IMG/VR virus record: IMGVR_UViG_3300023184_000025
Location: 1 to 64,000 of that record
DNA: 64,000 nucleotides
Direction: 5' to 3' (one strand)
In this document: positions 1-64,000 of the stretch, one piece after another
Layout of the letters: each line of letters starts with the position of its first letter
Numbering within the stretch: the stretch's first letter is position 1
Made by a program: the position numbers and the translations under genes
The notes under the pieces: generated by a model
Databases searched by the model: none
The model's input: the letters and a program-made list of their open reading frames with translations, nothing else
What the model was told of the DNA's origin: nothing

Positions 1-706
1 CATTGAATGGTAATTTATGTAGATACACATATTCACCTTTTCTAATCTTGCCACTGAACAAAACCATTTGTGGATCATTGGGGAACATACCTGTATCTGA
101 CCCAGCAGTAGTTAGACCCATTGCTATGGCAACTTTAGGATCAGAGGTAGCATAGATAGCATTTTGATTACTACCAGCCGCACCACCTGTATCTACCGAT
201 TGTCTTGGCTCTAGCATAGGAATCTTTTGTCTTGACCCATGCCAAAGATAGGTATTAATAACTTTGCCTTCCGCCACACCTTGCTGTATGGTGCTTAGTC
301 TAGCAAGTTCTTGTTCACCTTCGGGAGTCAGTAACCAATAGCCGTCGGCATCTACAATCCAACCAGCGTCATATAAACTGTCATACACTCTACTTTGGGC
401 ACGGCTTAGACTCTGACTATCTTCTTGAAATCCCAAACCATGATCATTTGCAACTTCAATGGCTTTAAGTAACAAGGCTTTGCCATAACCTTTGCCGCGT
501 ACATCGTCAGTTACTTCTGCCTGATTGTGTACGTCTTCAGTCTCAGGATCCCTATAGAATGAAAAATGTCCAACATTTTTTCCATCAGCGATTGCAGTAA
601 CAGTAAAACTACTTTGATAGTTGTCTGTGGATGCTGTGCGGAATTGTACTGCCGATGCGTCTGCTTCGCCAAGGAAGCCTTCAGTGATAAACTCTTGTGC
701 TCTCAT
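1..706 (-). CDS. Partial polyprotein (runs off the window edge): capsid-targeting-like leader + GNAT acetyltransferase domain + ADP-ribosyltransferase-like domain
   Basis: Not in the ORF track; translated by hand from the ATG at 706. MRAQEFITE|G...; GNAT acetyl-CoA motif VRGKGYGKALL; linker QQGVAE|G; then YLWHGS...LEPR...AIYATSDPKVAIAMG (H-G-S and Y-x-T/S pattern of Arr/ART-like folds). No stop codon down to base 2. Confidence 0.75.
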   Translation of the reverse strand, partial: MRAQEFITEGFLGEADASAVQFRTASTDNYQSSFTVTAIADGKNVGHFSFYRDPETEDVHNQAEVTDDVRGKGYGKALLLKAIEVANDHGLGFQEDSQSLSRAQSRVYDSLYDAGWIVDADGYWLLTPEGEQELARLSTIQQGVAEGKVINTYLWHGSRQKIPMLEPRQSVDTGGAAGSNQNAIYATSDPKVAIAMGLTTAGSDTGMFPNDPQMVLFSGKIRKGEYVYLHKLPFN

Positions 707-1375
707 TTAATACACCAAACTATCTATACGTTTATATTTTATATTAAACGCATTCATTAATAATTCTACTTCACGCAGGCATTCGTCTCTGCCGCCACCA
801 ACCAAGTATGCACCATTAAAACGCTTTAGTTGACCAACACTGGCCCAGCCCACAGTCATTGGATCATCTTCCATTTCTTCTATGGCACCTTGAATCAAAC
901 TTTGTGTAGTAGTACGACGATTAAAGGCAGGGAACTCTAGGTCTCTAGTGTCAGAAACTTGTTGTGCGTACATTTCACGTATGGTTGCAATGATGGTACT
1001 TGGTTCTATTCCGTGATCCATCCAGCTACGGAGGTAGCCATAACCTTTGTCTACTATTTGAAAGCGACGCCAATCTACGGGACTTTTGGGCTCGTTGTAA
1101 TAGTCATCACCATTCTCGTCTTCGCCTTCTTCGCCTTCGGTTCCTAGTGTTTCGTCCCAGAATTGTTGTATCTGTTGAACGGAATCCCCACTCAGGCCTT
1201 GATCTTCAGCATTGACAAAGAACAGCACAGGACCAGTTTGCTTTTGTACAAAATTCATTATTTGAATAAACTTTGGATTGGCAGGTGGCCAGGGTCCGCC
1301 ATTGTATTCAGGTTGAACATCAACACAAATAACTGGCTGACTTAGGCCTTCAACAATAAAATCCTGTGCTCTCAT
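707..1375 (-). CDS. Cysteine hydrolase (isochorismatase/nicotinamidase-like) with capsid-targeting-like leader
   Basis: VICVDVQ (catalytic Asp), IVDKG (Lys) and LVGGGRDECL (Cys) match the D-K-C triad layout; N-terminus is MRAQDFIVE|G. Confidence 0.6.
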   Translation of the reverse strand: MRAQDFIVEGLSQPVICVDVQPEYNGGPWPPANPKFIQIMNFVQKQTGPVLFFVNAEDQGLSGDSVQQIQQFWDETLGTEGEEGEDENGDDYYNEPKSPVDWRRFQIVDKGYGYLRSWMDHGIEPSTIIATIREMYAQQVSDTRDLEFPAFNRRTTTQSLIQGAIEEMEDDPMTVGWASVGQLKRFNGAYLVGGGRDECLREVELLMNAFNIKYKRIDSLVY

Positions 1376-3462
1376 TACATTTTACCTGATGTCTTTAATG
1401 TAGGTGGTGTGCCAGCGGCAGTGGTATGCCAGCCCATTTTTTTGGCTTGGCGTTGTACTTCTCCGGGCTTGATGTCCACAGTTAAGGCCATACTGTAACG
1501 TGGATCACGAGCTTCCTGGTCATTAATGGGGATGTAGCCTGATGCTTCTGCTATTGGTTTTATTCTACTTAATTCGTACATGACTTTGTTGCCGGTGTCA
1601 GCACGGAAAGCACGGAAGCCCAAAGCCTTTGCATAACGCTGAACCAAACTGTCATACAGTCTTGCCCTGGTCATTGCTTTTCTTTGATCCTCATCTGGGT
1701 TAACTTCTTTTGAAGCCGAAAAGTATATTTTGTTGGGCTTGTATCTTCCCTTGGCGCCAGGCACCCTGTCAGAAACAAATGTTTGAACAGCACTTAACAC
1801 AGTGGCAAACACACGCTGTTGATCACCCTCGCCTGTTTTTTCTTGACTGTTGTTTCTATAAAACTCAACACTCCATGCTTCCTCTTTTGTATCTTGACTA
1901 AATCCCTTGGTAAACATGACACTTAGAAAGGTATTGTCATCTAATCGTGCTATTGCGTCTACATCACCATGGTCACCCTTTTCCCATCGAAGTATTTTAT
2001 AGGGTTGGTCTAATGATTCATTAACATCTTCGGGTACTACTTGCCCTTGGCGACGACGCAGATCATCTTTCATGCGCTGTAATAATTCTTCGCGAGCACC
2101 GGCAACGCCCATGTGCTTGATGGTCTGCGACGCACGCCCTATGGTTTGTATATCCTTGACTGTTTGTCCAACACCATTGGTGGTGGCGCAACCAGGTGTG
2201 CCGGCTATGCATGCTGCCGCAGCCACGGCTGCTAGTCGGTCTTTGACAGATTCCTCTAGTGGCATATCTTTAAAGAATTCTGGATACTGATCAACCCAGT
2301 GACGCATAATGCGGCCTGCCATGGCATTGGCTTCGTCTTCGTAAGGGGATCCTGTTTCACCTGCGTCCACAGGCATGTCAGCTAGTTCGTCTTGGCGAGC
2401 GTGTGTGAGCTCATGTGCTAGAGTACGCAAAATATCTAGCACATGACGGCCACTTACTGCCAGTGTAACTGAACGTGTTTCATGATCAAATTGACCGAAT
2501 GTGCCGTTTCTACGTGTCCATTCCGGGTCACGTTTTAATATGATTTTTGGGGCTTGTTCAATTCCGAGATACTCAACACAACTATCAATGAATGGTTGTA
2601 GTACTTGCTTAATGTCTTGATTAATGTCTGGAGATTCTGTGTTTTCTTGTACACTTTCGCCGCCACCATCGCCACCCTCGCTGTTGCCAAACGAGAATCC
2701 AGGCATCCAGTACCCACCATATCCGTAGCGTACTTTCTTTTTCTTGCGTTCTTGTAAACTTAGTTCATGATCTTTTGCGGCAAGCCTAGCTTCACGCAGT
2801 CGGTCAATCAAGCCGCTGGCCCTCAACAGTTTAAATGCTAGATTTTCTGGACCAAATTCTCCAGTATTGGCCAGGCCGGTTGTGCGCATTTCACGTATCT
2901 TTTTAGCCAGCAATTCCATGCGCTGTCTATCACCATCGGCAATGGCTGACTCAATTCTGCGTCCTAGATCTTCGTACTTGCTACGTGTGCTCATGTCATC
3001 AACCACAGCTTGTTGACGTTTTGGAACTTGTAGCCAGTCATTGTTCAACACTGAATACTCTCCTTGGCTTACTGGAGGTTGGTTGGCATTCTGTACATAT
3101 AACTCAACATCGTAGCCGCCAATTTTAAAATTGTGCTGATCGTTATACTGATATTTTTTAGCATCAAACAGTTCACGATAAACTTCGCTGGCATCAGCCT
3201 TGGGTAAATCTACTACCAAGTGTAGATCAATGTCTGAGTGTGGTGTATATGTGTAGGCGGCGTTTGAACCAGATATTGTGACGTCTTTTAGTTCAATGTC
3301 TGTTAGGCCAAGGAATTCACGGAAGTCATCCGCAATTGCCAATAGATGTTCACGAACATCAGGGAGAAGATTTTCGTCCTCTCCCCAAATGCGTGGGTTT
3401 AACTTGTCGTTAAACTTGATTGCGTTGCTTAAACGATAGGAATCTAGTTCATGAATGTTCAT
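1375..3462 (-). CDS. Multi-module polyprotein: Pol-beta-type nucleotidyltransferase + HExxH zinc metallopeptidase + further unknown modules
   Basis: ISGSNAAYTYTPHSDIDLH...VELY (GS, DxD, third acidic residue); LAHELTH...EDEANAMAG (zincin); modules separated by VQE|N, LEE|S, VNE|S and IAE|A. Confidence 0.75.
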   Translation of the reverse strand: MNIHELDSYRLSNAIKFNDKLNPRIWGEDENLLPDVREHLLAIADDFREFLGLTDIELKDVTISGSNAAYTYTPHSDIDLHLVVDLPKADASEVYRELFDAKKYQYNDQHNFKIGGYDVELYVQNANQPPVSQGEYSVLNNDWLQVPKRQQAVVDDMSTRSKYEDLGRRIESAIADGDRQRMELLAKKIREMRTTGLANTGEFGPENLAFKLLRASGLIDRLREARLAAKDHELSLQERKKKKVRYGYGGYWMPGFSFGNSEGGDGGGESVQENTESPDINQDIKQVLQPFIDSCVEYLGIEQAPKIILKRDPEWTRRNGTFGQFDHETRSVTLAVSGRHVLDILRTLAHELTHARQDELADMPVDAGETGSPYEDEANAMAGRIMRHWVDQYPEFFKDMPLEESVKDRLAAVAAAACIAGTPGCATTNGVGQTVKDIQTIGRASQTIKHMGVAGAREELLQRMKDDLRRRQGQVVPEDVNESLDQPYKILRWEKGDHGDVDAIARLDDNTFLSVMFTKGFSQDTKEEAWSVEFYRNNSQEKTGEGDQQRVFATVLSAVQTFVSDRVPGAKGRYKPNKIYFSASKEVNPDEDQRKAMTRARLYDSLVQRYAKALGFRAFRADTGNKVMYELSRIKPIAEASGYIPINDQEARDPRYSMALTVDIKPGEVQRQAKKMGWHTTAAGTPPTLKTSGKM

Positions 3463-3483
3463 AAACTATATTTACCGCTTTGA

Positions 3484-4428
3484 TTACTTAGATGCTTTTG
3501 TTTTCTTTTTAGCTAGAGCAGGCGTTTCTATTGCCTTGACTGATTTAGCCACTGCTTTAACTGGCTTGGCTTCTGTCTTGCCTTGTTTGGCTGTTTCTGT
3601 AACAGGTGATTCATTACTGGCAATAACTCGAGAAGTTGCAGACACCTCTTGTTGAGCTAACTGTGCATCTGCTAGTTTCTTAGCTTCAACATTTGCCTTG
3701 GCAATAACACTAAGGTCTTCGTACAATTTGTCCTGTGTGTTAAAATCAAACACATAGGTGCCGGTGTGCTTGAGCAATACCCGCTTGTCAATCCAGACTT
3801 TACCACCAATATCGCGCCAGTTTTCGCAGAATGTCCAGTCTTCTGAATAGTAGCGACCTTCGCGTACTGCTGTGTCGTAATATGTCTTCATGTATGGATC
3901 TAATTCTACTGGTAATCCAATGTCGTTTTTAAAGGGTTTGACTGCTTGATGTACATTGAGTTTATCAAATACATTGCGTTTTACCAACATAAAACCTGTG
4001 CCTGTTTTGCTAACTTCTTGAAGGTTGCCGTCTTCGCTGACTTCTGCATTTTCAAAACCATTAACTACCCACTTGATTGGCAAAGTTTTCATTGGATATA
4101 ATCCGCCAACAACATCTTTTTGTGAATCAAGAAGTACTAGTAAATGCCAAGGTTCCCAACCAATGTCTGCATCAATGAACATCAGGTGTGTTGAGTCTGG
4201 GTTGTTTAAGAATTTAGCAACCAGTGTATTTCTAGCACGGCTAATTAATGATTCATTGGTCATGGTTTCCATGGTCCACTCAATGCCAAGTTGTCGGCAA
4301 GTGTTGGCCCATTTGATATAACTCATGAATGTGCTTTCAGTTAACATGCCACCGTAGCAGGGCATACAGATATGCACTCTAGTGGTGCGCAGGTAGTCAA
4401 CGTTGACTTGGATTTGTTGTTCAGCCAT
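3484..4428 (-). CDS. GT-A fold glycosyltransferase-like protein with Lys/Ala-rich C-terminal tail
   Basis: SLISRARN, LMFIDADIGW (DxD), GTGFMLVKR and SEDWTFC motifs. Confidence 0.75.
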   Translation of the reverse strand: MAEQQIQVNVDYLRTTRVHICMPCYGGMLTESTFMSYIKWANTCRQLGIEWTMETMTNESLISRARNTLVAKFLNNPDSTHLMFIDADIGWEPWHLLVLLDSQKDVVGGLYPMKTLPIKWVVNGFENAEVSEDGNLQEVSKTGTGFMLVKRNVFDKLNVHQAVKPFKNDIGLPVELDPYMKTYYDTAVREGRYYSEDWTFCENWRDIGGKVWIDKRVLLKHTGTYVFDFNTQDKLYEDLSVIAKANVEAKKLADAQLAQQEVSATSRVIASNESPVTETAKQGKTEAKPVKAVAKSVKAIETPALAKKKTKASK

Positions 4429-4629
4429 ATGTTCCTCGTAAAAATATGTACTTCTATTTAACTACGTACAAAACCCTGGCTATTTTTTTACTGGCGAAGT
4501 TATGATGCTATTTTTAATCCAACGCCTAAAACCATTACCTTACTGCAATTTCTTAGTGGAGTCATCAATACATTAGGAGATCCATGCTGTACTGTCTTGA
4601 CAGGTAACTTTGGCGGATGAACGCGACGT

Positions 4630-5622
4630 TTACTTGTTTGTTTCATCAATATAGTCATTGTTTTCGCCAATGTCAATTTCTCGACCACGTGCAATTGGAC
4701 GTCTGCCTTGCTTGTCTGAGAAATCCTCCAACCTTGCCAACGCTTGAACTTTACTTTGCATGGCACCGGCTTTGTACATTAAATGTTCAACTCCTCGATA
4801 GTTACCAACTTTGAGCATTTCTGCTAACTCAACTAATTGTTTTACTAAACTGTTTTTAAGACTGCCTTCGTTCCAGGTTCCAAGTCCACCAGTGGGACGA
4901 ATTTGAACTCCGTCATCAGGATCATTGACCAGGGTAGCTTCGTCAACTTCTTTATCAGGACCGTTTGGCATTGGCATTCCTGCATTCAATCCTCCGGCTC
5001 CTACACCAAAGGCTGGGCCTTGTAGTGCTTCTTTTACATCATTGCCCATGCCTGCATCAATTAGTTTAGTTGTTACATTGGTTAACTTTTCGTTACCTTG
5101 GGTCTGTGGATACAGTGAATTAACCAATGAGGCTTTTTGTTCTGACGACATTGCAGGCCATTTAGCACGAATTTCTGTGGCACTGGTCATGCCTGAGCCA
5201 AACTGTACCACAGGCAAATATGCTATGTAAGCATGCTGAGTCATTGGCTGTAGACCTGTGCGCTTGTATGGTTGTAAGTAGCCAGCACTACCATCCTTTT
5301 TTACATCGCCTGGCACGGGCTGTTCGTTACGATCCTTTTCACTGCGTACAAAAATTAATTGTGTGCTACCAGGATCATAATGCTGTGTAATTTCATTGGC
5401 ACGGAAAGGACTTTTAACCTGAATAAATCTGTGTGCAGGAATGCCGGCTAATTTTGCTAGTTTTTGTTTGACTGCAAAAGGAAAAGGTCTTGTTGAAGTA
5501 TCTGCTGTGGCGGCAATATAAACGTCGGCACTAGGGAAAGCCGCTTGGGCCGAATCGTATAGAGCTTTATGGCCTGCGTGAAAGGGGTGGAAACCACCGG
5601 GCATAATGACTAGTTTTTTCAT
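4630..5622 (-). CDS. HxGH (cytidylyl/adenylyltransferase-like, NadD/CoaD superfamily) protein with C-terminal extension
   Basis: PGGFHPFHAGH and TSATEIR motifs; the C-terminal part is set off by VKE|A and VDE|A. Confidence 0.7.
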   Translation of the reverse strand: MKKLVIMPGGFHPFHAGHKALYDSAQAAFPSADVYIAATADTSTRPFPFAVKQKLAKLAGIPAHRFIQVKSPFRANEITQHYDPGSTQLIFVRSEKDRNEQPVPGDVKKDGSAGYLQPYKRTGLQPMTQHAYIAYLPVVQFGSGMTSATEIRAKWPAMSSEQKASLVNSLYPQTQGNEKLTNVTTKLIDAGMGNDVKEALQGPAFGVGAGGLNAGMPMPNGPDKEVDEATLVNDPDDGVQIRPTGGLGTWNEGSLKNSLVKQLVELAEMLKVGNYRGVEHLMYKAGAMQSKVQALARLEDFSDKQGRRPIARGREIDIGENNDYIDETNK

Positions 5623-5636
5623 ACCTTATATTTAGC

Positions 5637-6065
5637 CTACATGTTCTCTAAGAGCCAAAGGTATGATGGTGCTTGAAATTTAAAAATTACTTGACCGTTA
5701 CAACCAATTGCACCATAGAAAGAGTCAACAATGTTGTCTTGAGTCCCATTAAAATTATGGTGATATGCGGCTTGTTGGAATACTATCTTGCTAACGTCAA
5801 TGTCTTCAAGTTTAAAATCAGTAACAGTAACCAATACATCTTTTATAATATTTCCAAATTCATCTACTTTGGTATGATCAATGGTTTTGCCAGACATTTT
5901 AATAGTCAATGTGTATTCCTGATCAGTGTCATCAAATTCGTGGTTAATAGTTATAGGATCAACGCTGGGTTTTCCTTGAAAAATATTAACATTGTTTAAA
6001 TGAATTGACACGTCAAGCTCGGGTTCTGTAGCAGAAACCCGCAGGCTTAATGTTGAATTGTCCAT
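5637..6065 (-). CDS. Hypothetical protein (beta-rich)
   Basis: 142-aa ORF translationally coupled to the upstream gene. Confidence 0.6.
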   Translation of the reverse strand: MDNSTLSLRVSATEPELDVSIHLNNVNIFQGKPSVDPITINHEFDDTDQEYTLTIKMSGKTIDHTKVDEFGNIIKDVLVTVTDFKLEDIDVSKIVFQQAAYHHNFNGTQDNIVDSFYGAIGCNGQVIFKFQAPSYLWLLENM

Positions 6066-6433
6066 TAATAACTTAACATTAACTTAGTGATTGTTCCAGC
6101 GGAAAATCCCTCTACATTGGCTCTGATCCATGTAAAGTTTCCGGTGACGTTAACACTAAAATTGTTGGTGGTTGTGGTAGTTAAAGAATCAAATTCGTAT
6201 ACTTTGAACCAGTCGGCGTCCGTTGCTGGTACTGAATCAACGGTGGCTTCAATTTTAATCAATCCTTCAAATCCATTCAGATAAAAAGCCAGCGTCTGCA
6301 GGGAACCAAAGCCACCGTAATAATTAGACGCTTGTTGATTTTCTCCAGACCAGTCTAAACTGCTACCATCGTAGTTACCCGAGGGTGTGCCATATGAGGT
6401 AGTTGGCAATAGCTGGAGAGTTGTAGTTTTCAT
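6065..6433 (-). CDS. Hypothetical protein, possibly virion-associated beta-sandwich
   Basis: Thr/Ser/Gly-rich with a GNFTWIRA motif; lies in a late operon. Confidence 0.55.
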   Translation of the reverse strand: MKTTTLQLLPTTSYGTPSGNYDGSSLDWSGENQQASNYYGGFGSLQTLAFYLNGFEGLIKIEATVDSVPATDADWFKVYEFDSLTTTTTNNFSVNVTGNFTWIRANVEGFSAGTITKLMLSY

Positions 6434-6609
6434 TGCTCTTGACCAACTCGTTCAATTTCTACAACAACACCGTTTCCGCCAAGTTCTTCAGCCACAGCCG
6501 CTAAACTTTCTACCAGTTCTACTGTAGCGATTGTACCTTGATTTGGTGCATCATCCTTGATCAATTTTGAAAGTTTGATCACAACTATTTCTTCGTGTAT
6601 TTTTGCCAT
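6430..6609 (-). CDS. Small hypothetical protein (59 aa)
   Basis: Hand-translated MAKIHEEIVVIKLSKLIKD...GVVVEIERVGQEQ*; fills the gap, overlaps the next gene by ATGA, and is preceded by TAAATA. Confidence 0.65.
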   Translation of the reverse strand: MAKIHEEIVVIKLSKLIKDDAPNQGTIATVELVESLAAVAEELGGNGVVVEIERVGQEQ

Positions 6610-6619
6610 GGTAATCTAT

Positions 6620-7354
6620 TTATGCTTTTATTAAGGTTACAGTTTTTCTGACTGTGCTTGGACTCACAAGACTAAGCATACTTACAAAAGATTCGTGATC
6701 GTATTCTACAAAAAAGTTTCCATACAAATAACAGTACTCGTCTTTTTTTACCCAATGTGTAAGTGCAGGCCCTAATCTTATTTGCCCTTCGTAGTTTTTT
6801 AAGAAATTAACCAAATAACTTTTTTGTTGTTTGGTTATTTTTCTATCTTTAAAATATAAACGATAAGAATGCTTTGGATTTTTTAATCTAATGGTACCTT
6901 TTGCAAACGCTACATTAATCTGATATACGTGTACATTTTTTATAAACGGTAATTTGGATAATTCTTCTATATATTTTTTATTGTTGGTGTATAGATATCC
7001 ATAGCCGCCTGACTGTATTATTAGTCTTTTGGTATCCGATTCTAACGTATAAAAATTATAGAACGACAATAAATTTTCTTCTACTTCATCACCAATGGGC
7101 AATCCCTCTGATCGGCTGTGCCAGTTTCCTCCCCAATTAACGTGTCTTAGGTGATCTTTGAATTTTTTTCGTTGAGACAAGTTCCAAGAAATCATCTTAC
7201 GATCTTTATCAGGATCATTTTTTAAATTTCTTAGACAAGGTAATTCTTGAAGATAGAAAACAGCCCTATACTCAAATTGATCAAAGTATAGCTGGCTTGA
7301 ATTAACTACTTCAAACTCTGGGTTTGAATTGATCAAGGATAATGTATCCATCAC
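6620..7354 (-). CDS. Hypothetical protein
   Basis: 244-aa ORF downstream of clpA. Confidence 0.6.
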   Translation of the reverse strand: MMDTLSLINSNPEFEVVNSSQLYFDQFEYRAVFYLQELPCLRNLKNDPDKDRKMISWNLSQRKKFKDHLRHVNWGGNWHSRSEGLPIGDEVEENLLSFYNFYTLESDTKRLIIQSGGYGYLYTNNKKYIEELSKLPFIKNVHVYQINVAFAKGTIRLKNPKHSYRLYFKDRKITKQQKSYLVNFLKNYEGQIRLGPALTHWVKKDEYCYLYGNFFVEYDHESFVSMLSLVSPSTVRKTVTLIKA

Positions 7355-9602
7355 TATTAACTGTAGGTTGAGTTGTTTCTTGCACAGGCACGTTTATGTT
7401 TGTTTCAAAGTAAATTTCTCCATCCTTTACAACAACATTTATATTGCAATCAGCAAGACGGTCAAATAAAATTTTTCTACTTAACGGAACACGAATCAGC
7501 TCGTCAATTTTTCTACCCAATGGTCGAGCTCCCATTAATGGATCATATCCACGGTCAGCCAATAGTTCAACTGCTGGCTCTGTTAAAGTTAGTTTAATAT
7601 TTTTATTAACCAAACTAGTTTTTAGTTCATCGACAAATTTGATAACAATTTTCTTAATTGCTAGTTTATCAAGCTTGCCAAATTTACAGACTGCATCCAA
7701 GCGATTTCGTAATTCAGGTTTAAAAAACTCTTTAAAGGCACGATCATCTTCGCCAGTTTTTGCCATGTCTCCAAAGCCAATGTTATTACGTTCACTGTCA
7801 GCACTACCAAGATTACTGGTCATAATAACAATGGTATTTTTACAATCAACTGTTTTTCCGTTGCTACCTGTAATTTTTCCTTCATCAAGCAATTGTAGAA
7901 AGATGTTACTTACATCAGGGTGCGCTTTTTCTACTTCGTCAAATAATAATATCGAAAATGGGTGCTTGCTCAAGTCGCTAATTAATTTGCCACCACCAAG
8001 ATTGCCATCCTCAAACCCAACATAGCCTGGCGGTGCACCAATCAAACTTGATACAGTATGCTTTTCCTGATACTCACTCATGTCGTACTTGAGTAATGTC
8101 ATATCAAGGTATTCAGCCAACATACGTGCCAATTCAGTTTTACCTGTACCAGTTGGCCCCAAGAACAAGAAACTAGACATTGGTTTTCTTGTTGTATTAA
8201 TGCCAGCAAAACTTACATAGATACGATCTAGTACTGTGTCAATGACCTGGTCTTGACCGTATACTCGTTGTTTGATATTACTTTCAAGATCAATAATACG
8301 TGTGCTCTGTTGATTGGCCAAGTGATCCATTGGTACACCGGCAACACGACTGACCTGTTGCATAATTAACTCTTTTGTGACTGTTAATGTACCTGCATCC
8401 TTGACCCTTTCACGAGCACAGGCAGCATCAATTAAATCAATGCTTTTGTCGGGATTCTTTTTGTCATGAATGTAACGACCACTTAGTTCAACTGCTGATA
8501 TAATAGCATCTGTGTCAATCATCACATTGTGAAACTTTTCCAGTCGCGGACTGAGTCCAATAAGAATTTTTTCTGTAGTTTCTTTGTTTGGTTCGTCGAT
8601 ACTGAGTCGATAGAATCTACGCATCAACGCACGATCTTTTTCAAAGCTTTCGTAGTACTCTTCCCAGGTTGTGCTGGCCACAACTTTAAGTACACCTTTG
8701 GTAATTGCTGGCTTGATCATATTAGCAAAATCAAGCTGGCTTTGTCCTGAACTGCCTGCTCCACGCATGGTGTGTGCTTCGTCAATAAACAGCACACAAT
8801 TCTTTTTACTTTCTAATGCATCAATTACCTGTTTGAGTTTTTCTTCAAACTCGCCGCGATACTTTGATCCAGCTAGTAAACTTCCGATTTCCAAACTCCA
8901 CACTTCATGATCTCTAAGGAAACTAGGAACATCATTGTTGACAATTCGCTGTGCCAGGCCTTCAATGATGGCAGTTTTGCCCACACCCGGATCTCCTACC
9001 ATTAGCACGTTGGCTTTAAATCTACGTGCTAACACAGTGACCATTTCTTCAATGTCTTTTTCTCTGCCAATCACTGGTTCAAGTTGATCTTTTTTTGCCT
9101 GATCGGTAATGTTGGTACAATGTTCTTCAAGTATCTCTGTGGCCTGTTGATTGGTGATTTTAACATCGCCGTGTTTGTAATTCTGTTCCCAAAATTTTAC
9201 AAACTCTGCTTTTGTTACACCATATTTGAGCAAGAAGTAATGTGCATGACTATTGTTTTCACTCATAAGAGCAAGATAAAGATCAATGGTGGTAATTACT
9301 CGTCGACCGGTGAACAATACTTGTGTCAGCGCACGATTAAAAATACGTTCTAGTGCATTTGTTTTTCGAGGTTGTATATCTTCTTTACTACTGCGTAAGT
9401 TTGTCAAACTTTCTAGATACGCATTAAGTTCTGACTCAAGCATGTCTATTTCTAAACCAAAATTAATTAATACAGTTCTAAATGGATTGTATTGTAGCAA
9501 CGACAGTAGCAAATGCTCAGTTAACACATACTCGTGTTTTTTGTCTCGAGCAATTCTAACTGCCGCATCAATAATTTGTTCAATTTCGGGATTATTTTGC
9601 AT
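7311..9602 (-). CDS. clpA: ClpA-like Hsp100 AAA+ unfoldase
   Basis: Clp N-domain (EHLLL), two Walker A motifs (GDPGVGKT, GPTGTGKT), LFIDEAH, DMSEYQEKH, LIGAPPGYVG and a ClpP-docking IGF loop; no ClpB coiled-coil M-domain. Confidence 0.92.
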   Translation of the reverse strand: MQNNPEIEQIIDAAVRIARDKKHEYVLTEHLLLSLLQYNPFRTVLINFGLEIDMLESELNAYLESLTNLRSSKEDIQPRKTNALERIFNRALTQVLFTGRRVITTIDLYLALMSENNSHAHYFLLKYGVTKAEFVKFWEQNYKHGDVKITNQQATEILEEHCTNITDQAKKDQLEPVIGREKDIEEMVTVLARRFKANVLMVGDPGVGKTAIIEGLAQRIVNNDVPSFLRDHEVWSLEIGSLLAGSKYRGEFEEKLKQVIDALESKKNCVLFIDEAHTMRGAGSSGQSQLDFANMIKPAITKGVLKVVASTTWEEYYESFEKDRALMRRFYRLSIDEPNKETTEKILIGLSPRLEKFHNVMIDTDAIISAVELSGRYIHDKKNPDKSIDLIDAACARERVKDAGTLTVTKELIMQQVSRVAGVPMDHLANQQSTRIIDLESNIKQRVYGQDQVIDTVLDRIYVSFAGINTTRKPMSSFLFLGPTGTGKTELARMLAEYLDMTLLKYDMSEYQEKHTVSSLIGAPPGYVGFEDGNLGGGKLISDLSKHPFSILLFDEVEKAHPDVSNIFLQLLDEGKITGSNGKTVDCKNTIVIMTSNLGSADSERNNIGFGDMAKTGEDDRAFKEFFKPELRNRLDAVCKFGKLDKLAIKKIVIKFVDELKTSLVNKNIKLTLTEPAVELLADRGYDPLMGARPLGRKIDELIRVPLSRKILFDRLADCNINVVVKDGEIYFETNINVPVQETTQPTVNSDGYIILDQFKPRV

Positions 9603-9678
9603 AGGTTTCCTATTAGGTACTGCGATAATTCTTTAATTATAAACTCAATATGTTAAAAACACAAGCAGTACGGTTAAA

Positions 9679-10470
9679 TTATTTATTTGACTGATCTTTA
9701 AGGATATCTATTATTTCATCTGGAATATGGTCGGGCATGACTGCATTTAATTTAATCATGATATCTCCTGTTGTTCCATTGTTTGAACGCAGACCTAGTC
9801 CTCGTAATCTCAATGTGGTGTTTGGATTAGTCATCGGAGGAACAGTCACTGACATTTCTCTACCTCTAAGGTCTTGTACTACTGCGTCAGTACCGATAAT
9901 TAATTCCCAAAAAGATGCATTGTGTTTGGCATAAAGATCATTGCCTTGTCTTGACCAAATTGGGTGTGGATGGATTCTAAACTGCACAACAAGATCGGAG
10001 TTACCCGGTCCGATACCCGGATAACGTATGTTAGATCCGTCTTCAACGCCTTCGGGTATGTGTATTTCAATTGCTGACGTGCCTAAATTTGATGTCACTG
10101 CTACAGTTCTTGCGCCACCAGTGACTACGTCGTCGAGCTTGATCCATAATGTCATACGTTGAAACGACTGTCTCGGTTGATTAACATTCATCCTAGCGCC
10201 AAACATATTAAAAATAGCATCCATATCAAATGGGTCCTGGCCGGCACCCGGACCACTAGATCTAAAATTAAAATTAGTCTGTGGAGTATCGTATTGTGCT
10301 CGTTTTTCTGGATCACTTAGTGTTCTGTATGCTTCTTCTACTTCTTGAAACTTTTTTGTATCACCACCCTTATCTGGATGGTGCTGGCTGGCCAGCTTAC
10401 GATAAGCTTTTTTAATTTCATCAGCGGCAGCAGTTTTGGGCACACCTAATGTGGCATAGTGATCTGTCAT
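9679..10470 (-). CDS. DnaJ class B (CbpA-like) co-chaperone
   Basis: J-domain with HPD motif, G/F-rich region and DnaJ C-terminal domain; no zinc finger. Confidence 0.9.
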   Translation of the reverse strand: MTDHYATLGVPKTAAADEIKKAYRKLASQHHPDKGGDTKKFQEVEEAYRTLSDPEKRAQYDTPQTNFNFRSSGPGAGQDPFDMDAIFNMFGARMNVNQPRQSFQRMTLWIKLDDVVTGGARTVAVTSNLGTSAIEIHIPEGVEDGSNIRYPGIGPGNSDLVVQFRIHPHPIWSRQGNDLYAKHNASFWELIIGTDAVVQDLRGREMSVTVPPMTNPNTTLRLRGLGLRSNNGTTGDIMIKLNAVMPDHIPDEIIDILKDQSNK

Positions 10471-10518
10471 AAAAAATCCTGTACAGTTAATTATACAGGA
10501 TTGTTAGCCAAGTGTTAA
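10471..10518 (-). promoter_or_regulatory. Terminator-like hairpin overlapping a sigma70-type promoter upstream of the dnaJ-like gene
   Basis: AATCCTGTA-N10-TACAGGATT followed by a T-run on the minus strand; TTAACA (10518-10513)-N17-TATAAT (10495-10490). Confidence 0.55.
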
Positions 10519-10521
10519 TAA

Positions 10522-10731
10522 TTATTTCTTGCCATCTGGGACTTTTTCACCTTCAAATTTCTTGTGTACTTTGATTTTTTTACAAGTTTGTTTTGGTGTT
10601 CCGTCGGCCTTTTTGATCACATTGCCCTTGGCGTCCTTGACGTCTGTGCAAACTTGTTTTTCTTCTCCACCAGCTACTGATGGGCCGGATAATACCAAAC
10701 ATAGACCTGCTACAAATATAACATTTTTCAT
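10522..10731 (-). CDS. Small secreted basic protein (2 Cys)
   Basis: Likely start MKNVIFVAGLCLVLS (signal peptide) at 10731 rather than 10839. Confidence 0.6.
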   Translation of the reverse strand: MKNVIFVAGLCLVLSGPSVAGGEEKQVCTDVKDAKGNVIKKADGTPKQTCKKIKVHKKFEGEKVPDGKK

Positions 10732-10733
10732 TT

Positions 10734-10856
10734 TTATGTTTCTTTCTTGGCCAACATAGCTTGAATTTTTTCCTGAATGATCTTTGCCCAAAACGGTTGT
10801 GGGAAATTCCATCCTACAAATGCTCCTAGTGCTATCCAAAATAATGTATCTAACAT
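10734..10856 (-). CDS. Small membrane protein (40 aa)
   Basis: Hand-translated MLDTLFWIALGAFVGWNFPQPFWAKIIQEKIQAMLAKKET*; AGGA Shine-Dalgarno upstream. Confidence 0.6.
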   Translation of the reverse strand: MLDTLFWIALGAFVGWNFPQPFWAKIIQEKIQAMLAKKET

Positions 10857-10868
10857 AACTTATTCCTA

Positions 10869-11459
10869 TTAAATTTCTGGGTTAACCTGAGGCGGCGGTG
10901 CTTTCTTTCCACCAAACCCAATGGTAATTGGCGCTGGATTACTGGCAGTCACTGCTGGTGAGCCAAAGTCGCTGCCAAATCCTGCTGGCGCTGGGGGTAC
11001 TGCTCCAAATCCAGGTGCTGAACTTCCGAACCCACCACCAATGGGTGCGGTGCCCCAGGACTGTGTGACTGTTGTTGCTGTTGGTGCACCAAATGCACCG
11101 GGTCCGGACTGTTGTACTGCGCCCGGCGTTTGATATGTTGTTCCGACATTTGGTGGTAAGTTGATTCCGCCATTATTTGCTCCTGCTAATTTTTCTTGTG
11201 TACGACCGTATGCAGCCAGACCAAGTACAGCACCCATACTAATGTGAAATAGTCCTGCGCCTTGTAGCGTCAACGGTTGCCATTGGACATTTACTCCGCC
11301 ATGAAATAATGCTTGTGTCAGACTCCATAATACTGGAGCAATCACAAAGTCAAATATGCACACGCCCATGTACATCCATCCCATCATAGGGCGCCACTTT
11401 GAGTTCATCCAGTCTTCTTTTTTCTTTTCTGACTCGCTTATTTTTTCTGACATTGTCAA
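10869..11459 (-). CDS. Holin-like protein (GTA 3TM holin family) with Gly/Pro-rich tail
   Basis: WRPMMGWMY motif, hydrophobic helices and GLAAYGRTQEK; lies in the lysis cassette. Confidence 0.7.
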   Translation of the reverse strand: MTMSEKISESEKKKEDWMNSKWRPMMGWMYMGVCIFDFVIAPVLWSLTQALFHGGVNVQWQPLTLQGAGLFHISMGAVLGLAAYGRTQEKLAGANNGGINLPPNVGTTYQTPGAVQQSGPGAFGAPTATTVTQSWGTAPIGGGFGSSAPGFGAVPPAPAGFGSDFGSPAVTASNPAPITIGFGGKKAPPPQVNPEI

Positions 11460-11471
11460 CTCCGTTTTATA

Positions 11472-12416
11472 TTAATTTGGATTAGCAAAATAAATGGTAG
11501 CACCCTGTGGCTGTACAGCACGGGCATTGCCATCAGGGAATACTGTTTTAAATTGTGCTACTTGTGCCACTGACAACTGGATGGGTTGTCTAAACAGTAC
11601 CCAAGAAACAATTTGTGGATATGCTTGTTGAGTCAATTGACGCTGTGGATTGCCCCACCATGGACGACTGTTGGCAGGGTTAGTGGTGGCAACACAGGTG
11701 CTATTGGCACCCAGCGTACCAATTGAAATTGGTGCAGTTAATCCGCCACTGTATCTATAACTTGGTGCTGTGTTGAAGTTGGCCATGCCCATCATTGATG
11801 CAATGTTGAAACTGACAGTCTGACCAGAATTTGCACCGCTGGCGTTGGCAGCCGGAATTGCATTAAACACACTGGCCCAGGCAGCATTTGGTGTATTACC
11901 ATTGCCCACCATGCGTTGACCTAATACCAACAAACTGTCAGAGTTACACAATCCATAAGGACCAGTAAAATCTGCCAATTTGAAATAAACAAAGTGTACT
12001 TCTAAATCAGTAACTGAATTATTAATCCAATGCTCTGCTGGTCCATGAAAGTGAAACTCTAGCAAGCAGTATTGAGCACCCCCAAATACAATACCAGGAG
12101 CACATGAACCTGCATTGGGATTGTTGAGTTTGTAGGTACCCCAACGTGTGTTGGCAATAGGATATGCGTTTGCACCAGCAGATGCTGTGGGTAAAGTACA
12201 CACATCACCTGCGCCACTGTTGCAAAATGCGGAATTTAGTGTGTTTTGAGTTGCAAAAGTAAATGTGGCATTTAACCCACTGTAACTGGTAAACTGGGCT
12301 GGGCTACCTTGTGGAGTAGTTGCTGTGATGTTTACTGGTGTTTGGCTCTGAGAATTGACCTGCAATGAAGTTAATCCAAGAATAAAAATTGTAGTTAATA
12401 TTCTAATATATTTCAT
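11472..12416 (-). CDS. Secreted alpha-carbonic anhydrase-like protein
   Basis: Signal peptide; EFHFH..AEH and LEVHFV (three Zn-binding His); YRYSGGLTAP, VSWVLFRQPIQLS and NARAVQP motifs. Confidence 0.82.
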   Translation of the reverse strand: MKYIRILTTIFILGLTSLQVNSQSQTPVNITATTPQGSPAQFTSYSGLNATFTFATQNTLNSAFCNSGAGDVCTLPTASAGANAYPIANTRWGTYKLNNPNAGSCAPGIVFGGAQYCLLEFHFHGPAEHWINNSVTDLEVHFVYFKLADFTGPYGLCNSDSLLVLGQRMVGNGNTPNAAWASVFNAIPAANASGANSGQTVSFNIASMMGMANFNTAPSYRYSGGLTAPISIGTLGANSTCVATTNPANSRPWWGNPQRQLTQQAYPQIVSWVLFRQPIQLSVAQVAQFKTVFPDGNARAVQPQGATIYFANPN

Positions 12417-12417
12417 T

Positions 12418-13029
12418 TTATTTTCCTTTTGTTTTGTATTCTGCTTTGTCTTGCGCCTTAATTGGAAGACTCACAGGATATTTAGCACATGCATCAGGAT
12501 CACCCTGACCGGCTTCGGTCAAAAATGATGTTGCTGGTGGTACTTGACCTGTAGGACATGAACATACTGCTATACCGTCAGCACCTTTGACACAATTCCA
12601 ACTAAAACAGTTGCTTGATTGTGCGCCAAGATTTAAACTAGCATCACACTTTTGTACTGTGGCCTTTTGTTTCCAAGGCAATGGGCTAAAGTTGTTGGCT
12701 TCCTGTGGATAAAAGATTTTAGGTGCAAACAAACTCCAGACATGATTGCTATCTGTTGCGGCACAGCTTCCCTTCATATTACCAGCACTAGTATCAGCAA
12801 TAGAAACACCATTAAGAATAGGACAACGACATTCTACTTCAGGGTAAGGTACGCCATTGTTACCAGTGATCATTTTTGATGTTCCATCTTTGTTCAGGAC
12901 TGGTTTACAAGTACTTGCGGCACATAGTGCATATTCTCCTGTACAAGTCGTAATGCCAGCTGGAGATGGTTGAGCAAATACCGAGGTTGATAGCATTAAG
13001 AATGCCAGGATTGTTAATAGTTTTTTCAT
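12418..13029 (-). CDS. Secreted Cys-rich protein
   Basis: Signal peptide (…SVFA|Q) and about 12 Cys in the mature part. Confidence 0.7.
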   Translation of the reverse strand: MKKLLTILAFLMLSTSVFAQPSPAGITTCTGEYALCAASTCKPVLNKDGTSKMITGNNGVPYPEVECRCPILNGVSIADTSAGNMKGSCAATDSNHVWSLFAPKIFYPQEANNFSPLPWKQKATVQKCDASLNLGAQSSNCFSWNCVKGADGIAVCSCPTGQVPPATSFLTEAGQGDPDACAKYPVSLPIKAQDKAEYKTKGK

Positions 13030-13039
13030 TTGTTTCCTT

Positions 13040-13228
13040 TTATACTAATTTCATTGCTATGTTGCAAGCTTGCACAACATAGCGGAATAATTCTTCGTTG
13101 CCAGCGCATTCTTGAGCGGCACGAATGTCACGTATCTCGGTAAGAAGATAATTGTGTTCATCTTCTGAGATGTTGCCCATCTGGCATTGTTCAACAATGG
13201 CCTGAATTTCTTGTTCTAGTGTGTGCAT
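13040..13228 (-). CDS. Small hypothetical protein
   Basis: 62-aa ORF coupled to the upstream lipoprotein gene. Confidence 0.55.
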   Translation of the reverse strand: MHTLEQEIQAIVEQCQMGNISEDEHNYLLTEIRDIRAAQECAGNEELFRYVVQACNIAMKLV

Positions 13229-13581
13229 TATCTTCCTTGCCAGGCCAGCTTGGCAGCCTGTATACGTTGTGCGGCAGTTTTTTTTCCTAATTCGCAGAAC
13301 ATTTTACTACCGCCTTGACTCATACGCTCTGTATGTGTTTGTAGACCTTTTAAGTTTGGAGCCTGTGGATCTCCACGCCAGTCACTAAAACGTGCTAGAC
13401 GAGTTGCTAGATCAACCGCCTTTGACCAGTCTGGTAACTCACAATTAATACGCTCGACAGCAATATCTGTGTCAACTAATGCACCAAACATTTCAGGATC
13501 GTGTTCTCTGGGCCAGTACTCTTTGATAGTACTGCATCCTGTTAATGTAACAATTGCAACTAGTAATAAAACACGCTTCAT
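13228..13581 (-). CDS. Lipoprotein
   Basis: Start MKRVLLLVAIVTLTG|C (lipobox) at 13581. Confidence 0.7.
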   Translation of the reverse strand: MKRVLLLVAIVTLTGCSTIKEYWPREHDPEMFGALVDTDIAVERINCELPDWSKAVDLATRLARFSDWRGDPQAPNLKGLQTHTERMSQGGSKMFCELGKKTAAQRIQAAKLAWQGR

Positions 13582-13841
13582 TTTATGTCCTCGTATATTT
13601 TCTTCTGCACATGATACCATTCAATCCACATGTCAACCTTTACAGCACATTCGTAATAGGTTCCATAGTTTTCAGCTATAGTTTTAGACACATCACTGAG
13701 CACAGGATCTTCTTTTAACTTTTTTAAATTAGGGCAACGTTCTAGTGTATTTTTGCCCGGTGTGTTGGGAAAACTAGGAACAACAGGCACAGACGTACAA
13801 GCCGACAAGAACATAACTAGTGAGATAATAATATATTTCAT
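13578..13841 (-). CDS. Outer-membrane spanin (Rz1-like lipoprotein)
   Basis: Lipobox LSA|C, Pro-rich, C...Y.EC pattern; follows the i-spanin gene. Confidence 0.72.
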   Translation of the reverse strand: MKYIIISLVMFLSACTSVPVVPSFPNTPGKNTLERCPNLKKLKEDPVLSDVSKTIAENYGTYYECAVKVDMWIEWYHVQKKIYEDIK

Positions 13842-14299
13842 TTCTTGGGTACCTCTGCTGAATCATTATGTGCTCGAATAAATTCTGTTGGTATTTCGCA
13901 CTGGCCTCCTGGCATAAATTTAGTATCGTATTTTATAATCTCTTTGTCTATGTAACGTGTGACATATTCGGTGCGTCCTTTAATATATCTAACTTTGTCT
14001 TCACCTTTTTTGGCCAATGCTTCGTTGGCTTTGTTGGATTCTTGTTCTGCTTTTGCTACCTGTGCCTGCGCTTCATCAACCTTGGCACGCCAGGCCATTT
14101 CAGTGTCATATCCGCCACGTAACCATACGCCCAACAATAGAATAACAACACCAGTTGGTTTTAATATATGTGCATAGCTTCCATAAAATGGAATAAATTT
14201 ACCTAACCAACCTAACACAATGCTGATTACGCCAACTGCAATAATTGTCCAGTACACCCAGTTTAGCATTGCATCAGGTATGAGGTTTAGTATCCACAT
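13838..14299 (-). CDS. Inner-membrane spanin (Rz-like)
   Basis: N-terminal TM helices, coiled coil and C-terminal Cys; directly follows the endolysin. Confidence 0.72.
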   Translation of the reverse strand: MWILNLIPDAMLNWVYWTIIAVGVISIVLGWLGKFIPFYGSYAHILKPTGVVILLLGVWLRGGYDTEMAWRAKVDEAQAQVAKAEQESNKANEALAKKGEDKVRYIKGRTEYVTRYIDKEIIKYDTKFMPGGQCEIPTEFIRAHNDSAEVPKK

Positions 14300-14300
14300 A

Positions 14301-14936
14301 TCAATCTCCTAATATGTGCAGAGCATGATTGTAGTGTTTAATACGATCGTCTAAGCCAATGGTACCACCGTTGATGCGTTTGGTGGCAGTGAGCACATCA
14401 CCTTTGTCGGCCCACTGATTTAGATTGTTGGTTTCCCAAAACCAACAGGCTGATTGTACAGCACCTTCAAAGGTTGCTAGATATTCAGGCACATCCTCTA
14501 CAGCGGTTTCAATGCTCATGGCAAAATTTTCATAGTTGGACTTGCCAGTTAACTGAATTAGTCCCCGGCCACAATAACGATAACCATCTCCGGATTCTTC
14601 TGGACCGTTGCCCATTCTATTAGCATATATTCTATTGGCAATTGCTTCTTGTTTGTTGGGCAAACTGGCATATTGAGTGGCCATTGCATCATTGGGGAAA
14701 TATTTTGGAAATATCTTGCGTAAACTTGCTGCCTTGTAATTTAAATTTTCTTTAATGGCTCGAAAACCTCCAGATTCGTGTGCGCATTGTGCAATAAACA
14801 TTGCCACACGAGATTTAGTATTGATGTCGTAATCGGGTAATATTTCTGCCACTGCTTCGTACCAATGATCAATATAGGGATTACCAGGAACCATTTGATT
14901 TAATTGTTGCTGTGTAAATTCAAAGTCAAAACTCAT
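14301..14936 (-). CDS. Glycoside hydrolase family 19 endolysin
   Basis: FIAQCAHESGGF, ENLNY, YCGRGLIQLTG..NY and TKRINGG motifs. Confidence 0.92.
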   Translation of the reverse strand: MSFDFEFTQQQLNQMVPGNPYIDHWYEAVAEILPDYDINTKSRVAMFIAQCAHESGGFRAIKENLNYKAASLRKIFPKYFPNDAMATQYASLPNKQEAIANRIYANRMGNGPEESGDGYRYCGRGLIQLTGKSNYENFAMSIETAVEDVPEYLATFEGAVQSACWFWETNNLNQWADKGDVLTATKRINGGTIGLDDRIKHYNHALHILGD

Positions 14937-14993
14937 AATATTGTCCTATTTGAAAAGTATTTATGGAATTCAGAATTTTATAAGTATATTATA

Positions 14994-16127
14994 ATGAATG
15001 TTTTGATTCTCACTCCCGACCGTGTTGGCAGTACTCTACTACAACGATTAATCACTGTTTACATGAATGCACACGCATTTGATCAGCCTGTGATTAATTT
15101 ACATGAATTAACCAACGGCATTATGAAGTATTATAGCCCTACATTCAATCAAGAAGTGCTGGGCAAGTTTGAAGACCGACAAAAATGGGGGTATTATCAA
15201 ACTCTTGAAGAAATCACAGAACTTCTTGGCTCAGTTGAACATTATAAAACCACAAGACTAGCACATTATCATATTAAAAAACGACAGGACACTATTGCTA
15301 GTCAAGTTCCTTTTTACGAATACCTAAATCAAAATTTCTACATCATCAGTGCCCAACGAGACAATTTGTTTGAGCATGGACTCAGTTGGTGTATATCAAA
15401 CGAGTCAAAGAAATTAAATGTGTTTAGCCATCAAGAAAAAGTTGATGCATTTTCTAACATTTATAAAAATAAAATCAACGTTGATCCATTGGCGCTGATA
15501 AAATACCTTGACCAGTATGTTGAGTATCTGGCCTGGGTAGACAATCACTTTGACGTTAACTCGTATTTTAAATACGACAAAGATATGTCAAGACTTGAAG
15601 AGTACATACTTGGGCTGTCTATCTTTAGCCAGCAACCAAACAAAAGGTCCTGGAAAGACATCTTTGAACTAGAGTTTGCTGACTGGAACAAGTGTCATTA
15701 CCTAATCAGCGATCTAAGCGGAATCAGCACACAACTACCATCTGTTGACCATCCAAAGTTGACCTATGACGGAAAAGAATCCAACTTTGATAATGTGCAA
15801 CTACAAAGCCTGGCAAGAACAGAGATACCAAAGTCTTTGTCTGTGGTCGATCAACGGTTCTTAATAAAAAATGGCCCAGGGTATCAAAAAGCACACAATG
15901 CTATCAACCAGCTGGTAGAAAACAAAGTACTAGTTACGCCTGTGCCAATAAAACTGCAAACAATGCTGGAAAAGAAGTTATTAATTAATAATTTTTCTCA
16001 GTGTGTTGATGTGTATAACAAATGGTCAGAGTCAACAGGCATGGGTATTCAGTACTCTGATGAAGATATTGAGTTGTCAATAAAAGAAGAAATCAAAACC
16101 TGGCATGCTACTGCTTTGTTAAAGTAA
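14994..16127 (+). CDS. Sulfotransferase-like protein
   Basis: Likely start MNVLIL at 14994; TPDRVGSTLL resembles the 5'-PSB loop; R.NLFE..LSW resembles Stf0-type proteins. Confidence 0.5.
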   Translation: MNVLILTPDRVGSTLLQRLITVYMNAHAFDQPVINLHELTNGIMKYYSPTFNQEVLGKFEDRQKWGYYQTLEEITELLGSVEHYKTTRLAHYHIKKRQDTIASQVPFYEYLNQNFYIISAQRDNLFEHGLSWCISNESKKLNVFSHQEKVDAFSNIYKNKINVDPLALIKYLDQYVEYLAWVDNHFDVNSYFKYDKDMSRLEEYILGLSIFSQQPNKRSWKDIFELEFADWNKCHYLISDLSGISTQLPSVDHPKLTYDGKESNFDNVQLQSLARTEIPKSLSVVDQRFLIKNGPGYQKAHNAINQLVENKVLVTPVPIKLQTMLEKKLLINNFSQCVDVYNKWSESTGMGIQYSDEDIELSIKEEIKTWHATALLK

Positions 16128-16964
16128 CTCTGTAATTTTGTCCACAAAGGCAGAGGCAGTTTTGATATCATAATGATATCCGTCCCGGGCAAGATCTAAT
16201 TTTTCAAATTCAGGAATAAATTGTACATCTGGCAATTGCTCTTGAAACATTGATTTAAAACCAGACGCACAGAAATTTGGAATAACGCTGTGAATTATGT
16301 TGCAGTTGCCTTTGTTTTCTTCTATCTTGTTAATACAATCAATAGTTAATGCTATGTCTGCTTCATCTGTGCTTTTGACAAAATGCAGTTTTAAATCCTC
16401 GTCACTGACGTTTGTCCAAGATTGATCAGAATTTTTTAATTCTTCTTGAATAAAGTTGGGTAGGATATCTATATCAATGACGTTGGGACATGCGGGCCAG
16501 GAAGAATCTTTTACATTGTTATAAAAGTCCTTCCACTTTTTATTTAAGACTGTTTGATATTCATTTTCTCTACGATGCAGATAACTCCAGTGTATGATCA
16601 CCATTTCAGGAACAATTTCTTCAATAACTGTTAATGCTTTTCTTGTAATCCATGAATTACTACCACCGTCCATGCTTACATTTACAATTCTTTGTTTCAA
16701 CTGAGACTGTAGTATATTTGGCCAAGTGTGAGATAACGGGCTTCCAATGCCCACAGTAAAGCTATCACCAATGCACCAAATTGATCTTTTTAAATCTACT
16801 GGCCATTCAGAATCTCTGAAGCCTCGACTGTTGTGTTTGTAATCTACAACAAATTTATATCTAGTAAAATGATTTTTATCTAGTGCCAATTTAATGTTGT
16901 CAATGCCACTGTATTCCCAACGTTGATTTATCCTACTAGGTAAAATAAAATCAGGTAAAATCAC
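16119..16964 (-). CDS. SGNH/GDSL-hydrolase-like protein
   Basis: NSRGFR, CIGDSFTVG, NVSMDGGSN and RDGYH motifs. Confidence 0.65.
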   Translation of the reverse strand: MILPDFILPSRINQRWEYSGIDNIKLALDKNHFTRYKFVVDYKHNSRGFRDSEWPVDLKRSIWCIGDSFTVGIGSPLSHTWPNILQSQLKQRIVNVSMDGGSNSWITRKALTVIEEIVPEMVIIHWSYLHRRENEYQTVLNKKWKDFYNNVKDSSWPACPNVIDIDILPNFIQEELKNSDQSWTNVSDEDLKLHFVKSTDEADIALTIDCINKIEENKGNCNIIHSVIPNFCASGFKSMFQEQLPDVQFIPEFEKLDLARDGYHYDIKTASAFVDKITELL

Positions 16965-17830
16965 TCAAGACCCATGCTCTTACGAATTTTAGTTGCGCTG
17001 ATATCAGTTATTGATGAGTCAAATGACTCTTGTTCAATCTTATAGCCAACATCTCTACCATAGGTAATGTTTACAATGTTAGGTACAACCTGTATTTCAT
17101 ACTGTCCTTGATACAAAGTATCTAAGTCACGCCGTATGAAAGATTTGACTTTTTCAATTTCAAATGGGTTAGAGCCTTGCCACCCTTGACAGTCACGTAT
17201 TTGAATTACCACTTGCCCTGTCTTGGCAATAGCACGTTCAAACAAAGCTCGATGGCCAGCATGCCAGGGCTGCCAACGACCTAACATTTGTACAGTTTCT
17301 TTTTGCCAATCAAACACTGGCCGACGGCGATTTTCTAATATATGCGATCCAATAAACTCAGCCCATTTTTCAGCATTTTGTTCTGTAATTCTAAAGTCAT
17401 ATACTTCAGGCGGAACAAAGGCCTTGTTGGTATCTTCGTAACGGCCTTTATCAATGGTGTCAACCCAGATGGTCCAATCAGCTTTGAAATTGTTGCGCAT
17501 CTCTACCAATGGTGCAACAAAGTCACAGATCACATATTCTCCTGAGCACTCTATGGCAAATTGGAACATACGCAAACTTTGACGAATACGTCCAGCATCA
17601 GAAAAATCCCAATCGTTATACTTTTTACGAATGTCGTCGGCATTGAACCAATCAACACCTACATTCATAAAGTTGGGACCGGGTATTCCTTCATAATTCA
17701 TTACTCGACTGGGATTAATTTTCATTAAATCCCCATTGGTTTCAATATATTGTTTTAGTGCCTGTGCTAGATATGTTTTGCCTGCACCGGGCAAGCCCAT
17801 TATTAAAATACGTTGTGTGCTCATTTCCAT
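16961..17830 (-). CDS. Adenylylsulfate (APS) kinase-like domain fused to an HxGH nucleotidyltransferase domain
   Basis: GLPGAGKT, NADDIR, DFS..GR and DFVAP (CysC-like); C-terminal GRWQPWHAGH and ISATKIR. Confidence 0.78.
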   Translation of the reverse strand: MEMSTQRILIMGLPGAGKTYLAQALKQYIETNGDLMKINPSRVMNYEGIPGPNFMNVGVDWFNADDIRKKYNDWDFSDAGRIRQSLRMFQFAIECSGEYVICDFVAPLVEMRNNFKADWTIWVDTIDKGRYEDTNKAFVPPEVYDFRITEQNAEKWAEFIGSHILENRRRPVFDWQKETVQMLGRWQPWHAGHRALFERAIAKTGQVVIQIRDCQGWQGSNPFEIEKVKSFIRRDLDTLYQGQYEIQVVPNIVNITYGRDVGYKIEQESFDSSITDISATKIRKSMGLE

Positions 17831-18447
17831 TTCCTTGAAGAGTGTTTTGCTAAATCATCTGTGGGATGATAATCCACAGGTTGAAAGTATTTACGATTGG
17901 TATCATCTTGTAAAATTTTATTTAATACTGGGTCTTTAAAATCTATTGGGAATTCCAATTGCTTTGAAATTTGCCGCAAATAATTTTCTTTATAAAGATG
18001 CAGTAACTCATAACTTAGGAATACAGGACTCCATGTTGTTAATTTTTCATATTCTGCCAGTGCTATATCAAATGTGGGTTCGCCGCGCACACGAGTTTCT
18101 TGACAGTTTAATACATTACGATCTCTACCAATGATAGCAATCTTTACCTGTATGCCCAGACCCATTGCAGTGGCAGCAAAACGCACAATATTGGGCACAG
18201 TACGCTCACCGTTCATCATGTACGGTGTACTTACACTGGTCACAAAGTACTTGCATTCACCCCAGACAAACTCTTTTAATAGATCGGGGTTCTCCCAACA
18301 GGCCGCAAAGGGTTCTTGATCATGCCCTATCCAGTATTCGTGTAACAAGGCATGCCATGCATACACATCAGGGTGTAAGGCAAAGATCTTGCTCCATAAA
18401 TGATTTCCCGAACCCTGCGGTCCTGTCAGGATTAACAGAGTTTTCAT
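17821..18447 (-). CDS. Sulfotransferase-like P-loop protein
   Basis: ILTGPQGSGNHLW, IIGRD and LSYELL motifs. Confidence 0.5.
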   Translation of the reverse strand: MKTLLILTGPQGSGNHLWSKIFALHPDVYAWHALLHEYWIGHDQEPFAACWENPDLLKEFVWGECKYFVTSVSTPYMMNGERTVPNIVRFAATAMGLGIQVKIAIIGRDRNVLNCQETRVRGEPTFDIALAEYEKLTTWSPVFLSYELLHLYKENYLRQISKQLEFPIDFKDPVLNKILQDDTNRKYFQPVDYHPTDDLAKHSSRKWK

Positions 18448-19109
18448 CTTGGCAAATGAGCTAGAAATTCTTGTGTGCGATCAGTTATAACGCCTGTTAA
18501 TTGTAGCGTTACTCGGGGATGGTGCCCAGCATTAGCAGTCGAGTGTGGCATGTTGACCCAGTCAAATGTGCTGACATCACCGGAACGCCATTGATTCCAG
18601 TGATGGTTACCATATTCCCAGAACTGTCCAGGTTGCCAGTCTGTGAGCTGAACAAATATACGCATCACACGTGAGGGATCTTCAGGATTCCATTTCTGTA
18701 ATTTATCCATGTGTAGGTTCCAAACTTCCCCAGGCTGTTGCACATGAATACGTTCCATGCAGTCGTCTAGCGCAAACTGGTTGGAAATCTTTTTGAGCGA
18801 CTCGGGCATGTTCCAGTTTAAATGAGTGATAATTATTTTGGGGTCTACACCCACACGCTCTAGATCATATTCTTCTGCCACCAGGTCCTCACGTGGAGGC
18901 AACACACCCTCGCCTTTGTAACCACGTGTTTCCCAGGTGGCCGGCTTGGAATTGGCCACTATGTCAGCAACATCAGCTGACCACGTGGGTTCAATGTGTC
19001 CTAGATGTGCAATTACATCTTCAAAACGATCCAATCTTTTACTATCAAAATGGTATGTGCTGGTGCTTTTGGTGAAATCCCAACTGCTTTTAAATTCGTC
19101 TGTTATCAT
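18444..19109 (-). CDS. 2OG-Fe(II) oxygenase / cupin-fold protein
   Basis: Q.PG...LHMD...PHSTANAG..PR.TLQ (HxD...H, R). Confidence 0.72.
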   Translation of the reverse strand: MITDEFKSSWDFTKSTSTYHFDSKRLDRFEDVIAHLGHIEPTWSADVADIVANSKPATWETRGYKGEGVLPPREDLVAEEYDLERVGVDPKIIITHLNWNMPESLKKISNQFALDDCMERIHVQQPGEVWNLHMDKLQKWNPEDPSRVMRIFVQLTDWQPGQFWEYGNHHWNQWRSGDVSTFDWVNMPHSTANAGHHPRVTLQLTGVITDRTQEFLAHLPR

Positions 19110-19735
19110 ATTACTTTTACCCTTATGTCGTTTACTGCGTACTCTTGTGTGTATTCTGCGGGAGGTGCATCTATGCCCAGGGCCGCAGCCAGTCGTAGAT
19201 TGTTGTCCATTACAGGTTTATCATTGTATTTCCACCATGCGGCCAATATGTCTCGATTCTGGCTGCAAATGATCTGTGCCATGTTCTTTAAGTCTCGAAA
19301 ATACTCATGATAGTCAGGATATGTTATATCAAAATGCCCGCATTTGACCCACCAGCCCAGGCATGCGTCATCATTTCGATGCACAATTACAATGGGTGTT
19401 TCGGGGAATAGGTCGCGCAAATAGTCAATGTGATTTGAGAACACATGACTTTTGATAATACGCACACCCTTGGATTCTTTAAATTGAAATGGCTCAGCAA
19501 ATATTTCTTCTAGTTGCTGTCTGTTTAATGTTGTCAAATCCTCAGGCAGTGGGCTAATCATGCCTGGATCAAAGTACGCACCCAGATGCATGAGTTCCAT
19601 TTTGCCCGATGCATCATGATAGTAAGTCCATTCATCTCTATAGTCCGAACGATCAATGTCAGGACTATAGTAGATGTTTTTGACTACACTACTCCATTTT
19701 GAGCCCGGAGCACCGGCTACAAAGATATATTTCAT
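19106..19735 (-). CDS. Sulfotransferase-like protein
   Basis: FVAGAPGSKWSSV, IIKSH and IVIVHR motifs. Confidence 0.5.
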   Translation of the reverse strand: MKYIFVAGAPGSKWSSVVKNIYYSPDIDRSDYRDEWTYYHDASGKMELMHLGAYFDPGMISPLPEDLTTLNRQQLEEIFAEPFQFKESKGVRIIKSHVFSNHIDYLRDLFPETPIVIVHRNDDACLGWWVKCGHFDITYPDYHEYFRDLKNMAQIICSQNRDILAAWWKYNDKPVMDNNLRLAAALGIDAPPAEYTQEYAVNDIRVKVI

Positions 19736-20715
19736 TCTTTACTTAAATCAATTCGACTCAACACAGGAATAAATGCCGCACGTAATTCGTCCATTTGCTT
19801 TCGAAGCCCTGCAGGAGTCAACTCATCTTCAGCATAGAAAATAACATTGGCTTCTCTGTATTCTGCATATTCTCGGCTACGAACCGCGGCACTAAATTGT
19901 TGTTGATACCAGGCAACAATTTCTCGATCTGTCCCAGGAGGCAATTGTATACTCCAGGCCGCATATACATTGATGCCAGGGGCAATGGTGTTCAACAACG
20001 GGACACCAGGAAACTGTGCCATCTTTTGTGTGCCTGTGAACCCAATAGGCTTTACCTTGCCTGCGTCAACCAGAGATTTGGCCACTGTAATCGGTATAAT
20101 AGCAAATTCAGTACCTGTTTTGCCGTCATAACTTGCGGCACTGGTTACTGCTGGCATAGGGCCGTTGAACCTTACAGGATTAACCATGTCTCTATTGCCT
20201 TTTCCTTTGTCCATCAAGTATTCATATGCTGTGCGATGTGCTCCACCGCCGACTGCAATATTAATTGTTCTGCCTGACTGAATATACTTCACAAACTCCT
20301 GTGGAGTATTAACACCGCTCTTGACACCGGCCACTAATACCAATGGTGATTTGCCCATGGTCAACACATCAATGAATGAGTCGTAATTGTATTTCTTTAT
20401 ATTCTTTTCCCAAATATCATTTGTTACATAACTGCTCATGTGGCTGGGCAAGTTAATAGTATGGCCGTCATTGACTGCTTCCAAAAACCGGTTGTTGGCA
20501 ATAACCGAATCGGCTCCGGGAATGTTTTGCACAACATAAACAAATTTAGGGTTTTGTTTCTGTACAATATCCGCCAGTTTACGAAAGGCCATTTCATTGC
20601 CAGCACCGGGTGTGTTACCAATATACACAGTGACAGGCTTAGTTGGTTCCCATGCGTGAACTAGTGTGCTTGCAGTAACAAGCAATAAAGCAACAAACTT
20701 TTTTAATGTACTCAT
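19732..20715 (-). CDS. Bug/TctC tripartite tricarboxylate transporter substrate-binding protein
   Basis: Signal peptide (AHA-like) then WEPTKPVT...PGAG, V.N.PGA, DGHT and P.VP...PG...W....PPGT. Confidence 0.85.
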   Translation of the reverse strand: MSTLKKFVALLLVTASTLVHAWEPTKPVTVYIGNTPGAGNEMAFRKLADIVQKQNPKFVYVVQNIPGADSVIANNRFLEAVNDGHTINLPSHMSSYVTNDIWEKNIKKYNYDSFIDVLTMGKSPLVLVAGVKSGVNTPQEFVKYIQSGRTINIAVGGGAHRTAYEYLMDKGKGNRDMVNPVRFNGPMPAVTSAASYDGKTGTEFAIIPITVAKSLVDAGKVKPIGFTGTQKMAQFPGVPLLNTIAPGINVYAAWSIQLPPGTDREIVAWYQQQFSAAVRSREYAEYREANVIFYAEDELTPAGLRKQMDELRAAFIPVLSRIDLSKE

Positions 20716-20746
20716 ATTATCTCCTTAAATATACTTAATTAAAAAA

Positions 20747-20777
20747 ACAAGACCAGTAAAATTTTTACAGGTCTTGT
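20747..20777. promoter_or_regulatory. Inverted repeat between the divergent tctC-like and methyltransferase genes
   Basis: ACAAGACC-AGTAAAATTTTTACA-GGTCTTGT. Confidence 0.45.
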
Positions 20778-20808
20778 AAAATTATTTATCTCAAAGGTAA
20801 AATTTTAT

Positions 20809-21534
20809 ATGAATACCAAAATTTTTGACTTATTAACTAAAAATTTGCAGGCCGCCTTTAATTTACCCAAGTATCAGAGAATTCTTGACACCATTGGGCC
20901 GGACACAGAAGTTGACAAACTTCCTTGGACTCCGGCTAGATATCGTAAATTCAAAGACGCTGTGGATGCTGAATTGCAGTTGTCCTGCGATTATGTTGGT
21001 ACATTAAAGAACATAACAGCTGATCTCAGCGAACGTTATATCAATCACTTTTTTGGCGAAATCTGGAAACCCAGAACTGGCGACTATGACTACACAGGCT
21101 GGCAGTTGGCTGAAGAAATTAATCAACTCAATCCACATAGTGTACTAGATGTTGGTTGTGGATATCATCCTTTTAAAGGTCGTATTAACAACGTTGTTGG
21201 TATTGATCCCTATAACAACTGCGCCGATTACATGGTTGACATTCTGGACTATGCTGGTAGTCACGATGTTATTATTGCTTTGGGATCAATTAACTTTAAT
21301 AGTCGTGATGAGATTGAATCACGCTTTGCTAAGTGTGTTGATCTATTAGAATCAGGCGGCAAATTTTATCTACGAGCAAACCCTGGAATCACACACAAAA
21401 CAGGACCATATGTTGACATATTCCCCTGGAGTTTTGAAATAGTCAAAGAGTTTGCTGACAAGTACAAGTTAAAGTTGTTAGAGTTTAAAAAAGACAACAA
21501 CGATAGACTGTACTTTGTGTATTCTAAACCTTGA
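20809..21534 (+). CDS. Class I SAM-dependent methyltransferase with N-terminal ACP-like domain
   Basis: VLDVGCG, VVGIDP and DVIIALGSINF motifs; the N-terminal ~75 aa resemble an acyl carrier protein pattern. Confidence 0.72.
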   Translation: MNTKIFDLLTKNLQAAFNLPKYQRILDTIGPDTEVDKLPWTPARYRKFKDAVDAELQLSCDYVGTLKNITADLSERYINHFFGEIWKPRTGDYDYTGWQLAEEINQLNPHSVLDVGCGYHPFKGRINNVVGIDPYNNCADYMVDILDYAGSHDVIIALGSINFNSRDEIESRFAKCVDLLESGGKFYLRANPGITHKTGPYVDIFPWSFEIVKEFADKYKLKLLEFKKDNNDRLYFVYSKP

Positions 21535-22165
21535 TATCTTTGATTAAATCAAAGGCAGCCAAATGAGCTTGTTCTAAAGGGTGTAGTGTGTTGCTAATAG
21601 GATATCCTTTGACCTGGCTCCACTCTAAGAAATTCTTATCTTCAAACTTGGTCATGTAAGGACGTACATAGTTTTGTAGGTCCATAATTCCTGGCGGTGC
21701 ATGATATTTACTGTCAAAGGTTAAGTCGTCCATGTAGGTCATTATAAATGGACAGTTCTTTTCTTTAAGTGTGTCTATGGCCAAGCGCATACACATTAGA
21801 GTATTGAGTTTATCTCTGTACTCAGAGTGTAGGTTTTTAAAATAAAAAGTAGAATTGGTATCTTTTTCAATAGGGCGTAGTGTTAGCCAATCATCTTTGT
21901 GATCAGTGTGATCAAATCGATCAATCCAGGTCCATCCGATCACAAACAAGCTGTGTTCATTGCAGCCTGCTTGATTTAGCACACGGTCAAGTATGCTGAG
22001 ATTGCCAATGCCTGGGCGGGCATAACAAATATATTGGTAATCTAAATGATTAGCAAGATGTGCGGGCCAGGTTAGTTTACTGGGTGTGGCCCAAAGAGCA
22101 CCATTTCCGTCGTCAGATAAATCTGTTCCAAAAATGAAACTGCACCCAAAGCTTTTGAGTTTCAT
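21524..22165 (-). CDS. SGNH-hydrolase-like protein
   Basis: FGCSFIFG, TWPAHLA, PGIGN and HPLEQAH motifs. Confidence 0.65.
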   Translation of the reverse strand: MKLKSFGCSFIFGTDLSDDGNGALWATPSKLTWPAHLANHLDYQYICYARPGIGNLSILDRVLNQAGCNEHSLFVIGWTWIDRFDHTDHKDDWLTLRPIEKDTNSTFYFKNLHSEYRDKLNTLMCMRLAIDTLKEKNCPFIMTYMDDLTFDSKYHAPPGIMDLQNYVRPYMTKFEDKNFLEWSQVKGYPISNTLHPLEQAHLAAFDLIKDIKV

Positions 22166-22173
22166 AGGTATAG

Positions 22174-22728
22174 TTATATACCAGCGGCGGCCTGTAGACT
22201 GCGAATATCTTTTTCGCGTTCAAAAATTTGTTTTGGTTGAATACCTGCGGCTATGCGCATTTCGTTTAGTCCTGACTCTTTTTCTTTACGATACAGTTTA
22301 GGACTTAGCGGAACTAAGCTATCAAATATTTCTTCAGTAAAAGGGTGCTCTTTTCCTTCGTAGCGCATGGTCCAGTCGTCAGGGCCAAACTCGGTGAGTG
22401 TACTTAAATCGTCAACTAACTCTGCTGTGTGCTTGCCAGAAGTACTACGTCTACGCATTTCTACGTAGACCAGATATCTACCGGCTTTGATTTCTCCTGG
22501 ACTGGTGTCTGAATCCAACACAAAGTCATAGCCTTTTTCAAACCAATTCACAAGATCCTTTGCGGCTTGTTTACTGCGAACAAAAAAGCTTAGTACAATA
22601 ATTTCGTCGTCGTCGCCCATTTTACTAGCAAATTCGTCCACGTGAATTGTGGGCTTCATCATGCCCTCTAGGTCCTTGTACTCAAGGCCTTCAAACAGCG
22701 GCTGGTTGTTGTGCATCTTGTCCTCCAA
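22174..22728 (-). CDS. Hypothetical phage late protein
   Basis: Acidic ORF coupled to the upstream gene; LFE|G near the N-terminus. Confidence 0.6.
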   Translation of the reverse strand: MEDKMHNNQPLFEGLEYKDLEGMMKPTIHVDEFASKMGDDDEIIVLSFFVRSKQAAKDLVNWFEKGYDFVLDSDTSPGEIKAGRYLVYVEMRRRSTSGKHTAELVDDLSTLTEFGPDDWTMRYEGKEHPFTEEIFDSLVPLSPKLYRKEKESGLNEMRIAAGIQPKQIFEREKDIRSLQAAAGI

Positions 22729-23281
22729 TTGCTGGTTGTTGTACGTCGTCTTGCCGGAATTCTTCTTGGTCTAGATCTTCTTCGTAGGCGCTGTCTAGAT
22801 CTTCTAGGTCAATTTGTTCGCCTTCCATCTCAATGGAGCCTGTGCGAATATCAGACATCAATGTCTTGGGCATGACTATTTCAACCAGCCATACTTTTTT
22901 ATCGATTAATCGTGCTTTGTGTGTACCAGGAATGAAATCATCGGGATCCTCAATTTTAATTGGAATCTTTATGTTTTTCTTCATGTATTTTACTTCGCAG
23001 TCAAAGGGAAGTAAACGACGAGCCCCACGTGGGTCGGGCATGAGTTTTTCAGGCCACATAAAAATACAGCCAACTTTGTATTTTCCGATAGTTGGACCTT
23101 GTACTAGTTCACCCAAAATCCAATTTTTAAATGCATAGATATCTAGCTCATCCAGCACACGTTCAAAGTCCAACAGGCTCAACAGACTACCTTCAGACAT
23201 GTAGATGTTTTTAATATTGTCGGCTACCAGCCAGTAATCACTGTGGTCTTTGAAGATATCTTTATCAAGTTTATTGCTCAT
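22691..23281 (-). CDS. Hypothetical phage late protein
   Basis: 196 aa with an MPDPRG motif and acidic tail; TAAATA 5 nt before the ATG. Confidence 0.65.
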   Translation of the reverse strand: MSNKLDKDIFKDHSDYWLVADNIKNIYMSEGSLLSLLDFERVLDELDIYAFKNWILGELVQGPTIGKYKVGCIFMWPEKLMPDPRGARRLLPFDCEVKYMKKNIKIPIKIEDPDDFIPGTHKARLIDKKVWLVEIVMPKTLMSDIRTGSIEMEGEQIDLEDLDSAYEEDLDQEEFRQDDVQQPAIGGQDAQQPAAV

Positions 23282-23436
23282 ACTATTATTTATTGTTCTT
23301 TAGAAACTAGTTGGTTTTTGCTTTATTGTCAGGATCCGGACAGCCTAATACTTATGACATAATTTACCGAAATACAGATACACTAAACTTATTTTTATAA
23401 TGCCTAAATACCTGTGCCCAGGAAAGGGAGTTAACT

Positions 23437-24189
23437 ATGTTCAAAGGAGAACCGAACTTGAGTAGAAACCGAGGCGCCAAGGCGCAAAAACGCATCCAAA
23501 CAGTTACTGAAAATACCATTCAATTTAACTTACAACCCAACTTAAAACAACGAGCAATAGAACTTATACCCAAAACTAAAAACCAAGAAAACCTTATATT
23601 AAATCTACTCGACGTAGATCAGCACATCATAGTAACAGCAGGGCCAGCAGGAACTGGTAAAACTTATCTAGCCATGCTGGCAGCGGTCAAAGCATTTAGA
23701 AGTGGAGAAGCCAAGCGTATCGTTCTAACTCGTCCCGCCATTGGCGTGGAGGATGAACAACATGGCTTTTTACCCGGCAATCTAGTGGCCAAAATGGAAC
23801 CCTGGACAAGACCCCTGCTTGATGTACTGCGTGAATACTACCGACCCACTGAGATCACTGCAATGATTGAAGATGGTACTATTGAAATTTCACCCTTAGC
23901 CTACATGCGTGGACGCACGTTCAAGCATTCCTGGATTATTGCAGATGAAATGCAAAACGCTACTCCTGCACAGATGAAAATGCTATTAAGCCGTATAGGC
24001 ACAGGCAGTCGTATTGTGGTCACCGGAGATGTGGAACAAGCAGATCGACAACAGGATAACAATGGGTTGTTGGATCTATGCTTAAAATTAGAAGCAAGAC
24101 CCATCAACGGAATGGCTGTGTGCAGAATGACCGGCCGAGATATACAAAGACACCCAATAATTGGAGAGGTACTACAATTATATCAATAA
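23437..24189 (+). CDS. phoH: PhoH-family ATPase
   Basis: GPAGTGKT, LTRPA, GFLPG, YMRGRTF, DEMQN and VTGD..Q.D motifs; alternative TTG start at 23458. Confidence 0.93.
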   Translation: MFKGEPNLSRNRGAKAQKRIQTVTENTIQFNLQPNLKQRAIELIPKTKNQENLILNLLDVDQHIIVTAGPAGTGKTYLAMLAAVKAFRSGEAKRIVLTRPAIGVEDEQHGFLPGNLVAKMEPWTRPLLDVLREYYRPTEITAMIEDGTIEISPLAYMRGRTFKHSWIIADEMQNATPAQMKMLLSRIGTGSRIVVTGDVEQADRQQDNNGLLDLCLKLEARPINGMAVCRMTGRDIQRHPIIGEVLQLYQ

Positions 24190-24225
24190 ACATTTAACAA
24201 CAAAGGGCAGACTATAAATATTTGA

Positions 24226-25212
24226 ATGATTAAAATAGACCAAATCCGTGCATTACACATTGAACTTAGTTCTCGTTGCAATGCACGATGTCCCATGTGT
24301 ATGCGTAACTACCGGGGCGTGGATTTTAATGGAGGGTATCCGTTGACTGAGTTGTCACTCAGTGATATTCAACACATATTCCCTTCACACTTTTTAAAAC
24401 AAATTAACCGTATTAACTTTAACGGAAATCTTGGAGATTTTAGTCTGGCCAGCGATGCGTTGGAAATAGTTGACTACTTTTTATCTAATAGTACTGCTCA
24501 AATACAGATTGAAACAAATGGTAGTACACGTTCTACTGCCTGGTGGCAGAAATTAAACAACCATCGAATTAAAGTATTATTTGCATTAGACGGACTCAAA
24601 GACACACACAATCTGTACCGTCAGAACACTGATTGGGAAAAAATAATAGATAATGCTGTGGCGTTAATCCAATCAGGCGGAAATGCTGTTTGGAAATTTA
24701 TTCCGTTTAAACATAACCAACATCAATTTAATAGTTGTCAGACACTGAGCCGTCAGTTGGGATTTTCAGATTTTACAGTACGAGATCAGGGACGTAATCA
24801 AGGACCGGTATTTACAAGAAACGGCGAGTTTAGTCATTGGCTTGGCGATGCACAATCTGACATACCCGATTCTAATGCTTTAATTGAAGATCATTTGACC
24901 TGGTTTGATTATAAAAAGAAAATTCCCTGGGTTAATGATAATGCACAAATAGATTGTGGCCATATAAAACAAAAAGAGATTTATATAGCTGCCGACGGAT
25001 CTGTGTATCCTTGTTGTTATCTGGGATATTTTCCAAAGACAATGCATCAACCAGGAAACAGTCAATTTAAAGATCTTGTCAAAGAAAACAATGCATTAGA
25101 ATACAGTCTAGAGCATTGCATTGATTGGTTTGACCAGGTAGAAAAAACCTGGACTTTACCCAGTGTGGCACAGGGTAAGTTGTATACGTGTGTTAGTGCC
25201 TGCGGACACTAA
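24226..25212 (+). CDS. Radical SAM protein with SPASM/twitch-like C-terminus
   Basis: CNARCPMC, ETNG, FALDG and ADGSVYPCC...C..ACG motifs. Confidence 0.88.
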   Translation: MIKIDQIRALHIELSSRCNARCPMCMRNYRGVDFNGGYPLTELSLSDIQHIFPSHFLKQINRINFNGNLGDFSLASDALEIVDYFLSNSTAQIQIETNGSTRSTAWWQKLNNHRIKVLFALDGLKDTHNLYRQNTDWEKIIDNAVALIQSGGNAVWKFIPFKHNQHQFNSCQTLSRQLGFSDFTVRDQGRNQGPVFTRNGEFSHWLGDAQSDIPDSNALIEDHLTWFDYKKKIPWVNDNAQIDCGHIKQKEIYIAADGSVYPCCYLGYFPKTMHQPGNSQFKDLVKENNALEYSLEHCIDWFDQVEKTWTLPSVAQGKLYTCVSACGH

Positions 25213-25219
25213 CACTTTT

Positions 25220-25843
25220 CTATTCACCAATGATAATATTGTAGAGTTCTTTCCAATTTTTTACTATTGGAATTGATTCATGGTAATGGTTCATGTTATG
25301 CCCGTGTTCAATGAGAATTGATTTGAGTCCAATATCAAACCCAACTTTGGCATTTTCGGGTTTGTCTTCTACCCACCAGCACCCTGAGTTTCTATAAGGC
25401 TCAAGTGCTTCGTGTTTGTCAGCACCTGTAGGCAAACAAACAATCTCTTCAAATACTGTATCGCCAAACAATTTGTCAAGATTCATTCTGCGTAATTTTT
25501 GTGCGTTGGGATCTGTACTAAGGCTAGTAATACAATGAAACACATAGCCATGTTCTTCATGAAGACGTTTTACATAGTACATGGCATCACGCAGGGGTGG
25601 CAAGAATCCAATTGCGGCGCTTTCATTGAACATCTTGATCAGTTTGCGACCTTGTTCGTAAGAGATATTGTAACGTTCCCCAATATCGTAGTTTAACTCG
25701 CCGCCGGGTACCTTTGTAAATCCATGTTCGTCCATCCAGATAGCAAAGGCGTACTCCCAATTAAGCAGTACTCCGTCACAGTCAACTAGGATTACCTGAC
25801 TGTTCACCTGGCTGAGAGATCGGTTCTTGTTTAGTAATTTCAT
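25220..25843 (-). CDS. HAD-superfamily phosphatase (5'-nucleotidase-like)
   Basis: LVDCDGVL, ITS, K and WVEDK motifs. Confidence 0.82.
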   Translation of the reverse strand: MKLLNKNRSLSQVNSQVILVDCDGVLLNWEYAFAIWMDEHGFTKVPGGELNYDIGERYNISYEQGRKLIKMFNESAAIGFLPPLRDAMYYVKRLHEEHGYVFHCITSLSTDPNAQKLRRMNLDKLFGDTVFEEIVCLPTGADKHEALEPYRNSGCWWVEDKPENAKVGFDIGLKSILIEHGHNMNHYHESIPIVKNWKELYNIIIGE

Positions 25844-26843
25844 ATCCGTTTTCTTTAAATAATCGTGTAATGGTCAATATAATATTAAGTCAATGTAAAC
25901 GAGCAGTGATTGTATTGTATAGATAATCAGCCCAAATCTCATGACCAAGTTCAGTTGGATGTTTTGTGGCTTTTTGGTAATTTAACTTGCTTTTTTCTAA
26001 CCATGAGATTGCCAATTCACTGCTGGCATATAGACTCATAAATTGGAATTTATATTTTTTATACAGGTCAATATCTTTGAGTAGCTTGTGCAATGGTACC
26101 AGCGCAATGCCAGAAAGAAATCTAACATCTGTAGGATAATCTTGATTACTCTGATACTCAGCCAAACAATCGACCCAGATTTTTTTAGTTAGATAATCTT
26201 CAAGCACTGAAATATTACTATCAAAACTGTAGGTAAAGTTTCTAGAAATTACAAATTGAACCAAACTATGTTGCTTGCATGTTTGAGCAAGATTCTCAAA
26301 CATATTTTTTTCGTATTCACACAAATATTCTTCAAGACTGGGTTGTTCTTCAGGAACCCAAACTCTGTCCCAATATGATTCTCGGCAGTTTTCAGTTAGA
26401 GTAATTGTCACAATAATCTTTTTATATTTTGTCTCAACTATAGGTAAAAGACTTTTTACCCAATCACAAAACTCTATATTGGCACCACCACACTTGGCAA
26501 GATTGATAAAATCAGCATCTAGTTTTTTTGCCAGCAATGCACCATATATTTTGTTGACTCTGTTGGGATGGTCATGCTTACCAGCTTCAGCATCAATATC
26601 AAGAAGACTATCTCCCCAGGTCCAGCTGTCCCCAGCTGTGATCAACAAAGTATCTTTGTTGTGTAGTGATTCATGATACCACGATCTTGCTGGAGATGAA
26701 AGATTGTTGTGTATTTCAGCTAATAAATTAAAATAACCCATTGATCTAAGTTGTTAGGGCAACAGCGTTGCCGATTGTTTGTTCATTGGCTTTTCTTCTT
26801 TTTTAATTTCGTACCCGTTTTCTTTAAGTAATCGTGTAATGGT
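25835..26843. repeat. 40-bp imperfect direct repeat (25835-25874 / 26804-26843) bracketing an SGNH gene
   Basis: taatttcatatccgttttctttaaataatcgtgtaatggt vs taatttcgtacccgttttctttaagtaatcgtgtaatggt (37/40 identical). Confidence 0.85.
25890..26741 (-). CDS. SGNH-hydrolase-like protein
   Basis: AGDSWTWG, NLAKCGGAN and HPTELGH motifs. Confidence 0.68.
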   Translation of the reverse strand: MGYFNLLAEIHNNLSSPARSWYHESLHNKDTLLITAGDSWTWGDSLLDIDAEAGKHDHPNRVNKIYGALLAKKLDADFINLAKCGGANIEFCDWVKSLLPIVETKYKKIIVTITLTENCRESYWDRVWVPEEQPSLEEYLCEYEKNMFENLAQTCKQHSLVQFVISRNFTYSFDSNISVLEDYLTKKIWVDCLAEYQSNQDYPTDVRFLSGIALVPLHKLLKDIDLYKKYKFQFMSLYASSELAISWLEKSKLNYQKATKHPTELGHEIWADYLYNTITARLH

Positions 26844-27059
26844 TGACTCGTAGTACTGATAAAAATAAGTGATAATTTTGTCCCAGTCCTTGGGTAAATT
26901 TTGACCTTCCAGGGTGCATTTTACCACCTCAAGTTTTTTAAAGTCTAAGATAACACTACAGGTCTGGATGTCTTTGGTTTTGACATTTTTAGATACAGTC
27001 ATGACTTCGTCAATTTTGCCATCAGCTTTTCTAAAGTATGTAATAAGCATGTATCTCAT
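26754..27059 (-). CDS. Hypothetical protein
   Basis: 101 aa, coupled to the clamp loader gene. Confidence 0.6.
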   Translation of the reverse strand: MRYMLITYFRKADGKIDEVMTVSKNVKTKDIQTCSVILDFKKLEVVKCTLEGQNLPKDWDKIITYFYQYYESTITRLLKENGYEIKKEEKPMNKQSATLLP

Positions 27060-27976
27060 AGCTGACTTAACTCTACTAGTGTCGCTGACAAATTAATTTC
27101 TTGGTCTGCCATCATTGGAATGTTTACAATTCCTTGTCTAATGATAACAATGGCCTGATCTTGCTTTGCAGGATTATCACTCCATAAATCAAGATTATCA
27201 TACATCCAACGATACACTTCTTCCATTTCTTCTGGACGCACACTTGAACATAGCAAAATACGTGCTTCTTTAACTCGACCAGCTTTGAATAAATTGACTA
27301 CATCCAATTTCCAGTCTTTGATTGCACCGCCTTCGTCGCCCCTAGGAGAAGTAAGTTGTCCACTAGTGGAATTCATCTGACACATGTTAAGACATTTACG
27401 CAGATCAGGATACGTTGCTTTTACATAAGTATCCAAGGTATCCAAGTCAAACTCCATGCCTTCTGTGACCAACACAGTGGCAACACGAGCAGTAAACTCA
27501 GTGACGTCCACACGTTCAATGTGAAAACCCTGGCACCTAGAATGTAGCGCAGGAATAATACGGTTAGGGTAGTTACAAGTAAGAATGAAACGAGCACTGG
27601 CATGATATGTTTCCATGACACCGCGCAATGCAGCCTGCCCATTTGGAGTGATATAGTCTGCTTCGTCTAACAGTACAACTTTAAATTCACCAAACGGCAT
27701 TGTTTGCACAAAGCCAGTGATCTTATCTCTGATTGTTTCTACAGAGTTTTCTCTCGATGCGTTAATTTCTAACACATCATATTCGTCAATGCCCAATTGA
27801 TGTATCAGGATTTTGGCCAAGGTAGTTTTGCCCACACCCGGAGCTCCACTAAACAACAAGTGAGGTATTGAAGCCGACTTGACCCATCCTGCTACCTGTT
27901 CCTTTTGTGCATTGTCTCTAAATACATAACCATCCAAATCTATAGGGCGGTATTTTTCTGTCCAAAGTTCTTTCAT
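27056..27976 (-). CDS. Clamp loader ATPase subunit (RFC small subunit / T4 gp44-like)
   Basis: WTEKYRP, PHLLFSGAPGVGKTT, EINAS, LDEAD, AALR and SRC motifs. Confidence 0.92.
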   Translation of the reverse strand: MKELWTEKYRPIDLDGYVFRDNAQKEQVAGWVKSASIPHLLFSGAPGVGKTTLAKILIHQLGIDEYDVLEINASRENSVETIRDKITGFVQTMPFGEFKVVLLDEADYITPNGQAALRGVMETYHASARFILTCNYPNRIIPALHSRCQGFHIERVDVTEFTARVATVLVTEGMEFDLDTLDTYVKATYPDLRKCLNMCQMNSTSGQLTSPRGDEGGAIKDWKLDVVNLFKAGRVKEARILLCSSVRPEEMEEVYRWMYDNLDLWSDNPAKQDQAIVIIRQGIVNIPMMADQEINLSATLVELSQL

Positions 27977-27977
27977 G

Positions 27978-28160
27978 TTACCAACTCTCCACGTCTGTTA
28001 TATCTAATTTAATTGTTGACTTAGGATCAAACTCAATGCTAACATTGGGTCCAATGCCGCTGGTAGATTCTTCAGACCACGTTACTGTATCAATATCATA
28101 CATTTCAAAAACTTCTTTGAGTTTTTGAAATTGCGTTTTAGTAATTACGATTGTTTTCAT
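27978..28160 (-). CDS. Small hypothetical protein
   Basis: 60 aa with an SGIG motif, ending DITDVESW; in operon. Confidence 0.6.
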   Translation of the reverse strand: MKTIVITKTQFQKLKEVFEMYDIDTVTWSEESTSGIGPNVSIEFDPKSTIKLDITDVESW

Positions 28161-28383
28161 TTCTTTTTAATACCTCAATCATTCTGTCTTGTTCCCACCG
28201 ATCTTCATCAGTGAATTTGGGCAAGTCTGCATACAAATCTTCTATAAAACATTTTACACGATATAAGTCTTGTTTGCAACAGGAAGAGGTAAAACCGTCA
28301 TTGTACGGAGAACGAACTTGGCTGGCAATAGAACGCAGTTGCTGAAAGATATCAGCAATGTCCCAGTTTTGTTTAAAACCCAT
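28138..28383 (-). CDS. Hypothetical protein
   Basis: SPYNDGFT motif; in operon. Confidence 0.6.
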   Translation of the reverse strand: MGFKQNWDIADIFQQLRSIASQVRSPYNDGFTSSCCKQDLYRVKCFIEDLYADLPKFTDEDRWEQDRMIEVLKRNENNRNY

Positions 28384-28757
28384 TAACGGCGTGAGGATGC
28401 TTGAATAGCGTCTGACAGAGTGTCATCGGACGGCTGTGTTTTAGATATCAATAAAATGTCTTTTGGGTCAACTTTTCGGATTGTTTTTGCTCCAACGTCA
28501 TCTTCAATTTCAACACCACGTGTCCAACGACCATGTGCCACGCAAATCCATTGTCCAACAGTGACATCTTTTTGTTCTGGACCAACGGCATAAACTTCAC
28601 CCCAGCGTGGTCTTATTCCGGCTGTGGTACCATTGTCGTTTAGTAGTAAAATACCGCTTTGTAGTTTGCGGCCTGAAAACTCCATTTCGGCAACAATCAC
28701 TGTGTCACCTAGTGGTCTTAGTTTGGAAATTCTATGCGGTGCAAAAGCTAATTTCAT
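28383..28757 (-). CDS. GroES-like co-chaperonin (phage gp31-type role likely)
   Basis: LRPLGDTVIV, SGILL and GEVYAVGP...V.VG motifs. Confidence 0.85.
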   Translation of the reverse strand: MKLAFAPHRISKLRPLGDTVIVAEMEFSGRKLQSGILLLNDNGTTAGIRPRWGEVYAVGPEQKDVTVGQWICVAHGRWTRGVEIEDDVGAKTIRKVDPKDILLISKTQPSDDTLSDAIQASSRR

Positions 28758-28758
28758 C

Positions 28759-29184
28759 TTAAATTTTCCTGTTTTCTTCCTGTGCCATCTGACGTGCTGT
28801 TTTTAATGGTTCTTGTTTGACCTGTCTTGCTCTGGCAATGGCCGCGGCTAAACCAACAACTTCCTGAGCCTCGGGCACATCAATTGGTTTAACAAAATCA
28901 TCGTTGAAGTCTTCCGGTGCATCAGGTATGTCAACCACAGGAGTTGATGCTTCTGCTGATTTGGCACTAGAATAAATCTTTGTATCTTGTACATTTGTTT
29001 GACGTCCATATTGTTTGTTTACTCGATTGTTTCGAGAATCAATAGGACGATTCATACTGTCAATTAAATCACCACGAGCATTTACGCCCATATTACCTAC
29101 AGCACGTACTTCTTCGTTCTGAAGTTGTAGTGCCCCAAGGTCAACGGTTTTTCCGTTGGCAGTTTTATAAATTTTGCGTGTCAT
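28759..29184 (-). CDS. Hypothetical phage protein
   Basis: 141 aa with AVGNMGVNARGD motif. Confidence 0.65.
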   Translation of the reverse strand: MTRKIYKTANGKTVDLGALQLQNEEVRAVGNMGVNARGDLIDSMNRPIDSRNNRVNKQYGRQTNVQDTKIYSSAKSAEASTPVVDIPDAPEDFNDDFVKPIDVPEAQEVVGLAAAIARARQVKQEPLKTARQMAQEENRKI

Positions 29185-29207
29185 TGTCTATCCTCTTAAA
29201 ATTTTAT

Positions 29208-29732
29208 TTAACGTAAAAACTCGGTAGGGTCTAAATCATAGTGTAGACTGTCTACTTGATGTACTTCTAACAAGTACAACACATAACTGGCCACGCTAGA
29301 TCCTCGACCCACTCCCCAAATTACACGATTTTCCTTCATTACATCTACTAAGTATTTCAGATAACGCAGTAGTCCAAATAAATTACGTGCTTGAAATAAT
29401 AATAATTCTTGCCCTACTCTTTGTAGTTCTGTATCAGTTTTACAAAGAGTTAACACATGTTCAGCAATATCTAAATTTTTATAAGCATCGGGCATATACC
29501 AAGTGTCTTGTTTAAATCTGTCCCAATCTGGAATAGAAACATCACTGTTATCCGGAAATGTCCAGGTGGTCAACGACTCCGGCGCTTCCTCTAAGATTGA
29601 TACCAATTGTTCAATGTTTACAGATTCGTCAACTATGATTCCAGGCATTGAACAAACATTATACCCTTGCATGGTAAGGTCACATAGATCATGGTCGGAG
29701 AATATTAATTCTCCAAATTTATTTTTTTTCAT
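29208..29732 (-). CDS. Stand-alone fragment of DNA polymerase III alpha (DnaE) catalytic region
   Basis: R...EL......L..L..LVD......V.WGVGRGSSVASYVLYLL....D...Y.L...F; ends before the PDID motif. Confidence 0.8.
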   Translation of the reverse strand: MKKNKFGELIFSDHDLCDLTMQGYNVCSMPGIIVDESVNIEQLVSILEEAPESLTTWTFPDNSDVSIPDWDRFKQDTWYMPDAYKNLDIAEHVLTLCKTDTELQRVGQELLLFQARNLFGLLRYLKYLVDVMKENRVIWGVGRGSSVASYVLYLLEVHQVDSLHYDLDPTEFLR

Positions 29733-30330
29733 CTTTTAAAAAATCTGCAAATAACACAGTACTATGATCTTTGTCGTTTGTCAACTCGGTATTTCCCCAG
29801 TCTAGATCTAACTCTTTCCATTCAGGCATTCTATCCAATGTAATGACTTTGCTAGTTCCACGTTTCTTTTTGGAGTTATTTGCCCAACAAGGTTTAGAGT
29901 CGTTCCACCAACCTGTGTATTCAAATCCATTGATAGATTCATTTTCGTTGTGTGCATAAATCATACTGTCGCCGTGTCCACTGGATATTTCTAGGTCTGT
30001 AATAATCAGTCTAGACTCTGTGATTGCATTAAATTTTGAAAATAACACAAATCCAATCACTTGGTCAACAGGTTCACTTGGTAGGGCAATTAATCGTTGT
30101 CCAGTTTCCCTATAAGCTGTGATTATTTCGCTGTCATCAGCAATCAATACACCGTCATTCAATACTGAATCAATCCAGTAACGTATTCTTTCGTAGGCAA
30201 TATTTTGCTCATCGGGGTCACTGGTTGCTGTAATCATTTTTAATTCTATGGAATACAAGTTAATTAAAAACTTTTTTTGATAGACCATGCCTGCGGCAAA
30301 GTCAAATGTTTTTCTTAATTTAACATTCAT
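29719..30330 (-). CDS. Hypothetical protein
   Basis: 203 aa, in operon. Confidence 0.6.
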   Translation of the reverse strand: MNVKLRKTFDFAAGMVYQKKFLINLYSIELKMITATSDPDEQNIAYERIRYWIDSVLNDGVLIADDSEIITAYRETGQRLIALPSEPVDQVIGFVLFSKFNAITESRLIITDLEISSGHGDSMIYAHNENESINGFEYTGWWNDSKPCWANNSKKKRGTSKVITLDRMPEWKELDLDWGNTELTNDKDHSTVLFADFLKDEKK

Positions 30331-30566
30331 GATATATCTATTTTATCTGAAAAATCAGGACCTGATTTTTTATTTGCATCATACATTTTTTGTGTTTTTT
30401 CTCGATATTTGTTGGTGTATGTTTCTATGGCCATTCTTATTTGACCAGACAAAAATGCATTTCCTGTACGATGTGCAAAACTTAATTTTTTGTTCAAGTC
30501 GGATATCTTAGATTGTAATTCTTCTAAGCTCAGTCCGTCAATGTTGTTTATTAGTGGATGTTCCAT
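30327..30566 (-). CDS. Hypothetical coiled-coil protein
   Basis: Likely start MEHPLI at 30566, downstream of the promoter/hairpin. Confidence 0.6.
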   Translation of the reverse strand: MEHPLINNIDGLSLEELQSKISDLNKKLSFAHRTGNAFLSGQIRMAIETYTNKYREKTQKMYDANKKSGPDFSDKIDIS

Positions 30567-30570
30567 GAAT

Positions 30571-30617
30571 AAAAAAGCCCTTGATGCTATTATAGCAATA
30601 AGGGCCTGTGAGGTCAA
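30571..30617 (-). terminator. Rho-independent terminator of the structural operon, overlapping a sigma70 promoter
   Basis: GCCCTT..TGCTA-N3-TAGCA..AAGGGC followed by T6 on the minus strand; TTGACC (30617-30612)-N17-TATAAT (30594-30589). Confidence 0.7.
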
Positions 30618-30626
30618 GTGTTTTGG

Positions 30627-31508
30627 TTAAGCAAATGTCACACCGTTTGCACCAATTGCAAACCATTTTGAGTTAATATACATCAGTGTACATGCATCGC
30701 CAATGTCGTTGAATGTAATTGTGCCTGTGCCTGATGACTTCCATCCTGCATTGGTTACAGTGATAACCATATCCCCGGCGTCAGCGTACATGGCAAATAC
30801 CTTGACCTGACCAGTGTAACCGGCTGCCAGGGTAGCAGTTTCGGCAGCTGACGTGCTGAAATATGATGTAGTCAACAATATGTTTGCGGCGCCACCAGAT
30901 GCCAAGTCTTCTGAACTTGGCAAGTAAATTGGATCTAAGTTTCTGTTTTGGTCAATGATGGTAATTGTACTTCCACCATCACCAGTTTCAAATTCAAATT
31001 CATAGGTACCTGTTTTGTTAAATGTAATAATATTGCTGGCAAGGCCTTGAATGTTACTAATGCCCAGGCTAACGGCAGCAGGCAACGTCAGCGTGTGGCC
31101 GGTACTGGCCACTGTTATTTGCAAACGTAAACGTGCCACTGATCCTGCGGCTGGAAAATTAGTAAAAGAAAGAGTAATAGCGCCAGATGTTGTCAGTGTA
31201 TAGTATGGTCCGGCGGCATAGTTAATTGTTTGTGATCCAGTAACTGTTCCTAGTGCAACACGAGTTTCACTCATGTCTTGTAACTGGGCATTTTGCAATA
31301 TGCTGCCTCCCATGTTATTATCCAAGGTTGATCCGGTTAGCGCCGCTTTTAAAATTACCTTGCTCTGTAGGTCGCTGATTTCAGCCGACGCATAAGCAAA
31401 ATTGGTTTTTGTGTTGGTAAAGTTGTCACGAAAACCTTGACTGTCGTTGTCCTGACCAGCAACTGGGTAGGTGCCGTCGATGTTGTTTGGGTTGATATTA
31501 CTTGCCAT
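30627..31508 (-). CDS. Virion structural protein (baseplate/tail-fibre associated)
   Basis: YPVAGQDNDSQGFRDNF N-terminus, Thr/Gly-rich; follows the wedge gene. Confidence 0.7.
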   Translation of the reverse strand: MASNINPNNIDGTYPVAGQDNDSQGFRDNFTNTKTNFAYASAEISDLQSKVILKAALTGSTLDNNMGGSILQNAQLQDMSETRVALGTVTGSQTINYAAGPYYTLTTSGAITLSFTNFPAAGSVARLRLQITVASTGHTLTLPAAVSLGISNIQGLASNIITFNKTGTYEFEFETGDGGSTITIIDQNRNLDPIYLPSSEDLASGGAANILLTTSYFSTSAAETATLAAGYTGQVKVFAMYADAGDMVITVTNAGWKSSGTGTITFNDIGDACTLMYINSKWFAIGANGVTFA

Positions 31509-31511
31509 ATT

Positions 31512-34500
31512 TTATCCTAAAATTGTCCTCTTTGGAAATACCAGATATTTATCGTACACATCGGTGTTTGTTAATATATTAACTGGTGATATAAATCTAG
31601 TACTATTACCATCAAAGATGGTAGGAGTTGTTGGTCTTTCTGGAATATAAGTCCAGGCTCGGTAGGTTAATCCGGGTGGCGCCGCGTAAGGAACATACAG
31701 CTCTTGTCCCCTGTAGGTATTTCCATGTACAATTTTAACATAGTCATCGGCCATTACAGGCAATACTTCAGTTAAAAATACCACATTTTCAGCAGTGATA
31801 GAGATTCTATAAACACTCAAACGTTCAAGTGGAGGTATTATCACTGACTCATCATAGGTGTCATCATCGTAGGGAACTATAGCCGGTTGTGTGGGATCGT
31901 ACCCCCCTAGATAATTGCTAAAGGCTTCATCTATAGTCATTCCACCAAAGTTTTCTTGCTTCTTTAAGATAAGAGTTTCGCCGTTCAAATAACGTCCTGA
32001 TGCTCCATCTATACCACCTAGAGTTCTAATGTAATCTAACGTTTGATTATTAATTTGTGAGTACGCTAGTGTAGTAGCATACCCAACTTGTCCAATGTAT
32101 CTTAATCCCAGCGGGCGTTCTACAGTATCAAATGTGGTGGCCGCTGGTGGATACGGAATCCACTTGCCACCAAATACACTATCTTCATAAGGGAACCAGT
32201 TATAAGTCAGCGAGCGGTCTAGTTCATATCTATCAACTTCAAAGTCAATGATATTAAGCTCTTGACCAAACAGTTCTTTGATGTTATAGGCAATTCTGCC
32301 AGAACTGCCTGGGTTAACATACGCAATTACCCAGGCGGTTGTAAATCCTAAAATTTTCCCATTTGATTGTTTTGATGTCATCCACAATGGTAATACTGGA
32401 CTAATTTGTCCAACAACGTCAATCACTTGATCTCGCATGTCAACTAAACTATTTGGATACACTACTGATATCTCAGTTGAATCACCAGCATTAACAGGGT
32501 AAGCAAGGGTTACAGACTTGCCAACGCTTTGTCCTTCGTTGTTGACCAAATTGTCAATGACTTCACTGTAGACAACTTCATAGATAACCTTGCCATTGTT
32601 GTCAAGTGCTTGTGCAGTTTTAATGTCGCCAAGTGTTAGATTTTTCCAATAGTGGTTGATGTCTAAGCTAGAAATATATTTTTCTAAACTTGATGCAGTT
32701 AATCCATATGCGTGATCATATACCACATTCTGTGATATTCCAAAATTAGCATCATCCGAGCGATATATCAACTCTGCAGGAATAATATCCTGATTTTGTA
32801 CCAATTGTCCAATGATTGCACGGTCATTAAGCGGTGGCATGGCCTTGATATATAATCTTTCGTAAGGCTCGTTGTATGCACGATTCACTGTGATAGAAAA
32901 TCTACGGAACACAGACACGAGATTTATATTTGCTGTATCTTCAACTTGTACTGTGGCTGTTGCTCCAACGCCGCCACCGCCAGTGATGGTAACAGTTGGC
33001 GGAGTTACGTATCCAAATCCGCCGTTGCCCAGAGCAATACTAGTAATAACTCCGCCAACTATGGTCACTACGCCAGCACTTGCACGTTCTGACTTTGAAG
33101 TGCTTGGGGGAGCGGAAATAGTCACAGTTGGGGCGGATACATATCCTGATCCGCCGTTGGTAATCTGAATTGCCGAAACTCTATAACCCGAAACTGCTGT
33201 CTGGGGACTATATGCATTGACAGTAAAATCAAACTTTAAGTCAAATGTGGTTGGATCAGCAACAACTCGGGTACTAGGATCTGTATCAAACGTGGTTGTT
33301 CCGCTGTCCAAGGCAAATGTATTAAAACTGACTTTACCTACTATATTCCCCGAAGGCAATAATCTAAGACCCTGCGGAAGTTTGCTGTCGGAACCTGACA
33401 CCAGTTGATATTCCAAAGGACGACCCCCGGTGTTGTATGCTTCCACAGAGTAGAGACTAATAGCACCATTATCTATAATGCCTAAATCTGGGTCAGTCAA
33501 CCAAATAACATCTGTTTCCACATTGCCAATGATGGTCATTGTGTAATAGTAAAACTCAGAAATGATTGTGGGGTCGTTGGCTTTTAATACACGGATTGCA
33601 AACTTGTAGGTATTTTCTGTTGCTCCAATTGCTGGAATATACCCATAGAACCAACCAGTTGTGGGATTTAGTGAAAGACCAGGTGGGAGACTAAATGTTC
33701 CACGGTCAAAACCAACACCGTCTTCGTCGTATACTGTTCCGCTGGCGTCAAATCCAATGCCGGCGCCCACAGTTAAACTGTATTCAATTGGATCCCCGTC
33801 AAAGTCTATGGCGTCAAATTTAAATGCAAAGAAATTGTCAGCTCTGATCCTGCCTAGGTCGCCAGGAGGGGTAATCATCACTGGAGTACGTATAGGAACA
33901 ACGTCGGCAGTGATAAATGTGTTGTCTGCTGTGAAATCTGTGGTGTCGGCACTCATTGAATCTTTGCTGTATACAAATATTTCAAAAGTGCGTATGTTAC
34001 TGTCTTTGCCATCACTGAGTTCTAGGCTAAATTGATAATTTTTACTGGTACTACGTGTTGAAAAATCAAAAGGATATTGTTCATACTGAGACATATCGTA
34101 GCCGGGTTCGGCTGTGCCTGGCACCCCAGTCAATGGTTTAATAATTCCAGTTATTAATCCTGAAGAAGTAACAATTAATCCAGGAGGAAGTGTGCCCGAC
34201 AAGTAACTGACTTTTACAGTATCACCAGGATCAGTGTCTATGTACTGAATCTGGATGTGTACTTCTGTACCGTCATAGAATGTGCCAATGTTGCCTGGTG
34301 GAGTAATAAAGTCAGGAGCATCTTGCCCTGTAACTGTTAGCTCAAAGGTGCGGTCAGTCAGGCGGTCTACAACTTCTTTTCCGTTGACTAATTTTTCAGT
34401 GTATGCTCGGACTGCAAATCTATAGGTAACATCTCTAGAAACCTCTGCAGGAACACCTTGTAGACTGGCAATTGCTTTTGGGACGCCTTCAATAATACCA

Positions 34501-34661
34501 GTTTTACGACATTGGATTCCATCGGGCAGTTGTCCGGCAATCATTCGGTAATAAACGTCTTCGCCGTATGTTTCAGCCAAAATTGGAACTTGGTAAAATA
34601 TACCCTCGGGTATAGTACCTAAGTTGCCAGCCGCGGTGATCCAAGTTGGTTGGATTGACAT
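31512..34661 (-). CDS. Large baseplate wedge-like structural protein with Ig-like repeats
   Basis: Repeated W.T..G.LG...LP.GL.....G.I.G units; I.I.NGG.GY...PTVTI repeats. Confidence 0.72.
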   Translation of the reverse strand: MSIQPTWITAAGNLGTIPEGIFYQVPILAETYGEDVYYRMIAGQLPDGIQCRKTGIIEGVPKAIASLQGVPAEVSRDVTYRFAVRAYTEKLVNGKEVVDRLTDRTFELTVTGQDAPDFITPPGNIGTFYDGTEVHIQIQYIDTDPGDTVKVSYLSGTLPPGLIVTSSGLITGIIKPLTGVPGTAEPGYDMSQYEQYPFDFSTRSTSKNYQFSLELSDGKDSNIRTFEIFVYSKDSMSADTTDFTADNTFITADVVPIRTPVMITPPGDLGRIRADNFFAFKFDAIDFDGDPIEYSLTVGAGIGFDASGTVYDEDGVGFDRGTFSLPPGLSLNPTTGWFYGYIPAIGATENTYKFAIRVLKANDPTIISEFYYYTMTIIGNVETDVIWLTDPDLGIIDNGAISLYSVEAYNTGGRPLEYQLVSGSDSKLPQGLRLLPSGNIVGKVSFNTFALDSGTTTFDTDPSTRVVADPTTFDLKFDFTVNAYSPQTAVSGYRVSAIQITNGGSGYVSAPTVTISAPPSTSKSERASAGVVTIVGGVITSIALGNGGFGYVTPPTVTITGGGGVGATATVQVEDTANINLVSVFRRFSITVNRAYNEPYERLYIKAMPPLNDRAIIGQLVQNQDIIPAELIYRSDDANFGISQNVVYDHAYGLTASSLEKYISSLDINHYWKNLTLGDIKTAQALDNNGKVIYEVVYSEVIDNLVNNEGQSVGKSVTLAYPVNAGDSTEISVVYPNSLVDMRDQVIDVVGQISPVLPLWMTSKQSNGKILGFTTAWVIAYVNPGSSGRIAYNIKELFGQELNIIDFEVDRYELDRSLTYNWFPYEDSVFGGKWIPYPPAATTFDTVERPLGLRYIGQVGYATTLAYSQINNQTLDYIRTLGGIDGASGRYLNGETLILKKQENFGGMTIDEAFSNYLGGYDPTQPAIVPYDDDTYDESVIIPPLERLSVYRISITAENVVFLTEVLPVMADDYVKIVHGNTYRGQELYVPYAAPPGLTYRAWTYIPERPTTPTIFDGNSTRFISPVNILTNTDVYDKYLVFPKRTILG

Positions 34662-34662
34662 A

Positions 34663-34923
34663 TTAGAAAGTTGATCCGGCTACTCTTTTCCAAACATTAC
34701 TGCTGCCGTCGTAGTCTTGATAGCAGTAATAAAAATATTGATCATCGTAGGCAATCATTCCAGCTAGATCGCCAGTGGTGCCCACGGACGTTCCTGGAGG
34801 AATATCTTGTACACGACTATATAATTCGCCAAAATTATTGTTACATTTTGTGTATGCTGTGCGTAGAGGATCGCCAGTGCCATCGTTTGGCGAGGTTCCT
34901 ACGTTGATAATTTCTCTTGACAT
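34663..34923 (-). CDS. Short structural protein with T4 gp9/gp10-like N-terminus
   Basis: INVGTSPNDGTGDPLRTAYTKCNNNF; likely start MSREII at 34923. Confidence 0.7.
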   Translation of the reverse strand: MSREIINVGTSPNDGTGDPLRTAYTKCNNNFGELYSRVQDIPPGTSVGTTGDLAGMIAYDDQYFYYCYQDYDGSSNVWKRVAGSTF

Positions 34924-34954
34924 GCTAATCCTTGTTCTCAATATTTATGGCGTT

Positions 34955-35686
34955 TTACAATCCGTAGTCCAGTGCTAGAGCATTGTAGTTTTGTTTTATT
35001 TGGTCAGCATTTAAGGCTCGTCCATAAATGGCACATACACCCATGTCACCACGCCAGTAGTTGTCTGACCGAGCCACTGCTTCTATTCCACTGTTTATAA
35101 ATTGAGTAAATGTTATGCCGGTTGCTGGTGTGCCTATCTGTTGTCCGTTGACGTAATAAGTCACTACTCCACCGGTGGTTTGTGTAACAGCTACCACTAT
35201 CCACTGGTTATCTGTCACTGTGAAAGATGAAGATATTGGGCCTGCCCATGGACTATTGGGACCGGTGCTAAACTGCATTTGCCAAGTGCTTCCCGACACG
35301 TGATACATGTAGGTATTGAAGTTACGAGCGTTACCGCTGCCACCAAACAAGTTACGATAAATGGCATTGCCGGTGTTGGCACTAACAGTTCTAATTGCAA
35401 ACATTGTGGTTTTACCTGTATAGACCACATTCATTTTAGATGTTGTCACAGGAGCATACTGACTAGTACCATTGAAACTGAAGTAACTGGCTGTGCCAGC
35501 ATTGGTAAAGGTTGGACTGCCAGTCAGGGTAGCATTGTTTTGATAAATGCTAAGGTCTGTCCAGGTAGTTCCTGAACCTGAATAACTGGCGCTGTTACCA
35601 GCGTCTAGGTATAGCAGGGCACCGTTGCTGTTAAACGATGCATCGTACGCTGATATTCCTGTTAATGTTACACCTTGTATGATCAT
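34955..35686 (-). CDS. Concanavalin A/LamG-like domain virion protein
   Basis: LYLDAG...SYSGSGTTW.DLS, YVNG and IYGRAL..QI.QNY motifs. Confidence 0.8.
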   Translation of the reverse strand: MIIQGVTLTGISAYDASFNSNGALLYLDAGNSASYSGSGTTWTDLSIYQNNATLTGSPTFTNAGTASYFSFNGTSQYAPVTTSKMNVVYTGKTTMFAIRTVSANTGNAIYRNLFGGSGNARNFNTYMYHVSGSTWQMQFSTGPNSPWAGPISSSFTVTDNQWIVVAVTQTTGGVVTYYVNGQQIGTPATGITFTQFINSGIEAVARSDNYWRGDMGVCAIYGRALNADQIKQNYNALALDYGL

Positions 35687-36403
35687 TTAGACTCCGTACC
35701 TTGTTCGTATTGTTGTGTAGTTGTCTTGTATTTCAGTTGATGTCAAGGCACGGTTGTATATCAATGCCTGCCCAATTTTACCATTTAAATATTCAGCACC
35801 AGATGTTTTTGCTATTTGTATTGCACTAGATGTTACATTGTGCCCACTTGTAGTTTGTGTACCAATTTGTACTCCGTTGACCCAAATACTTCTATTAGTT
35901 CCATCATACTGTGCCACAGCATTAAACCACTGAGTAGCAGGTGATAGTGTTGCAGTTGCAGAAAAATCATTGGCCCACCAATAATTTAACAAAACATTAG
36001 TACCGCTAGCTCTAAAAGCATTTGATTGATTGCTAGAACCAAATGGTCCAACGCTTATCATGCCACTACTGCCCCAACTTGAGCCTAGTTGTATCCACAC
36101 GCTTAGTGTATAGTTACTGTTGCCAGTCGGAAGATTTGTTCCGGTAGCATTGGTAAACCAACCGCTGGATCCAGTAGTAAAGTATGCTCCGTTCGACCTG
36201 GTAAATGAGATACTGCCCGAGTTTTGCATCGCAACATCGTTGCTGTTGCCGCTTAAATCATACCAGGTAGTACCCGAACCGGAATAACTTGAGGAACTGG
36301 CCGCATCTAGATACAGTTGTAATCCCGATGTCACTGGCACAGGATCAAATGGAACAGTGACCGCAACATTATTATTGATCAGGGCCATCATTGCTCCACT
36401 CAT
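35687..36403 (-). CDS. Concanavalin A/LamG-like domain virion protein (paralog of the adjacent gene)
   Basis: GLQLYLDA...SYSGSGTTWYDLSGN and IYNRALT..EI..NY motifs. Confidence 0.8.
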   Translation of the reverse strand: MSGAMMALINNNVAVTVPFDPVPVTSGLQLYLDAASSSSYSGSGTTWYDLSGNSNDVAMQNSGSISFTRSNGAYFTTGSSGWFTNATGTNLPTGNSNYTLSVWIQLGSSWGSSGMISVGPFGSSNQSNAFRASGTNVLLNYWWANDFSATATLSPATQWFNAVAQYDGTNRSIWVNGVQIGTQTTSGHNVTSSAIQIAKTSGAEYLNGKIGQALIYNRALTSTEIQDNYTTIRTRYGV

Positions 36404-37035
36404 TATGCCACTCCAGTGCCGTTAATGAACCAAGTATTGGTGGCAACTTTTATCAGAGTGGCCATGCCAAATGTGGATACGGTTCTGTTGCCAGCAGTGG
36501 CATTGCCAGCTAGATATAGTGTAACGCCGGACCCTTGTGCCACTGTGATATTACCGGTACCTTGATTGATAACAGTCACTGCCGATCCAGTCTGAAATGC
36601 TTGACTGGCATTGTTGGCAATGGTCAGTATGTAGTTGATGCTCTGTGTAGAATAGAAATGCTTGCCAGCGTCAGCAGTAGCTACAGTGGCATTGCCTGTG
36701 AATGCCACCTGCGGTATGTCTCGATAACCCAGAGAAAAGCCGCTGACATTGCCAGTCACGTTGCCACCAGTAACCAAGTTGTCACCTGTGACATTTCCTG
36801 ACGCTAAAATTTCACCAGTGACTGCTAACCCATCTTCTATGTTCACATAAGATGAATCATCACTAACAATATTGTTAATTACAAGATTAACTGCTGATAA
36901 ATTTCCACCAGTGATATTGCCTGTGGCTGTCAGCGTGTTTGTTTTGATATCGTCAAGTGCTACATCACCAATAGAGCCCTCTAATGGATTGCGTATTGTT
37001 CTTGCTATGCCATCTGTGCCTTTTAAAAATCCCAT
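36403..37035 (-). CDS. Tail-fibre-related protein
   Basis: GNITGGN repeats, GYRDIPQ, and C-terminal G.ATLIKVATNTW.I.G. Confidence 0.7.
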   Translation of the reverse strand: MGFLKGTDGIARTIRNPLEGSIGDVALDDIKTNTLTATGNITGGNLSAVNLVINNIVSDDSSYVNIEDGLAVTGEILASGNVTGDNLVTGGNVTGNVSGFSLGYRDIPQVAFTGNATVATADAGKHFYSTQSINYILTIANNASQAFQTGSAVTVINQGTGNITVAQGSGVTLYLAGNATAGNRTVSTFGMATLIKVATNTWFINGTGVA

Positions 37036-37106
37036 AACTGTTCCTTTGTTTTTTGTGTTATTTTGATATAATCATTAGATCAATCTTTCAATCATTGATC
37101 GATACA

Positions 37107-40100
37107 TTAACTGATTGCGATCCAACCGTAACGCACAGTTTGAGCACTACCGCTGGTGTTATTGATACCAAAGTCAAATCTATTGGTTGTTGCACTTGGC
37201 GCGGTATTACTGCGAACTATGGCATTTGCTGTACCTACAAACTGATTGGGTATGCTGGTAAAGTCAATGGGTGTGCCGCCGCCGTTGTAGACCCAGGCAT
37301 ACTGATAACCCACAACAGGCACATTGGTATTAGTAACAGTAGCCGTGGCGTTCCAAACCAAGATACCATTGGGAATATTGCAATCAACCCACATTTGATA
37401 GGTCTCGTTGATACCCACAGTGAAACTTTGAGTGCTGTTGCCTGTAGGCACAGTCCAAGTGCTTGAAAACCTTGTGACCGCATCCACTGGTGTGTTGTTG
37501 GCATAGTTTACGGCAAATGTGTTGCCGGGCAAAGTCAAGTTGCCGGTGTTGTTAAATGTCCAATTGTATGAACCGGCTACTAGGGTCACATTGGCGCTGG
37601 TTCCTTGAACATTGCCTGTGATACTAATATTACCAATCAAGTTGCCGGCTGTGATGTTGCCTGTAGTACTAATAGTATTGCTACCATATGCAGCCAAGAA
37701 TGTGGCCACATTGGCATTGCCGTAACTTGCGGCTATACCAGTTAGTTGTGATCCGTTACCAATAAAAAAGTTACCAGAAACATTGGCGGTTGTTGTAATA
37801 TTACCAGTTGAGCTGATTGGATTTGAGCCAAGTGCAGCCAAGTTGGCTACCACATTAGCATTGCCATATGTGGCTGGTAATCCAGTAAGTTGACTGCCGT
37901 TACCAATAAAGTAGTTGCCAGTGACGTTGCCTGTGGCCGAGATCAAACCATTTGTTAATATGTTACCACCAGTGATGTTGCCAGAGGAGGGCTCAACAGT
38001 GGCATAGTTTACATACTTTATGACGCCATCATAGGTCATTATACTCATGGCACCGTTGGAGGTGATATCTTGTGTGACTACAGGAGCCGGCAAGTTAGTC
38101 AATTCACTGCCGTTGCCTTTAATGTAAGCACCGGTGACATTGCCTGTAGCACTGATGTTGCCAGGCGCTGCCAAGTTACCACTAGCACCAAACACCCAAG
38201 TGTTGCCACCGGTTTCAATATTGACATGGCCTTCGTTGGCTTGACCATTGCCTGAAGCACCGCCCCAGATATTGACATTGCCACCGGTTGCGGTACCATA
38301 CCCACCGTATATTTTTACATCGCCACCTATGGTGTTACCTTGACCGCCGGTTACATTAACATATCCACCCACAGTATTACTGTAACCGCCGGTGATATCA
38401 ATATAACCTGGGTTGCCACCGGTAGTGGCTGCATCGCCTGCTTCCATACGAATGTATCCGCCTGAACCACCTGCACCACCTACTGTGTTTGCACCACCTT
38501 GACCACCACGAATTTTAATGTCTCCGCCTGAACCACTAGCATTGCCACCACGTCCGGCCCATAAGTAGATGTCACCACCTTCACCACCTTGATAACCTTC
38601 GCCTGGATTAATTACTAGTCGCTGACTACTATCACCATTAATACCGAGTACACCATCCGGTGTTGAAATGATTGCTTCTTGTGTGGCATTGCCAAACAAT
38701 AATGTTTGGCCGCTAATTGTGCCACTTGGATTGTCACCGCGCTGTGTAGTTAATGTTGGGAATATGGTTTCACCAGCCGCACCAAATGTCCAGTTGGACT
38801 CTACAAAGTTGTTGTTGCCTTGATTGCCCAGTACATTATATTGGGTCAGTCTAAATGTTGCCGCACCATTGCCAGCAGTCATGGTGATCACATCACCGTC
38901 CTGATAGTTTCCATCACCTGGATTGATAACTGAAGCATTGACCACCTGACCACTTAGGCCATAACCATACGCCACTGTGAGTCCTGTACCCGAACCGCCA
39001 GTGGTGGCTGAAAAACTGCCACCACCACCATAACCACTGCCACCGGTCAGTATGGTGCAGATGTTGAATTGTCCACCGGCTGTTAAGGTCAATCCTTCTA
39101 GGTTGACTACCCTGCCAGTGGTGTCAAATGTCCACTGCGCTGAGTTGCCCACATTATCATTGCTGTTGATCACAACATTGCCGGTGTTGGCCAGCTTGAC
39201 ATACAAGTTATCGTTGCCCAGGAACAGTTCAGTGTTGTACAAGTTACCCGAGGTCAAGTGCAAGTGATTGGCATCAGCGGTAGGATCAGCCGTTGGATAA
39301 ATCAACAACTGTTGATCAGTACTGGTTCCGCCCTGTGGTGTTAAGGCAATGGTATTGCCAGACAATACACCTCCAGGAATATTGGTTTCATAAACTATGC
39401 CACCCCGTGGTAGAGTTAAATTACCGTCGTATTCAAACGTCCAAGTATAAGGGGTTCCCGCATCAGATTGTATAGAAACCTTGCCATCAACATTGACAGC
39501 GACATTGGCACCTGTATCACGGCCAATGATGACATTTTCACCGTTGCCGGCAATATGAATGTCTGGGCCTGCACCACCCGTTAAGAAGATATCTAAATAA
39601 GCACTGGCATTAGCAGGATCTGGCTGTAAACGCAAGTTACCATCACCAATGATGTTGACGTCATCAAAGGTCACATTGCCGGTGTCGGCAGTTGAGATGC
39701 CAGTGAGTTGACTACCGTTGCCAAGGAAATAATCCGCAGTGACGTTGCCTCGAGTCTCTATGTCCCCGATCACATTGAGTCCGTCTTGGATGGTCACAAA
39801 CGAACTGTCATCACTGCTGATGTTATTGGTAATGATAGTGGATGCAGTAACGGTACCATCTGTGCTGATTACCAAAGGAATAGTACTTGCTGTTCTGTTC
39901 CGGACACTGAAGTCGTTGCTGCCATTGCCTAGGATACCAAAGTCCCATTGTTGGGTTGCATTTGCTTGGTCCTGAACTGACATGTAAGCACTACGGGGTG
40001 TGTTGTAGTTGTCATCATAGCCAACCACTGTTATACCCGGTCCGGCAACGATATCAAAATCTGTACTTTCCACTCTTGGTGTGTTGACTGTCACATAAGA

Positions 40101-40766
40101 CGTGTAGTCAACTCTTGGTTGATAAGCTGTGGTGCCGTTGACGTTCAATAAACCATCACTGTCAAATTGCATAGTGCTATAGGTATCGCCCGGTGTGCCG
40201 CCTTGGTTACTAAACCCCTCCAGCCAGTTTATCTGTACTGCTCCGTTGTTTCCAGTAGGAACTCCATACGGACTACCATTGGCATAGAAATAGTCATCTG
40301 TATAAATTGCCCCGGCTCGTAGTACATTGTCAATGGCATCAACCATTATGGTGCTGTCATCTGCAAACACACTACCTTTTAAATCCCCAACAAAAACGTT
40401 GCTGGTGTAACTGATATTTCCTGCTGACAAGTTTCCTGTAATTGTCACGTTGCCGTCAATGTTTAGGCCGGTAAAATAACCTGTACGATATCGTAGATTT
40501 GCGCTGCCAATGTCATACACCTGTGACACACCAGGGCGAACATGATTTCTAGTAGAAATTACACCTGTGCCGTTGGTGGCCAACTCTAAATTACCGTTGG
40601 TATTGGTAACTTGTATGGTGTTGTTGAGTATGGTAATGTTTGAGCCAACAGGACCGGTGGCCCAGATTTGGTCAAAATTATTGTCGGTTTTTATGAATGC
40701 TACACGTAACGGATCACCTGTGCCGTCGTTGGGTGCGGCTCCGTAATTGATAATTTCTTGGGACAT
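37107..40766 (-). CDS. Long tail fibre / adhesin
   Basis: gp9/10-like N-terminus (PNDGTGDPLR.AF.K..NNF); repeats GNGSQLTG, YGNANV, WTF..G and Gly-rich GG.v.I.GG. Confidence 0.82.
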   Translation of the reverse strand: MSQEIINYGAAPNDGTGDPLRVAFIKTDNNFDQIWATGPVGSNITILNNTIQVTNTNGNLELATNGTGVISTRNHVRPGVSQVYDIGSANLRYRTGYFTGLNIDGNVTITGNLSAGNISYTSNVFVGDLKGSVFADDSTIMVDAIDNVLRAGAIYTDDYFYANGSPYGVPTGNNGAVQINWLEGFSNQGGTPGDTYSTMQFDSDGLLNVNGTTAYQPRVDYTSYVTVNTPRVESTDFDIVAGPGITVVGYDDNYNTPRSAYMSVQDQANATQQWDFGILGNGSNDFSVRNRTASTIPLVISTDGTVTASTIITNNISSDDSSFVTIQDGLNVIGDIETRGNVTADYFLGNGSQLTGISTADTGNVTFDDVNIIGDGNLRLQPDPANASAYLDIFLTGGAGPDIHIAGNGENVIIGRDTGANVAVNVDGKVSIQSDAGTPYTWTFEYDGNLTLPRGGIVYETNIPGGVLSGNTIALTPQGGTSTDQQLLIYPTADPTADANHLHLTSGNLYNTELFLGNDNLYVKLANTGNVVINSNDNVGNSAQWTFDTTGRVVNLEGLTLTAGGQFNICTILTGGSGYGGGGSFSATTGGSGTGLTVAYGYGLSGQVVNASVINPGDGNYQDGDVITMTAGNGAATFRLTQYNVLGNQGNNNFVESNWTFGAAGETIFPTLTTQRGDNPSGTISGQTLLFGNATQEAIISTPDGVLGINGDSSQRLVINPGEGYQGGEGGDIYLWAGRGGNASGSGGDIKIRGGQGGANTVGGAGGSGGYIRMEAGDAATTGGNPGYIDITGGYSNTVGGYVNVTGGQGNTIGGDVKIYGGYGTATGGNVNIWGGASGNGQANEGHVNIETGGNTWVFGASGNLAAPGNISATGNVTGAYIKGNGSELTNLPAPVVTQDITSNGAMSIMTYDGVIKYVNYATVEPSSGNITGGNILTNGLISATGNVTGNYFIGNGSQLTGLPATYGNANVVANLAALGSNPISSTGNITTTANVSGNFFIGNGSQLTGIAASYGNANVATFLAAYGSNTISTTGNITAGNLIGNISITGNVQGTSANVTLVAGSYNWTFNNTGNLTLPGNTFAVNYANNTPVDAVTRFSSTWTVPTGNSTQSFTVGINETYQMWVDCNIPNGILVWNATATVTNTNVPVVGYQYAWVYNGGGTPIDFTSIPNQFVGTANAIVRSNTAPSATTNRFDFGINNTSGSAQTVRYGWIAIS

Positions 40767-40826
40767 GCGCCTAGATCCTTTTGGTTTGAAGTATTTACCG
40801 CAAACCTGCGCATGTTAGAGTTACAG

Positions 40827-41147
40827 TTAAACGCTAAAACTTGACCCGCATCCACAGGTTGTAGCGGCCTGTGGGTTATTGATCACAAAACTACTGCCCC
40901 ATTCGTTTTCATCAAAGCGAATTTCGCATTCTTGCATGTAGGTCATTGACATAGAGTCAACCACAATAGTTAAATCGTCAAACTTGAAATCAAAATCGTC
41001 TTCATTTTGTTCTTCATCAAAGGTAAATCCGTATTGAAAACCCGAGCATCCTCCACCTTGCACAAACACACGGAATTTGAGGTTGGGATTGTTTTCTTCT
41101 AGTTTTAACTCTTTGAGCCGAGTAACTGCTGATTCTGATATGTTCAT
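40827..41147 (-). CDS. erpA: A-type Fe-S cluster carrier (ErpA/IscA)
   Basis: GGGCSGFQYGF and NP.A.TTCGCGSSF motifs. Confidence 0.9.
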   Translation of the reverse strand: MNISESAVTRLKELKLEENNPNLKFRVFVQGGGCSGFQYGFTFDEEQNEDDFDFKFDDLTIVVDSMSMTYMQECEIRFDENEWGSSFVINNPQAATTCGCGSSFSV

Positions 41148-41159
41148 AATGTATGTATA

Positions 41160-41708
41160 TTATAGGCGTTGGTTGCAAACGTCCCAGTCAATGATCTTCC
41201 AGATATTGTCTAGGTACTTTTCTTTATCACTTTGATAGTCCAGAGCCCAAACATGCTCCCACCAATCCACCAACACACAGATGTCTGTGCGTACTGCATG
41301 ATTGGCAATGGTCTTGATATCTCCCCCAGTGCTCAAGTAGACCCAACCAGATCCTTGAATCTTCATTGCAGTTTCCTTAAAAGCTTCTCGAAAATCTTCA
41401 TAGGTTTTAAACTTTTCTTCTATCAGCGCAAGCACAGCGCCACGAGGGCGGTTGGCACCTTTTGGAGCTCGAAGCTGAGGGAAAAACTTGTTGTGTAAAA
41501 AACTGCCAGCACGATTAAAATCCGCATTACCTTCTCCTGCGTTGTAACGCTTGGCGTAGCCTCGGGCCAGGTGTCCATAATGGTATTCTAAGCTTTCTTT
41601 ACTCAGCACTGGCTCAAGGTCTTTTTCGCCGTAAGGTAAAGGAGTAGTTTCCAGCTTGGCCGGACGGGTGCTGGCTTCCACAAGATTGATGTGATCACGT
41701 AATTCCAT
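41160..41708 (-). CDS. Fe/Mn superoxide dismutase (compact) with extra N-terminal leader
   Basis: LPY..LEP, EYH, LHN, QGSGW and DWWEH (all four metal ligands present). Confidence 0.88.
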   Translation of the reverse strand: MELRDHINLVEASTRPAKLETTPLPYGEKDLEPVLSKESLEYHYGHLARGYAKRYNAGEGNADFNRAGSFLHNKFFPQLRAPKGANRPRGAVLALIEEKFKTYEDFREAFKETAMKIQGSGWVYLSTGGDIKTIANHAVRTDICVLVDWWEHVWALDYQSDKEKYLDNIWKIIDWDVCNQRL

Positions 41709-41716
41709 ATATGTAT

Positions 41717-41965
41717 TTACCGGCGTCGAGTGATACGCCCACGTGTGAGATCATATGGACTAAACTCTACTTCTACTGTGTCGCCTAGTAGAATTTTAAT
41801 GTTATGTTGTCGCATTTTTCCTGAAATTACGCCTGTTACAGGCTGTTCCATGTGTGCAAGTTTTACTCTAAACATTGCATTGGGCAACACGTCGATCACT
41901 TGCCCATCTATTTTAAAACCTTCTTCTTTAGCCACTTTTTGAAATATTTCCTTTTTAGTAAACAA
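41717..41965 (-). CDS. infA: Translation initiation factor IF-1
   Basis: KEE....G.V...LPNAMFRV.L...[24 protein letters not shown]. Confidence 0.93.
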
Positions 41966-41973
41966 TTACTTAT

Positions 41974-42807
41974 TCAAATTTCCACCAGCATTGGTTTCCA
42001 ATGCTCAGCTCTATCTTCGTAGTCAATATATCCACGTGGGTTACACACAACTCTAGTAGACCCAATCATGTAGTCAAAATCTTCATGAGTATGCCCATGT
42101 GTCCACAGTTTAATCTGCGGATGATCCAGGATAAACTCATCTAGACTACTGCTATAGGCTCCATTCATGAGAGTCTGATCAGCGTATTTTTCATGTGTGC
42201 TCATGCGACTGGGTGCCATGTGTCCCACAACTACAAATTTTGTGTCATGTTTTTCTGCCACAACTGATCTAATGTAGCCCACACTTTTTTTGTGTGCCTG
42301 TGCCACGTGTGCAGGGCGCAAGGTAGTAAATCCAAGATCACTGTTGCGAATGATCTTAAAATCGTTCATCATGTCAGCTACAGCATGCAAGGTAAGAGGA
42401 TCTCCGTTGTTCATGTCAGTCCACAATGTGGCACCAATAAAGGTAACATCGTTGATGGTTTTGCAGTCGTTTTCCATAAAGTACACATTGGGAAACTTGG
42501 CACATTCTTCTCGTAGGTATTGTAGACCAATGGGCCACTTGCCATGATAGAATTCGTGGTTACCTGCAATGTAGACCACATGCGGAAACTGAAAACTGCA
42601 ACGCTTTAAGAAGTCACGAAACCGTTGTGCGGCCACTTGCCTGCTTCCCAGTGACACTAGTGGATTGATACTATCTTCGGGATGATCATGTAGATCCTGC
42701 GCTAACATGATGTCGCCACCGAGGATCAGAACTTCAGCATTGTGCTCATTCTTGATCATACAATCACCAAACTCAAGATGAATATCGCTGGTTACATAAA
42801 TTTTCAT
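41974..42807 (-). CDS. Calcineurin-like metallophosphoesterase
   Basis: SDIHLE, GGDI, AGNHE, H..P, HGHTH and NPRGY motifs. Confidence 0.9.
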   Translation of the reverse strand: MKIYVTSDIHLEFGDCMIKNEHNAEVLILGGDIMLAQDLHDHPEDSINPLVSLGSRQVAAQRFRDFLKRCSFQFPHVVYIAGNHEFYHGKWPIGLQYLREECAKFPNVYFMENDCKTINDVTFIGATLWTDMNNGDPLTLHAVADMMNDFKIIRNSDLGFTTLRPAHVAQAHKKSVGYIRSVVAEKHDTKFVVVGHMAPSRMSTHEKYADQTLMNGAYSSSLDEFILDHPQIKLWTHGHTHEDFDYMIGSTRVVCNPRGYIDYEDRAEHWKPMLVEI

Positions 42808-43043
42808 TTGAATGCCTTTAATTCAGCTGGCTTAACAATTATAATATTATGCACAGTATCTTTATATTTGATTGGTAAGTCCAAGTGTACGCTCACCCTG
42901 GGACCTTCAACCAGGTTAATCACAGTATCATTGCCAACTGTGCCAACAAAGGGAATTCGGTTCCATTTGCCCGTTACACGATCGCCAATAAACCAAGTTG
43001 GCTTATAAGCATTACGCTCAAAATAGTCAGTGAGATTGCCCAT
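42804..43043 (-). CDS. Hypothetical protein (SH3-like)
   Basis: IGDRV.G.W..IPFVGTV pattern. Confidence 0.55.
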   Translation of the reverse strand: MGNLTDYFERNAYKPTWFIGDRVTGKWNRIPFVGTVGNDTVINLVEGPRVSVHLDLPIKYKDTVHNIIIVKPAELKAFK

Positions 43044-43176
43044 CGCCCCGCCATTGTTTTTTGGCTAGTTTAAATTCTTCAATTATTTTTAGAATTAACT
43101 TATAAAATAATGGACCAAATAATCCAAGAATAAATCCTGCCAAGAACAAATTTATTGCGTTAACTAATTCTGTCAT
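43027..43176 (-). CDS. Small membrane protein (49 aa)
   Basis: Hand-translated MTELVNAINLFLAGFILGLFGPLFYKLIL...; fills the gap between genes. Confidence 0.45.
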   Translation of the reverse strand: MTELVNAINLFLAGFILGLFGPLFYKLILKIIEEFKLAKKQWRGDGQSH

Positions 43177-43432
43177 AATCAAAGTCCTTGCTGTGATGTT
43201 TTTTTAGTTCAAAATCCATGTGTAATTTGTCAATTGATTTTTCCAAAGTACATTTTACAATGCTCAGGTCATAGGTAGTATATGCACAATGTGTTGGAGT
43301 TTGATTAATAGATTCGATACATTCTCTAACTGTGAGTTCGATTAGTTTTTCTACATCCATAGTGCTCATCCAACGTCCACTGACATCTGTTCCTACTTTT
43401 TTAATTAATTTTTCTACAATTTCTTTGTTCAT
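43160..43432 (-). CDS. Hypothetical protein
   Basis: ELTVRECI motif, shared with 51165..51344. Confidence 0.55.
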   Translation of the reverse strand: MNKEIVEKLIKKVGTDVSGRWMSTMDVEKLIELTVRECIESINQTPTHCAYTTYDLSIVKCTLEKSIDKLHMDFELKKHHSKDFDYDRIS

Positions 43433-43825
43433 TTATCGTCTCATTGTTGAAATTGCAATGGCCTCCTCATCACTGAAGATGGGGACAGCATTGCTTTTAT
43501 GCATGGTACCAATGCCTTTGACTTTGGTACCAGTATATTGTGGCGACGCCTTGTACGTTGCAACACCAACTTCTCCTGTATTAAGAGAAGGAATATTAGA
43601 AGTAGACCTACCTGGGGGTGGGTCTAATTTATAAACCAAAGTCTCAGCTGACATAGCACGACGACGACGTCGTTCTTCCTGCTCAATACCTTGAGACTTC
43701 AACAGCTCTCGCCAGGACTCTTCAAGTTCGCGGGCACGTTGTGCTTCAGCGGCATTACGGAATTTGACCTTGCCACGCTTCTTGCCGTTGAGGCTCAAGC
43801 TAGGGTGATGTAAGTGCATGCTCAT
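43433..43825 (-). CDS. Hypothetical phage protein
   Basis: Likely start MSMHLH; C-terminal YTGT...GIGTMHKSNAVPIF motif typical of T4-like phages. Confidence 0.65.
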   Translation of the reverse strand: MSMHLHHPSLSLNGKKRGKVKFRNAAEAQRARELEESWRELLKSQGIEQEERRRRRAMSAETLVYKLDPPPGRSTSNIPSLNTGEVGVATYKASPQYTGTKVKGIGTMHKSNAVPIFSDEEAIAISTMRR

Positions 43826-44085
43826 TTTTTTATTCCTAATACAAATGCAGTGGCAATACCGCCTGACAAAAAACGAAAGCCTTGTTTGCAGGGCCAGTAG
43901 TGTCGCCCTGCTTGGTAACCATGTTGTGCTAGCCACCGGATCCAACGTTCTCGACGGGCGGACAGTTCGTTGCGAGCTTCAAGGAAGTCGCCTATTTTGT
44001 GCCGGCCTTCAAGTATGTCCATGAGATCCTGTACCCATGGACCAGTGTCCACAACAACATTACAGTGAGAATGTACAAGTTTCAT
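43822..44085 (-). CDS. Small hypothetical protein (probably leaderless mRNA)
   Basis: ATG lies 7 nt downstream of a consensus -10 box. Confidence 0.55.
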   Translation of the reverse strand: MKLVHSHCNVVVDTGPWVQDLMDILEGRHKIGDFLEARNELSARRERWIRWLAQHGYQAGRHYWPCKQGFRFLSGGIATAFVLGIKK

Positions 44086-44109
44086 GCTAGTATTATAGCA
44101 CGAGTAAAA

Positions 44110-44943
44110 TTACTGGTCAACTGGTATTTTACAAACCGGAATTGGTTCCATTTTGTGCAAATTTCGGGCACGTATAGCACGGTATGCTTTGAGCTTTTTC
44201 TTTTCTTGTGTATTATCAACACCTGAATTGGTTTCTGCCTGTGTCATAGCCAACTCTAATTCCGGATAAGTCATGCCCAATTGATCTTCATCTGTGCGGC
44301 CATCTGTCCATAATCCGTCTGTGGGTGCCGCATCAATAATTTCCTGAGGCAAACCAAATTCACGACCCATGTCCCACACCGCAGTTTTCATGCAGTCACC
44401 AATTGGGCTGATATCCACTCCACCATCGCCGTATTTGGTAAAGAATCCCACACCAAAGTCTTCTACACGATTACCTGTGCCCACTACAATACCACCATGG
44501 CTTTGTGCAATTTGGTACAAGGTCATCATGCGCAGTCTAGCACGTGAGTTGGCAAATGCAAGATTAACCCTTTGTTCATCTACATTTTCTCTACAGTAGG
44601 GTATGAGATTTTTTTCAAATGAATCAAAAACTTTGGTCAAGTCCATGCTCATGTGTGTGACTGTTTCCTTGTGGCGTTCCAGCAACCAATCTGCCTGCAT
44701 TGAGCTACAATTATCTAGTTTCTTGTTTTGCCTAATTGGCATTTGTACCACAATGGTTCGGAGTCCGGTGTTGGCACAAAGTGCGCTGACAACTGAGCTG
44801 TCAATGCCTCCTGAAATACCAACAACTAAAGTATCAACTTTGGCACTACGAGCGTAGTCTTTGATCCACTTGGTAATGTGTTTAATGCGTTGCTTGGGTG
44901 TCATTCGATCTCCGGTGGTGGCATGCTCTTGAGTGTATCCCAC
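44110..44943 (-). CDS. nadE: NH3-dependent NAD+ synthetase
   Basis: VGISGGIDS, N.RARLRM, VVGTGN, GFFTKYGDGGVD, PTDGLW and DEDQLG motifs. Confidence 0.92.
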   Translation of the reverse strand: MGYTQEHATTGDRMTPKQRIKHITKWIKDYARSAKVDTLVVGISGGIDSSVVSALCANTGLRTIVVQMPIRQNKKLDNCSSMQADWLLERHKETVTHMSMDLTKVFDSFEKNLIPYCRENVDEQRVNLAFANSRARLRMMTLYQIAQSHGGIVVGTGNRVEDFGVGFFTKYGDGGVDISPIGDCMKTAVWDMGREFGLPQEIIDAAPTDGLWTDGRTDEDQLGMTYPELELAMTQAETNSGVDNTQEKKKLKAYRAIRARNLHKMEPIPVCKIPVDQ

Positions 44944-45482
44944 ATTTTGGTTTTTTCTTTAAACTCAGCTTCAAGTTTTCTATACTGGTCGCCTACTTCA
45001 CGTAGTTGGTCCCATTCAGCTTCTAATTCAGGATTGGGTTGAAGTAAATTAAGACGGTCTTGAATTACTTTTAGTGTGTCACAGAGACTGACTCCGTTGA
45101 TTTTGATATCAGCGTTTTCACCCTTGACATCAATAACACCACTGCCTTGATTGGAGTTAATATTCACAGCAGATGGCTGTTGAGTGGTATTGATATTACT
45201 CCAGTTAAATCCTGGTCCAGAGCCGCTGGTTGTTATTGGCCCAATTGTATATACTGGACTTCCACCTGTTATTGTCATTGATCCGTATCCTGACCCCAGT
45301 GTGATTGTATCCACAGTAGCAGAGGACGCCATGGTATTTTGATCAAGCCACGAATTGTCAACTGTTGAATCTGTCAGATCTAAACTTAGTGTATCATGTA
45401 TAGAGGACATACTATTAAACAAATCTAATTGTTCTGTATAATCTTTTTTAATTCCCATGATCCATCCTTTAAGTCTGTCCAA
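44901..45482 (-). CDS. Hypothetical protein (start uncertain)
   Basis: Low-complexity N-terminal half and coiled-coil C-terminus. Confidence 0.55.
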   Translation of the reverse strand: MDRLKGWIMGIKKDYTEQLDLFNSMSSIHDTLSLDLTDSTVDNSWLDQNTMASSATVDTITLGSGYGSMTITGGSPVYTIGPITTSGSGPGFNWSNINTTQQPSAVNINSNQGSGVIDVKGENADIKINGVSLCDTLKVIQDRLNLLQPNPELEAEWDQLREVGDQYRKLEAEFKEKTKMWDTLKSMPPPEIE

Positions 45483-45598
45483 TTAAGTACATCACCTTCT
45501 TGCCAACCGGCAGCTTCTAACAATTCCTCAGGGAACTTAAGAATAGCATCACCGGTTTCTGGGTCTTCTTCAACTGTGAGAGTCCAGGACTGAGTCAT
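45425..45598 (-). CDS. AbrB/MazE-like small DNA-binding protein (57 aa)
   Basis: Hand-translated MTQSWTLTVEEDPETGDAILKFPEELLEAAGWQEGDVLNW... Confidence 0.65.
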   Translation of the reverse strand: MTQSWTLTVEEDPETGDAILKFPEELLEAAGWQEGDVLNWTDLKDGSWELKKIIQNN

Positions 45599-45599
45599 T

Positions 45600-45785
45600 T
45601 TATTTTGTTGCCAAAGCTTCTTTTTCTGCTGTGATTTCTTTACGGCGCTCTTTGATGCCTTTGCTCATTTCTTGCAAGGCCTTGCGAGCACGGGCGGCGG
45701 CTGCCTTAACACCCTTTTGGGTAAACTTCTCATTTTCTGCCAGGTAGCTTTCGTAAGCGGCTACGATTTGTTCATGTTGTGTCAT
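45600..45785 (-). CDS. Histone H1-like (Hc1-type) basic protein
   Basis: KF..KGVKAAAARARKALQE......RRKEI; strong Shine-Dalgarno (AAGGAG) and own promoter. Confidence 0.7.
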   Translation of the reverse strand: MTQHEQIVAAYESYLAENEKFTQKGVKAAAARARKALQEMSKGIKERRKEITAEKEALATK

Positions 45786-45855
45786 TGTAATCTCCTTAAG
45801 TTGACTTTAGTATTTTATGATTAAATGCCACCAATGTCAATAGTTTTTGGCACTC

Positions 45856-46092
45856 TTAGTCTATATGTCTTTTGTTCCAGCAATCCCAGATTGTGACATT
45901 GTCCCAATCATGAGACCAATTAAGATGGAATACAGATAATCCTCTTTGCTCAAATATTTTCATACGATTGTTTTCTATGGAGACCTGAACATTTGAATCT
46001 TTGGCCCATTGTTTGAGCAGTTGCTCTGCATTCTTATCTCGCAGAATAACTATGTACAGAGCTTCTTGAGCTCTGAAATTACTTATACTCAT
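45856..46092 (-). CDS. Hypothetical protein
   Basis: 78-aa ORF. Confidence 0.5.
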   Translation of the reverse strand: MSISNFRAQEALYIVILRDKNAEQLLKQWAKDSNVQVSIENNRMKIFEQRGLSVFHLNWSHDWDNVTIWDCWNKRHID

Positions 46093-46093
46093 T

Positions 46094-46348
46094 TTAATGT
46101 ATGGTTGTACCGATTGGTATTGTTATATCGTTCAACAGAGATTGATCAGTTTCGTGAATCAACTCTTCAAACGCATGGTTAAGTTCTATGTAGTCTTCAT
46201 CATATTTACTAGCAGACTTAGAATCCATTCCTAAAAGACGCATTATGTTTCCCATGCGTATTTTTTTATAACCATATGAGTGCATTACTTTGCATAAATC
46301 AAGAAGTAATAATTTTATTGTGTCCTCAGAGACTTTGTCATCTAGCAT
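46094..46348 (-). CDS. Hypothetical protein
   Basis: 84-aa ORF. Confidence 0.5.
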   Translation of the reverse strand: MLDDKVSEDTIKLLLLDLCKVMHSYGYKKIRMGNIMRLLGMDSKSASKYDEDYIELNHAFEELIHETDQSLLNDITIPIGTTIH

Positions 46349-46425
46349 ATTTTTAATTATGATTGAAACAAAGATATGGCGTTTTTGGCACTCTAATAAT
46401 TTATGGTTTAAGATTAAGAGGCCAT

Positions 46426-46450
46426 AAAAAAGCGGCCTCTAGGGCCGCTT
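46426..46450 (-). terminator. Rho-independent terminator
   Basis: AAGCGGCC-N5-GGCCGCTT followed by a T-run on the minus strand, downstream of 46470..46829. Confidence 0.8.
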
Positions 46451-46469
46451 GTTAATACAAGCATTGCGC

Positions 46470-46829
46470 TTATACTTGGGCTTCAGGAGCCTTTGCTTCT
46501 GTTTTTGCAACAGGAGCCTTGGTTGCCACAGTCTTTGCAGACTTTGCAGTTACCTTGATCTCGCCTTTCTTGGCAAGCTTGGTCTTCTCAGACAGCTTGT
46601 TAGCTACAGCATAGCTGGCATCACCAGTATAGCCTTGCGTGTCTTGCAAGAACTGCAGAGCTTGCAGTTTTGTCATGGGCAAGGGCAGTTCCATCAAATT
46701 GATGTTAGTGCATCCTGCCTTGTTGAGGATCTTGATGCGAGCGACCAAGTCGTTAGCAAAGCGAGCCTTTGTGGTACCGTCTGCGTTAGTTGCGGTACCT
46801 GCTACTGTAAAAAGTTTAGATTCTGACAT
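46470..46829 (-). CDS. Hypothetical basic protein, possibly DNA-binding
   Basis: K.RFAND..R.K.L.K.G...I.L.ELP..MTK with Lys/Ala-rich tail; own promoter and terminator. Confidence 0.7.
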   Translation of the reverse strand: MSESKLFTVAGTATNADGTTKARFANDLVARIKILNKAGCTNINLMELPLPMTKLQALQFLQDTQGYTGDASYAVANKLSEKTKLAKKGEIKVTAKSAKTVATKAPVAKTEAKAPEAQV

Positions 46830-46936
46830 TGTGTTGCCTTTCGGAGTTGCCTGTTAAGTTAAAGTTTGTATGCTGTTTTATCAGCATATCATTAGTATAG
46901 CAAAAAAGGGTTTTTGTGTCAACCTTTTCTGCTACA

Positions 46937-46986
46937 TTTGAGCAAGTAAATGTGTTGTTTTTTTGCAACACATTTACCCGCTCAAA
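46937..46986. repeat. Long inverted repeat containing a TGTTG-N8-CAACA box
   Basis: TTTGAGC-AA-GTAAATGTGTTG-N8-CAACACATTTAC-CC-GCTCAAA. Confidence 0.8.
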
Positions 46987-47047
46987 ACTGGTTAATTTTT
47001 TGTCCATGTATGTATTATAGCACGAATCAATTAATTGGTCAACCATT

Positions 47048-47467
47048 TTATTGGTAGTCTTTGTCCAATTTGACATTGGTTAAACCTGCAATGGTTTGGA
47101 AACGATCCCAGGCATCCTGGGCCGCAGGGTTACGGGTTAGTTCACTGCTGGGAAGTACTGCTTCTAACCAAATCTCTGGGCGACGGCTTGGATGCGCACC
47201 AAACTTGCGAGGTTGGTGTAACTTGCCTTGTTCCCAAAGTTCAATGCTAACACTACGAAATTTAGCTTCATCTTCGTCTGAATAGTGCGCCCATTCAGGA
47301 TTGCTCCACCCACTTCTCAAATGGTATCCTGACCAAATACCTGTCCATTGTTCATCATCATGAGGATCAAAATCCGTGCGACTGATGATAATCAAAACGT
47401 CGTTGATGTCTACTCGACCGTCTACAATATCTCGAACACAACGACTATAACTAAGTCCAATTTTCAT
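47048..47467 (-). CDS. Hypothetical phage protein
   Basis: IGLSYSRCVRDI and GKLHQPR motifs. Confidence 0.65.
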   Translation of the reverse strand: MKIGLSYSRCVRDIVDGRVDINDVLIIISRTDFDPHDDEQWTGIWSGYHLRSGWSNPEWAHYSDEDEAKFRSVSIELWEQGKLHQPRKFGAHPSRRPEIWLEAVLPSSELTRNPAAQDAWDRFQTIAGLTNVKLDKDYQ

Positions 47468-47473
47468 AATATG

Positions 47474-47896
47474 TTACCAACTAGAATTATAAAATACTTT
47501 GAGTCCCATGAACAACTCAGCTCGAGCGTTCCGTATAAATTCAAGATCAAGATCTTGATAGTGGTCATCTGCGTCGTTGCCAAAAAAGAATCCTGATGTA
47601 CCCGGTAATGTACCTGCAATGACATCAAGCTCAAGTCGTTCTAAATCATCATAAGTTAACTCAAGTTCAATACCATTAAAGGTGTTGCCATCCTGATTGC
47701 CACCGTTGCGTTGATTCCATAACTGTTCCATCCAACCATGCAGGTTAGGGTGCTTGCGCCAGTAGGCAAGTTCACGTGGTTTAGATACCACCTTGTTGAC
47801 AAAATCCCTAGAATCTTGGTCAAATTCGGCACCCTCGTAAAACTCACTTTGTTGGCCAGCCCTTGCGGCCACGTATGCGTACATATCAAGTCCCAT
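47474..47896 (-). CDS. Hypothetical phage protein (MGLD...YWRK family)
   Basis: MGLDMY, YWRKH..LHGW, GFFFG and Y.SSW motifs. Confidence 0.7.
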   Translation of the reverse strand: MGLDMYAYVAARAGQQSEFYEGAEFDQDSRDFVNKVVSKPRELAYWRKHPNLHGWMEQLWNQRNGGNQDGNTFNGIELELTYDDLERLELDVIAGTLPGTSGFFFGNDADDHYQDLDLEFIRNARAELFMGLKVFYNSSW

Positions 47897-47907
47897 GCTG
47901 GTGCTCC

Positions 47908-48249
47908 TTATCTAATTGCAATTGCATTTTCGTCACGTCGATTGCTGTAATAACGATGACCGATTCTGCGAATGGTATCTGCGGCCATCTGCGGATCAGC
48001 ATCAAACATATCCTGAACGTCATCTTTGGTAATGCCTTCTTGAGCATTAAAAATATAAATTTCGTAGTGTCGTTGACTATTATAACGTGCTCTGAGTTCA
48101 AGGTGCATTAGATTGGGAATCCTTACAGTATCGGGTTCACCTTTTAGTGCGGCCCAAACTTTAGCGCCTTGTGTTTCCGTAATGTCAATCAAAGTTTCAA
48201 GACCATAACAGTCCCACATGGCTAGAAATTGATGATCTTTGGGATTCAT
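47908..48249 (-). CDS. Hypothetical phage protein
   Basis: WDCYGLE and LRARYNSQRHYEIY motifs. Confidence 0.65.
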   Translation of the reverse strand: MNPKDHQFLAMWDCYGLETLIDITETQGAKVWAALKGEPDTVRIPNLMHLELRARYNSQRHYEIYIFNAQEGITKDDVQDMFDADPQMAADTIRRIGHRYYSNRRDENAIAIR

Positions 48250-48494
48250 AGATGAAACTTTTTCAAATAGTTTTTGGCCAAGGTCAAATCTTCTTTGTTA
48301 ATGGTATTGATGGTTTCATCAACTAGTTCTAGTAGAATTAGGCGCATGAGTGTTTCGCTCATTTCTCGTTCTTCAAGATCCAAAGTTGCCTGCCAAGCTT
48401 CTATGTCCTCATAGTGTTCAAGGCTCCACATTATGTCCAGCATTTCAACCTGACGACCAGTGAGATTACTAATATTAATATCTTTATCAAACAT
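48246..48494 (-). CDS. Hypothetical protein
   Basis: 82 aa, coupled to neighbouring genes. Confidence 0.6.
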   Translation of the reverse strand: MFDKDINISNLTGRQVEMLDIMWSLEHYEDIEAWQATLDLEEREMSETLMRLILLELVDETINTINKEDLTLAKNYLKKFHL

Positions 48495-49225
48495 TATAAC
48501 ACCTTGACACGATTGAGTTGGGTTTTGTTGTCACGGTGAGCTTTTACAGTACCAACCAATTTGATTTGGATGCCCGAATTCAGCTGAGATTTGTAGCTGA
48601 AAAACAAGGCTCGATTATCTTGAGTAATTGCAGTAACCCAAAAAATGTTGTATGTGTTGCTCCAATTGGCACTTACAACTTCTGCGTCCAATGCTACTTT
48701 GTCGCTGACATTGCCAACATAGCCGCCGCTGGCATTGCGTACACGATCCTGGATTGATTGGCGCACCAATGCACGTTGGTGGCTCTGTGGCAAACATGCA
48801 ACCACAGCCAGTTCCAGGCGATGTTGTACTGAGTCAAATTCTTCTTCAACAGCTACAACTTTACTGACGCTTGCATCAAATGCACTTAGCTGACCTTTGA
48901 GCGCACGGAAGGTAAGGTCATTTTGCAAGAACCTACGGCACTCCTGCCCAATCACACGATCCTCGTCGGTGATGGAGCCGGGTACAGCCAGGAAGTCCAT
49001 CATAATGTCACGATTGCGCTTCTTGATAGTTTCATGAGTACCATCTTCAGTGATATTAATTTTATCTTCTTTGAGATATTCTCCGTTGACACGTTGTGCC
49101 GCTACAGCCGCACCCCAAACATCATCAACAGAATACTTAAATGAATTCACTGTGGCTTTGGTGCGACGAACACCATAACGAGGATTGTAACCATTTGCTG
49201 GGGTAAAATAAGTCTTGGGATTCAC
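48494..49225 (-). CDS. Hypothetical protein with C-terminal OB-fold-like domain
   Basis: C-terminal VG.V..K...GTVKAH...TQLNRVK pattern. Confidence 0.55.
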   Translation of the reverse strand: MNPKTYFTPANGYNPRYGVRRTKATVNSFKYSVDDVWGAAVAAQRVNGEYLKEDKINITEDGTHETIKKRNRDIMMDFLAVPGSITDEDRVIGQECRRFLQNDLTFRALKGQLSAFDASVSKVVAVEEEFDSVQHRLELAVVACLPQSHQRALVRQSIQDRVRNASGGYVGNVSDKVALDAEVVSANWSNTYNIFWVTAITQDNRALFFSYKSQLNSGIQIKLVGTVKAHRDNKTQLNRVKVL

Positions 49226-49237
49226 GGTGTCTCCTGT

Positions 49238-49645
49238 TTACTTAACTAATACGTAGGGCTTGCTCCACTCACCAATATTCAAGTGAATGTAAAAAGCGGT
49301 GTCAAAATAATCTGTCATTGCATCACTGCGGTCGTACCACTGACGCTCGGGTGAAGTTTTAATGATACGCAAGAACTGATCGATTGCGTCCTTGGCTTCG
49401 CCAGTAAAATGATCTTGGAACCAGTAGGGGTTAATCTGCATGTAACCTTCTGCAAGACGACTGTCAACATGACGGTGATCTATGGTCTGATTGTGATTTT
49501 CAAAGAAATCAATAGGACCAGATTTAACAGTGACTTCAACGCTGAGCGAACCACTGCCTTTACGGGCACTGAATTTAAACTTGGGGAATTGTGCTTTGAG
49601 TGCTTCGCGAATTGACTTGACTTCTTGTGCTCCGATGTATGCCAT
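49238..49645 (-). CDS. Hypothetical early protein (LPD29-like)
   Basis: IR.ALK..FP..KFS.R and DRSDAMTDYFD motifs. Confidence 0.6.
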   Translation of the reverse strand: MAYIGAQEVKSIREALKAQFPKFKFSARKGSGSLSVEVTVKSGPIDFFENHNQTIDHRHVDSRLAEGYMQINPYWFQDHFTGEAKDAIDQFLRIIKTSPERQWYDRSDAMTDYFDTAFYIHLNIGEWSKPYVLVK

Positions 49646-49712
49646 TTTCTGCTCCTGTTTTGTTAGTGTATGTGTATATTATAGCAAATTGGGAATTATT
49701 GGTCAACCAAAA

Positions 49713-49964
49713 TCAATTGGCCATCAAATTGATTTGGACCTGGTGACCTTCGTGTGTAATCACGGTGCCCACTGGCCGGCCTTCGCCCAGAACTGGACTA
49801 CGACGACGAATTTCCGCCAGATACTCCACAGCATATCGCAGAGCCGCACCATGTGATACTGTGGCTGTTTTTGTAAAAACATCGTTGATGGTTGCGTACA
49901 TACCAAATCCGTCAATGATAAAACGAATTCGGGTGCTGTTGCTAAAACCAGATACATGACGCAT
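49713..49964 (-). CDS. Hypothetical protein
   Basis: 83 aa with Shine-Dalgarno (GAAAGGA). Confidence 0.55.
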   Translation of the reverse strand: MRHVSGFSNSTRIRFIIDGFGMYATINDVFTKTATVSHGAALRYAVEYLAEIRRRSPVLGEGRPVGTVITHEGHQVQINLMAN

Positions 49965-49976
49965 TTTGCTTTCCTT

Positions 49977-50240
49977 TCAGCGGCTGAGATTCATAACACG
50001 GGCATCAAATTCCATGAAGCTGACTTCAAATGGAACCGATACTTCTTTGCCAACACGGCCAGCATCTTCGGCATCGCTCCAGCTGTCTTTGGTTACTACA
50101 ATCACAAAACAATCGTAGCCACGGTTGTCAATTTTTTGAACAACACCTTCAACAAAACAATCTTCGCGGCCTACCATGGGTTTGAAGTCATATGCACGGA
50201 TTGTGTCGCCAACTCGGGCAATTTTTGCAAATTTTAACAT
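49977..50240 (-). CDS. Hypothetical protein
   Basis: Likely start MLKF after AGGAG; VGD.IRAYDF motif. Confidence 0.6.
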   Translation of the reverse strand: MLKFAKIARVGDTIRAYDFKPMVGREDCFVEGVVQKIDNRGYDCFVIVVTKDSWSDAEDAGRVGKEVSVPFEVSFMEFDARVMNLSR

Positions 50241-50302
50241 ACCAGCTCCTTTTTGTTTACTATACAAGTATTATAGCAAAATGGGCAATTCTGGTCAACC
50301 AG

Positions 50303-50551
50303 CTATTTCTGCGACTTTTTTAAGCAGAAAAACGTGGCATCTACTGTGTTGCGAAAATACAACAGAACTTTTAACTCTGATTTTCTGCCTTTTCTGCGCC
50401 ATTCTTCGTTGAGAAATTGCACACGATAAAACCAACGTCGACCTGCTTGGGTACCCGGGAGGCCAAACATCTCGGTGGCTGTTGCCACAGCACCAACCTT
50501 CCAATCATCGGTCCAACTAATTTTACCGCCATCAACTCGTGTGGTTTTCAT
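50303..50551 (-). CDS. Small hypothetical protein
   Basis: W..A.E.FGLPG...RW...F....DA..F pattern. Confidence 0.5.
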   Translation of the reverse strand: MKTTRVDGGKISWTDDWKVGAVATATEMFGLPGTQAGRRWFYRVQFLNEEWRRKGRKSELKVLLYFRNTVDATFFCLKKSQK

Positions 50552-50847
50552 TAGTCACCTGAATCAATTTGATAACGATCGCCACAGTGGACACAATCAT
50601 AATTGGTCAAACATCGCCCGGCATTACTGCTTTGATAATGGTGGGTGCATGGATCACCTTGTGAGTTCAATCGGACTTTGCCACGTGGAGTGCCAAACAT
50701 GTACTGACCGCCACAATTAGAACAGCCCAGGGTGTCTGTGTCTTTGTCGTATCCAGAGTATACGTGTTTGTATTTTTGTTGCTCGAGACTCGGTGTCACA
50801 CGACCGGAGCCGTTGCACACAGGACAAGTTCTGTATTCTACTGTCAT
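50551..50847 (-). CDS. Zinc-finger-like protein
   Basis: CPVCNGSG, CSNCGG, C.H and CVHC motifs. Confidence 0.65.
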   Translation of the reverse strand: MTVEYRTCPVCNGSGRVTPSLEQQKYKHVYSGYDKDTDTLGCSNCGGQYMFGTPRGKVRLNSQGDPCTHHYQSSNAGRCLTNYDCVHCGDRYQIDSGD

Positions 50848-50856
50848 TTTATTTCC

Positions 50857-51165
50857 TTACGCAACCAACCACAACAGTTCTTCTTTGACTTCAATGCTTT
50901 CGCTACCGTCGTACTCGTGTATTCTAAATTCAGCACCTACGTCAAGCCAGGCAATTTCTAGATCTCTCATGCCACCATCATAGATGTCAGGATATTTGAG
51001 GCTAACATAAACTGCTAATTCATCCCATTGTTCTTTTTCTACAAAATCTACAATCACAGGATTAAACAACAGCTCGGGCAACTCTTGATTCCAAGTTGAC
51101 CAACCAGCACCAAAGCCGGGTGAGTATAATACTGCTACTTTACCGTCTCTGATTATTTTTTTCAT
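50857..51165 (-). CDS. Hypothetical phage protein
   Basis: VAVLYSPGFGAGWSTW and EYDGSE motifs. Confidence 0.7.
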   Translation of the reverse strand: MKKIIRDGKVAVLYSPGFGAGWSTWNQELPELLFNPVIVDFVEKEQWDELAVYVSLKYPDIYDGGMRDLEIAWLDVGAEFRIHEYDGSESIEVKEELLWLVA

Positions 51166-51344
51166 TATTTGACTCCAAAATGTTCTTTGATCTGCATCAT
51201 AGCATCGTCATAGCCATTTAGATACAAGTTAGACATGCATTCTCTCACAATCAACTCGGCAAACTGTTCATAATCAAAATATAGTACAGTACCTTTATCA
51301 CAAACCTTGCATTGACTGTGCAATTGTCGAATTCGGTCGTTCAT
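51165..51344 (-). CDS. Small hypothetical protein (59 aa)
   Basis: Hand-translated MNDRIRQL...FAELIVREC...IKEHFGVK*. Confidence 0.6.
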   Translation of the reverse strand: MNDRIRQLHSQCKVCDKGTVLYFDYEQFAELIVRECMSNLYLNGYDDAMMQIKEHFGVK

Positions 51345-51574
51345 TCTACAATTCCTACACTTTTCTTAATCTCATAACGAGCAATCTTCTCGTCAAAGTA
51401 CATGCGAGTACCTTCATTGAAAGGGCTCGCTACCACAATCTCGCCTAGCTCTGTGGCTAATAATTGTGCAAAGCGAGCAAGAATACTCTGAGTGTCTTCC
51501 ATCTGGTCCATGGGGTCTCGGTCCAGAATCACTTGGTAATCATTAATGAGTTTTTGTACGTTCTGATGAATCAT
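51341..51574 (-). CDS. Hypothetical protein
   Basis: Likely start MIHQNVQKL with GGAG upstream. Confidence 0.5.
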   Translation of the reverse strand: MIHQNVQKLINDYQVILDRDPMDQMEDTQSILARFAQLLATELGEIVVASPFNEGTRMYFDEKIARYEIKKSVGIVE

Positions 51575-51715
51575 TTTAGACTCCGGTATGCAAAGGGTTA
51601 CGTCGACGCAGGTGGGCCAGTGCCCCTTCCTTGGTTTCAAAACGTCCTGAGATGGGCGTTTGATGTGCGCCACGCACAATGTACCAACCACCTAGCAAAG
51701 CATTATATACGACTT

Positions 51716-51976
51716 TCATACTGCCTCCGCTGTTTTAGGAAAACGATCATAAGCCTCACTGGCTCCGTCACATGAGAATTTGCTAGAGCCAAACTGATTG
51801 ATCACATGCACAAGGATGTCATCATAAGCGGCCCACTCAATGCACTCTTTGCGAGCTGTTTGATAGTTATTTGTTGTCAACAAAATTTGACGCCCGAATA
51901 CATCTATGACAGCATCTTCCTTGGATGATACTTTAGTTACTACTCGATATTTGTAAGGCATGTTACCGTATCGCAT
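51716..51976 (-). CDS. Hypothetical protein
   Basis: Likely start MRYGNM after GGAG. Confidence 0.5.
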   Translation of the reverse strand: MRYGNMPYKYRVVTKVSSKEDAVIDVFGRQILLTTNNYQTARKECIEWAAYDDILVHVINQFGSSKFSCDGASEAYDRFPKTAEAV

Positions 51977-51977
51977 A

Positions 51978-52256
51978 TCAATTGCTCCAAAATGCTTCGC
52001 TGTCAACTCGGCAAGCCCAAGGTGTATCAGCGTCGATTTCCACAGGAACACCTGTCATTAAATTACGAACAGTGATCTTGGGTGCGGTGTAAGTGTCACG
52101 GCTCACAATGTTCAATTGGCTTTCGTTCCAACCTGCTTTGTTGCAAAGACGGGTGCGAGTTGCTTTGGCGGCACCAAAAGTTTTGTATGCACGGGTTCGG
52201 TTGGGACCGTCAGTAACAATTAAACCAGTACCTTTTGAGACGATTACGTATGACAT
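51978..52256 (-). CDS. Hypothetical early protein
   Basis: Own promoter and AGGAG; V.NLMTG...I..DTP..C motif. Confidence 0.65.
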   Translation of the reverse strand: MSYVIVSKGTGLIVTDGPNRTRAYKTFGAAKATRTRLCNKAGWNESQLNIVSRDTYTAPKITVRNLMTGVPVEIDADTPWACRVDSEAFWSN

Positions 52257-52311
52257 ATCTAACTCCTTTTTAATTACTATACAAGTATTATAACAGATCG
52301 GAATTTATTGG

Positions 52312-52665
52312 TCAATCTAACCGTGAACCTGCGTAAACACGATCCAGACCCAGCTTGTTCTTCAGTACTTCGGCATAGGCTTCTGCACCCGCTTCCAAGA
52401 TGCTGATGCTTTGGGTAGGATAACCGCTGGGATTCCACATGCACAAGGAGCCGGTGTAGTCTTTACGGAAGCCGTGAGCCTGAAGTGCTTTGCCAATCTT
52501 GCTGTTAGAACGAACACCCCAAACGTTGACCCAGGCAAACCCACAGGCATCACGATCACCGTGTTTTGCATAAAACGCCTTGGCGGCTGTACGGGCGGCC
52601 ATTGCGGCTTCGTTGCAAGCGTCCTGGACTGCTTCTACATTTACTACTGTTGCGATTGCCTTCAT
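52312..52665 (-). CDS. Hypothetical early protein
   Basis: CGFAWV, QS....EAGA.AYA..L and SRLD motifs; own promoter. Confidence 0.7.
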   Translation of the reverse strand: MKAIATVVNVEAVQDACNEAAMAARTAAKAFYAKHGDRDACGFAWVNVWGVRSNSKIGKALQAHGFRKDYTGSLCMWNPSGYPTQSISILEAGAEAYAEVLKNKLGLDRVYAGSRLD

Positions 52666-52801
52666 TTCAAACTCCTTTTTAATTACTATGCTGTTATTAT
52701 AACAAATTGGGTATTTTTGGTCAACCGTTTTGTGTGTTGTGAAAAAACAACACTTTCTGTCTATTTTTTAAGCAGATTTAGTGTTGTTTTTACGCAACAG
52801 T

Positions 52802-53203
52802 TTAAAGCTCAATGGCTCTGCGGAACAGGATTTCTTGCTTGGAAAATGCTTGGATTTCCCAAGGCTGTTCCAGATACGGAACCCGGCGTCCGTAGTACTT
52901 GCCTTTCCACAGTTTGCCACGTGGAGTTAACTGTAGTGTGCCTTTGGCAAATTGTGCAACATGGGTGAGCTCGTGTGCTAGAGTGGCGCCCATGGCCTGC
53001 AGATCTTTAACAGGCTTGAGCACAACCAAATAGGTGTCCAGACCTTTGAGAGGAACTGTGGTACCCAGGTCTTCAAGATCAGGGTCTAATATGATGTGCA
53101 GGAGTTTTTTATGTTTTGTGAGCTTCAACTGCTCTATCATAGAAGGTAGAAGTGATTCTACGTATTTTCTAGATTTAGTGGTGCCTTCAACATAAAATTC
53201 CAT
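52802..53203 (-). CDS. HExxH zinc metallopeptidase-like protein
   Basis: TLAHELTHVAQ...Y.EQPWE.QA. Confidence 0.75.
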   Translation of the reverse strand: MEFYVEGTTKSRKYVESLLPSMIEQLKLTKHKKLLHIILDPDLEDLGTTVPLKGLDTYLVVLKPVKDLQAMGATLAHELTHVAQFAKGTLQLTPRGKLWKGKYYGRRVPYLEQPWEIQAFSKQEILFRRAIEL

Positions 53204-53304
53204 GCATTACTCCTTGTTGCTATAACTTCTATTATAACAAACCAGGGAATTCCAGTCAACCAGCTATTTCTGCTTAATTTTTAAGCAGTTTTTGGGTGTT
53301 GTTT

Positions 53305-54006
53305 TTACGCAACAAAATCTATGTAACCAGATTCAGCAGTCCAGTCCATAGTTGACAATTTCTTTGCAATAGCAGTCAGTGTTTCTTCTTTAGAAAACTC
53401 TGAATTCTTTTTAATCCAACGTTGGTGGTTCTTTGCCAACACATCAATGTTGTTTGTCCAACCTTGTTGCTGTAGGTTGTTGACAAAATTTTCTTTAAAC
53501 AACAAATTAAAATTAATGTTTTTACCGTAGGTATTTGCAACACGATCGTACATGGTCTGCATCCATAATCTTTTTGATTGTTCAAACCAATACGAAGCGG
53601 CTTTTTCAAACTTTCCATTGAGGCAAAGAGTTTTAGCTATCTCAAACCAAGATTCGCCAGGTGCCACTTTAATTGCAAGTTTTTGTAGTTTCATTTGTCT
53701 TAGAACAACTTGTTCTTGCACTTGTGGATCAGTGACTATAATATTAATTAATGACCAGTTGCTGTTGATAATTGGCTCAAATAAATGTGTGCTAACAAAT
53801 CCATTTGGGGGTGTTGGCAATTGTTGAACAGCATCTTCCACAGACATTTCGTTGTCTTGTATTTTTCTTTCAAACTTTTTTAAAGAATAGTCAGAGGGAA
53901 CACTGATACCAGACATGCGAGTTAACAAAATACCATTGCAACTGGTCACAAATAAATCACCGGCGGTGCCTCCGTTGTAGGAAACAAAAGTATAATCAGT
54001 ATTCAT
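53305..54006 (-). CDS. Hypothetical protein, weakly sulfotransferase-like
   Basis: Likely start MNTDY; FVSYNGGTAGDLF...STH. Confidence 0.4.
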   Translation of the reverse strand: MNTDYTFVSYNGGTAGDLFVTSCNGILLTRMSGISVPSDYSLKKFERKIQDNEMSVEDAVQQLPTPPNGFVSTHLFEPIINSNWSLINIIVTDPQVQEQVVLRQMKLQKLAIKVAPGESWFEIAKTLCLNGKFEKAASYWFEQSKRLWMQTMYDRVANTYGKNINFNLLFKENFVNNLQQQGWTNNIDVLAKNHQRWIKKNSEFSKEETLTAIAKKLSTMDWTAESGYIDFVA

Positions 54007-55027
54007 TTTTATGTTTGCAGATATGAGAAAGCCAACTGGGATTCCAGCGATCAATTAAATCCTTCTGTAACTGTCCTGTGGCCAGTTGTTTAATCAAATC
54101 CTCTGTGTCTAGACTGATCACCGTCAAAAACAATTCAGGGTCTCTGTAAGGATCTAGTATTTGAAAATCACCAAACCATTGCTGGAACGTTGGTCTCGAA
54201 TGCAATTTAACAATTGCTGATCTCAATAAATTAACATTGTCAAATGTATGCTCAGGGCCATATGTTGCAGTATCGTAACAGTCAAATTTTTGATCAACTA
54301 ATTTTGAAGATTGTGCGTACAGTTCACCGTGATGCAAGAGTGCCAGATCGCCGTAGTATCCTGTGACCAAGTTGTTAATATTGTAAAATGCCGGCTTGAC
54401 ATTGTCTATCTGACTATACGGATAATCTATTGTTTCTTGAGTGTCACTGTAGACCACGTCAAATGGAAGTTTGTTAAAATAAGACCTTGTGTGATTGGCC
54501 ACAACTCCAGTAAACTCAACCTGATGATGCAATGCCAAAAACGCAAGAGTACTGGAGTCAAGTCCGCCCGAGAATGCAATCTGTGTTTTATCACTGATGT
54601 TTGCGCAAGTTTGTAAATTAGACAACAACCTTAGCTCAATGTCAACAAGTACCTGTTCCCAAGTTTTAATTTCAGGAACAATAGCAGATTTGATTTTTTT
54701 ATACTGTAACCAATTGATTCCCAGCTCGTCGTGACAATTAAATTTAACCGTCAACGGAGATATTGCTGTGTCTATGTACTTGTTAATATTGGTAAGAATA
54801 ATGCCTTTGCCAAACCCAAGATTAAAATCTTTATAAAAACTAAACTCAACTGTGACTTCTTCGTCACCAAACTCAAACTCAACAAAGTTTCCACCGTGCT
54901 CGCCTAAACGATAACCAAAAAATTTATCTTGATTAATATTATAGTAGGCATTAACCCAAAGATGAGGGGCTAGTTGATGACGATATGGGAACTCTGTGAG
55001 CTCTTGTTCAGCGATGCAAAAGTACAT
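53996..55027 (-). CDS. Asparagine-synthetase-like (PP-loop) protein
   Basis: IAFSGGLDSS, VTGYYGD and PYRD motifs. Confidence 0.65.
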   Translation of the reverse strand: MYFCIAEQELTEFPYRHQLAPHLWVNAYYNINQDKFFGYRLGEHGGNFVEFEFGDEEVTVEFSFYKDFNLGFGKGIILTNINKYIDTAISPLTVKFNCHDELGINWLQYKKIKSAIVPEIKTWEQVLVDIELRLLSNLQTCANISDKTQIAFSGGLDSSTLAFLALHHQVEFTGVVANHTRSYFNKLPFDVVYSDTQETIDYPYSQIDNVKPAFYNINNLVTGYYGDLALLHHGELYAQSSKLVDQKFDCYDTATYGPEHTFDNVNLLRSAIVKLHSRPTFQQWFGDFQILDPYRDPELFLTVISLDTEDLIKQLATGQLQKDLIDRWNPSWLSHICKHKNEY

Positions 55028-55590
55028 TAAGGTTGTTGAATAAGATAGTTATAATACTCGTAGTGCTTGTCTAACGTCCAGGCGGCTAGATCAACGTCGG
55101 TGCCATCGTGAGTTCGAAATCTTGCATTAAAAATATCAGTATAACGTTGCCACGGATTCCAAACACTTGGAGTATGACTGCCCCAACCCGATTCCTTAAG
55201 CAAATGATGTTTTTCTCTGCTGAGTTTTACAGTGGGACAATTAAGGGCTTGATCAATAGTAATTAGTCCTACAATCATTAAGTCCCGAATTCTCGCGGCA
55301 GGAATCAAGTGTTCAAAGTCTGTTTCAACGTCGGCGCCAATTTCGTGATAATGAGCACCCATGCCGTCACGTTGTTTAATGCAGTACTCATGACACCTTC
55401 TTAGCAAATTGTCCATGTCATCTCTGACCTGGCTCAGAGTCTGTTGGTCATTGGTACTGTTGCGATATATGTCTAGCACAGAAACTAAACGATCATGACA
55501 GTAGCGATAAGTGGCTCGGTATGCTTCTTGGTTACGGGGCGTCTTTGAATACACTGGCGCAACAAAGTTTTCAAGTAGTTGTTGATTCAT
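55027..55590 (-). CDS. Hypothetical protein, possible HNH-like nuclease
   Basis: DFEHLIP...LS.E.H..L...RY pattern. Confidence 0.4.
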   Translation of the reverse strand: MNQQLLENFVAPVYSKTPRNQEAYRATYRYCHDRLVSVLDIYRNSTNDQQTLSQVRDDMDNLLRRCHEYCIKQRDGMGAHYHEIGADVETDFEHLIPAARIRDLMIVGLITIDQALNCPTVKLSREKHHLLKESGWGSHTPSVWNPWQRYTDIFNARFRTHDGTDVDLAAWTLDKHYEYYNYLIQQP

Positions 55591-56158
55591 CTATTAATCC
55601 TATCAAGCGTTTGGCCCATTGTGCATGACAGTTGGCGCTGTGATGCATTCCATCACTGCCTTTGCTATCTACTATCCAAGATAGTCCTGGTAGTTTTTCA
55701 TCAACATGCAAAATAATATTTTGATTGTTTAATACTGTATGGTATTGTTGATTGATGTTTTCAATCATGATGTTAACAATTGGAACCTTGGCAAGATTAC
55801 ACAATAAATTACAAGTGATGATTGTTTGTAGCCAAGGATTATAAAAGTTTTCTTCACCTGATGTCAATAGCTGTTTAAAAACAGCGCCATTACTTTGAAT
55901 GTTTTCGTTTGCGGCATAGCCATTGATCCAGGTGGTACGTCTAAAAACATTAGGCCACTGGCATATTACAAAATCAGGTAAATTTATTTTTAGTTCATGA
56001 ACTAAATGTTTTTCTACATGAAAACAATTACCGCCGGGTGTTCCTAAATTTTTTACAGAAAGTTGATAATGTTTGCTTAGTAAGCTTACATAGCATTCGT
56101 CAGGATTTACACCCACACCTGCGGTATGGCTACACCCTAGTGCAAGTGCGTGGTTCAT
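55571..56158 (-). CDS. SGNH-hydrolase-like protein
   Basis: LGCSHTAG, NLG.PGG and DGMH....H motifs. Confidence 0.65.
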   Translation of the reverse strand: MNHALALGCSHTAGVGVNPDECYVSLLSKHYQLSVKNLGTPGGNCFHVEKHLVHELKINLPDFVICQWPNVFRRTTWINGYAANENIQSNGAVFKQLLTSGEENFYNPWLQTIITCNLLCNLAKVPIVNIMIENINQQYHTVLNNQNIILHVDEKLPGLSWIVDSKGSDGMHHSANCHAQWAKRLIGLIDESTTT

Positions 56159-57195
56159 TGCATTAGTCCCGGAGCAACAACACCTTCTTCAACGCCCATC
56201 TTGGAACCGTCACCGTGGAATGGTAGTTCCAGTTTGCCGCCACCAATGATGTGTACTTCTCGCAGGAAGTTGCTCATTGCAGTTGGCGCAGTCCAAGTGG
56301 CGCCATCACCTTTGTAAAAGGCCCATTGTTGGCGTCCTTTGGCATGCACTACACCGGAGTCATTCCATACATCTGAAATGCTGACACACAATTTACGCAT
56401 CCAGCCATCGGGCATGGTCAATCCTGCACTACCAGCCAGGCGGAATAGCTCGTACAAGCCAATAAAGCAACCTTGATCAATTTCTTCTTGATCAGGCCAT
56501 GTGTGTTGAATTGCATCAAGTACATTAAACAACACTCGACCCGTTGGGTCTGCGTCAATTACTTTTTGTGCATACTTAAAGTGACTGAAGAAGTAGTCAC
56601 TGTCGCCACGCAAGGCCACGCTCTTACGAGTGTTTTTATCTTCAAGGTCAATACCCAGTGCATCAAATTGATCTTGCATTTTACGGGCACGAACAGTTTT
56701 GGTTTCTCTACTGCCATTTTTGTAACGCACCAACGCATTGCGATGAAGGTCGCCAGGGTTAAGGCGTTTGACTCCGGTGTCGTTGAGCATTTCAAATGCA
56801 TAGCTGGGGAAGTTAGGGTCGTCTGTTTCTACCACAGCACAAGGTACTTCCGTGTAGCCCAGAATGGCCGCGGCCAGGGTACGGTGCTGTCCATCGTATG
56901 TTTCCACCCTGTCACGACCCAACACACGACATGCGCTCACCGGGGAGCAGATGCGAGGATCCCATTTTTTCATGATGCTAAGAATGTGCTTGTGAATTAC
57001 ATCACGCTGGACTTCATAGTCAATCCATAAAATATCAATTTTTTCTTGGTTGCTGGTTGGAAAATGCACAGCCAAAGCCTGGACTCGATTGCGCATTGCA
57101 TCAATCTGTCCTTTGGTGATATTTAATTCTTTGATGATTGTAGCTTCAACTTCTGATGCTACTTCGGTGAGTTTACGTGTGAGGCGTTTAGACAT
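56155..57195 (-). CDS. ParB/Srx-like domain protein (DGQHR)
   Basis: IDYEVQR...YDGQHR..AA..G...VPC; own promoter. Confidence 0.7.
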   Translation of the reverse strand: MSKRLTRKLTEVASEVEATIIKELNITKGQIDAMRNRVQALAVHFPTSNQEKIDILWIDYEVQRDVIHKHILSIMKKWDPRICSPVSACRVLGRDRVETYDGQHRTLAAAILGYTEVPCAVVETDDPNFPSYAFEMLNDTGVKRLNPGDLHRNALVRYKNGSRETKTVRARKMQDQFDALGIDLEDKNTRKSVALRGDSDYFFSHFKYAQKVIDADPTGRVLFNVLDAIQHTWPDQEEIDQGCFIGLYELFRLAGSAGLTMPDGWMRKLCVSISDVWNDSGVVHAKGRQQWAFYKGDGATWTAPTAMSNFLREVHIIGGGKLELPFHGDGSKMGVEEGVVAPGLMQ

Positions 57196-57314
57196 AGTAT
57201 CTTTCTTTCGGTGTTAATGAAAGTATCATCGTTACAAGCACCATGCTCGATCTGTTTGATACCGTTCAAGTGTTAGTATAACAAAGTGTCAATTATTTGT
57301 CAACCTAGTACTTT

Positions 57315-57620
57315 TTACTTAAAAAAGATCAAGACCATTAGACTACTTTGAATAATAAACCCAAGTGCAATGGTAACAATGTTGAGGAAGTTGCGTTGTA
57401 CCACTGCTTGTGCAAACATAGCAGTTAGTCCTGACCAAGTCAACAACACCATGTCTACACTGGGCATCCGATCACTGAGTCCAGTTAACACAGCAATCAG
57501 TGTTGGCAATGTAGCAGAGTGTAATAGTACAACTGCCAACCAACTTAGCGTGGCTGCCGAGATTGGAGCAACCCATTCTTGTAGCCAGGCCACAGTTTTT
57601 TCAATATCAAAGTTTTTCAT
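57315..57620 (-). CDS. Membrane protein
   Basis: Three hydrophobic helices. Confidence 0.65.
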   Translation of the reverse strand: MKNFDIEKTVAWLQEWVAPISAATLSWLAVVLLHSATLPTLIAVLTGLSDRMPSVDMVLLTWSGLTAMFAQAVVQRNFLNIVTIALGFIIQSSLMVLIFFK

Positions 57621-58187
57621 TTAAATGTCCTTGTAAAAGATATGACGTCCAATTTTTGTTACACGTTTTTTGTTCCACTGCGGGTTTACATAGTCTGCAT
57701 GATAGTAAAGTGCATCTTTAAGTTCAGGCAGTCGGAATCCATCAATCATGACCATCTTGGCGGCTTCAGCACTCTCATCCCATAGCTTTTTATGAACAGG
57801 CTTGGTTTTGAAATTCTGCTCACAGTACCATGAGAATTGGCAAAGCACTCGTTCATAAATTACGTTCTTTTGGTGAACTACCTGACACGGATCACTAGGA
57901 AATTTTCCGCTTTCTACACGATTCATAACCACCTGTGCTACTGCCAGCTTTCCTTCTGCTGGTTCGCTGGCAGCTTCCCAGTAGACATTCTGTGTCATAC
58001 ATTGTAGTTTGCGTTCTTTTTCTTTAAGAGCTGTTTTAAAAGCCCCAATTGAGCCTACTTCTCCAAAATTAACATTGGTCAGGCTATCGAGTTTGTTTTG
58101 GACCACTGTAGTAACTAGTCCTATGCCAAATAAGGCAATTATCAAAAATATTGACAAATTAACTGTCATTTTGATATATTTTGTCAT
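57621..58187 (-). CDS. Cell wall hydrolase (SleB / Hydrolase_2 family), membrane-anchored
   Basis: C...NVYWEA..E...G..AVAQVVMNRV, CQFSW, YYHADYVNP.W and IGRHIFY motifs. Confidence 0.9.
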   Translation of the reverse strand: MTKYIKMTVNLSIFLIIALFGIGLVTTVVQNKLDSLTNVNFGEVGSIGAFKTALKEKERKLQCMTQNVYWEAASEPAEGKLAVAQVVMNRVESGKFPSDPCQVVHQKNVIYERVLCQFSWYCEQNFKTKPVHKKLWDESAEAAKMVMIDGFRLPELKDALYYHADYVNPQWNKKRVTKIGRHIFYKDI

Positions 58188-58351
58188 TGGTTTCTCCTTT
58201 GGTTATAGTGCGCAGTTGCCTGTGCACCAAGAGCCTGAAAATATACAAAAGCTCTTGATTTTCCATACTCTAAATTTCCGAGGACGTAAGTTTATATATG
58301 GGATATGTATATTATATAAACTATACTTTATTGTGTCAACTAATTTGATAA

Positions 58352-58609
58352 CTATGCCCATTTTAACAGAAACGCACAGCAATCTCGGTCAGAATCAAAA
58401 TAAAATCGATAACGTCCCGGGCGCTGATCCGAGCTTACCTCTACCAATTGCCAGCGCCACTCATTGATTAATTCAGATTTGGACCAAGAAATTATATCAT
58501 CAATTGCGCCGTGTGGTTTGGAAATCTCCTTGACATAAGGAAAGGTGTCCCCGGCTCTGCTGACATAGGATTCGTATTCCGGAACAGGGGTAAGTTGTAT
58601 TGTGCCCAT
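58352..58609 (-). CDS. Small hypothetical protein (…F.F….D…F.LKW family)
   Basis: YRFYFDSDRDCCAFLLKW. Confidence 0.6.
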   Translation of the reverse strand: MGTIQLTPVPEYESYVSRAGDTFPYVKEISKPHGAIDDIISWSKSELINEWRWQLVEVSSDQRPGRYRFYFDSDRDCCAFLLKWA

Positions 58610-58857
58610 TAGACCTTTATATAGTTCTTGTGAATATACTGGTCTGCACTTTCTGCGGAGGGTTTGTAAAACAATACATGATCTGTTATGTTAAAATAAT
58701 TGCAGAACGACTGCCCCAATCTTGTTCCATATTTCAAAGACTCAAATGTATATTCTTTTTTAAATTGCTCGTATTGCTGTGATTCTAGAAACGTTTCTCG
58801 AACAACTGGATTAATGTCTTTGATTAGTGGTTGAAACCACGGTTGTTTAATAGTCAA
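58609..58857 (-). CDS. Hypothetical protein
   Basis: RLGQSFCNYF motif. Confidence 0.55.
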   Translation of the reverse strand: MTIKQPWFQPLIKDINPVVRETFLESQQYEQFKKEYTFESLKYGTRLGQSFCNYFNITDHVLFYKPSAESADQYIHKNYIKV

Positions 58858-59597
58858 AAGATTACCTCGGCATTACCAAGTTGGTAGTAGGCACGTGCTC
58901 GATGGTATCCACGATGTTGTTTGGGAAACAAATAAGATCGTAGACGTATATTATCTTGCGCCAATACACCAGTAAGCATGTACAACAATGGATTCTGATG
59001 ATCTACTGATATCAAGCAAGGAGATCTACAGAGGTCTGACATGAGCCAAAAATCCATTGACTCCTTGGATCGACGACTCTTAAAGACACGCTCAATCAAT
59101 CGATAGGTTCCATCTATTTGGCCTAGATTTATTCCAATAATTTTATTCTTAGTTACATCATCAGAAGTTTGTTCTATTACACGATCCATGGCACAATCCT
59201 CGGCATAAAAATAAGGAAGTCGGTAAATCATGCCAAGCTCATTTTTAGTAATATTTAAATCACCGCAGACTAATTTTCCAAGTGTGGCACGAAAGTCACT
59301 TAGAGTCCCGCCATACTTGAGTTGGTCCCAAGTGATACGACCTCTGTAGTATTCTCTAATTTTACTGGCTGTGTTCCGGTCCTCAACGGTGGCAGTTACA
59401 GCATCAAGGTCAAGCCAGCGTGTACCAGGATGACTCAACCAATGTCGATAGCTTGCACATGATAGTGCAATTGGGTCGTCTTTAAAAGATATACAGGGCA
59501 GAGTTGGATTGAGCAGAGATTCAAGTGCGGTTAACGCATTATTTTCAGAAAGATTCATAGTATTTTCCAATATCAAATCAGTCATAGTTGCAGTCAT
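58854..59597 (-). CDS. Hypothetical protein (distant paralog of 48494..49225)
   Basis: EDR..A..IR.YY...L....LS.F...L...LP pattern. Confidence 0.6.
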   Translation of the reverse strand: MTATMTDLILENTMNLSENNALTALESLLNPTLPCISFKDDPIALSCASYRHWLSHPGTRWLDLDAVTATVEDRNTASKIREYYRGRITWDQLKYGGTLSDFRATLGKLVCGDLNITKNELGMIYRLPYFYAEDCAMDRVIEQTSDDVTKNKIIGINLGQIDGTYRLIERVFKSRRSKESMDFWLMSDLCRSPCLISVDHQNPLLYMLTGVLAQDNIRLRSYLFPKQHRGYHRARAYYQLGNAEVIF

Positions 59598-59617
59598 TCA
59601 TTATAGCACAAGTTGTA

Positions 59618-60097
59618 TTATTTGTCAATTTCCATCCAGGTATGGTCGCCCATGTATTTTACTTGAGTAATATACTCATAATCAACTGGTGCACCGGTAT
59701 TCCAATCATTGGGTCCGTGATGTGTTAGTAACATCTTTTTTTTTCGTTTGTCCCATGCTAGCCAATAACATTGTCCCATTACAACTTGAAATTGATATTC
59801 AGCCGCATGTACAGCATCTGTAACATCTAGCCTACGTTTGATATCCTGTGCTTGTTTTTCTAATACTGCAACCAGTTCCATGATTCTATCATATTCTTGC
59901 TGGGCATATATCCTAGCATGATTGATCATTATATCTTTTTGTTTGGTAACAGGTACTAGATCAAATTTAGGTCCACCAGATTCAGTTGCGTAAGGAGTTA
60001 CGTTCCTATTAAAGAAATGAATCAGTGTGTTGCCTGTGGCAACGTCAAAACTGGTTCGGCCTTTGGCAGAGTTTGGCTGGTCTTCCATTAATCCCAT
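59618..60097 (-). CDS. DUF2452-like hypothetical protein
   Basis: PY....G.PKF, coiled coil, F..V.G..Y.L and D.TW patterns. Confidence 0.55.
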   Translation of the reverse strand: MGLMEDQPNSAKGRTSFDVATGNTLIHFFNRNVTPYATESGGPKFDLVPVTKQKDIMINHARIYAQQEYDRIMELVAVLEKQAQDIKRRLDVTDAVHAAEYQFQVVMGQCYWLAWDKRKKKMLLTHHGPNDWNTGAPVDYEYITQVKYMGDHTWMEIDK

Positions 60098-60813
60098 AGA
60101 CCCTGGTAGTACTTGCCAAATAAGCTGAAGCCGTTTTGAATACGTGCTTCTACTACCTTCATGCCTTCATAATCACATTTATATGTATTTTTAGGACCGT
60201 CCTTCATTTGAAAGAACTTGTGCTCACCCTTGGGTACTTCGTTACCATCCTTGTCCACAGGAACACTAATCCAATCAATATCACCTGAACGATAAGCATC
60301 CTGCCAGGAGTCATCCATCTTGCACTCAAACGCAAAGATCATTTCGTCCATGACCCAATCCCAGCGTTTGAAGTGATTGTCATCAATGTCCCACTCGTTT
60401 TCTTTGGGTGGTGCGGCTGTGCTACGTAGGTGTTCAGGCACATCCTCATCTTCCACTAGCGGGCTACCATGTTTGGTTGCTTTGAGCTGTCGCAACATGG
60501 GCAACACAATATGAGCCAAGGTATGATCCATGCTCCAAGTATCGTAGCGATCAATTTTAACATATTCAATCTTTGGATGCACTCGATCCAACACCCACAT
60601 GATACCTTTGCTAATAGGCTCAAGACGATCACTCCACTTTTCACACCACTCGGGCCGCTCTACGTATGTGGACTTTTCTTGGCGTTCGTCTTCTAGTGTT
60701 TGCAGAAGTTTCCAACGAGCACATTTTGACCAGTCAGTCCAGAAGAACATGTAGTCCAGCATGGTATAAGGTGAGATCCAATGATCTCGATATCCGCTGA
60801 TATAAACTTTCAT
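60088..60813 (-). CDS. Hypothetical phage protein
   Basis: Likely start MKVYI; DTWSMD.TLA.I..PML.QL, W..V.DEMI.AF and G..LFGKYY..LWD motifs. Confidence 0.7.
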   Translation of the reverse strand: MKVYISGYRDHWISPYTMLDYMFFWTDWSKCARWKLLQTLEDERQEKSTYVERPEWCEKWSDRLEPISKGIMWVLDRVHPKIEYVKIDRYDTWSMDHTLAHIVLPMLRQLKATKHGSPLVEDEDVPEHLRSTAAPPKENEWDIDDNHFKRWDWVMDEMIFAFECKMDDSWQDAYRSGDIDWISVPVDKDGNEVPKGEHKFFQMKDGPKNTYKCDYEGMKVVEARIQNGFSLFGKYYQGLWD

Positions 60814-60991
60814 TTTATTTCTTTCCACTTTAACATTGCTACCAGTTCCTTTTTTGTGTCTTTAAATTCAATAGCCCAGGAATCGTTGTACCAAGCCCAA
60901 CAATAATCTTGACCTGTTTCAAACCCAATACTAGATAACCAATTGGAAATTTCTAGTAGTCTCCAGGAATCAAATACCATCATTTGTCTGA

Positions 60992-61315
60992 TTAACCAGT
61001 AGACTTAAATCGCTGAATAACAGCGTCATCACCGTCGGTGATCTTGATTTGTAATTGCTTACTCGACAGTTTGTCCTGAATCTCTTTAACTGACCGTCCT
61101 TGTACTACAAATTCATTGGTAGCGGTGTTCCAAACGTAAAACATTCCGCCAACTTCTTCTATTCGTGCTCCGATAATTAATTCTGATATACGAAGAGTTT
61201 CTTGACTGTTTGCATCAATTAGCATGTCTGCAAGTCTCCCTAGCACAATATATGCTAGCCATATACAAACAATAATTCCAACCAACAATCCTAATAAAAA
61301 ATCAGCTAATTCCAT
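60992..61315 (-). CDS. Membrane-anchored hypothetical protein
   Basis: Likely start MELADFLLG after AAGGA. Confidence 0.55.
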   Translation of the reverse strand: MELADFLLGLLVGIIVCIWLAYIVLGRLADMLIDANSQETLRISELIIGARIEEVGGMFYVWNTATNEFVVQGRSVKEIQDKLSSKQLQIKITDGDDAVIQRFKSTG

Positions 61316-61316
61316 T

Positions 61317-62045
61317 TTATTCCTTGCGCTTTCTACAATTCCAATACAACTCATGAATCTCTGCGGCAGACTCGTAGTGTTTTTTAAATTCAAAGTACTC
61401 AACACATTTTGTATATAGCCCTTTATTTAAATCAATATTGTGTAAGGACTCTGCGTCGACAACACAATATTCTTCAGGTACAGGACGAACATGTTTTATT
61501 AAATTATGAACTTCTACTGCTTCTGCAATTACTGTTGTGGGTGCTGTTTCATAAAATTCTTTAGCAGAATCATACCAGGTCCAGTTTTCTTCTTTGATTC
61601 CTTGATAGAATTCTCTCCAGTCGTTGCCTTGAACGCTGGACTTAAAGGCATTGAAATCATCTATGTATTGTTGTACCGGTCTACCACCCAGTGTTGGATG
61701 AACATTTAAGTAATGTGCTAAACAACTTTTTTCATCGTCAAAATTCAATATCAATAGTTTATCATAATCGTAGGCTGGCCAATCATGTGTGTGTAATATC
61801 TGCATAAAAGAATCTAATTTTTCTCTATGTAAAAATTCACTTTTCAACCAATTTTTTTGACTACGGTTTGAGCTATAAACTTCTCTGCGAATAAATTCAA
61901 GTTTGGCATCAACAGTATTATCAATGTCAATATCAAAAATATCAGCATAGTTACATTTGTCATCAAGAGACAGCAACCATCTCAAATGATTGCCACAGCC
62001 GCCCCTGGGGAAAATTATACCTCTACGCAAGTTTTTATTTGGCAC
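61317..62045 (-). CDS. Hypothetical protein, weakly sulfotransferase-like
   Basis: IIFPRGGCGNHLRWLL...HTH. Confidence 0.45.
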   Translation of the reverse strand: MPNKNLRRGIIFPRGGCGNHLRWLLSLDDKCNYADIFDIDIDNTVDAKLEFIRREVYSSNRSQKNWLKSEFLHREKLDSFMQILHTHDWPAYDYDKLLILNFDDEKSCLAHYLNVHPTLGGRPVQQYIDDFNAFKSSVQGNDWREFYQGIKEENWTWYDSAKEFYETAPTTVIAEAVEVHNLIKHVRPVPEEYCVVDAESLHNIDLNKGLYTKCVEYFEFKKHYESAAEIHELYWNCRKRKE

Positions 62046-62484
62046 GATTGTTAAGATATTGTTCGTGTTGTATCCATTTATTTTTTACCAAGAATCCCCA
62101 TTCACGTTTCTGTGTACCGGGCATGAACATGGTCCAACATTCTACACTAGGGTCTAGTTCAATGCGATGAAAACTATTAGCACTACAAGTGCGAAAATGA
62201 CCAGGCTTCCGCCAATGTGCAATTTCTCCAACTTTCTCTCCTTGGTTATTAAACTGTGGAATCCATTCCCAGTAGCCACCTTTTAAAATGAGAGTGGCAT
62301 AAGGCCAAGGATGGTCATGCACATCATCAGGATCTGATTTGAGAAACTTGTGTATAAAGATGTTAAATGGAAACCATTTCCTATCTTTGAGAAAAACATA
62401 GTATCGTTCCAGATATGGTTCGTTGCTTTGTCGATCCAGAATCAATCGATACCGTCCTAGTCGATGCATGAGTGTTTTAATCAT
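62035..62484 (-). CDS. Cupin-fold protein
   Basis: HDHPW...LKGGY.E...HRIEL...WGF; start MIKT at 62484. Confidence 0.75.
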   Translation of the reverse strand: MIKTLMHRLGRYRLILDRQSNEPYLERYYVFLKDRKWFPFNIFIHKFLKSDPDDVHDHPWPYATLILKGGYWEWIPQFNNQGEKVGEIAHWRKPGHFRTCSANSFHRIELDPSVECWTMFMPGTQKREWGFLVKNKWIQHEQYLNNRAK

Positions 62485-62546
62485 ATATGTATTATACACT
62501 AAAATAATTTATTAGTCAAGTTTAATGTAGAGTTAAATATTGCACT

Positions 62547-63206
62547 ATGGAATTCTCCGCTACTAATTGGTTGACTTGGCAACGTGCTTCTAATGCTGTT
62601 AATTTTTTGGATCCACCATTTAGATTAGGCAACTATTATCCAGATTGGTTCAAAAATCTTAAAGCTGACGTTAGACATTACTTGCCCCAAGGTCATATGC
62701 AAAATAACACAGCCCGGGTATGTTTAGGCTTACGTGGTATCAATAGTGTGGGATGGACCATCATTGATCCAAAGTACCCATACATTGGCGGCGCCGTGGT
62801 ATTCCATCCTGAGCAGTTACATGGTACCAAGTGGTGCGAAAAAGATTCTTCTGGTGAATATGTTTGGAAAATAGTCCTTAATGCATTACCCTGGAGAGCA
62901 AAAATGGCTCCAGGATGGAGATTGATTGTTGGAGATTATCCATTGGCATTCAGTGAGGATTGGCATACATTTTCAGGTTGTGTGGATGCAAACTACAAGA
63001 TCAATGATGATGGCCAATTGGGATCCTTTTACAAATATGATGAGCCCATTGACCCCAACTTTAACTATTACAATATTGAATCAGTGATGGCTGTTAAACA
63101 GCACATGGTTGCTACTCCATCAGGAGCTGTGACTTTTTCAATCATTCCATATTATGATCCTGATTATCAGGCACCGATGTTCAAAGGCTATCCAAGTCTT
63201 GATTAA
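62547..63206 (+). CDS. Hypothetical protein
   Basis: 219 aa; PDWFK...C.G pattern; TAAATA 7 nt before the ATG. Confidence 0.6.
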   Translation: MEFSATNWLTWQRASNAVNFLDPPFRLGNYYPDWFKNLKADVRHYLPQGHMQNNTARVCLGLRGINSVGWTIIDPKYPYIGGAVVFHPEQLHGTKWCEKDSSGEYVWKIVLNALPWRAKMAPGWRLIVGDYPLAFSEDWHTFSGCVDANYKINDDGQLGSFYKYDEPIDPNFNYYNIESVMAVKQHMVATPSGAVTFSIIPYYDPDYQAPMFKGYPSLD

Positions 63207-63215
63207 TCAGTCAAG

Positions 63216-63242
63216 CAAAAGCCCTACTTGGTAGGGCTTTTG
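63216..63242. terminator. Bidirectional rho-independent terminator
   Basis: CAAAAGCCCTAC-TTG-GTAGGGCTTTTG between convergent genes. Confidence 0.85.
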
Positions 63243-63287
63243 GCAAATGTGTCCAGTTTGGGCTGGACAGCGAATCTAGATTCTAGA

Positions 63288-63557
63288 TTAGACTAAACCA
63301 AGGGCCAGAGCCTTGTAACCAGCGGCAACAATCTTGCGGCTTGGCTTGCCGAGTGCGTACTCGGTAACACGAATGCCATTACCGGCTGTGCGGCTGTTGG
63401 CATAAACAGCAAAGCCGTTTTGGCGGATGCGGCTTACTTCAGCACCCAAGTTACCAACGCCAAAGCGTTTCTTGGCCTCAGCTGGGCTGAGTGTTTCACC
63501 GCTTTGCAAGGCGCGGAAGACCTTGTAAGTTTTAGTAGTTTCGTTAAAATGTTTCAT
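63288..63557 (-). CDS. Winged helix-turn-helix DNA-binding protein
   Basis: L..G..LS...A..RFGV.N..A.VS.IR..G..VY pattern. Confidence 0.72.
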   Translation of the reverse strand: MKHFNETTKTYKVFRALQSGETLSPAEAKKRFGVGNLGAEVSRIRQNGFAVYANSRTAGNGIRVTEYALGKPSRKIVAAGYKALALGLV

Positions 63558-63697
63558 AGTTTTTACCTTTCAGATTTAAAATAATGATGTTTTGTTTTTG
63601 CATCATGTGCTTATTATAATATGTTTAGCGTAGATATGCAATAGCGTTTGGCAAACTAAGTTAAAACAGTTTGCCGATTACATGGACAATGTTTATT

Positions 63698-63931
63698 TTA
63701 TGTCCACTTCAACAACGATATAGTGTAATCTTTTGGATCTGACCATGTAACCCATTCTATTTCGGCATCAACATTGAATCCGTTGATCTGCAAAAACTTG
63801 AGAGCTTCTTCTCGGGCCTGTAGTCGTTTGGTCTGATCAAAGTTGGCTAATCTTGCGCCAAATCTCTGATCCAACTCGGTGCGAAGTCTAGCAAAATTGT
63901 TAAGTTGGTGAAATCTAATGCGTTTGGTCAT
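63698..63931 (-). CDS. Small hypothetical protein (…LKW family)
   Basis: Ends ...D..DYT...LKWT. Confidence 0.55.
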   Translation of the reverse strand: MTKRIRFHQLNNFARLRTELDQRFGARLANFDQTKRLQAREEALKFLQINGFNVDAEIEWVTWSDPKDYTISLLKWT

Positions 63932-64000
63932 ACTGTGATTTTAACGTGTTTACAGTCGCCGCGAAATCTAAAACCACTACAAGTACAAGAATAGGTTCCG

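What the first reader, a model, noticed from the sequence alone, without database searches (positions are those of the whole stretch)
14994..22165. Self-contained sulfation/tailoring cluster with a solute-binding protein
One operon encodes TctC-like binding protein, sulfotransferase-like protein, 2OG-Fe(II) oxygenase, a second sulfotransferase-like protein, APS-kinase/HxGH fusion and an SGNH protein, all coupled by overlapping start/stop codons. It is flanked by a divergent ACP-like-methyltransferase, another sulfotransferase-like gene and another SGNH gene. This looks like a small biosynthetic pathway (donor synthesis, hydroxylation, sulfation, methylation, acylation) and matches no phage pathway I can name. 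Possible products are a modified host surface glycan/lipid, a virion glycan or a small molecule. The sulfotransferase calls rest on weak N-terminal loop motifs.
Basis: partly seen in the sequence, partly recalled or inferred. Interest (0 to 1): 0.8.

Follow-up and report, generated by a model that had tools for sequence, protein, structure and literature searches.

The report
Phage hydroxylation–sulfation–methylation gene cassette
A large uncultured lake phage carries a tightly linked gene set (a periplasmic solute-binding protein, a sulfotransferase, an iron/2-oxoglutarate hydroxylase and a methyltransferase, plus helper genes) that recurs in hundreds of freshwater phage contigs and probably decorates an unknown molecule with hydroxyl, sulfate and methyl groups.

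Summary
Confirmed calls: a TctC-type binding protein with a signal peptide, a sulfotransferase-family protein (g6), a 2OG/Fe(II) oxygenase (g5), an APS-kinase domain fused to an HxGH nucleotidyltransferase (g3) and a class I SAM methyltransferase (g8). The two SGNH calls are weak but agree with each other. The second and third "sulfotransferases" (g4, g1) stay unproven, and "ACP-like" has no support.

The nine genes are not conserved as a block. In 80 related viral loci, found through g6, the core is methyltransferase | binding protein > sulfotransferase > hydroxylase. The rest is accessory. Fusion proteins link the core partners: sulfotransferase::methyltransferase in relatives, sulfotransferase+hydroxylase in bacteria. 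Some relatives add the TctA permease.

The cluster is not self-contained. No recognisable ATP sulfurylase lies in the cluster or among the window genes scanned, and the window has no permease. g3 also lies beside unrelated, bona fide sulfotransferases in other phages, which fits a role in donor supply.

The acceptor is unknown. I favour an imported carboxylate. Protein or glycan targets remain serious rivals. The closest description is a 2010 comparative-genomics prediction for bacteria. No cultured phage in the collection searched carries the cassette.

The parts
14994..16127 (+). g1, 377 aa, function unknown. Accessory gene, always convergent with g2. Its N-terminal 'TPDRVGSTLLQR' loop and an 'R-x-N-x-x-E-x-x-L-S-W' stretch resemble sulfotransferase PAPS-binding motifs. 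That resemblance is my reading only.
   Evidence: 1559 homologues, none with a Pfam domain. Pfam scan of 53 members, PDB profile search and hhalign against sulfotransferase profiles were all negative. Present in 17 of 80 loci.
16119..16964 (-). g2, 281 aa, SGNH/GDSL-like hydrolase or acyltransferase. Last gene of the operon, GTG start.
   Evidence: Lipase_GDSL 18.6 bits, below the 23.6 cutoff. A GDS block and a C-terminal DGYH are visible in the translation. hhalign to the g9 family gives 95%. Present in 19 of 80 loci.
16961..17830 (-). g3, 289 aa fusion. N-terminal APS-kinase family domain (about residues 1-170, with a 23-residue insert) plus a C-terminal HxGH / ISxTxxR nucleotidyltransferase domain nearest to NadM-type NMN adenylyltransferases.
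   Evidence: A family profile against the PDB hits adenylyl-sulfate kinases or the kinase domains of bifunctional PAPS-synthesis enzymes in 16 of the top 17 places (best 2yvu, E 1.2e-12). The NadM enzyme 2qjt scores E 7e-7 on the C-domain. phrog_10255 E 9e-46. Present in 41 of 80 cassette loci. At least 578 viral loci overall, 17 of 39 well-flanked ones with a sulfotransferase-type gene within four genes.
17821..18447 (-). g4, 208 aa, P-loop-like 'TGPQGSGNH' protein. Possible second sulfotransferase-fold enzyme, unproven.
   Evidence: Only Atlas language-model and neighbour-structure leads point to sulfotransferase families. hhalign against g6, the PDB profile search, the Pfam scan of members and a homologue search (2699 homologues, none annotated) gave nothing. 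Present in 36 of 80 loci.
18444..19109 (-). g5, 221 aa, 2-oxoglutarate/Fe(II) oxygenase with a double-stranded beta-helix. Invariant H133-x-D135, H189 and R199.
   Evidence: Alignment of 29 sequences. AlphaFold model pLDDT 83.7. VIA Z 13.5 to proline 3-hydroxylase 1e5r, Z 11-12 to PHD2, PiuC and L-proline cis-4-hydroxylase. AFDB neighbours are PhyH, JmjC and Asp/Asn hydroxylase families. Present in 78 of 80 loci.
19106..19735 (-). g6, 209 aa, sulfotransferase-family protein. Invariant 'GAPGSKWSS', 'RIIKSH' and 'HRxDDxCLGWW' stretches. My reading: these correspond to the 5'-phosphosulfate loop, the catalytic His and the 3'-phosphate motif.
   Evidence: Sulfotransfer_3 26.0 bits (cutoff 27) and Sulfotransfer_1 16.6 bits. 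Alignment A1. Atlas feature and structure neighbours are Sulfotransfer_3 families. 330 clusters at 50% identity, including fusions to g8-like methyltransferase domains. One 190-nt contig from a lake metatranscriptome covers 19473-19657 with 2 mismatches.
19732..20715 (-). g7, 327 aa, TctC/Bug-type periplasmic solute-binding protein of the tripartite tricarboxylate transporter family, with a Sec signal peptide. First gene of the operon.
   Evidence: PF03401 66.8 bits. PDB hits to TphC/terephthalate-binding proteins (E 9e-9), Bug27 and BugD. The signal peptide is visible in the translation. Present in 75 of 80 loci. Relatives L010, L075, L081 and L109 carry TctA (E 1e-83) plus a divergent TctC-like gene at this position.
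20716..20808 (.). 93-bp AT-rich divergent intergenic region between g7 and g8. Presumed bidirectional promoter region.
   Evidence: Sequence read. Only one weak sigma-70-like match, on the + strand, and the scan as a whole is not above the shuffled expectation.
20809..21534 (+). g8, 241 aa, class I SAM-dependent methyltransferase with an N-terminal four-helix domain. Motif I is 'VLDVGCGYHP'. Core gene, transcribed divergently.
   Evidence: Alignment A3 has mean identity 79%. Model pLDDT 84. Foldseek matches SAM methyltransferases 3e8s, ChlM, NodS and anthraquinone or monolignol O-methyltransferases. AFDB and Atlas neighbours agree. Present in 74 of 80 loci. Fused to g6-like domains in P0132, P0136, P0139, P0169, P0198 and P0204.
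21524..22165 (-). g9, 213 aa, second SGNH-like protein ('GCSFIFG' block I, C-terminal 'LHPxxxxH'). Last gene of the upstream operon with two small virion proteins (22174-23281).
   Evidence: No Pfam, PHROG or NCBIfam hit. hhalign to the g2 family 95%, E 1.7e-8 over 78 columns. Present in 26 of 80 loci. The neighbours match virion structural PHROGs 13138 and 12928.

Best explanation
This is an auxiliary tailoring module of uncultured freshwater jumbo phages. Its conserved core has four genes. A Sec-exported TTT-family binding protein (g7), a PAPS-type sulfotransferase (g6) and a 2OG/Fe(II) hydroxylase (g5) are translated from one coupled message. A class I SAM methyltransferase (g8) is read divergently.

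Proposed mechanism, all inferred:
1. In the infected Gram-negative cell, g7 captures a carboxylate-bearing small molecule (amino-acid-like or aromatic acid) in the periplasm.
2. g7 hands it to a TctA/TctB permease. The host supplies this here; some relatives encode their own TctA.
3. In the cytoplasm, g5 installs a hydroxyl group.
4. g6 sulfates it and g8 methylates it or a neighbouring group.

In this phage the core is extended. g3's APS-kinase domain would turn host-made APS into PAPS, or 3'-phosphorylate a related nucleotide donor made by its own nucleotidyltransferase domain. The other extensions are a possible second sulfotransferase-fold enzyme (g4), an SGNH esterase/acyltransferase-like protein (g2) and the unknown g1.

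Shown: the family or fold of g7, g5, g8 and the g3 kinase domain, the probable family of g6, the operon structure, the synteny, and the domain fusions. Inferred: the acceptor, the order of steps, the donor, and the benefit to the phage.
For: - Operon with 4-10 nt overlaps.
- Core order methyltransferase | TctC > sulfotransferase > hydroxylase in about 70 of 80 loci. The sulfotransferase falls to 60% identity across them, forming 54 clusters at 90%. At least four different flanking contexts occur, on contigs of about 100-524 kb.
- All 24 loci found through the hydroxylase also carry the sulfotransferase.
- Fusions: sulfotransferase::methyltransferase proteins, and a 618-member family of about 600-aa bacterial proteins carrying Sulfotransfer_3 and Asp_Arg_Hydrox together.
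- The transporter link holds in another architecture: TctA > TctC-like > sulfotransferase::methyltransferase with overlapping genes. TctA is also present in L010, L075 and L081.
- Leaning toward a small molecule: g5's best structural neighbours are free-proline hydroxylases. g8's neighbours are small-molecule methyltransferases. A Peptidase_C26/glutamine-amidotransferase-type hydrolase is inserted in 29 of 80 loci. g6 has no extra substrate-docking domain.
- Donor supply: g3's N-domain is APS-kinase family. g3 lies within four genes of a sulfotransferase-type gene in 17 of 39 well-flanked loci. These genes come from unrelated families, including one with Sulfotransfer_3 at 64 bits.
Against: - No acceptor is identified, and nothing was tested biochemically.
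- g6 scores 1 bit under Pfam's threshold, and I had no structure model of my own for it.
- The window has no TctA/TctB and no recognisable ATP sulfurylase was found in it, so both uptake and donor synthesis depend on the host.
- g5 also resembles protein prolyl hydroxylases (PHD2, P4H-EF-Tu) almost as well as it resembles free-proline hydroxylases.
- The bacterial neighbourhoods with the same enzyme mix were predicted to modify proteins.
- In other phages g3 sits among glycan-type tailoring genes (GT25, FkbM methyltransferase, carbamoyltransferase) next to neck genes.
- In Casjensviridae g3 sits beside NADAR and MazG with no sulfotransferase.
- Only 41 of 80 cassettes carry g3.
- The 80 loci were found through g6, so conservation is conditional on g6.
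Confidence: 0.4

Rival explanations
1. Protein-modification system. g5 hydroxylates Pro, Asp or Asn residues of a phage or host protein (for example a tail fibre or collagen-like protein, or a translation factor). g6 sulfates the new hydroxyl or a tyrosine, and g8 methylates. The binding protein is either a target or an unrelated passenger.
For: Iyer et al. 2010 (PMC2938197) described bacterial operons of beta-hydroxylase, PhyH::methyltransferase and sulfotransferase, often with PAPS synthetase and acetyltransferase. They proposed co-encoded phage-tail-collar or collagen-like proteins as substrates. Bacterial Sulfotransfer_3 proteins carrying TPR repeats or an Asp/Asn-hydroxylase domain are structural neighbours. 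g5 matches PHD2 and the P4H-EF-Tu complex. In 39 of 80 loci the cassette lies next to small virion proteins. Collagen-like ORFs lie a few genes downstream in L014 and L031.
Against: The window has no Gly-X-Y repeat, and collagen-like ORFs occur in only 2 of 80 loci. g6, g5 and g8 are small single-domain proteins without TPR or other docking domains. This reading does not explain the invariant, translationally coupled TctC gene or the TctA gene in relatives.
Confidence: 0.2
2. Glycan or lipid tailoring of the host envelope or of a virion glycan, in the manner of Nod-factor or O-antigen decoration: sulfation (g6, g4, g1), methylation (g8), O-acyl handling (g2, g9), with g3 supplying PAPS.
For: Two SGNH-like genes are present. 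One of g8's structural neighbours is the NodS N-methyltransferase. In other phages g3 lies among a bona fide sulfotransferase, an FkbM/RfbT-type methyltransferase, a family-25 LPS glycosyltransferase and a NodU-type carbamoyltransferase, next to neck protein genes.
Against: The window's cluster has no glycosyltransferase, flippase or sugar-nucleotide gene. A 2OG hydroxylase and a TTT binding protein are not usual parts of glycan decoration. The glycan-type partners accompany g3, which is accessory, and not the four-gene core.
Confidence: 0.15
3. No common pathway. The genes are separate auxiliary metabolic genes that travel together: g7 boosts nutrient uptake and g3 is an NAD-type nucleotide enzyme. 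Any sulfotransferase, hydroxylase and methyltransferase activities act on different targets.
For: g3 is mostly found away from this cassette: at least 578 loci, with 30 of 39 well-flanked ones lacking g6, g4, g5 and g1. In Casjensviridae it sits beside NADAR. The phage also encodes NAD synthase at 44110-44943. Bug27, a structurally solved relative of g7, is reported to bind nicotinate (my recollection; Bug27 is hit).
Against: The 4-nt overlaps TctC>sulfotransferase (35 of 57) and sulfotransferase>hydroxylase (62 of 72) persist across divergent phages. Sulfotransferase::methyltransferase and sulfotransferase+hydroxylase fusions exist. The core stays together while its flanks change.
Confidence: 0.1
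4. Post-replicative DNA hypermodification: a base is hydroxylated, then activated or decorated by sulfation or methylation.
For: Phages are known to hypermodify bases through hydroxymethyl intermediates and P-loop kinases (my knowledge). A radical SAM gene lies 3 kb away.
Against: g5 is not TET/JBP-like; its neighbours are prolyl, aspartyl and phytanoyl-type hydroxylases. No DNA-binding, glycosylase-fold or hydroxymethylase partner was seen in the genes I scanned. The radical SAM gene is present in only 12 of 80 loci. A periplasmic binding protein makes no sense here.
Confidence: 0.03

Closest known systems
Bacterial beta-hydroxylase / PhyH::methyltransferase / sulfotransferase / PAPS-synthetase gene neighbourhoods predicted by Iyer, Abhiman, de Souza and Aravind 2010 (NAR, PMC2938197)
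   Same: The enzyme mix is the same: a 2OG/Fe(II) hydroxylase of the prolyl/aspartyl-hydroxylase kind, P-loop sulfotransferases, a SAM methyltransferase, a PAPS-supply gene and an acyl-handling enzyme. The logic is also the same: hydroxylate, then sulfate or methylate the hydroxyl. Sulfotransferase and hydroxylase are fused in a 618-member bacterial family.
   Different: Those operons are bacterial and predicted only, never assayed as far as I found. They carry tail-collar or collagen-like proteins as proposed substrates and have no TTT binding protein. Here the cassette is viral, the invariant non-enzymatic partner is TctC (sometimes with TctA), the methyltransferase is not fused to a PhyH domain, and a full PAPS synthetase is replaced by an APS-kinase::HxGH fusion.
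Bifunctional PAPS synthase (ATP sulfurylase + APS kinase) and CysC
   Same: g3's N-domain belongs to the APS-kinase family: P-loop, D-x-x-R, F-S-x-x-G-R and F-x-x-P stretches align with solved APS kinases. Like PAPS synthase, g3 fuses this kinase to a nucleotidyltransferase of the HxxH superfamily.
   Different: The partner domain is a 110-aa NadM/cytidylyltransferase-like HxGH domain, not an ATP sulfurylase. The domain order is kinase first. Sulfate activation is therefore not shown.
Campylobacter jejuni O-methyl phosphoramidate donor pathway (Cj1415-Cj1418)
   Same: That pathway uses a cytidylyltransferase, a gamma-glutamyl-CDP-amidate hydrolase and a 3'-kinase to build a 3'-phosphorylated, PAPS-like donor. 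Here g3 offers a nucleotidyltransferase plus an APS-kinase-like domain. The Peptidase_C26 gene inserted in 29 of 80 relatives has that hydrolase family as its best NCBIfam hit (E 6.8e-20, next family 2.4e-10). A SAM methyltransferase is also present.
   Different: No glutamine-kinase homologue was seen. The hydrolase hit is far below the family cutoff (72 bits against 250), the gene is absent from this window, and it often occurs without g3. That Cj1415 is an APS-kinase homologue is my recollection; the primary papers were not held.
Tripartite tricarboxylate transporters (TctCBA; Bug proteins, TphC, AdpC)
   Same: g7 has the TctC domain, a signal peptide, and matches to solved TTT binding proteins. 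Some relatives encode TctA next to it.
   Different: The gene is phage-borne and translationally coupled to cytoplasmic tailoring enzymes rather than to TctB/TctA. The ligand is unknown. I found only one earlier mention of a TTT component in viruses, a tctA domain hit.
Rhizobial Nod-factor tailoring genes (NodH sulfotransferase, NodPQ PAPS synthesis, NodS methyltransferase, NodL/NodU acyl and carbamoyl transfer) - from my own knowledge
   Same: One cluster combines PAPS supply, sulfotransfer, methylation and acyl handling. NodS is among g8's structural neighbours. A NodU-type carbamoyltransferase accompanies g3 in other phages.
   Different: The cassette has no chitin-oligosaccharide synthesis genes and no glycosyltransferase. 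A hydroxylase and a binding protein belong to the core.
Sulfotransferases listed as viral auxiliary metabolic genes in metagenome surveys
   Same: Pfam-level sulfotransferase hits on viral contigs have been reported before.
   Different: Those are single-gene listings, with no partners, conservation analysis or mechanism.

Membership tests
Sulfotransferase (Pfam Sulfotransfer_3 / Sulfotransfer_1) - g6 | Profile match above the curated threshold | tested here: inconclusive
   Sulfotransfer_3 26.0 bits against a cutoff of 27, E 1.3e-5. Sulfotransfer_1 16.6 bits against 22. Profile against PDB sequences: no hit.
Sulfotransferase (Pfam Sulfotransfer_3 / Sulfotransfer_1) - g6 | Sulfotransferase fold with a 5'-phosphosulfate loop, a catalytic His/base and a 3'-phosphate motif | tested here: inconclusive
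   The stretches GAPGSKWSS, RIIKSH and HRxDDxCLGWW are invariant. Equating them with the PAPS motifs is my reading. The structure of the nearest Atlas cluster (not of g6 itself) aligns to Sulfotransfer_3 families at TM 0.56-0.66. No model of g6 was made.
Sulfotransferase - g4 and g1 | Any profile or fold match to sulfotransferases | tested here: not met
   g4 has Atlas leads only, with nothing from hhalign, PDB, Pfam or the homologue search. g1 gave nothing. Neither was modelled, so the fold question stays open.
2OG/Fe(II)-dependent oxygenase - g5 | Double-stranded beta-helix fold | tested here: met
   Model pLDDT 83.7. VIA Z 13.5-11 to proline hydroxylases, PHD2, PiuC and SnoN. Foldseek and AFDB agree.
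2OG/Fe(II)-dependent oxygenase - g5 | HxD/E...H iron triad and a basic residue about 10 positions after the distal His for the 2OG carboxylate | tested here: met
   H133, D135, H189 and R199 are invariant in 29 sequences. Their placement on the barrel strands follows the model's secondary structure. Metal and 2OG binding were not tested.
TTT solute-binding protein (TctC/Bug) - g7 | TctC domain and export signal | tested here: met
   PF03401 66.8 bits. Ten solved TTT binding proteins are hit. An N-terminal hydrophobic signal ends in VHA|WEP.
Complete TTT transporter (TctC + TctB + TctA) | Membrane components encoded alongside | tested here: not met
   No TctA or TctB in the cluster. TctA is present only in relatives L010, L075, L081 and L109.
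APS kinase (CysC) - g3 N-domain | Profile match and substrate-binding motifs beyond the P-loop | tested here: met
   16 of the top 17 PDB profile hits are adenylyl-sulfate kinases or the kinase domains of bifunctional PAPS-synthesis enzymes (E 1.2e-12 to 3e-6), aligned over profile positions 6-100, including the D-x-x-R, F-S..R and F-x-x-P stretches. Pfam APS_kinase 23.3 bits against a cutoff of 21.1. Activity on APS cannot be tested here.
Bifunctional PAPS synthase - g3 | ATP sulfurylase domain | tested here: not met
   The C-domain matches NadM-type NMN adenylyltransferases and CTP_transf_like, not ATP sulfurylase.
SGNH/GDSL hydrolase - g2, g9 | Profile match and the block I Ser and block V His | tested here: inconclusive
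   g2 scores 18.6 and 18.0 bits, both under the cutoffs, over block I only. g9 has no hit but is related to g2 (hhalign 95%). The motifs are seen by eye.
Class I SAM methyltransferase - g8 | Rossmann-like methyltransferase fold with the glycine-rich motif I | tested here: met
   Model pLDDT 84. 904 PDB matches at E <= 0.001, led by SAM methyltransferases. VLDVGCG and GIDP are invariant. Pfam alone is weak (13.3 bits).
Acyl carrier protein-like domain - g8 N-terminus | PP-binding profile and a conserved Ser for phosphopantetheine | tested here: not met
   No PP-binding hit. The invariant residues of the N-terminal domain (L38, P39, W40, T41, P42) include no serine motif.
Iyer et al. 2010 hydroxylase-sulfotransferase-methyltransferase neighbourhoods | Co-encoded tail-collar or collagen-like substrate protein | tested here: not met
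   The window has no Gly-X-Y repeats. They occur in only 2 of 80 related loci. Tail-collar domains were not searched for specifically.
C. jejuni MeOPN donor pathway | Glutamine kinase, cytidylyltransferase, gamma-glutamyl-CDP-amidate hydrolase and 3'-kinase together | tested here: not met
   A hydrolase-like gene is found only in relatives, at 72 bits against a cutoff of 250. No glutamine-kinase-like gene was seen. The kinase and nucleotidyltransferase are present as g3.

The most novel reading that the evidence does not exclude
g3 is a minimal, self-sufficient donor synthase. Its HxGH domain joins a nucleotide monophosphate to sulfate or to another phospho or amido group, and its APS-kinase domain adds the 3'-phosphate. 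The product is PAPS or a PAPS-like donor, as in the Campylobacter phosphoramidate pathway. The sulfotransferase-fold proteins (g6, g4, perhaps g1) then transfer that group to a hydroxyl made by g5 on a molecule that the phage itself has the cell import through g7. This would be a virus-encoded 'import, hydroxylate, decorate' pathway making a new metabolite, possibly with a group other than sulfate.
Probability: 0.15. Interest if true: 0.85.

Novelty: new variant of a known kind. Interest (0 to 1): 0.6.

Why it matters
The component families are abundant in lake viromes. The sulfotransferase has at least 271 viral loci, g3 at least 578, the g4 family 2699 protein clusters and the g1 family 1559. 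None has a known function.

The synteny and the domain fusions reduce the problem to one testable unit of four small soluble proteins. A phage that supplies its own periplasmic binding protein for a cytoplasmic hydroxylation/sulfation/methylation route would be a new kind of viral metabolic takeover. It would also give the first function for viral 'sulfotransferase' auxiliary genes, which surveys currently just list.

If g3 makes PAPS or a PAPS-like donor on its own, it would be a new and very compact solution to donor activation. If the target turns out to be virion or host proteins, it would be the first experimental handle on the hydroxylate-then-sulfate systems predicted for bacteria in 2010.

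Tried and rejected
- Nucleotide similarity to deposited phages: none.
- tblastn of g6, g7, g5 and g8 against deposited phages: only marginal hits to uncultured marine viruses, one faecal contig and a cyanophage 2OG oxygenase. No cultured carrier and no host.
- Paralogy among g6, g4 and g1, and between g2 and g9, by BLASTP: none. By hhalign only g2~g9 and TctC~c97 are related. A broad sulfotransferase profile from 89 representatives still does not reach g4 or g1.
- PDB sequence-profile searches for g6, g5, g8, g4 and g1: nothing meaningful.
- Pfam scans of g1 and g4 family members: noise. The large homologue searches for g1 and g4 returned only unannotated proteins.
- Defence-system library: nothing relevant.
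- Promoter/terminator scan: not above the shuffled expectation. No tRNAs in the window.
- Bacterial genomes: the only two hits are phage-like contigs syntenic with the window, binned in a Haliscomenobacter MAG. This is a weak host hint at best, and TTT binding proteins point rather to Proteobacteria (my inference).
- Collagen-like substrate in the window: none.
- I first counted g3 as unlinked to sulfation, because 30 of 39 g3 loci lack g6, g4, g5 and g1. I revised this after finding other, bona fide sulfotransferases beside g3.
- The primary papers on the Campylobacter kinase could not be read.
- Metatranscriptome support is one short contig only. DNA carry-over cannot be excluded.

Full report
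**Where the window comes from.** The window is identical over this region to a 345-kb IMG/VR contig. Its locus is held by lake and freshwater metagenomes from twelve studies, five of them holding more than a third of its sampled words. Neighbouring genes are typical of a large tailed phage of a Gram-negative host:
- a Clp-like ATPase, DnaJ, a holin-like gene, an endolysin and spanin-like genes;
- two small virion proteins, PhoH, a radical SAM enzyme and a clamp loader.

No deposited phage resembles the region at the DNA level.

**Observation.** The ORF map shows a minus-strand operon running g7 (19732-20715) > g6 (19106-19735) > g5 (18444-19109) > g4 (17821-18447) > g3 (16961-17830) > g2 (16119-16964). 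Successive genes overlap by 4, 4, 4, 10 and 4 nt. g1 (14994-16127, plus strand; the ATG at 14994 was read) converges on g2. g8 (20809-21534) diverges from g7 across 93 bp. g9 (21524-22165) converges on g8 and closes the upstream operon of two virion proteins.

**What each gene is.**
- g7 is a TctC/Bug-type binding protein: PF03401 at 66.8 bits, matches to TphC, Bug27 and BugD, and a Sec signal peptide.
- g6 scores 26.0 bits on Sulfotransfer_3, one bit under threshold. Three stretches are invariant in 25 relatives, and I read them as the phosphosulfate loop, the catalytic His and the 3'-phosphate motif. Its ESM Atlas neighbours, by features and by the structure of the nearest cluster, are sulfotransferase families.
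- g5 has no sequence-level hit. Its model (pLDDT 83.7) is a double-stranded beta-helix with Z 13.5 to proline 3-hydroxylase and Z 11-12 to PHD2, PiuC and L-proline cis-4-hydroxylase. AFDB neighbours are PhyH, JmjC and Asp/Asn-hydroxylase families. H133-x-D135, H189 and R199 are invariant.
- g8 models (pLDDT 84) as a class I SAM methyltransferase behind a four-helix N-terminal domain. Its nearest structures are small-molecule methyltransferases. Nothing supports 'ACP-like'.
- g3 is a fusion. A family profile hits adenylyl-sulfate kinases, or the kinase domains of bifunctional PAPS-synthesis enzymes, in 16 of the top 17 PDB places (best E 1.2e-12), well beyond the P-loop. The C-terminal 110 residues match NadM-type NMN adenylyltransferases (E 7e-7) and carry HxGH and ISxTxxR.
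- g2 is a weak GDSL hit. g9 is related to it by profile comparison.
- g4 has only Atlas leads to sulfotransferases.
- g1 has nothing beyond an N-terminal loop resemblance. Profile, fold-library and homologue searches were all negative.
- None of g6, g4 or g1 has a canonical GK[S/T] Walker A motif.

**Conservation.** A scan of viral contigs with g6 found 271 relatives. I analysed the best 80.
- g5 is present in 78, g7 in 75 and g8 in 74.
- g3 is in 41, g4 in 36, g9 in 26, g2 in 19 and g1 in 17.
- Gene-order maps show an invariant core, methyltransferase | TctC > sulfotransferase > hydroxylase, in at least four different flanking contexts, on contigs of about 100 to 524 kb.
- Sulfotransferase > hydroxylase overlap by 4 nt in 62 of 72 cases, and TctC > sulfotransferase in 35 of 57. 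The sulfotransferases form 54 clusters at 90% identity.
- All 24 loci found independently through g5 carry g6.
- Optional inserts include a Peptidase_C26/amidotransferase-type hydrolase (29 loci), a weak ferritin-like protein (18 loci), a second TctC with an unknown 396-aa protein, and extra methyltransferase-like genes.
- L010, L075 and L081 carry TctA plus a divergent TctC-like gene at the g7 position. Pfam confirmed TctA on the L081 representative (E 1e-83).

So the nine-gene set is not a unit, but the four-gene core clearly is.

**Independent links between the core partners.**
- An exhaustive profile search with g6 (330 clusters at E <= 0.001) returned proteins in which a g6-like domain is fused to a g8-like methyltransferase domain: P0132, P0136, P0139, P0169, P0198 and P0204.
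- P0132 sits in the arrangement TctA > TctC-like > sulfotransferase::methyltransferase, with overlapping genes.
- A fold search of the g5 model in the ESM Atlas hit a 618-member family of about 600-aa proteins from Pseudomonadota that carry Sulfotransfer_3 and Asp_Arg_Hydrox in one chain.

These fusions argue that transporter, sulfotransferase, hydroxylase and methyltransferase serve one process.

**Donor supply.**
- No recognisable ATP sulfurylase is present, so 'self-contained' does not hold.
- g3 is far more widespread than the cassette, with at least 578 viral loci. In Casjensviridae it sits beside NADAR and MazG with no sulfotransferase.
- Of 39 g3 loci with flanks on both sides, 30 lack g6, g4, g5 and g1.
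- However, 17 of those 39 have some sulfotransferase-type gene within four genes. Ten of these belong to other families: one is a bona fide sulfotransferase (Sulfotransfer_3 at 64 bits), the other was recognised only by its PRSGST loop motif. They are often accompanied by an FkbM/RfbT-type methyltransferase, a family-25 glycosyltransferase or a NodU-type carbamoyltransferase, next to neck genes.

Recurrent adjacency to unrelated sulfotransferases is the best evidence that g3 feeds sulfotransferase-fold enzymes. It leaves open whether the donor is PAPS made from host APS or a PAPS-like nucleotide built by g3's own transferase domain.

The second option is prompted by the Campylobacter phosphoramidate pathway. 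There a cytidylyltransferase, a gamma-glutamyl-CDP-amidate hydrolase and a 3'-kinase make CDP-phosphoramidate 3'-phosphate. The Peptidase_C26 insert of the relatives has that hydrolase family as its best NCBIfam hit by ten orders of magnitude, although far below the family cutoff.

**What the cassette acts on.**
- For an imported small carboxylate: the obligatory TTT binding protein and occasional TctA, free-proline hydroxylases as g5's best neighbours, small-molecule methyltransferases as g8's, the amidotransferase-type hydrolase insert, and the absence of docking domains.
- For a protein target: the closest published description. Iyer et al. 2010 found bacterial operons of beta-hydroxylase, PhyH::methyltransferase, sulfotransferase, PAPS synthetase and acetyltransferase. 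They proposed co-encoded tail-collar or collagen-like proteins as substrates that are hydroxylated and then sulfated. g5 resembles protein prolyl hydroxylases nearly as well, and the cassette often abuts virion genes. Against this, the window has no collagen-like repeat, and only 2 of 80 loci have one nearby.
- For a glycan target: the SGNH genes and the company g3 keeps elsewhere.

I rank the small-molecule reading first (0.4), protein second (0.2) and glycan third (0.15).

**Expression and host.** One 190-nt contig of a lake metatranscriptome matches g6 with two mismatches. This is a hint, not proof, of transcription. The only hits in bacterial genomes are two phage-like contigs binned with a Haliscomenobacter MAG. 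The signal peptide, the spanin-like genes and the TTT protein point to a Gram-negative host. The expansion of TTT binding proteins in Betaproteobacteria (my knowledge) would suggest that group, but this was not tested.

**Novelty.** Viral sulfotransferases have been listed as auxiliary genes, and tctA was once noted as a domain hit on a viral contig. The enzyme combination has been predicted in bacteria. I found no description of the phage cassette, of its TTT partner, or of the kinase::nucleotidyltransferase fusion as a sulfotransferase companion. It is a new variant of a known kind. It is well defined genetically, and its chemistry is entirely untested.

Noticed in passing
window 11472-12416 (-): A 314-aa protein with a eukaryotic-type (alpha) carbonic anhydrase domain (PF00194, 57.9 bits). 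It lies between a holin-like gene and the lysis genes, which is unusual for a phage. Relatives were seen in only 5 of 80 loci.
   Followed up: no
window 44110-44943 (-): NAD synthase (NadE; PF02540, 167 bits). Together with the NMN-adenylyltransferase-like domain of g3, it raises the possibility that g3 serves NAD-type nucleotide metabolism instead.
   Followed up: partly
window 7311-9602 (-) and 9679-10470 (-): A 763-aa Clp-like double-AAA ATPase (phrog_4871, 795 bits) next to a full DnaJ: a phage-encoded chaperone/unfoldase pair.
   Followed up: no
window 24226-25212 (+): A radical SAM protein whose best NCBIfam hits are SPASM-type maturases, with a weak viperin hit in the defence library. 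It sits beside PhoH and is present in only 12 of 80 related loci.
   Followed up: no
L107 and L108 (NZ_JBBAKG010000049.1, NZ_JBBAKG010000036.1): Two contigs of a Haliscomenobacter MAG are syntenic with this phage over 20 kb, including virion, lysis and cassette genes. They are either mis-binned phage contigs or a host hint. L108 lacks the hydroxylase.
   Followed up: partly
L014:12965-14494, L014:16770-17877, L031:13137-13904: One relative carries a second hydroxylase-like gene followed by a second methyltransferase-like gene on the same strand. Collagen-like Gly-X-Y ORFs lie a few genes downstream in two relatives. In L014 the repeat is followed by a protein that I read, from its first residues only, as tail-fibre-like.
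   Followed up: partly
L117-L155 (for example L152:5301-6674, L163:4153-4971, L133:4057-4794, L142:7317-8012, L174:5972-7453): In other lake phages, g3 homologues sit in a different tailoring cluster next to T4-type neck genes. The cluster has a bona fide sulfotransferase, a second PRSGST-loop protein, an FkbM/RfbT-type methyltransferase, a GT25 glycosyltransferase, a NodU-type carbamoyltransferase and an RCC1-repeat protein.
   Followed up: partly
window 17020-17387 (the g3 nucleotidyltransferase domain): In one lake metagenome the summed contig depth over this segment reaches about 950 (bin mean), and up to about 1780 at single positions. The rest of the locus sits at about 40, and the extra depth comes from divergent contigs. 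Much more abundant phages in that lake therefore carry a conserved version of this domain.
   Followed up: no
L014:10624-10848, L031:12754-12978, L187:3828-4052: A conserved 74-aa protein (starting MNKYH[VI]RFNT) recurs directly after the sulfotransferase or after g3 in several lineages: 3 loci of the g6 set and 8 of the g3 set. It has no annotation. It could be a small partner or a substrate.
   Followed up: no
window 37107-40766 (-): A 1219-aa, 16% glycine protein with only marginal PHROG hits. It lies in the structural region beside a 1049-aa protein with tail-fibre-like hits (31512-34661).
   Followed up: no

What the first reader, a model, noticed from the sequence alone, without database searches (positions are those of the whole stretch)
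16437..61619. Shared ~33-aa module inserted in two unrelated enzymes
The SGNH-like protein contains WKDFYNNVKDSSWPACPNVIDIDILPNFIQEEL (16437-16535). The distant 61317..62045 protein contains WREFYQGIKEENWTWYDSAKEFYETAPTTVIAEA (about 61519-61619). Both follow W..FY..[VI]K...W......[DF]....P..[IV]..E. A common insert in different scaffolds suggests a mobile docking or substrate-recognition tag that links dispersed tailoring enzymes into one pathway (inference).
Basis: partly seen in the sequence, partly recalled or inferred. Interest (0 to 1): 0.6.

Follow-up and report, generated by a model that had tools for sequence, protein, structure and literature searches.

The report
Phage-only mini-domain shared by many enzymes
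A roughly 40-residue helical module that no searched database describes is spliced into at least 25 unrelated protein families of uncultured freshwater phages, including the two proteins flagged here, so these phages appear to reuse one small building block across many enzymes, for a purpose still unknown.

Summary
Both segments sit at the stated coordinates.

**Significance.** A profile built only from homologues of the SGNH protein (A) was run against all ORFs of the phage. It picks out a third protein, C (pentein/amidinotransferase-like, outside the window), at E=5e-12 and protein B at E=5e-4. The next hit is 0.64.

**The module is a separate unit.** Each scaffold has relatives that lack exactly this segment:
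- SGNH orthologues in related phages;
- the wider B family of about 200 representatives;
- C's tandem paralogue.

**Distribution.**
- It occurs 1-5 times in 16 of 23 related large-phage records.
- 145 distinct module-bearing ORFs fall into 25 scaffold clusters.
- Scaffolds with Pfam support above the curated cut-off are two radical SAM types, Methyltransf_24/CmcI and FkbM methyltransferases, amidohydrolase and Asp/Asn beta-hydroxylase. SGNH, pentein and sulfotransferase-like rest on fold or motif evidence.
- The module sits at the N-terminus, internally or at the C-terminus.
- A strict DNA pattern finds at least 119 places in viral contigs. It finds 2 tiny MAG contigs in 596 Gb of prokaryote genomes.
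- A protein search with one module finds nothing in 50,697 GenBank phages.
- No Pfam family covers the module.

**Function.** This is inferred, not shown. The most likely role is a shared recognition or targeting element on tailoring enzymes. The ACP partner idea has no support.

The parts
16119..16964 (-). Protein A, 281 aa. SGNH/GDSL-fold hydrolase-like enzyme and member of a family with 1597 word-search hits at E<=0.01; the 120 listed are about 277-358 aa and nearly all cover 96-100% of A.
   Evidence: ORF. Weak Pfam GDSL hits below cut-off. 1597 hits. AF2 pLDDT 91.9. Foldseek TesA E=2.3e-6. GDS at 66-68 and D261/H264 invariant in the family.
16419..16553 (-). Module copy in A (aa 138-182). 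Helix 136-151 (W144..F147,Y148..V151), loop K-D-S-S-W-P-A-C-P (152-160), short helix 162-167, helix 170-177 (L168-P169..I172..E175).
   Evidence: Y148, W156, P157, L168 and E175 are invariant, and W144, D153, P169 and I172 are >=90% conserved, in 29 homologues at about 48% identity. Secondary structure and pLDDT 91-95. It starts 3 residues after the invariant R131-R132-E133 that follows strand 121-126. SGNH orthologues L040, L047, L057 and L052 lack exactly this stretch.
61317..62045 (-). Protein B, 242 aa. Uncharacterised family with a conserved N-terminal GG.GNH.RWLL motif and a P-loop sulfotransferase/NMP-kinase-like fold.
   Evidence: ORF. No Pfam or PDB sequence match. 197 representatives at E<=1e-3 among 1.84 billion proteins. 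AF2 pLDDT 83. Foldseek StaL E=0.046. VIA-align Z 8.1-8.4 to sulfotransferases over about 155-160 residues.
61500..61637 (-). Module copy in B (aa 137-182), divergent type: W-R-E-F-Y-Q-G-I-K-E-E-N-W-T-W-Y...A-P-T-T-V-I-A-E-A-V-E-V-H.
   Evidence: Independent A-family profile E=5e-4. hhalign E=4.3e-5. Present only in B and its 4 close homologues. The other 23 aligned family members (195-255 aa) have a gap of about 45 residues here. Modelled with low confidence, pLDDT 44-64.

Best explanation
SHOWN.
- The two segments are copies of one small protein module of about 38-45 residues. An approximate consensus is W-x2-[FY]-Y-x2-[IV]-[KR]-D-x-S-W-P-x-C-x6-8-L-P-x2-I-x2-E-[CIL]-x3-H. It is acidic, with median net charge -3.
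- In protein A it is predicted as helix / W-P loop / short helix / helix.
- It is a discrete evolutionary unit. It has been placed in frame at N-terminal, internal or C-terminal positions in at least 25 scaffold clusters that are unrelated at BLAST level. Most scaffolds that could be assigned a family are enzymes.
- Each of the three scaffolds in this phage has relatives without it.
- In the searched collections it is essentially confined to uncultured viruses. This phage comes from lake and freshwater metagenomes.

INFERRED.
- The module is an autonomously folding mini-domain. Its conserved aromatic and aliphatic residues (W, F/Y, Y, I/V, W-P, L-P, I) would form its own small core.
- It gives otherwise unrelated tailoring enzymes one common property. 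The most likely property is affinity for one shared thing: a common moiety of the acceptor they all modify, or a common protein or carrier on which they act.
- In A it starts directly after the loop that follows strand 3, where SGNH enzymes carry block III (established knowledge of SGNH hydrolases such as TesA). It would therefore wall the substrate pocket like a lid. In terminal fusions it would act as a tethered recognition or targeting element.
- The scaffold types, the sulfation genes beside A, and the sugar-nucleotide enzymes near module genes elsewhere suggest glycan or other surface-polymer tailoring as the shared pathway.
For: Homology and significance.

Third and fourth copies.

Conservation as strong as the catalytic blocks across a family with 1597 hits.

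Separable unit:
- B subclade insertion.
- C against its tandem paralogue.
- SGNH orthologues without it.

Many scaffolds and positions:
- 46 hits in 16 of 23 related records.
- 145 unique ORFs in 25 clusters.
- 96 internal, 19 N-terminal, 19 C-terminal.

Scaffold identities:
- Asp_Arg_Hydrox 2e-11, Amidohydro_2 2e-14, Methyltransf_24 1e-17, FkbM 1.5e-6.
- Radical SAM 8e-9 in one cluster, which is above the curated cut-off. A second cluster, with the module at the N-terminus, reaches only 3e-6, just below it.
- SGNH fold.
- Sulfotransferase-like fold.

Confident helical model of the module in A.

Virus restriction:
- At least 119 pattern hits in IMG/VR against 2 contigs of <=2.5 kb in 596 Gb of prokaryote genomes.
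- None in GenBank phages.

Not covered by Pfam or PHROGs.

Clustering of module genes: adjacent pairs less than 1.5 kb apart in G003, G007, G011, G012 and G013 and in L145 and L212.

Pathway context:
- APS-kinase/cytidylyltransferase-like and sulfotransferase genes next to A.
- Cytidylyltransferase plus mannose-6-P-isomerase, methyltransferases and radical SAM genes among frequent neighbours.
- A module-less C homologue sits beside KdsA/KdsB, a glycosyltransferase and 2OG oxygenases in Synechococcus phage S-SCSM2R.
Against: - No ligand, partner or activity has been tested, and no candidate partner was identified.
- Most conserved positions lie on one face of each helix (i, i+3, i+4, i+7). That pattern is what a purely structural core would give. 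Few conserved polar residues (D, S, C, E, H) are left for a common binding site, and C and H are not universal.
- The three genes in this phage are dispersed: 45 kb and 21 kb apart.
- No model coordinates were available, so closeness of the module to any active site rests on sequence topology only.
- B's module is modelled with low confidence, and B's membership is the weakest link (hhalign probability 69%).
- The 145-ORF census was seeded partly with a DNA pattern that fixes several motif residues. Residue frequencies are therefore inflated at those positions.
Confidence: 0.5

Rival explanations
1. The module is a structural cassette only. It is a stable helical mini-domain recruited repeatedly as a lid, spacer or solubility element. 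It has no ligand or partner common to the different enzymes, and each scaffold uses it in its own way.
For: Conserved residues are mostly hydrophobic or aromatic and follow helical periodicity, as expected for a self-contained core. Surface positions vary. In A it is packed with high confidence on the SGNH core. Natural orthologues do without it.
Against: This reading does not explain why one cassette spread to at least 25 scaffolds, mostly enzymes, within uncultured phages while being almost absent elsewhere. It also does not explain why module genes are often adjacent, or why D, S, E and the W-P loop are nearly invariant across scaffolds.
Confidence: 0.22
2. The module is a sorting or targeting signal. 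It directs the enzymes to one place during infection, for example into the virion, to an assembly intermediate, or to a phage-made compartment or host structure.
For: It is independent of position (N-terminal, internal, C-terminal). It is restricted to large phages. It occurs 1-5 times per genome on diverse enzymes. It is acidic and well conserved.
Against: No virion proteomics, compartment genes or receptor were identified here. Known capsid-targeting sequences such as that of T4 are short, N-terminal and cleaved (own knowledge), unlike this module, which is internal in 96 of 134 complete ORFs and folded in A.
Confidence: 0.13
3. The module is a selfish in-frame DNA element, like Rickettsia palindromic elements. 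On this reading it inserts into coding genes and is tolerated rather than used.
For: It gives the same kind of picture: a 35-50 aa peptide inside many unrelated proteins, with clean presence/absence between orthologues.
Against: - There is no nucleotide similarity between copies beyond what the shared residues impose.
- There is no common or consistently stable secondary structure; z-scores are -2.6, +1.0 and -1.9 with different folds.
- Residue-level conservation is strong at about 48% family identity across a family with 1597 hits.
- The predicted fold in A is confident.
Confidence: 0.04
4. The resemblance is chance or compositional, between two unrelated loops.
For: The A-B pairwise BLASTP is only E=0.010 over 19 residues. 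phmmer B against C gives E=0.05.
Against: The independent profile gives C 5e-12 and B 5e-4, with noise starting at 0.64. hhalign gives 4.3e-5 for the module only. Dozens of further copies score E as low as 1e-21.
Confidence: 0.02

Closest known systems
Dockerin modules of cellulosomal enzymes (with cohesin scaffoldins)
   Same: A small module is attached to many catalytically unrelated enzymes of one functional theme, so that they share one property. This is the nearest functional analogue if the docking reading is right.
   Different: Dockerins are about 70 aa with duplicated Ca-binding loop-helix motifs. They are terminal and have a known cohesin partner. This module is about 40 aa with no repeat, is mostly internal, has no known partner and gave no Pfam dockerin hit.
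RiPP recognition elements (PqqD-like RRE) on tailoring enzymes
   Same: One recognition domain is fused to radical SAM enzymes, methyltransferases, hydroxylases and others, so that all act on one precursor. The scaffold list here is similar.
   Different: An RRE is an 80-90 aa winged helix with a beta-sheet (own knowledge). This module is half that size and all-helical in the model. There was no PqqD hit in the Pfam scans, and no precursor peptide was identified.
Rickettsia palindromic elements inserted in frame in protein-coding genes
   Same: A peptide of similar length is found inside many unrelated proteins, with presence/absence between orthologues.
   Different: RPEs are recognisable at DNA level and palindromic (own knowledge). 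Here the similarity exists only at protein level and no shared RNA/DNA fold is seen.
Lid or cap insertions of SGNH hydrolases and sulfotransferases
   Same: In A the module follows the strand-3 loop, where SGNH enzymes carry substrate-shaping loops. In B it lies in the variable region between core elements.
   Different: Known lids are family-specific. They are not one homologous cassette shared across different folds.

Membership tests
SGNH/GDSL hydrolases (protein A scaffold) | Block I G-D-S with the nucleophile Ser | tested here: met
   G66-D67-S68 are invariant in 29 homologues.
SGNH/GDSL hydrolases (protein A scaffold) | Block V D-x-x-H | tested here: met
   D261 and H264 are invariant.
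SGNH/GDSL hydrolases (protein A scaffold) | Block III G-x-N-D with the oxyanion Asn after strand 3 | tested here: not met
   The family has H-W-S-Y-x3-R-R-E after strand 121-126 instead. N103 in D-G-x-S-N might substitute, but this was not tested.
SGNH/GDSL hydrolases (protein A scaffold) | Fold match and Pfam score above cut-off | tested here: inconclusive
   Foldseek matches TesA at E=2.3e-6, probability 1.00, with 81 PDB matches at E<=1e-3. Pfam gives 18.6 and 18.0 bits, below the cut-offs of 23.6 and 32.9.
PAPS-dependent sulfotransferases (protein B scaffold) | Sulfotransferase fold with 5'-PSB and 3'-PB motifs | tested here: inconclusive
   VIA-align gives Z 8.1-8.4 over 154-161 residues to SULT1B1, Sult2a8 and StaL, but guanylate kinase ties at 8.4. 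Foldseek gives E=0.046. There is no Pfam hit. The N-terminal P-R-G-G-C-G-N-H-L-R-W sits where the PSB loop would be, but it is not the canonical motif.
Pentein / amidinotransferase superfamily (protein C scaffold) | C-terminal catalytic Cys in a G-G-x-H-C motif; family-level sequence match | tested here: inconclusive
   F-W-D-G-G-I-H-C-V-T is present at the C-terminus. Pfam ADI gives E=0.076, below cut-off. A tblastn homologue in Synechococcus phage S-SCSM2R is annotated glycine amidinotransferase. No structure was predicted.
Dockerin | Duplicated Ca-binding loop-helix of about 22 residues; Pfam PF00404 | tested here: not met
   There is no internal repeat in the module. No dockerin hit appeared in the Pfam scans of 37 module-bearing ORFs.
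RiPP recognition element (PqqD-like) | Winged helix of about 85 aa with a three-stranded sheet | tested here: not met
   The module is about 40 aa and helical only in the model of A. No PqqD family hit was found.
In-frame palindromic selfish elements (RPE-like) | DNA-level similarity between copies and a palindromic structure | tested here: not met
   blastn-short finds only words of 7-13 nt; core identity is 22-28 of 39 nt. Fold z-scores are -2.6, +1.0 and -1.9 with different structures.

The most novel reading that the evidence does not exclude
The module is a phage-specific docking code. It would be a dockerin-like tag, tolerated even inside enzyme cores. Through it, a changing set of tailoring enzymes (hydrolase, sulfotransferase-like, amidinotransferase-like, methyltransferases, radical SAM, hydroxylase, amidohydrolase) would be recruited to one phage-encoded hub, carrier or virion surface. 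The result would be a modular multi-enzyme tailoring machine that large freshwater phages re-equip by domain shuffling.
Probability: 0.15. Interest if true: 0.85.

Novelty: new variant of a known kind. Interest (0 to 1): 0.66.

Why it matters
If the module is a shared recognition or docking element, it marks which of the many 'hypothetical' enzymes of large uncultured phages act together. That would give an entry point to a phage-encoded tailoring pathway that cannot yet be studied in culture.

It would also be a rare natural case of one small domain that works at termini and inside at least three different enzyme folds. That is of interest for protein engineering.

Even on the purely structural reading it defines a new virus-restricted domain family. 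A profile of it would annotate hundreds of proteins that currently have no match.

Tried and rejected
- **GenBank phages.** megablast of both neighbourhoods, and tblastn of A and B, found no match. tblastn of a typical module found no match at E<=1.
- **Word search on the module.** Restricted to C's module, it found only one close homologue, which reflects the limited reach of word searches.
- **ESM Atlas.** A feature search with the module gave only a weak lead, score 0.76, which is below the useful range.
- **The search for related loci in genome contigs.** A fixed-gap IUPAC pattern was used instead, which sees only the x8 spacing variant.
- **ACP partner.** There is no PP-binding domain in the record, and a motif scan found no convincing small carrier protein.
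- **Selfish-DNA reading.** Rejected.
- **Complex prediction.** Not run. No candidate partner emerged, and the report makes no binding claim.
- **Literature.** Motif strings gave no paper, and topic searches found nothing relevant.
- **Metal site.** A site formed by C22, C39 and H43 was considered and dropped, because these residues are not shared by all types. C lacks C22, and the A family lacks C39.
Full report
**1. Observation**

- Protein A is window 16119-16964 (281 aa). Its segment WKDFYNNVKDSSWPACPNVIDIDILPNFIQEEL spans 16437-16535.
- Protein B is window 61317-62045 (242 aa). Its segment WREFYQGIKEENWTWYDS... starts at 61619.
- In the six-frame translation of the window, W[KR][DE]FY and W..FY.{7}W occur only at these two places.
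- The pairwise BLASTP is marginal: E=0.010 over 19 residues, with nothing else aligned.

**2. Genome context**

- The window is part of a 262,308-bp IMG/VR virus record, G000 (40% G+C, estimated 76% complete).
- IMGVR_UViG_3300023184_000025 (345,154 bp, 99% complete; handle G001) carries the same genes at 100% identity. Its numbering coincides with the window's.
- Contigs of lake-water and freshwater metagenome runs hold half or more of the sampled words of the stretch in four studies. Two of those studies include the possible source samples. Smaller shares occur in runs of other studies.
- No GenBank phage matches either neighbourhood or A and B.

**3. A third and a fourth copy**

A search of the phage's own genome with A found a 53-residue match inside a 379-aa protein outside the window. 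This is protein C, at G000 219977-221113 (minus strand), P0003. Its segment reads WEEFYNVVKDPSWPEKSVDITDLPSHVQQECLEVHNW.

C bridges A and B. It shares KD.SWP and LP..[IV]Q.E with A, and E..EVHN with B.

phmmer against all ORFs of the genome gave these results:

| Comparison | E-value | Note |
|---|---|---|
| A to C | 3e-6 to 5e-6 | module only |
| B to C | 0.05-0.06 | best non-self hit in both directions |

The complete record G001 holds a fourth copy, in a 435-aa paralogue of C at G001 204636-204737.

**4. Independent significance test**

- A has 1597 word-search hits at E<=0.01. The 120 listed nearly all cover 96-100% of A at 45-52% identity.
- In an alignment of 29 of them, the module is as conserved as the catalytic blocks. 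Y148, W156, P157, L168 and E175 are invariant. W144, D153, P169 and I172 are at least 90% conserved.
- A profile was built from these module columns alone, so it contains neither B nor C. Against all ORFs of at least 40 aa in the genome it scored as follows:

| Protein | E-value |
|---|---|
| C | 5e-12 |
| B | 5e-4 |
| next ORF | 0.64 |

- Profile-profile comparison of the A family with B and its four close homologues aligns only the module. It gives E=4.3e-5 and probability 69%.
- B's homologues have W-P where the window copy has W-T.
- The similarity is therefore real for A and C and probable for B. B is the most diverged type.

**5. The scaffolds are unrelated**

- **A.** It models with pLDDT 91.9 and matches SGNH hydrolases (TesA E=2.3e-6). 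G-D-S and D..H are invariant. Pfam scores lie below the cut-off, and block III is atypical.
- **B.** It has no Pfam or PDB sequence match. Its family has 197 representatives among 1.84 billion proteins. It models with pLDDT 83 and resembles sulfotransferases and P-loop nucleoside/nucleotide kinases. Z is 8.1-8.4, which is middling, so only the fold class is suggested.
- **C.** It ends in the G-G-I-H-C motif of the pentein superfamily. It has a weak ADI hit (E=0.076) and a homologue annotated glycine amidinotransferase in Synechococcus phage S-SCSM2R.
- Nothing outside the module aligns between the three.

**6. The module is a separable unit**

- **B family.** Of 27 aligned members, only B and three of its four close homologues carry the segment (the fourth, P0006, carries it). 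The other 23 (195-255 aa) have a gap of about 45 residues, with well-aligned flanks.
- **C.** The tandem paralogue directly downstream (G000 218843-219898, 352 aa, E=7e-157) aligns over residues 1-109 and 154-378 and has only a short unrelated stretch in between. A second paralogue (353 aa) also lacks the module.
- **A family.** SGNH orthologues of related phages (L040, L047, L057, L052; 36-39% identity) lack exactly the stretch between the conserved W-S-Y-x3-R-R-E and the D-E..R-R motif. Paralogues of A in the same genome lack it too.

**7. Distribution**

A 45-position profile of the module (alignment A3) was searched in 23 large IMG/VR records that carry an A-family gene.
- It gave 46 hits in 16 records, 1-5 per record. 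Seven of the 8 records that are at least 90% complete had a hit.
- G009 (352 kb, 100% complete) has a module-less SGNH orthologue and no module hit at all.

A strict DNA pattern for K/R-D-x-S/T-W-P-x-C-x8-L-P-x2-[IVM]-x2-E gave these counts:
- Only 2 in 596 Gb of prokaryote species genomes. Both are contigs of <=2.5 kb in lake MAG bins, and both are true modules. They are probably viral fragments binned by mistake (inference).

tblastn of a typical module against 50,697 GenBank phage records found nothing at E<=1. GenBank relatives of C lack the module.

All loci together give 181 module-bearing ORFs. Of these, 145 are distinct, and they fall into 25 clusters when the module is masked. Among the complete ORFs, the module is internal in 96, N-terminal in 19 and C-terminal in 19.

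Pfam assigns the scaffolds as follows:

| Scaffold | Pfam support |
|---|---|
| Methyltransf_24/CmcI | 1e-17 |
| Amidohydro_2 | 2e-14 |
| Asp/Asn beta-hydroxylase | 2e-11 |
| Radical SAM, two clusters | 8e-9 (above cut-off); 3e-6 (just below cut-off) |
| FkbM methyltransferase | 1.5e-6 |
| MTS-like methyltransferase | weak |
| GDSL | weak |
| DUF6492 | weak |
| remaining clusters | no hit |

No Pfam family covers the module itself in the 37 module-bearing ORFs scanned, and PHROGs gave nothing there for A and B. No paper contains the motif strings.

**8. Shape**

- In the confident model of A the module consists of helix 136-151, loop 152-161 (K-D-S-S-W-P-A-C-P-N), helix 162-167 and helix 170-177.
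- The conserved W144, F147, Y148 and V151, and L168, I172 and L176, follow i/i+3/i+4/i+7 spacing. I read this as one buried face per helix, that is, a small core of its own (inference).
- The module is acidic, with median net charge -3. This argues against nucleic-acid binding.
- Residue frequencies are inflated at the positions fixed by the search pattern.

**9. Not a DNA-level mobile element**

- The three copies share no nucleotide similarity beyond what the shared residues impose.
- Their RNAs have no common or consistently stable fold.
- 'Mobile' therefore means domain shuffling over evolutionary time.

**10. Function (inferred)**

Three findings argue that the module adds one common, selectable property:
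- one cassette occurs on many enzymes;
- it is restricted to viruses in the searched collections;
- module genes are often adjacent. Pairs lie less than 1.5 kb apart in G003, G007, G011, G012 and G013, and two sit in one locus in L145 and L212.

In A it begins three residues after the invariant R-R-E that follows strand 3. That is the place of the block III and substrate-responsive loops in SGNH hydrolases (established knowledge of TesA-type enzymes). It should therefore line the pocket.

The context points to tailoring of a glycan or other surface polymer:
- GH19, an APS-kinase/cytidylyltransferase-like protein, sulfotransferase(-like) genes and a TctC-type receptor lie next to A.
- Sugar-nucleotide enzymes, methyltransferases and radical SAM genes are frequent neighbours elsewhere.
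- KdsA/KdsB, a glycosyltransferase and 2OG oxygenases lie beside the module-less C homologue of S-SCSM2R.

I therefore favour a shared recognition or targeting element, for a common acceptor moiety or a common protein or carrier. The main rival is a purely structural cassette, followed by a localisation signal. None of these was tested.

No ACP-type partner exists in the record. Complex prediction was not used, because no candidate partner emerged and no binding is claimed.

**11. Verdict**

- The finding is real and larger than reported. It is a new, apparently virus-restricted mini-domain family.
- It behaves like known promiscuous accessory modules (dockerin, RRE) but differs in size, in fold class and in being mostly internal.
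- It is not a member of any family tested.

Noticed in passing
window 14301-20715: There is a sulfation-type gene cluster around protein A:
- a GH19-like protein (14301-14936);
- a P-loop APS-kinase-like domain fused to a cytidylyltransferase-like domain (16961-17830);
- a sulfotransferase, PF13469 (19106-19735);
- a further P-loop protein with G-P-Q-G-S-G-N-H (17821-18447) that resembles B's N-terminal motif;
- a TctC-type solute receptor (19732-20715).
   Followed up: partly
G000 218843-221113 (window-equivalent 80897-83167, outside the window): Two tandem pentein/amidinotransferase-like paralogues sit side by side (352 and 379 aa, E=7e-157). They differ mainly by the module. The shorter one keeps a W and a Q-D-C at aligned positions. 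This may be a remnant of a deleted module rather than a site that never had one.
   Followed up: partly
window 61577-61579 (codon 156 of protein B): The window's copy of B has Thr where its four close homologues, and 99% of all modules, have the hallmark Pro of W-P. It could be a relaxed or drifting copy.
   Followed up: no
L131 (CAISKC010000217.1, 2472 bp) and L132 (CAITDW010000242.1, 1658 bp): These are the only prokaryote-genome hits of the module pattern. They are tiny contigs binned into lake MAGs labelled Legionella sp. and Candidatus Saccharibacteria. Both encode true modules, E=1e-15 and 5e-17. They are probably mis-binned viral fragments.
   Followed up: partly
G003 7256-8138; G007 39031-40605; G011 158160-158817; G012 273048-273732; G013 139172-139829: In related phages, two module-bearing genes of different scaffolds lie side by side. 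An example is an SGNH-like gene of about 300 aa next to an unknown protein of about 420-440 aa.
   Followed up: partly
window 7311-9602 and 24226-25212: The window encodes a 763-aa ATP-dependent protease (phrog_4871, E=1e-238) and a radical SAM protein (phrog_21308). Neither carries the module.
   Followed up: no
G000 20553-34838 (outside the window): There is an open frame of 4762 aa on the plus strand of the phage record (listing). It was not examined.
   Followed up: no
IMG/VR pattern loci L133-L251: Twenty-eight or 29 of the 119 module loci carry a RecA/UvsX-like gene and a 330-aa protein nearby. That protein looks like a T4 gp32-type ssDNA-binding protein by eye. Neither has a BLAST match in G000. 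The module may therefore occur in more than one phage lineage.
   Followed up: partly

Follow-up and report, generated by a model that had tools for sequence, protein, structure and literature searches.

Metazoan PAPS synthases (PAPSS1/2) are bifunctional proteins of about 620 aa in which an APS kinase at the N terminus and an ATP sulfurylase of the Sat type (Pfam PF01747) at the C terminus are joined on one chain. Sat is a member of the HUP/Rossmann-like nucleotidyltransferase superfamily and has a catalytic core of about 200 aa with QxRNPxHxxH, GRDHAG, and ISGTxxR motifs, whereas the alternative ATP sulfurylase, CysDN, catalyzes the same reaction with an unrelated PP-loop ATP pyrophosphatase plus a GTPase and is sometimes fused to CysC (CysNC/NodQ). 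An HxGH nucleotidyltransferase fused to a P-loop kinase is also found in NadR (NMNAT plus ribosylnicotinamide kinase), and the NadM/archaeal NMN adenylyltransferases (NMNATs) share the HxGH signature. Papers on SAR11 bacteria from 2016 to 2025 describe an incomplete pathway in which AprBA makes APS from sulfite but no ATP sulfurylase is known in most members of the group (10.1101/2022.09.23.509140; PMC5069961; PMC12636525).

Here we describe a gene of a freshwater jumbo phage, located in a stretch of 64,000 nucleotides (positions 1 to 64,000 of IMG/VR record IMGVR_UViG_3300023184_000025, referred to as the window), that encodes a fusion of a small APS-kinase-family domain with a very small NMNAT-derived nucleotidyltransferase (NT) domain. 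The predicted domain order and overall reaction resemble those of metazoan PAPS synthase, and HxGH and ISxTxxR motifs are present in the second half, but this half is not a PF01747 domain, has no PUA-like domain, and has no detectable global sequence homology with its counterpart, whereas the kinase lacks most of the lid and the N-terminal extension; the resemblance is therefore one of architecture and not of homology. Compared with NadR, the domain order is opposite, the kinase is of a different family, and there is no HTH domain; CysDN has no similarity to the NT domain.

The Gene and Its Neighbors

The features of the locus are listed in Table 1. The open reading frame proposed in the earlier note as a possible miniature PAPS synthase, for which no strand was given, is real and lies on the minus strand. 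The second ATG is the likelier start, as it forms an ATGA overlap with the stop of the upstream gene, lies 6-7 nt after an AAGGAA Shine-Dalgarno-like site, and gives the length of the 100%-identical proteins in databases. The protein is far from isolated: 7,917 homologs were found among the 8,000 candidates scored in a word search and 1,987 in a representative library clustered at 50% identity, and a PHROG match was obtained at E 9e-46. Megablast of 10 kb of the window against cultured phages gave no match, and no RNA run was found to contain the stretch.

Table 1. Positions of the fusion gene, its domains and motifs, and the adjacent genes within the window
Position	Strand	Feature	Basis
16961..17830	-	CDS of the kinase-nucleotidyltransferase fusion; 289 aa from the first ATG, likely start at 17824 giving 287 aa; stop TGA at 16961-16963	Open reading frame; 100%-identical 287-aa proteins
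17321..17824	-	N-terminal compact APS-kinase-family domain (residues about 3-170)	Pfam PF01583; profile against PDB; Foldseek
17774..17797	-	Walker A P-loop GLPGAGKT (residues 12-19); K18 invariant in the family	Family alignment
17651..17734	-	28-residue insert after the P-loop helix (residues 33-60), present only in the window's own clade and absent from most homologs	Alignment; PHROG and representative hits start at about residue 58-62
17495..17647	-	APS-kinase substrate-site block (residues 62-112): FNADDIR, DFS, GRIRQ, DFVAP, aligned to LDGDNIR, GFS, DREEN, SFISP of human PAPSS1; D65, R68, F76, R81, Q84, F104, and P107 invariant or nearly so	Residue-by-residue HMMER alignment to 2pey/2ofw
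16964..17305	-	C-terminal mini HxGH nucleotidyltransferase domain (residues 176-289), derived from NadM/archaeal NMNAT; proposed ATP sulfurylase	Profile and fold searches; function inferred from genomic context
17252..17281	-	GRWQPWHAGH (residues 184-193), the HxGH ATP-binding signature; G, R, Q, and both H invariant	Family alignment
17042..17062	-	YGRDVGY (residues 257-263), family-specific motif absent from NMNATs; Y, G, R, V, G, Y invariant or nearly so, the D not (SAR11 has G)	Family alignment
16982..17002	-	ISATKIR (residues 277-283), the ISxTxxR motif shared by NMNAT, PPAT, and Sat; R283 invariant	Family alignment
17821..18447	-	Upstream gene, sulfotransferase-like (208 aa; N-terminal GPQGSGNHLW loop); its stop overlaps the start of the fusion gene	ESM Atlas; no Pfam hit
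18444..19109	-	Gene of unknown function (221 aa) in the same overlapping gene string	
19106..19735	-	Sulfotransferase-like gene (209 aa); conserved in 8 related phage loci	Pfam Sulfotransfer_3 E 1.3e-5, 26 bits against cut-off 27
19732..20715	-	TctC-family periplasmic solute-binding protein (327 aa), first gene of the overlapping minus-strand string	Pfam PF03401, 66.8 bits
16119..16964	-	Downstream gene, weakly SGNH/GDSL-hydrolase-like (281 aa); its GTG start overlaps the stop of the fusion gene (GTGA)	
14994..16127	+	Convergent sulfotransferase-like gene (about 377 aa from the internal Met; PDRVGSTLL loop)	ESM Atlas

The Kinase Domain

The N-terminal domain scores 23.3 bits with Pfam APS_kinase (PF01583) against a cut-off of 21.1, and homologs score 32-61 bits, but the score with TIGR00455 is only 17 bits against 138.7, indicating a divergent member of the family and not an equivalog. 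A family profile hits PDB APS kinases at E 4e-17 to 1e-9, whereas other P-loop kinases appear only at about 1e-5, and the top Foldseek hits are all APS kinases. The domain is smaller than CysC (about 135-170 aa against about 175-200 aa) and has a shortened lid. The P-loop lysine is retained, as are the equivalents of human PAPSS1 Asp89, Arg92, Phe101, Arg106, Asn109 (here Gln), and the F-x-x-P of SFISP. However, it should be noted that the first Asp of the DGDN motif (Asp87 of PAPSS1) is Asn63 here, as is usual in the family although some homologs have Asp, and that mutation of both Asp residues to Ala abolishes the activity of human APSK (PMC11697783).

The replacement of this Asp by Asn63, together with the precedent of the Sat-CysC fusions of Penicillium chrysogenum and Thiobacillus denitrificans (PDB 1m8p and 3cr8), in which one domain is probably noncatalytic, raises the possibility that only one domain is active, the NT domain being a nucleotide-binding or regulatory appendage of an ordinary APS kinase or the kinase-like domain being an allosteric APS/PAPS sensor, as in fungal ATP sulfurylase. 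This is unlikely, as the catalytic signatures of both domains are invariant across very divergent homologs and the NT domain exists as a standalone gene in the apr operon of genomes in which no APS kinase was found, so that it must have a function of its own.

The Nucleotidyltransferase Domain

The C-terminal domain of about 114 aa is predicted to fold confidently on its own (pLDDT 93.6), and its HxGH and ISxTxxR motifs are invariant across 49 diverse sequences. The earlier note had correctly recognized a CysC-like kinase fused to an HxGH domain of about 115 aa, but its comparison of this domain with Sat requires correction, as the domain is not Sat-like in sequence. No PF01747 hit was obtained, no ATP sulfurylase appears in a search of the family profile against the PDB at E <= 10, and hhalign against Sat aligns only 16 columns, at the ISxTxxR motif, with 12% probability. 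The order of motifs (P-x-H-x-x-H, G-R, IS(G/A)TxxR) is analogous to that of Sat, but their spacing differs (66 and 19 residues against 90 and 66-72) and there is no QxRN sulfate-binding motif as such. The resemblance of YGRDVGY to the GRD motif of Sat is not in register, and the Asp is not conserved, SAR11 proteins having YGRGVGY. At the level of fold, VIA-align superposes the domain on Thermus thermophilus Sat (1v47_B) at Z 8.9 and rmsd 3.0 over 111 residues and on other Sat chains at Z 5.8-6.4, but NMNAT, PPAT, and NadM rank higher (Z about 10.5); since all of these superpose, fold searches do not discriminate between them, and the similarity to Sat is at the superfamily level only.

The domain is instead a truncated derivative of a NadM-type NMNAT. 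The GRFQPFHxGH and NPF motifs and the first three strands align with the archaeal enzyme (1f9a) at E 8e-12, but only the first 77 or so profile positions align, and about 60 residues of an NMNAT are lacking: about 33 between β3 and the ISxTxxR region and the C-terminal 35 of MJ NMNAT, corresponding to residues 76-108 and 134-168 of 1f9a. Only three regular strands are identified by DSSP. The scores with NCBIfam NMNAT models are 24-26 bits against cut-offs of 127-397; for the NadM/archaeal models (TIGR01527, NF002243) they are 23.8 bits against 181.2 and 25.9 against 127, with only residues 182-250 aligned. The family has gained the invariant YGRxVGY motif and Arg212.

In view of this ancestry, the protein might be a NadR-like NAD salvage enzyme, in which the P-loop domain phosphorylates nicotinamide riboside and the NT domain is a genuine, if small, NMNAT that helps the phage to restore NAD+. 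NadR structures (1lw7 and 8x7f) are among the fold matches, some JGI records name homologs "nicotinamide riboside kinase," and in Xylella phages, including phage Bacata where the two genes overlap at the start of the module, the module follows a gene for NADAR, a family linked to NAD/ADP-ribose metabolism. However, the kinase is specifically APS-kinase-like and keeps the phosphosulfate-binding arginines, the segments noted above are missing from the NT domain, the phage has no NAMPT, and the operon linkage described below is with aprMBA and not with NAD genes, making this interpretation improbable. By analogy with PPAT and dephospho-CoA kinase, the protein might also make an unknown 3'-phospho-adenylylated, cofactor-like molecule, the NT domain adenylylating a phosphorylated or anionic small molecule and the kinase phosphorylating the 3'-OH of the product. 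Adenylyltransferase plus 3'-kinase is the logic of both CoA and PAPS synthesis, PPATs are among the best fold matches, automatic JGI names include "phosphopantetheine adenylyltransferase," and in one homolog (P0261) the kinase is fused to a sugar-type NTP_transferase. This also appears doubtful, because the substrate pocket residues of the kinase match those that hold the small phosphosulfate group and the apr linkage points to APS itself. In all five carrier genomes examined, CoaE and two or more strong canonical CTP_transf_like (NadD/CoaD-like) genes are present, indicating that the module does not fill a missing CoaD/CoaE function; action on NMN or phosphopantetheine, which the earlier note had named as the outcome that would contradict it, is made less likely by these data but is not excluded.

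Genomic Association with APS Metabolism

The proposal in the earlier note that the small domain adenylates sulfate is supported by several independent genomic results. The two domains are fused in both orders, kinase-NT in the window and NT-kinase in homolog P0205, and are encoded by two adjacent genes in SAR11; in homolog P0225 the NT domain is fused to a canonical CysC (212 bits), although the genomic context of the latter was uninformative because the contigs are short. In 121 Pelagibacteraceae genomes, 59 have both the NT domain and aprA, 12 have the NT domain only, 1 has aprA only, and 49 have neither (odds ratio 241, p 4e-21). In 24 genomes, the NT domain lies on the same strand 1.4-4 kb upstream of aprM-aprB-aprA, the place normally held by sat, in three architectures (NT alone, kinase plus NT, and fused), and it is found in the apr operon of genomes in which no APS kinase was found. 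Of the 60 genomes with aprA, 55 lack Sat. It should be recognized that these statistics are not corrected for phylogeny and that the 1.4-kb arrangement probably represents one clade. Also, aprA was not found in the non-SAR11 carriers or in the phage, and none of the 80 best cellular loci has aprA within 8 kb; the apr adjacency is therefore confined to particular SAR11 subclades. The NT domain and Sat are not mutually exclusive, as 3 SAR11 genomes have NT, aprA, and Sat, and a class-level sample had too few NT carriers (3 of 151) for a test. Two carriers (G004 and G005) have CysD/CysH-type genes, and G005 a CysNC, alongside the module, so that it can be redundant, whereas SAR11 Ia genomes have a second, canonical-like CysC, which leaves the role of the mini-kinase there unclear.

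These observations suggest, with somewhat better than even likelihood and in the absence of any biochemical data, that the gene encodes a two-domain enzyme for sulfate activation. The NT domain is envisaged to have evolved from a NadM-type NMNAT by loss of the NMN-binding insert and the C-terminal helices and is inferred to catalyze the reaction ATP + sulfate <-> APS + PPi, the same attack on the α-phosphate as in NMNAT but with sulfate as the nucleophile; the compact APS kinase would then phosphorylate the 3'-OH of APS to give PAPS, pulling the unfavorable first step forward. In SAR11, the unfused domain would run in reverse next to AprMBA (sulfite + AMP -> APS; APS + PPi -> ATP + sulfate), filling the gap left by the missing sat. 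It is about as likely as not that the mini HxGH domain founds a third, previously unrecognized family of ATP sulfurylases alongside Sat and CysDN and, when fused to the compact kinase, forms the smallest known PAPS synthase, spread widely by freshwater and marine phages to feed viral sulfotransferases. If so, this would be a case of non-orthologous displacement in which a cofactor-biosynthesis enzyme was pared down to accept sulfate, and it would complete AprBA-dependent sulfite oxidation in the ocean's most abundant bacteria, with a bearing on how much organosulfur (taurine, DMSP-derived, and sulfonate sulfur) they return to sulfate with ATP gained by substrate-level phosphorylation.

The genomic evidence links the NT domain to APS but does not specify the acceptor. 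The domain could therefore act on APS as an APS:phosphate adenylyltransferase (APS + Pi -> ADP + sulfate), or could transfer the adenylyl group of APS or ATP to another small acceptor, in which case the fusion protein would not be a complete PAPS synthase and would depend on host APS; sulfur oxidizers appear to use either ATP sulfurylase or APAT after AprBA. This is considered unlikely, although less so than the other alternatives, because the conserved HxGH and ISxTxxR motifs are the PPi/triphosphate-handling motifs of this superfamily and an APS-consuming activity fused to an APS kinase would compete for the same substrate. In addition, the fused form is enriched in SAR11 genomes without aprA (8/12 against 3/59), and some carriers (for example, G003) lack CysD and Sat altogether, so that no other source of APS is evident there.

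Phage Context

The phage record has no Sat, CysD, or CysH, and the fused protein would, in this interpretation, supply PAPS to phage-encoded sulfotransferases in the same gene island. The window has three sulfotransferase-like genes, of which one scores just below the Pfam cut-off and the other two lie nearest to sulfotransferase clusters in the ESM Atlas, at 0.94-0.96. The earlier note's suggestion that the protein feeds these neighbors requires a second correction, as they are conserved in only 5-8 of 62 informative related phage loci; however, a different sulfotransferase family is a common neighbor, and 32 of 80 related phage loci carry a sulfotransferase-type open reading frame within 3.5 kb, including a bona fide one at 55.7 bits. 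If the inference holds, phages carry a complete sulfate-activation module together with sulfotransferases, which implies virus-directed sulfation of some host or virion molecule, and so small a module could be a useful part for PAPS regeneration in biocatalytic sulfation. Another phage has the module next to MetK, which speaks against this interpretation. In public databases, the family is at present unnamed or automatically named "phosphopantetheine adenylyltransferase," "adenylylsulfate kinase," or "kinase."

Gene Structure and Genomic Setting

The gene for the fused kinase and nucleotidyltransferase (NT) encodes 289 aa from the first ATG, but the second ATG, at 17824, is the likelier start, because it overlaps the stop codon of the upstream gene as ATGA, follows an AAGGAA site at optimal spacing, and yields a product of 287 aa, the length of the identical proteins in the large collection searched. 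The stop codon overlaps a GTG start of the next ORF (GTGA), and the five minus-strand ORFs from 20715 to 16119 overlap by 4-10 nt, forming one tightly packed gene string. The window is part of a 262-kb IMG/VR virus record that is about 76% complete; an identical copy lies on a 345-kb viral contig, and the DNA recurs in freshwater and lake metagenomes from several studies. T4-type neck, clamp-loader, and PhoH genes mark it as a large T4-like myovirus. The coordinates of the features discussed here are collected in the table.

Table. Coordinates of the module and of associated features in the window, in SAR11 genomes and loci, and in other phages
Sequence	Position	Strand	Feature
Window	16961-17830	-	Kinase-NT module ORF
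Window	17651-17734	-	Kinase insert of 28 residues (residues 33-60)
Window	19732-20715	-	TctC-family periplasmic solute-binding protein with N-terminal signal-like sequence
Window	16119-16964	-	ORF with GDSL/SGNH-hydrolase-like N-terminal motif
Window	21524-22165	-	ORF with GDSL/SGNH-hydrolase-like N-terminal motif
Window	25890-26741	-	ORF with GDSL/SGNH-hydrolase-like N-terminal motif
Window	23437-24189	+	PhoH (223 bits)
Window	24226-25212	+	Radical SAM/SPASM-domain protein
Window	7311-9602	-	Full-length ClpB-type AAA+ disaggregase (763 aa)
Window	9679-10470	-	DnaJ co-chaperone (J domain plus C-terminal domain)
Window	11472-12416	-	ORF of 314 aa with eukaryotic-type (alpha) carbonic anhydrase domain (57.9 bits)
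SAR11 locus L087	4520-5191		TenA/THI-4/PQQC-family gene
SAR11 locus L090	3209-3880		TenA/THI-4/PQQC-family gene
SAR11 locus L088	5301-6026		TenA/THI-4/PQQC-family gene
SAR11 genome G001, contig C1	140639-141061		Second APS-kinase-like gene
SAR11 genome G002, contig C2	22609-23049		Second APS-kinase-like gene
Xylella phage Bacata (L001)	5562-6005		NADAR-domain gene (94.8 bits)
Phage contig L106	1540-3154		Module followed by other genes (see text)

Kinase Domain

Residues about 3-170 pass the Pfam APS_kinase model, and a profile built from 45 diverse homologs hits only APS kinases at the top of the PDB list (E 4e-17 to 1e-9), with unrelated P-loop proteins starting at about 1e-5. A Foldseek search with the full AF2 model (pLDDT 92.6) likewise returns APS kinases first. 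In the HMMER alignment to human PAPSS1, FNADDIR is matched to LDGDNIR, DFS to GFS, GRIRQ to DREEN, and DFVAP to SFISP, and Lys18, Asp65, Arg68, Phe76, Arg81, Gln84, Phe104, and Pro107 are invariant or nearly so; on the accepted structural view of APS kinases, these positions are the catalytic Asp, the two arginines that hold the phosphosulfate, and an adenine-stacking Phe. However, it should be noted that there are three differences from canonical CysC: the first Asp of the DGDN motif, a catalytic-motif residue, is replaced by Asn (Asn63), although some homologs keep DGD; the lid is shortened; and the window's close clade alone carries the insert that follows the P-loop helix, which is modeled as two short helices plus coil.

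Nucleotidyltransferase Domain

Residues 176-289 are predicted to fold confidently alone (pLDDT 93.6). By sequence, the domain descends from NadM/archaeal NMNATs (1f9a at E 8e-12, plus 2qjt, 1ej2, and weak NCBIfam NMNAT hits), which are its nearest sequence relatives, but only the first 77 or so positions align, and residues 76-108 and 134-168 of MJ NMNAT have no counterpart. By fold, NMNAT, PPAT, and NadM tie at Z 10.5 and are followed by the ATP sulfurylase of T. thermophilus at Z 8.9. There is no global sequence homology to Sat, since hhalign against 13 alphaproteobacterial Sat cores aligns only the ISxTxxR motif. The family-specific invariants are GRxQPxHxGH, Arg212, YGRxVGY, and ISxTxxR.

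Domain Arrangements and Distribution

Among 1,987 representative homologs, the two domains occur in four forms: fused as kinase-NT (the window and most phages), fused as NT-kinase (library protein P0205), fused as NT plus a textbook CysC scoring 212 bits (library protein P0225), and encoded as adjacent genes. These arrangements indicate that the two domains belong together, and to APS metabolism. Other fusions of the parts in the same library are kinase plus a sugar-type NTP_transferase (PF00483; P0261), a DUF4118 membrane domain plus kinase plus NT (P0166), and mini-NT plus a chorismate synthase fragment (P0264), the last being possibly an assembly or gene-call artifact. A scan of GTDB species genomes found the mini-NT in at least 529 stretches, mostly from Pelagibacteraceae and other Alphaproteobacteria, and the kinase is adjacent to the NT in 72 of the 80 loci kept.

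Association with aprA in SAR11

The same 121 Pelagibacteraceae genomes were searched for the mini-NT and for aprA. The mini-NT is present in 71 genomes and aprA in 60; both occur in 59, the NT only in 12, aprA only in 1 (on a short contig), and neither in 49. This corresponds to an OR of 241 (p 4e-21), but it should be recognized that the association statistics are uncorrected for phylogeny. In 24 genomes, the NT lies 1.4-4 kb upstream of aprA on the same strand. Three architectures were read out. In SAR11 genome G088, the order is PLP enzyme, MFS, TenA-like, NT, AprM-like membrane protein (at least 4 TM segments), AprB, AprA, a 116-aa ORF, and TauE/SafE; in G007 the same cluster has the mini-kinase and NT before the TenA-like gene; and in G012 a fused kinase-NT is in that position. 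The TenA/THI-4/PQQC-family (heme-oxygenase-like) gene is conserved between or beside the mini-NT and aprM in all three architectures. If the classical gene order of sat-aprMBA clusters is taken as the reference, the NT occupies the slot of sat.

Sat is present in only 5 of the 121 genomes, so that 55 of the 60 aprA-positive genomes lack it, and 54 of those 55 have the mini-NT, although Sat and the mini-NT coexist in a few genomes. Published papers state that SAR11 lacks sat and cysDN and that these pathways are "incomplete" (PMC5069961; 10.1101/2022.09.23.509140; PMC12636525). In G088 no APS kinase of any type was found, and in a further genome, G091, there was only a P-loop-level hit, whereas positive controls scored 178-195 bits; the NT therefore has a function of its own next to AprBA. 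The NT domain of the phage is 52% identical (E 1e-38) to this apr-operon NT. Fused forms are enriched in SAR11 genomes without aprA (8 of 12 as against 3 of 59, p 6e-6), as expected if fusion helps when APS must be made from sulfate rather than from sulfite. The role of the mini-kinase is unclear in SAR11 Ia genomes, which carry in addition a second, more canonical APS-kinase-like gene (83-121 bits on PF01583).

Coexistence with Other Pathways

The five carrier genomes examined all have CoaE and at least two strong canonical CTP_transf_like genes, so the module does not replace PPAT, DPCK, or NaMNAT. None of the five has Sat. The complete Acetobacteraceae chromosome G003 also has no CysD/CysH-type gene and no AprA, so that there the module is the only recognizable sulfate-activation candidate. 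However, carrier genomes G004 and G005 do have CysD/CysH, and G005 a CysNC, so the module can coexist with the classical route.

Inferred Mechanism

In the absence of an assay, the mechanism can only be inferred. The NT domain would bind ATP through HxGH and ISxTxxR, as in NMNAT, but, having lost the NMN-binding parts, it would use sulfate as the nucleophile on the α-phosphate, probably held by the family-specific arginines Arg212 and/or Arg259, to give APS and PPi. The fused APS kinase would convert APS to PAPS and so pull the unfavorable equilibrium, whereas in SAR11 the unfused enzyme would run in the favorable direction, from APS and PPi to ATP and sulfate. Public names for the family are "kinase," "adenylylsulfate kinase," "phosphopantetheine adenylyltransferase," "nicotinamide riboside kinase," or none at all, and no paper proposing it as a sulfurylase was found in full-text searches. 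The reaction and the bifunctional logic are known, and what appears to be new is that the sulfurylase step would be carried by an unrecognized enzyme family.

Phage Context

The phage record has no Sat, NAMPT, CysD, or CysH. In the window, three sulfotransferase-like genes lie within 3 kb of the module, but among 80 related viral loci these particular neighbors recur in only 5-8. A different, bona fide sulfotransferase (PF13469 at 55.7 bits, PF00685 at 47.8 bits) lies about 2.2 kb upstream in 24 loci and, in all, 32 of the 80 loci (27 of the 62 with enough flank) have a sulfotransferase-type ORF within 3.5 kb. In these related loci the module sits in a variable island just upstream of the T4-type neck protein genes, which also recurrently holds RCC1-repeat proteins, QueD/PTPS, and FkbM- and CmcI-type methyltransferases. 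In Xylella phage Bacata the module follows a NADAR gene, which overlaps the start of the module's homolog in Salvovirus phages, and a 192-aa ORF before it has a sub-threshold Sulfotransfer_4 hit. In a more distant phage (contig L106) the module is followed by a 126-aa ORF, then S-adenosylmethionine synthetase (MetK), a phosphoribosyltransferase and, further downstream, ThyX, which suggests a general nucleotide/cofactor AMG island rather than a sulfation cassette.

In the window, the TctC-family protein heads the gene string that contains the sulfotransferase-like genes and the module, and is conserved in 8 related phage loci. The three GDSL/SGNH-hydrolase-like ORFs, which have weak Pfam/NCBIfam hits (DUF6071), are scattered through the same island. 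The PhoH gene is followed directly by that of the radical SAM/SPASM-domain protein. Elsewhere in the window, the ClpB-type disaggregase is encoded next to the DnaJ co-chaperone, and the carbonic anhydrase domain is unusual cargo for a phage.
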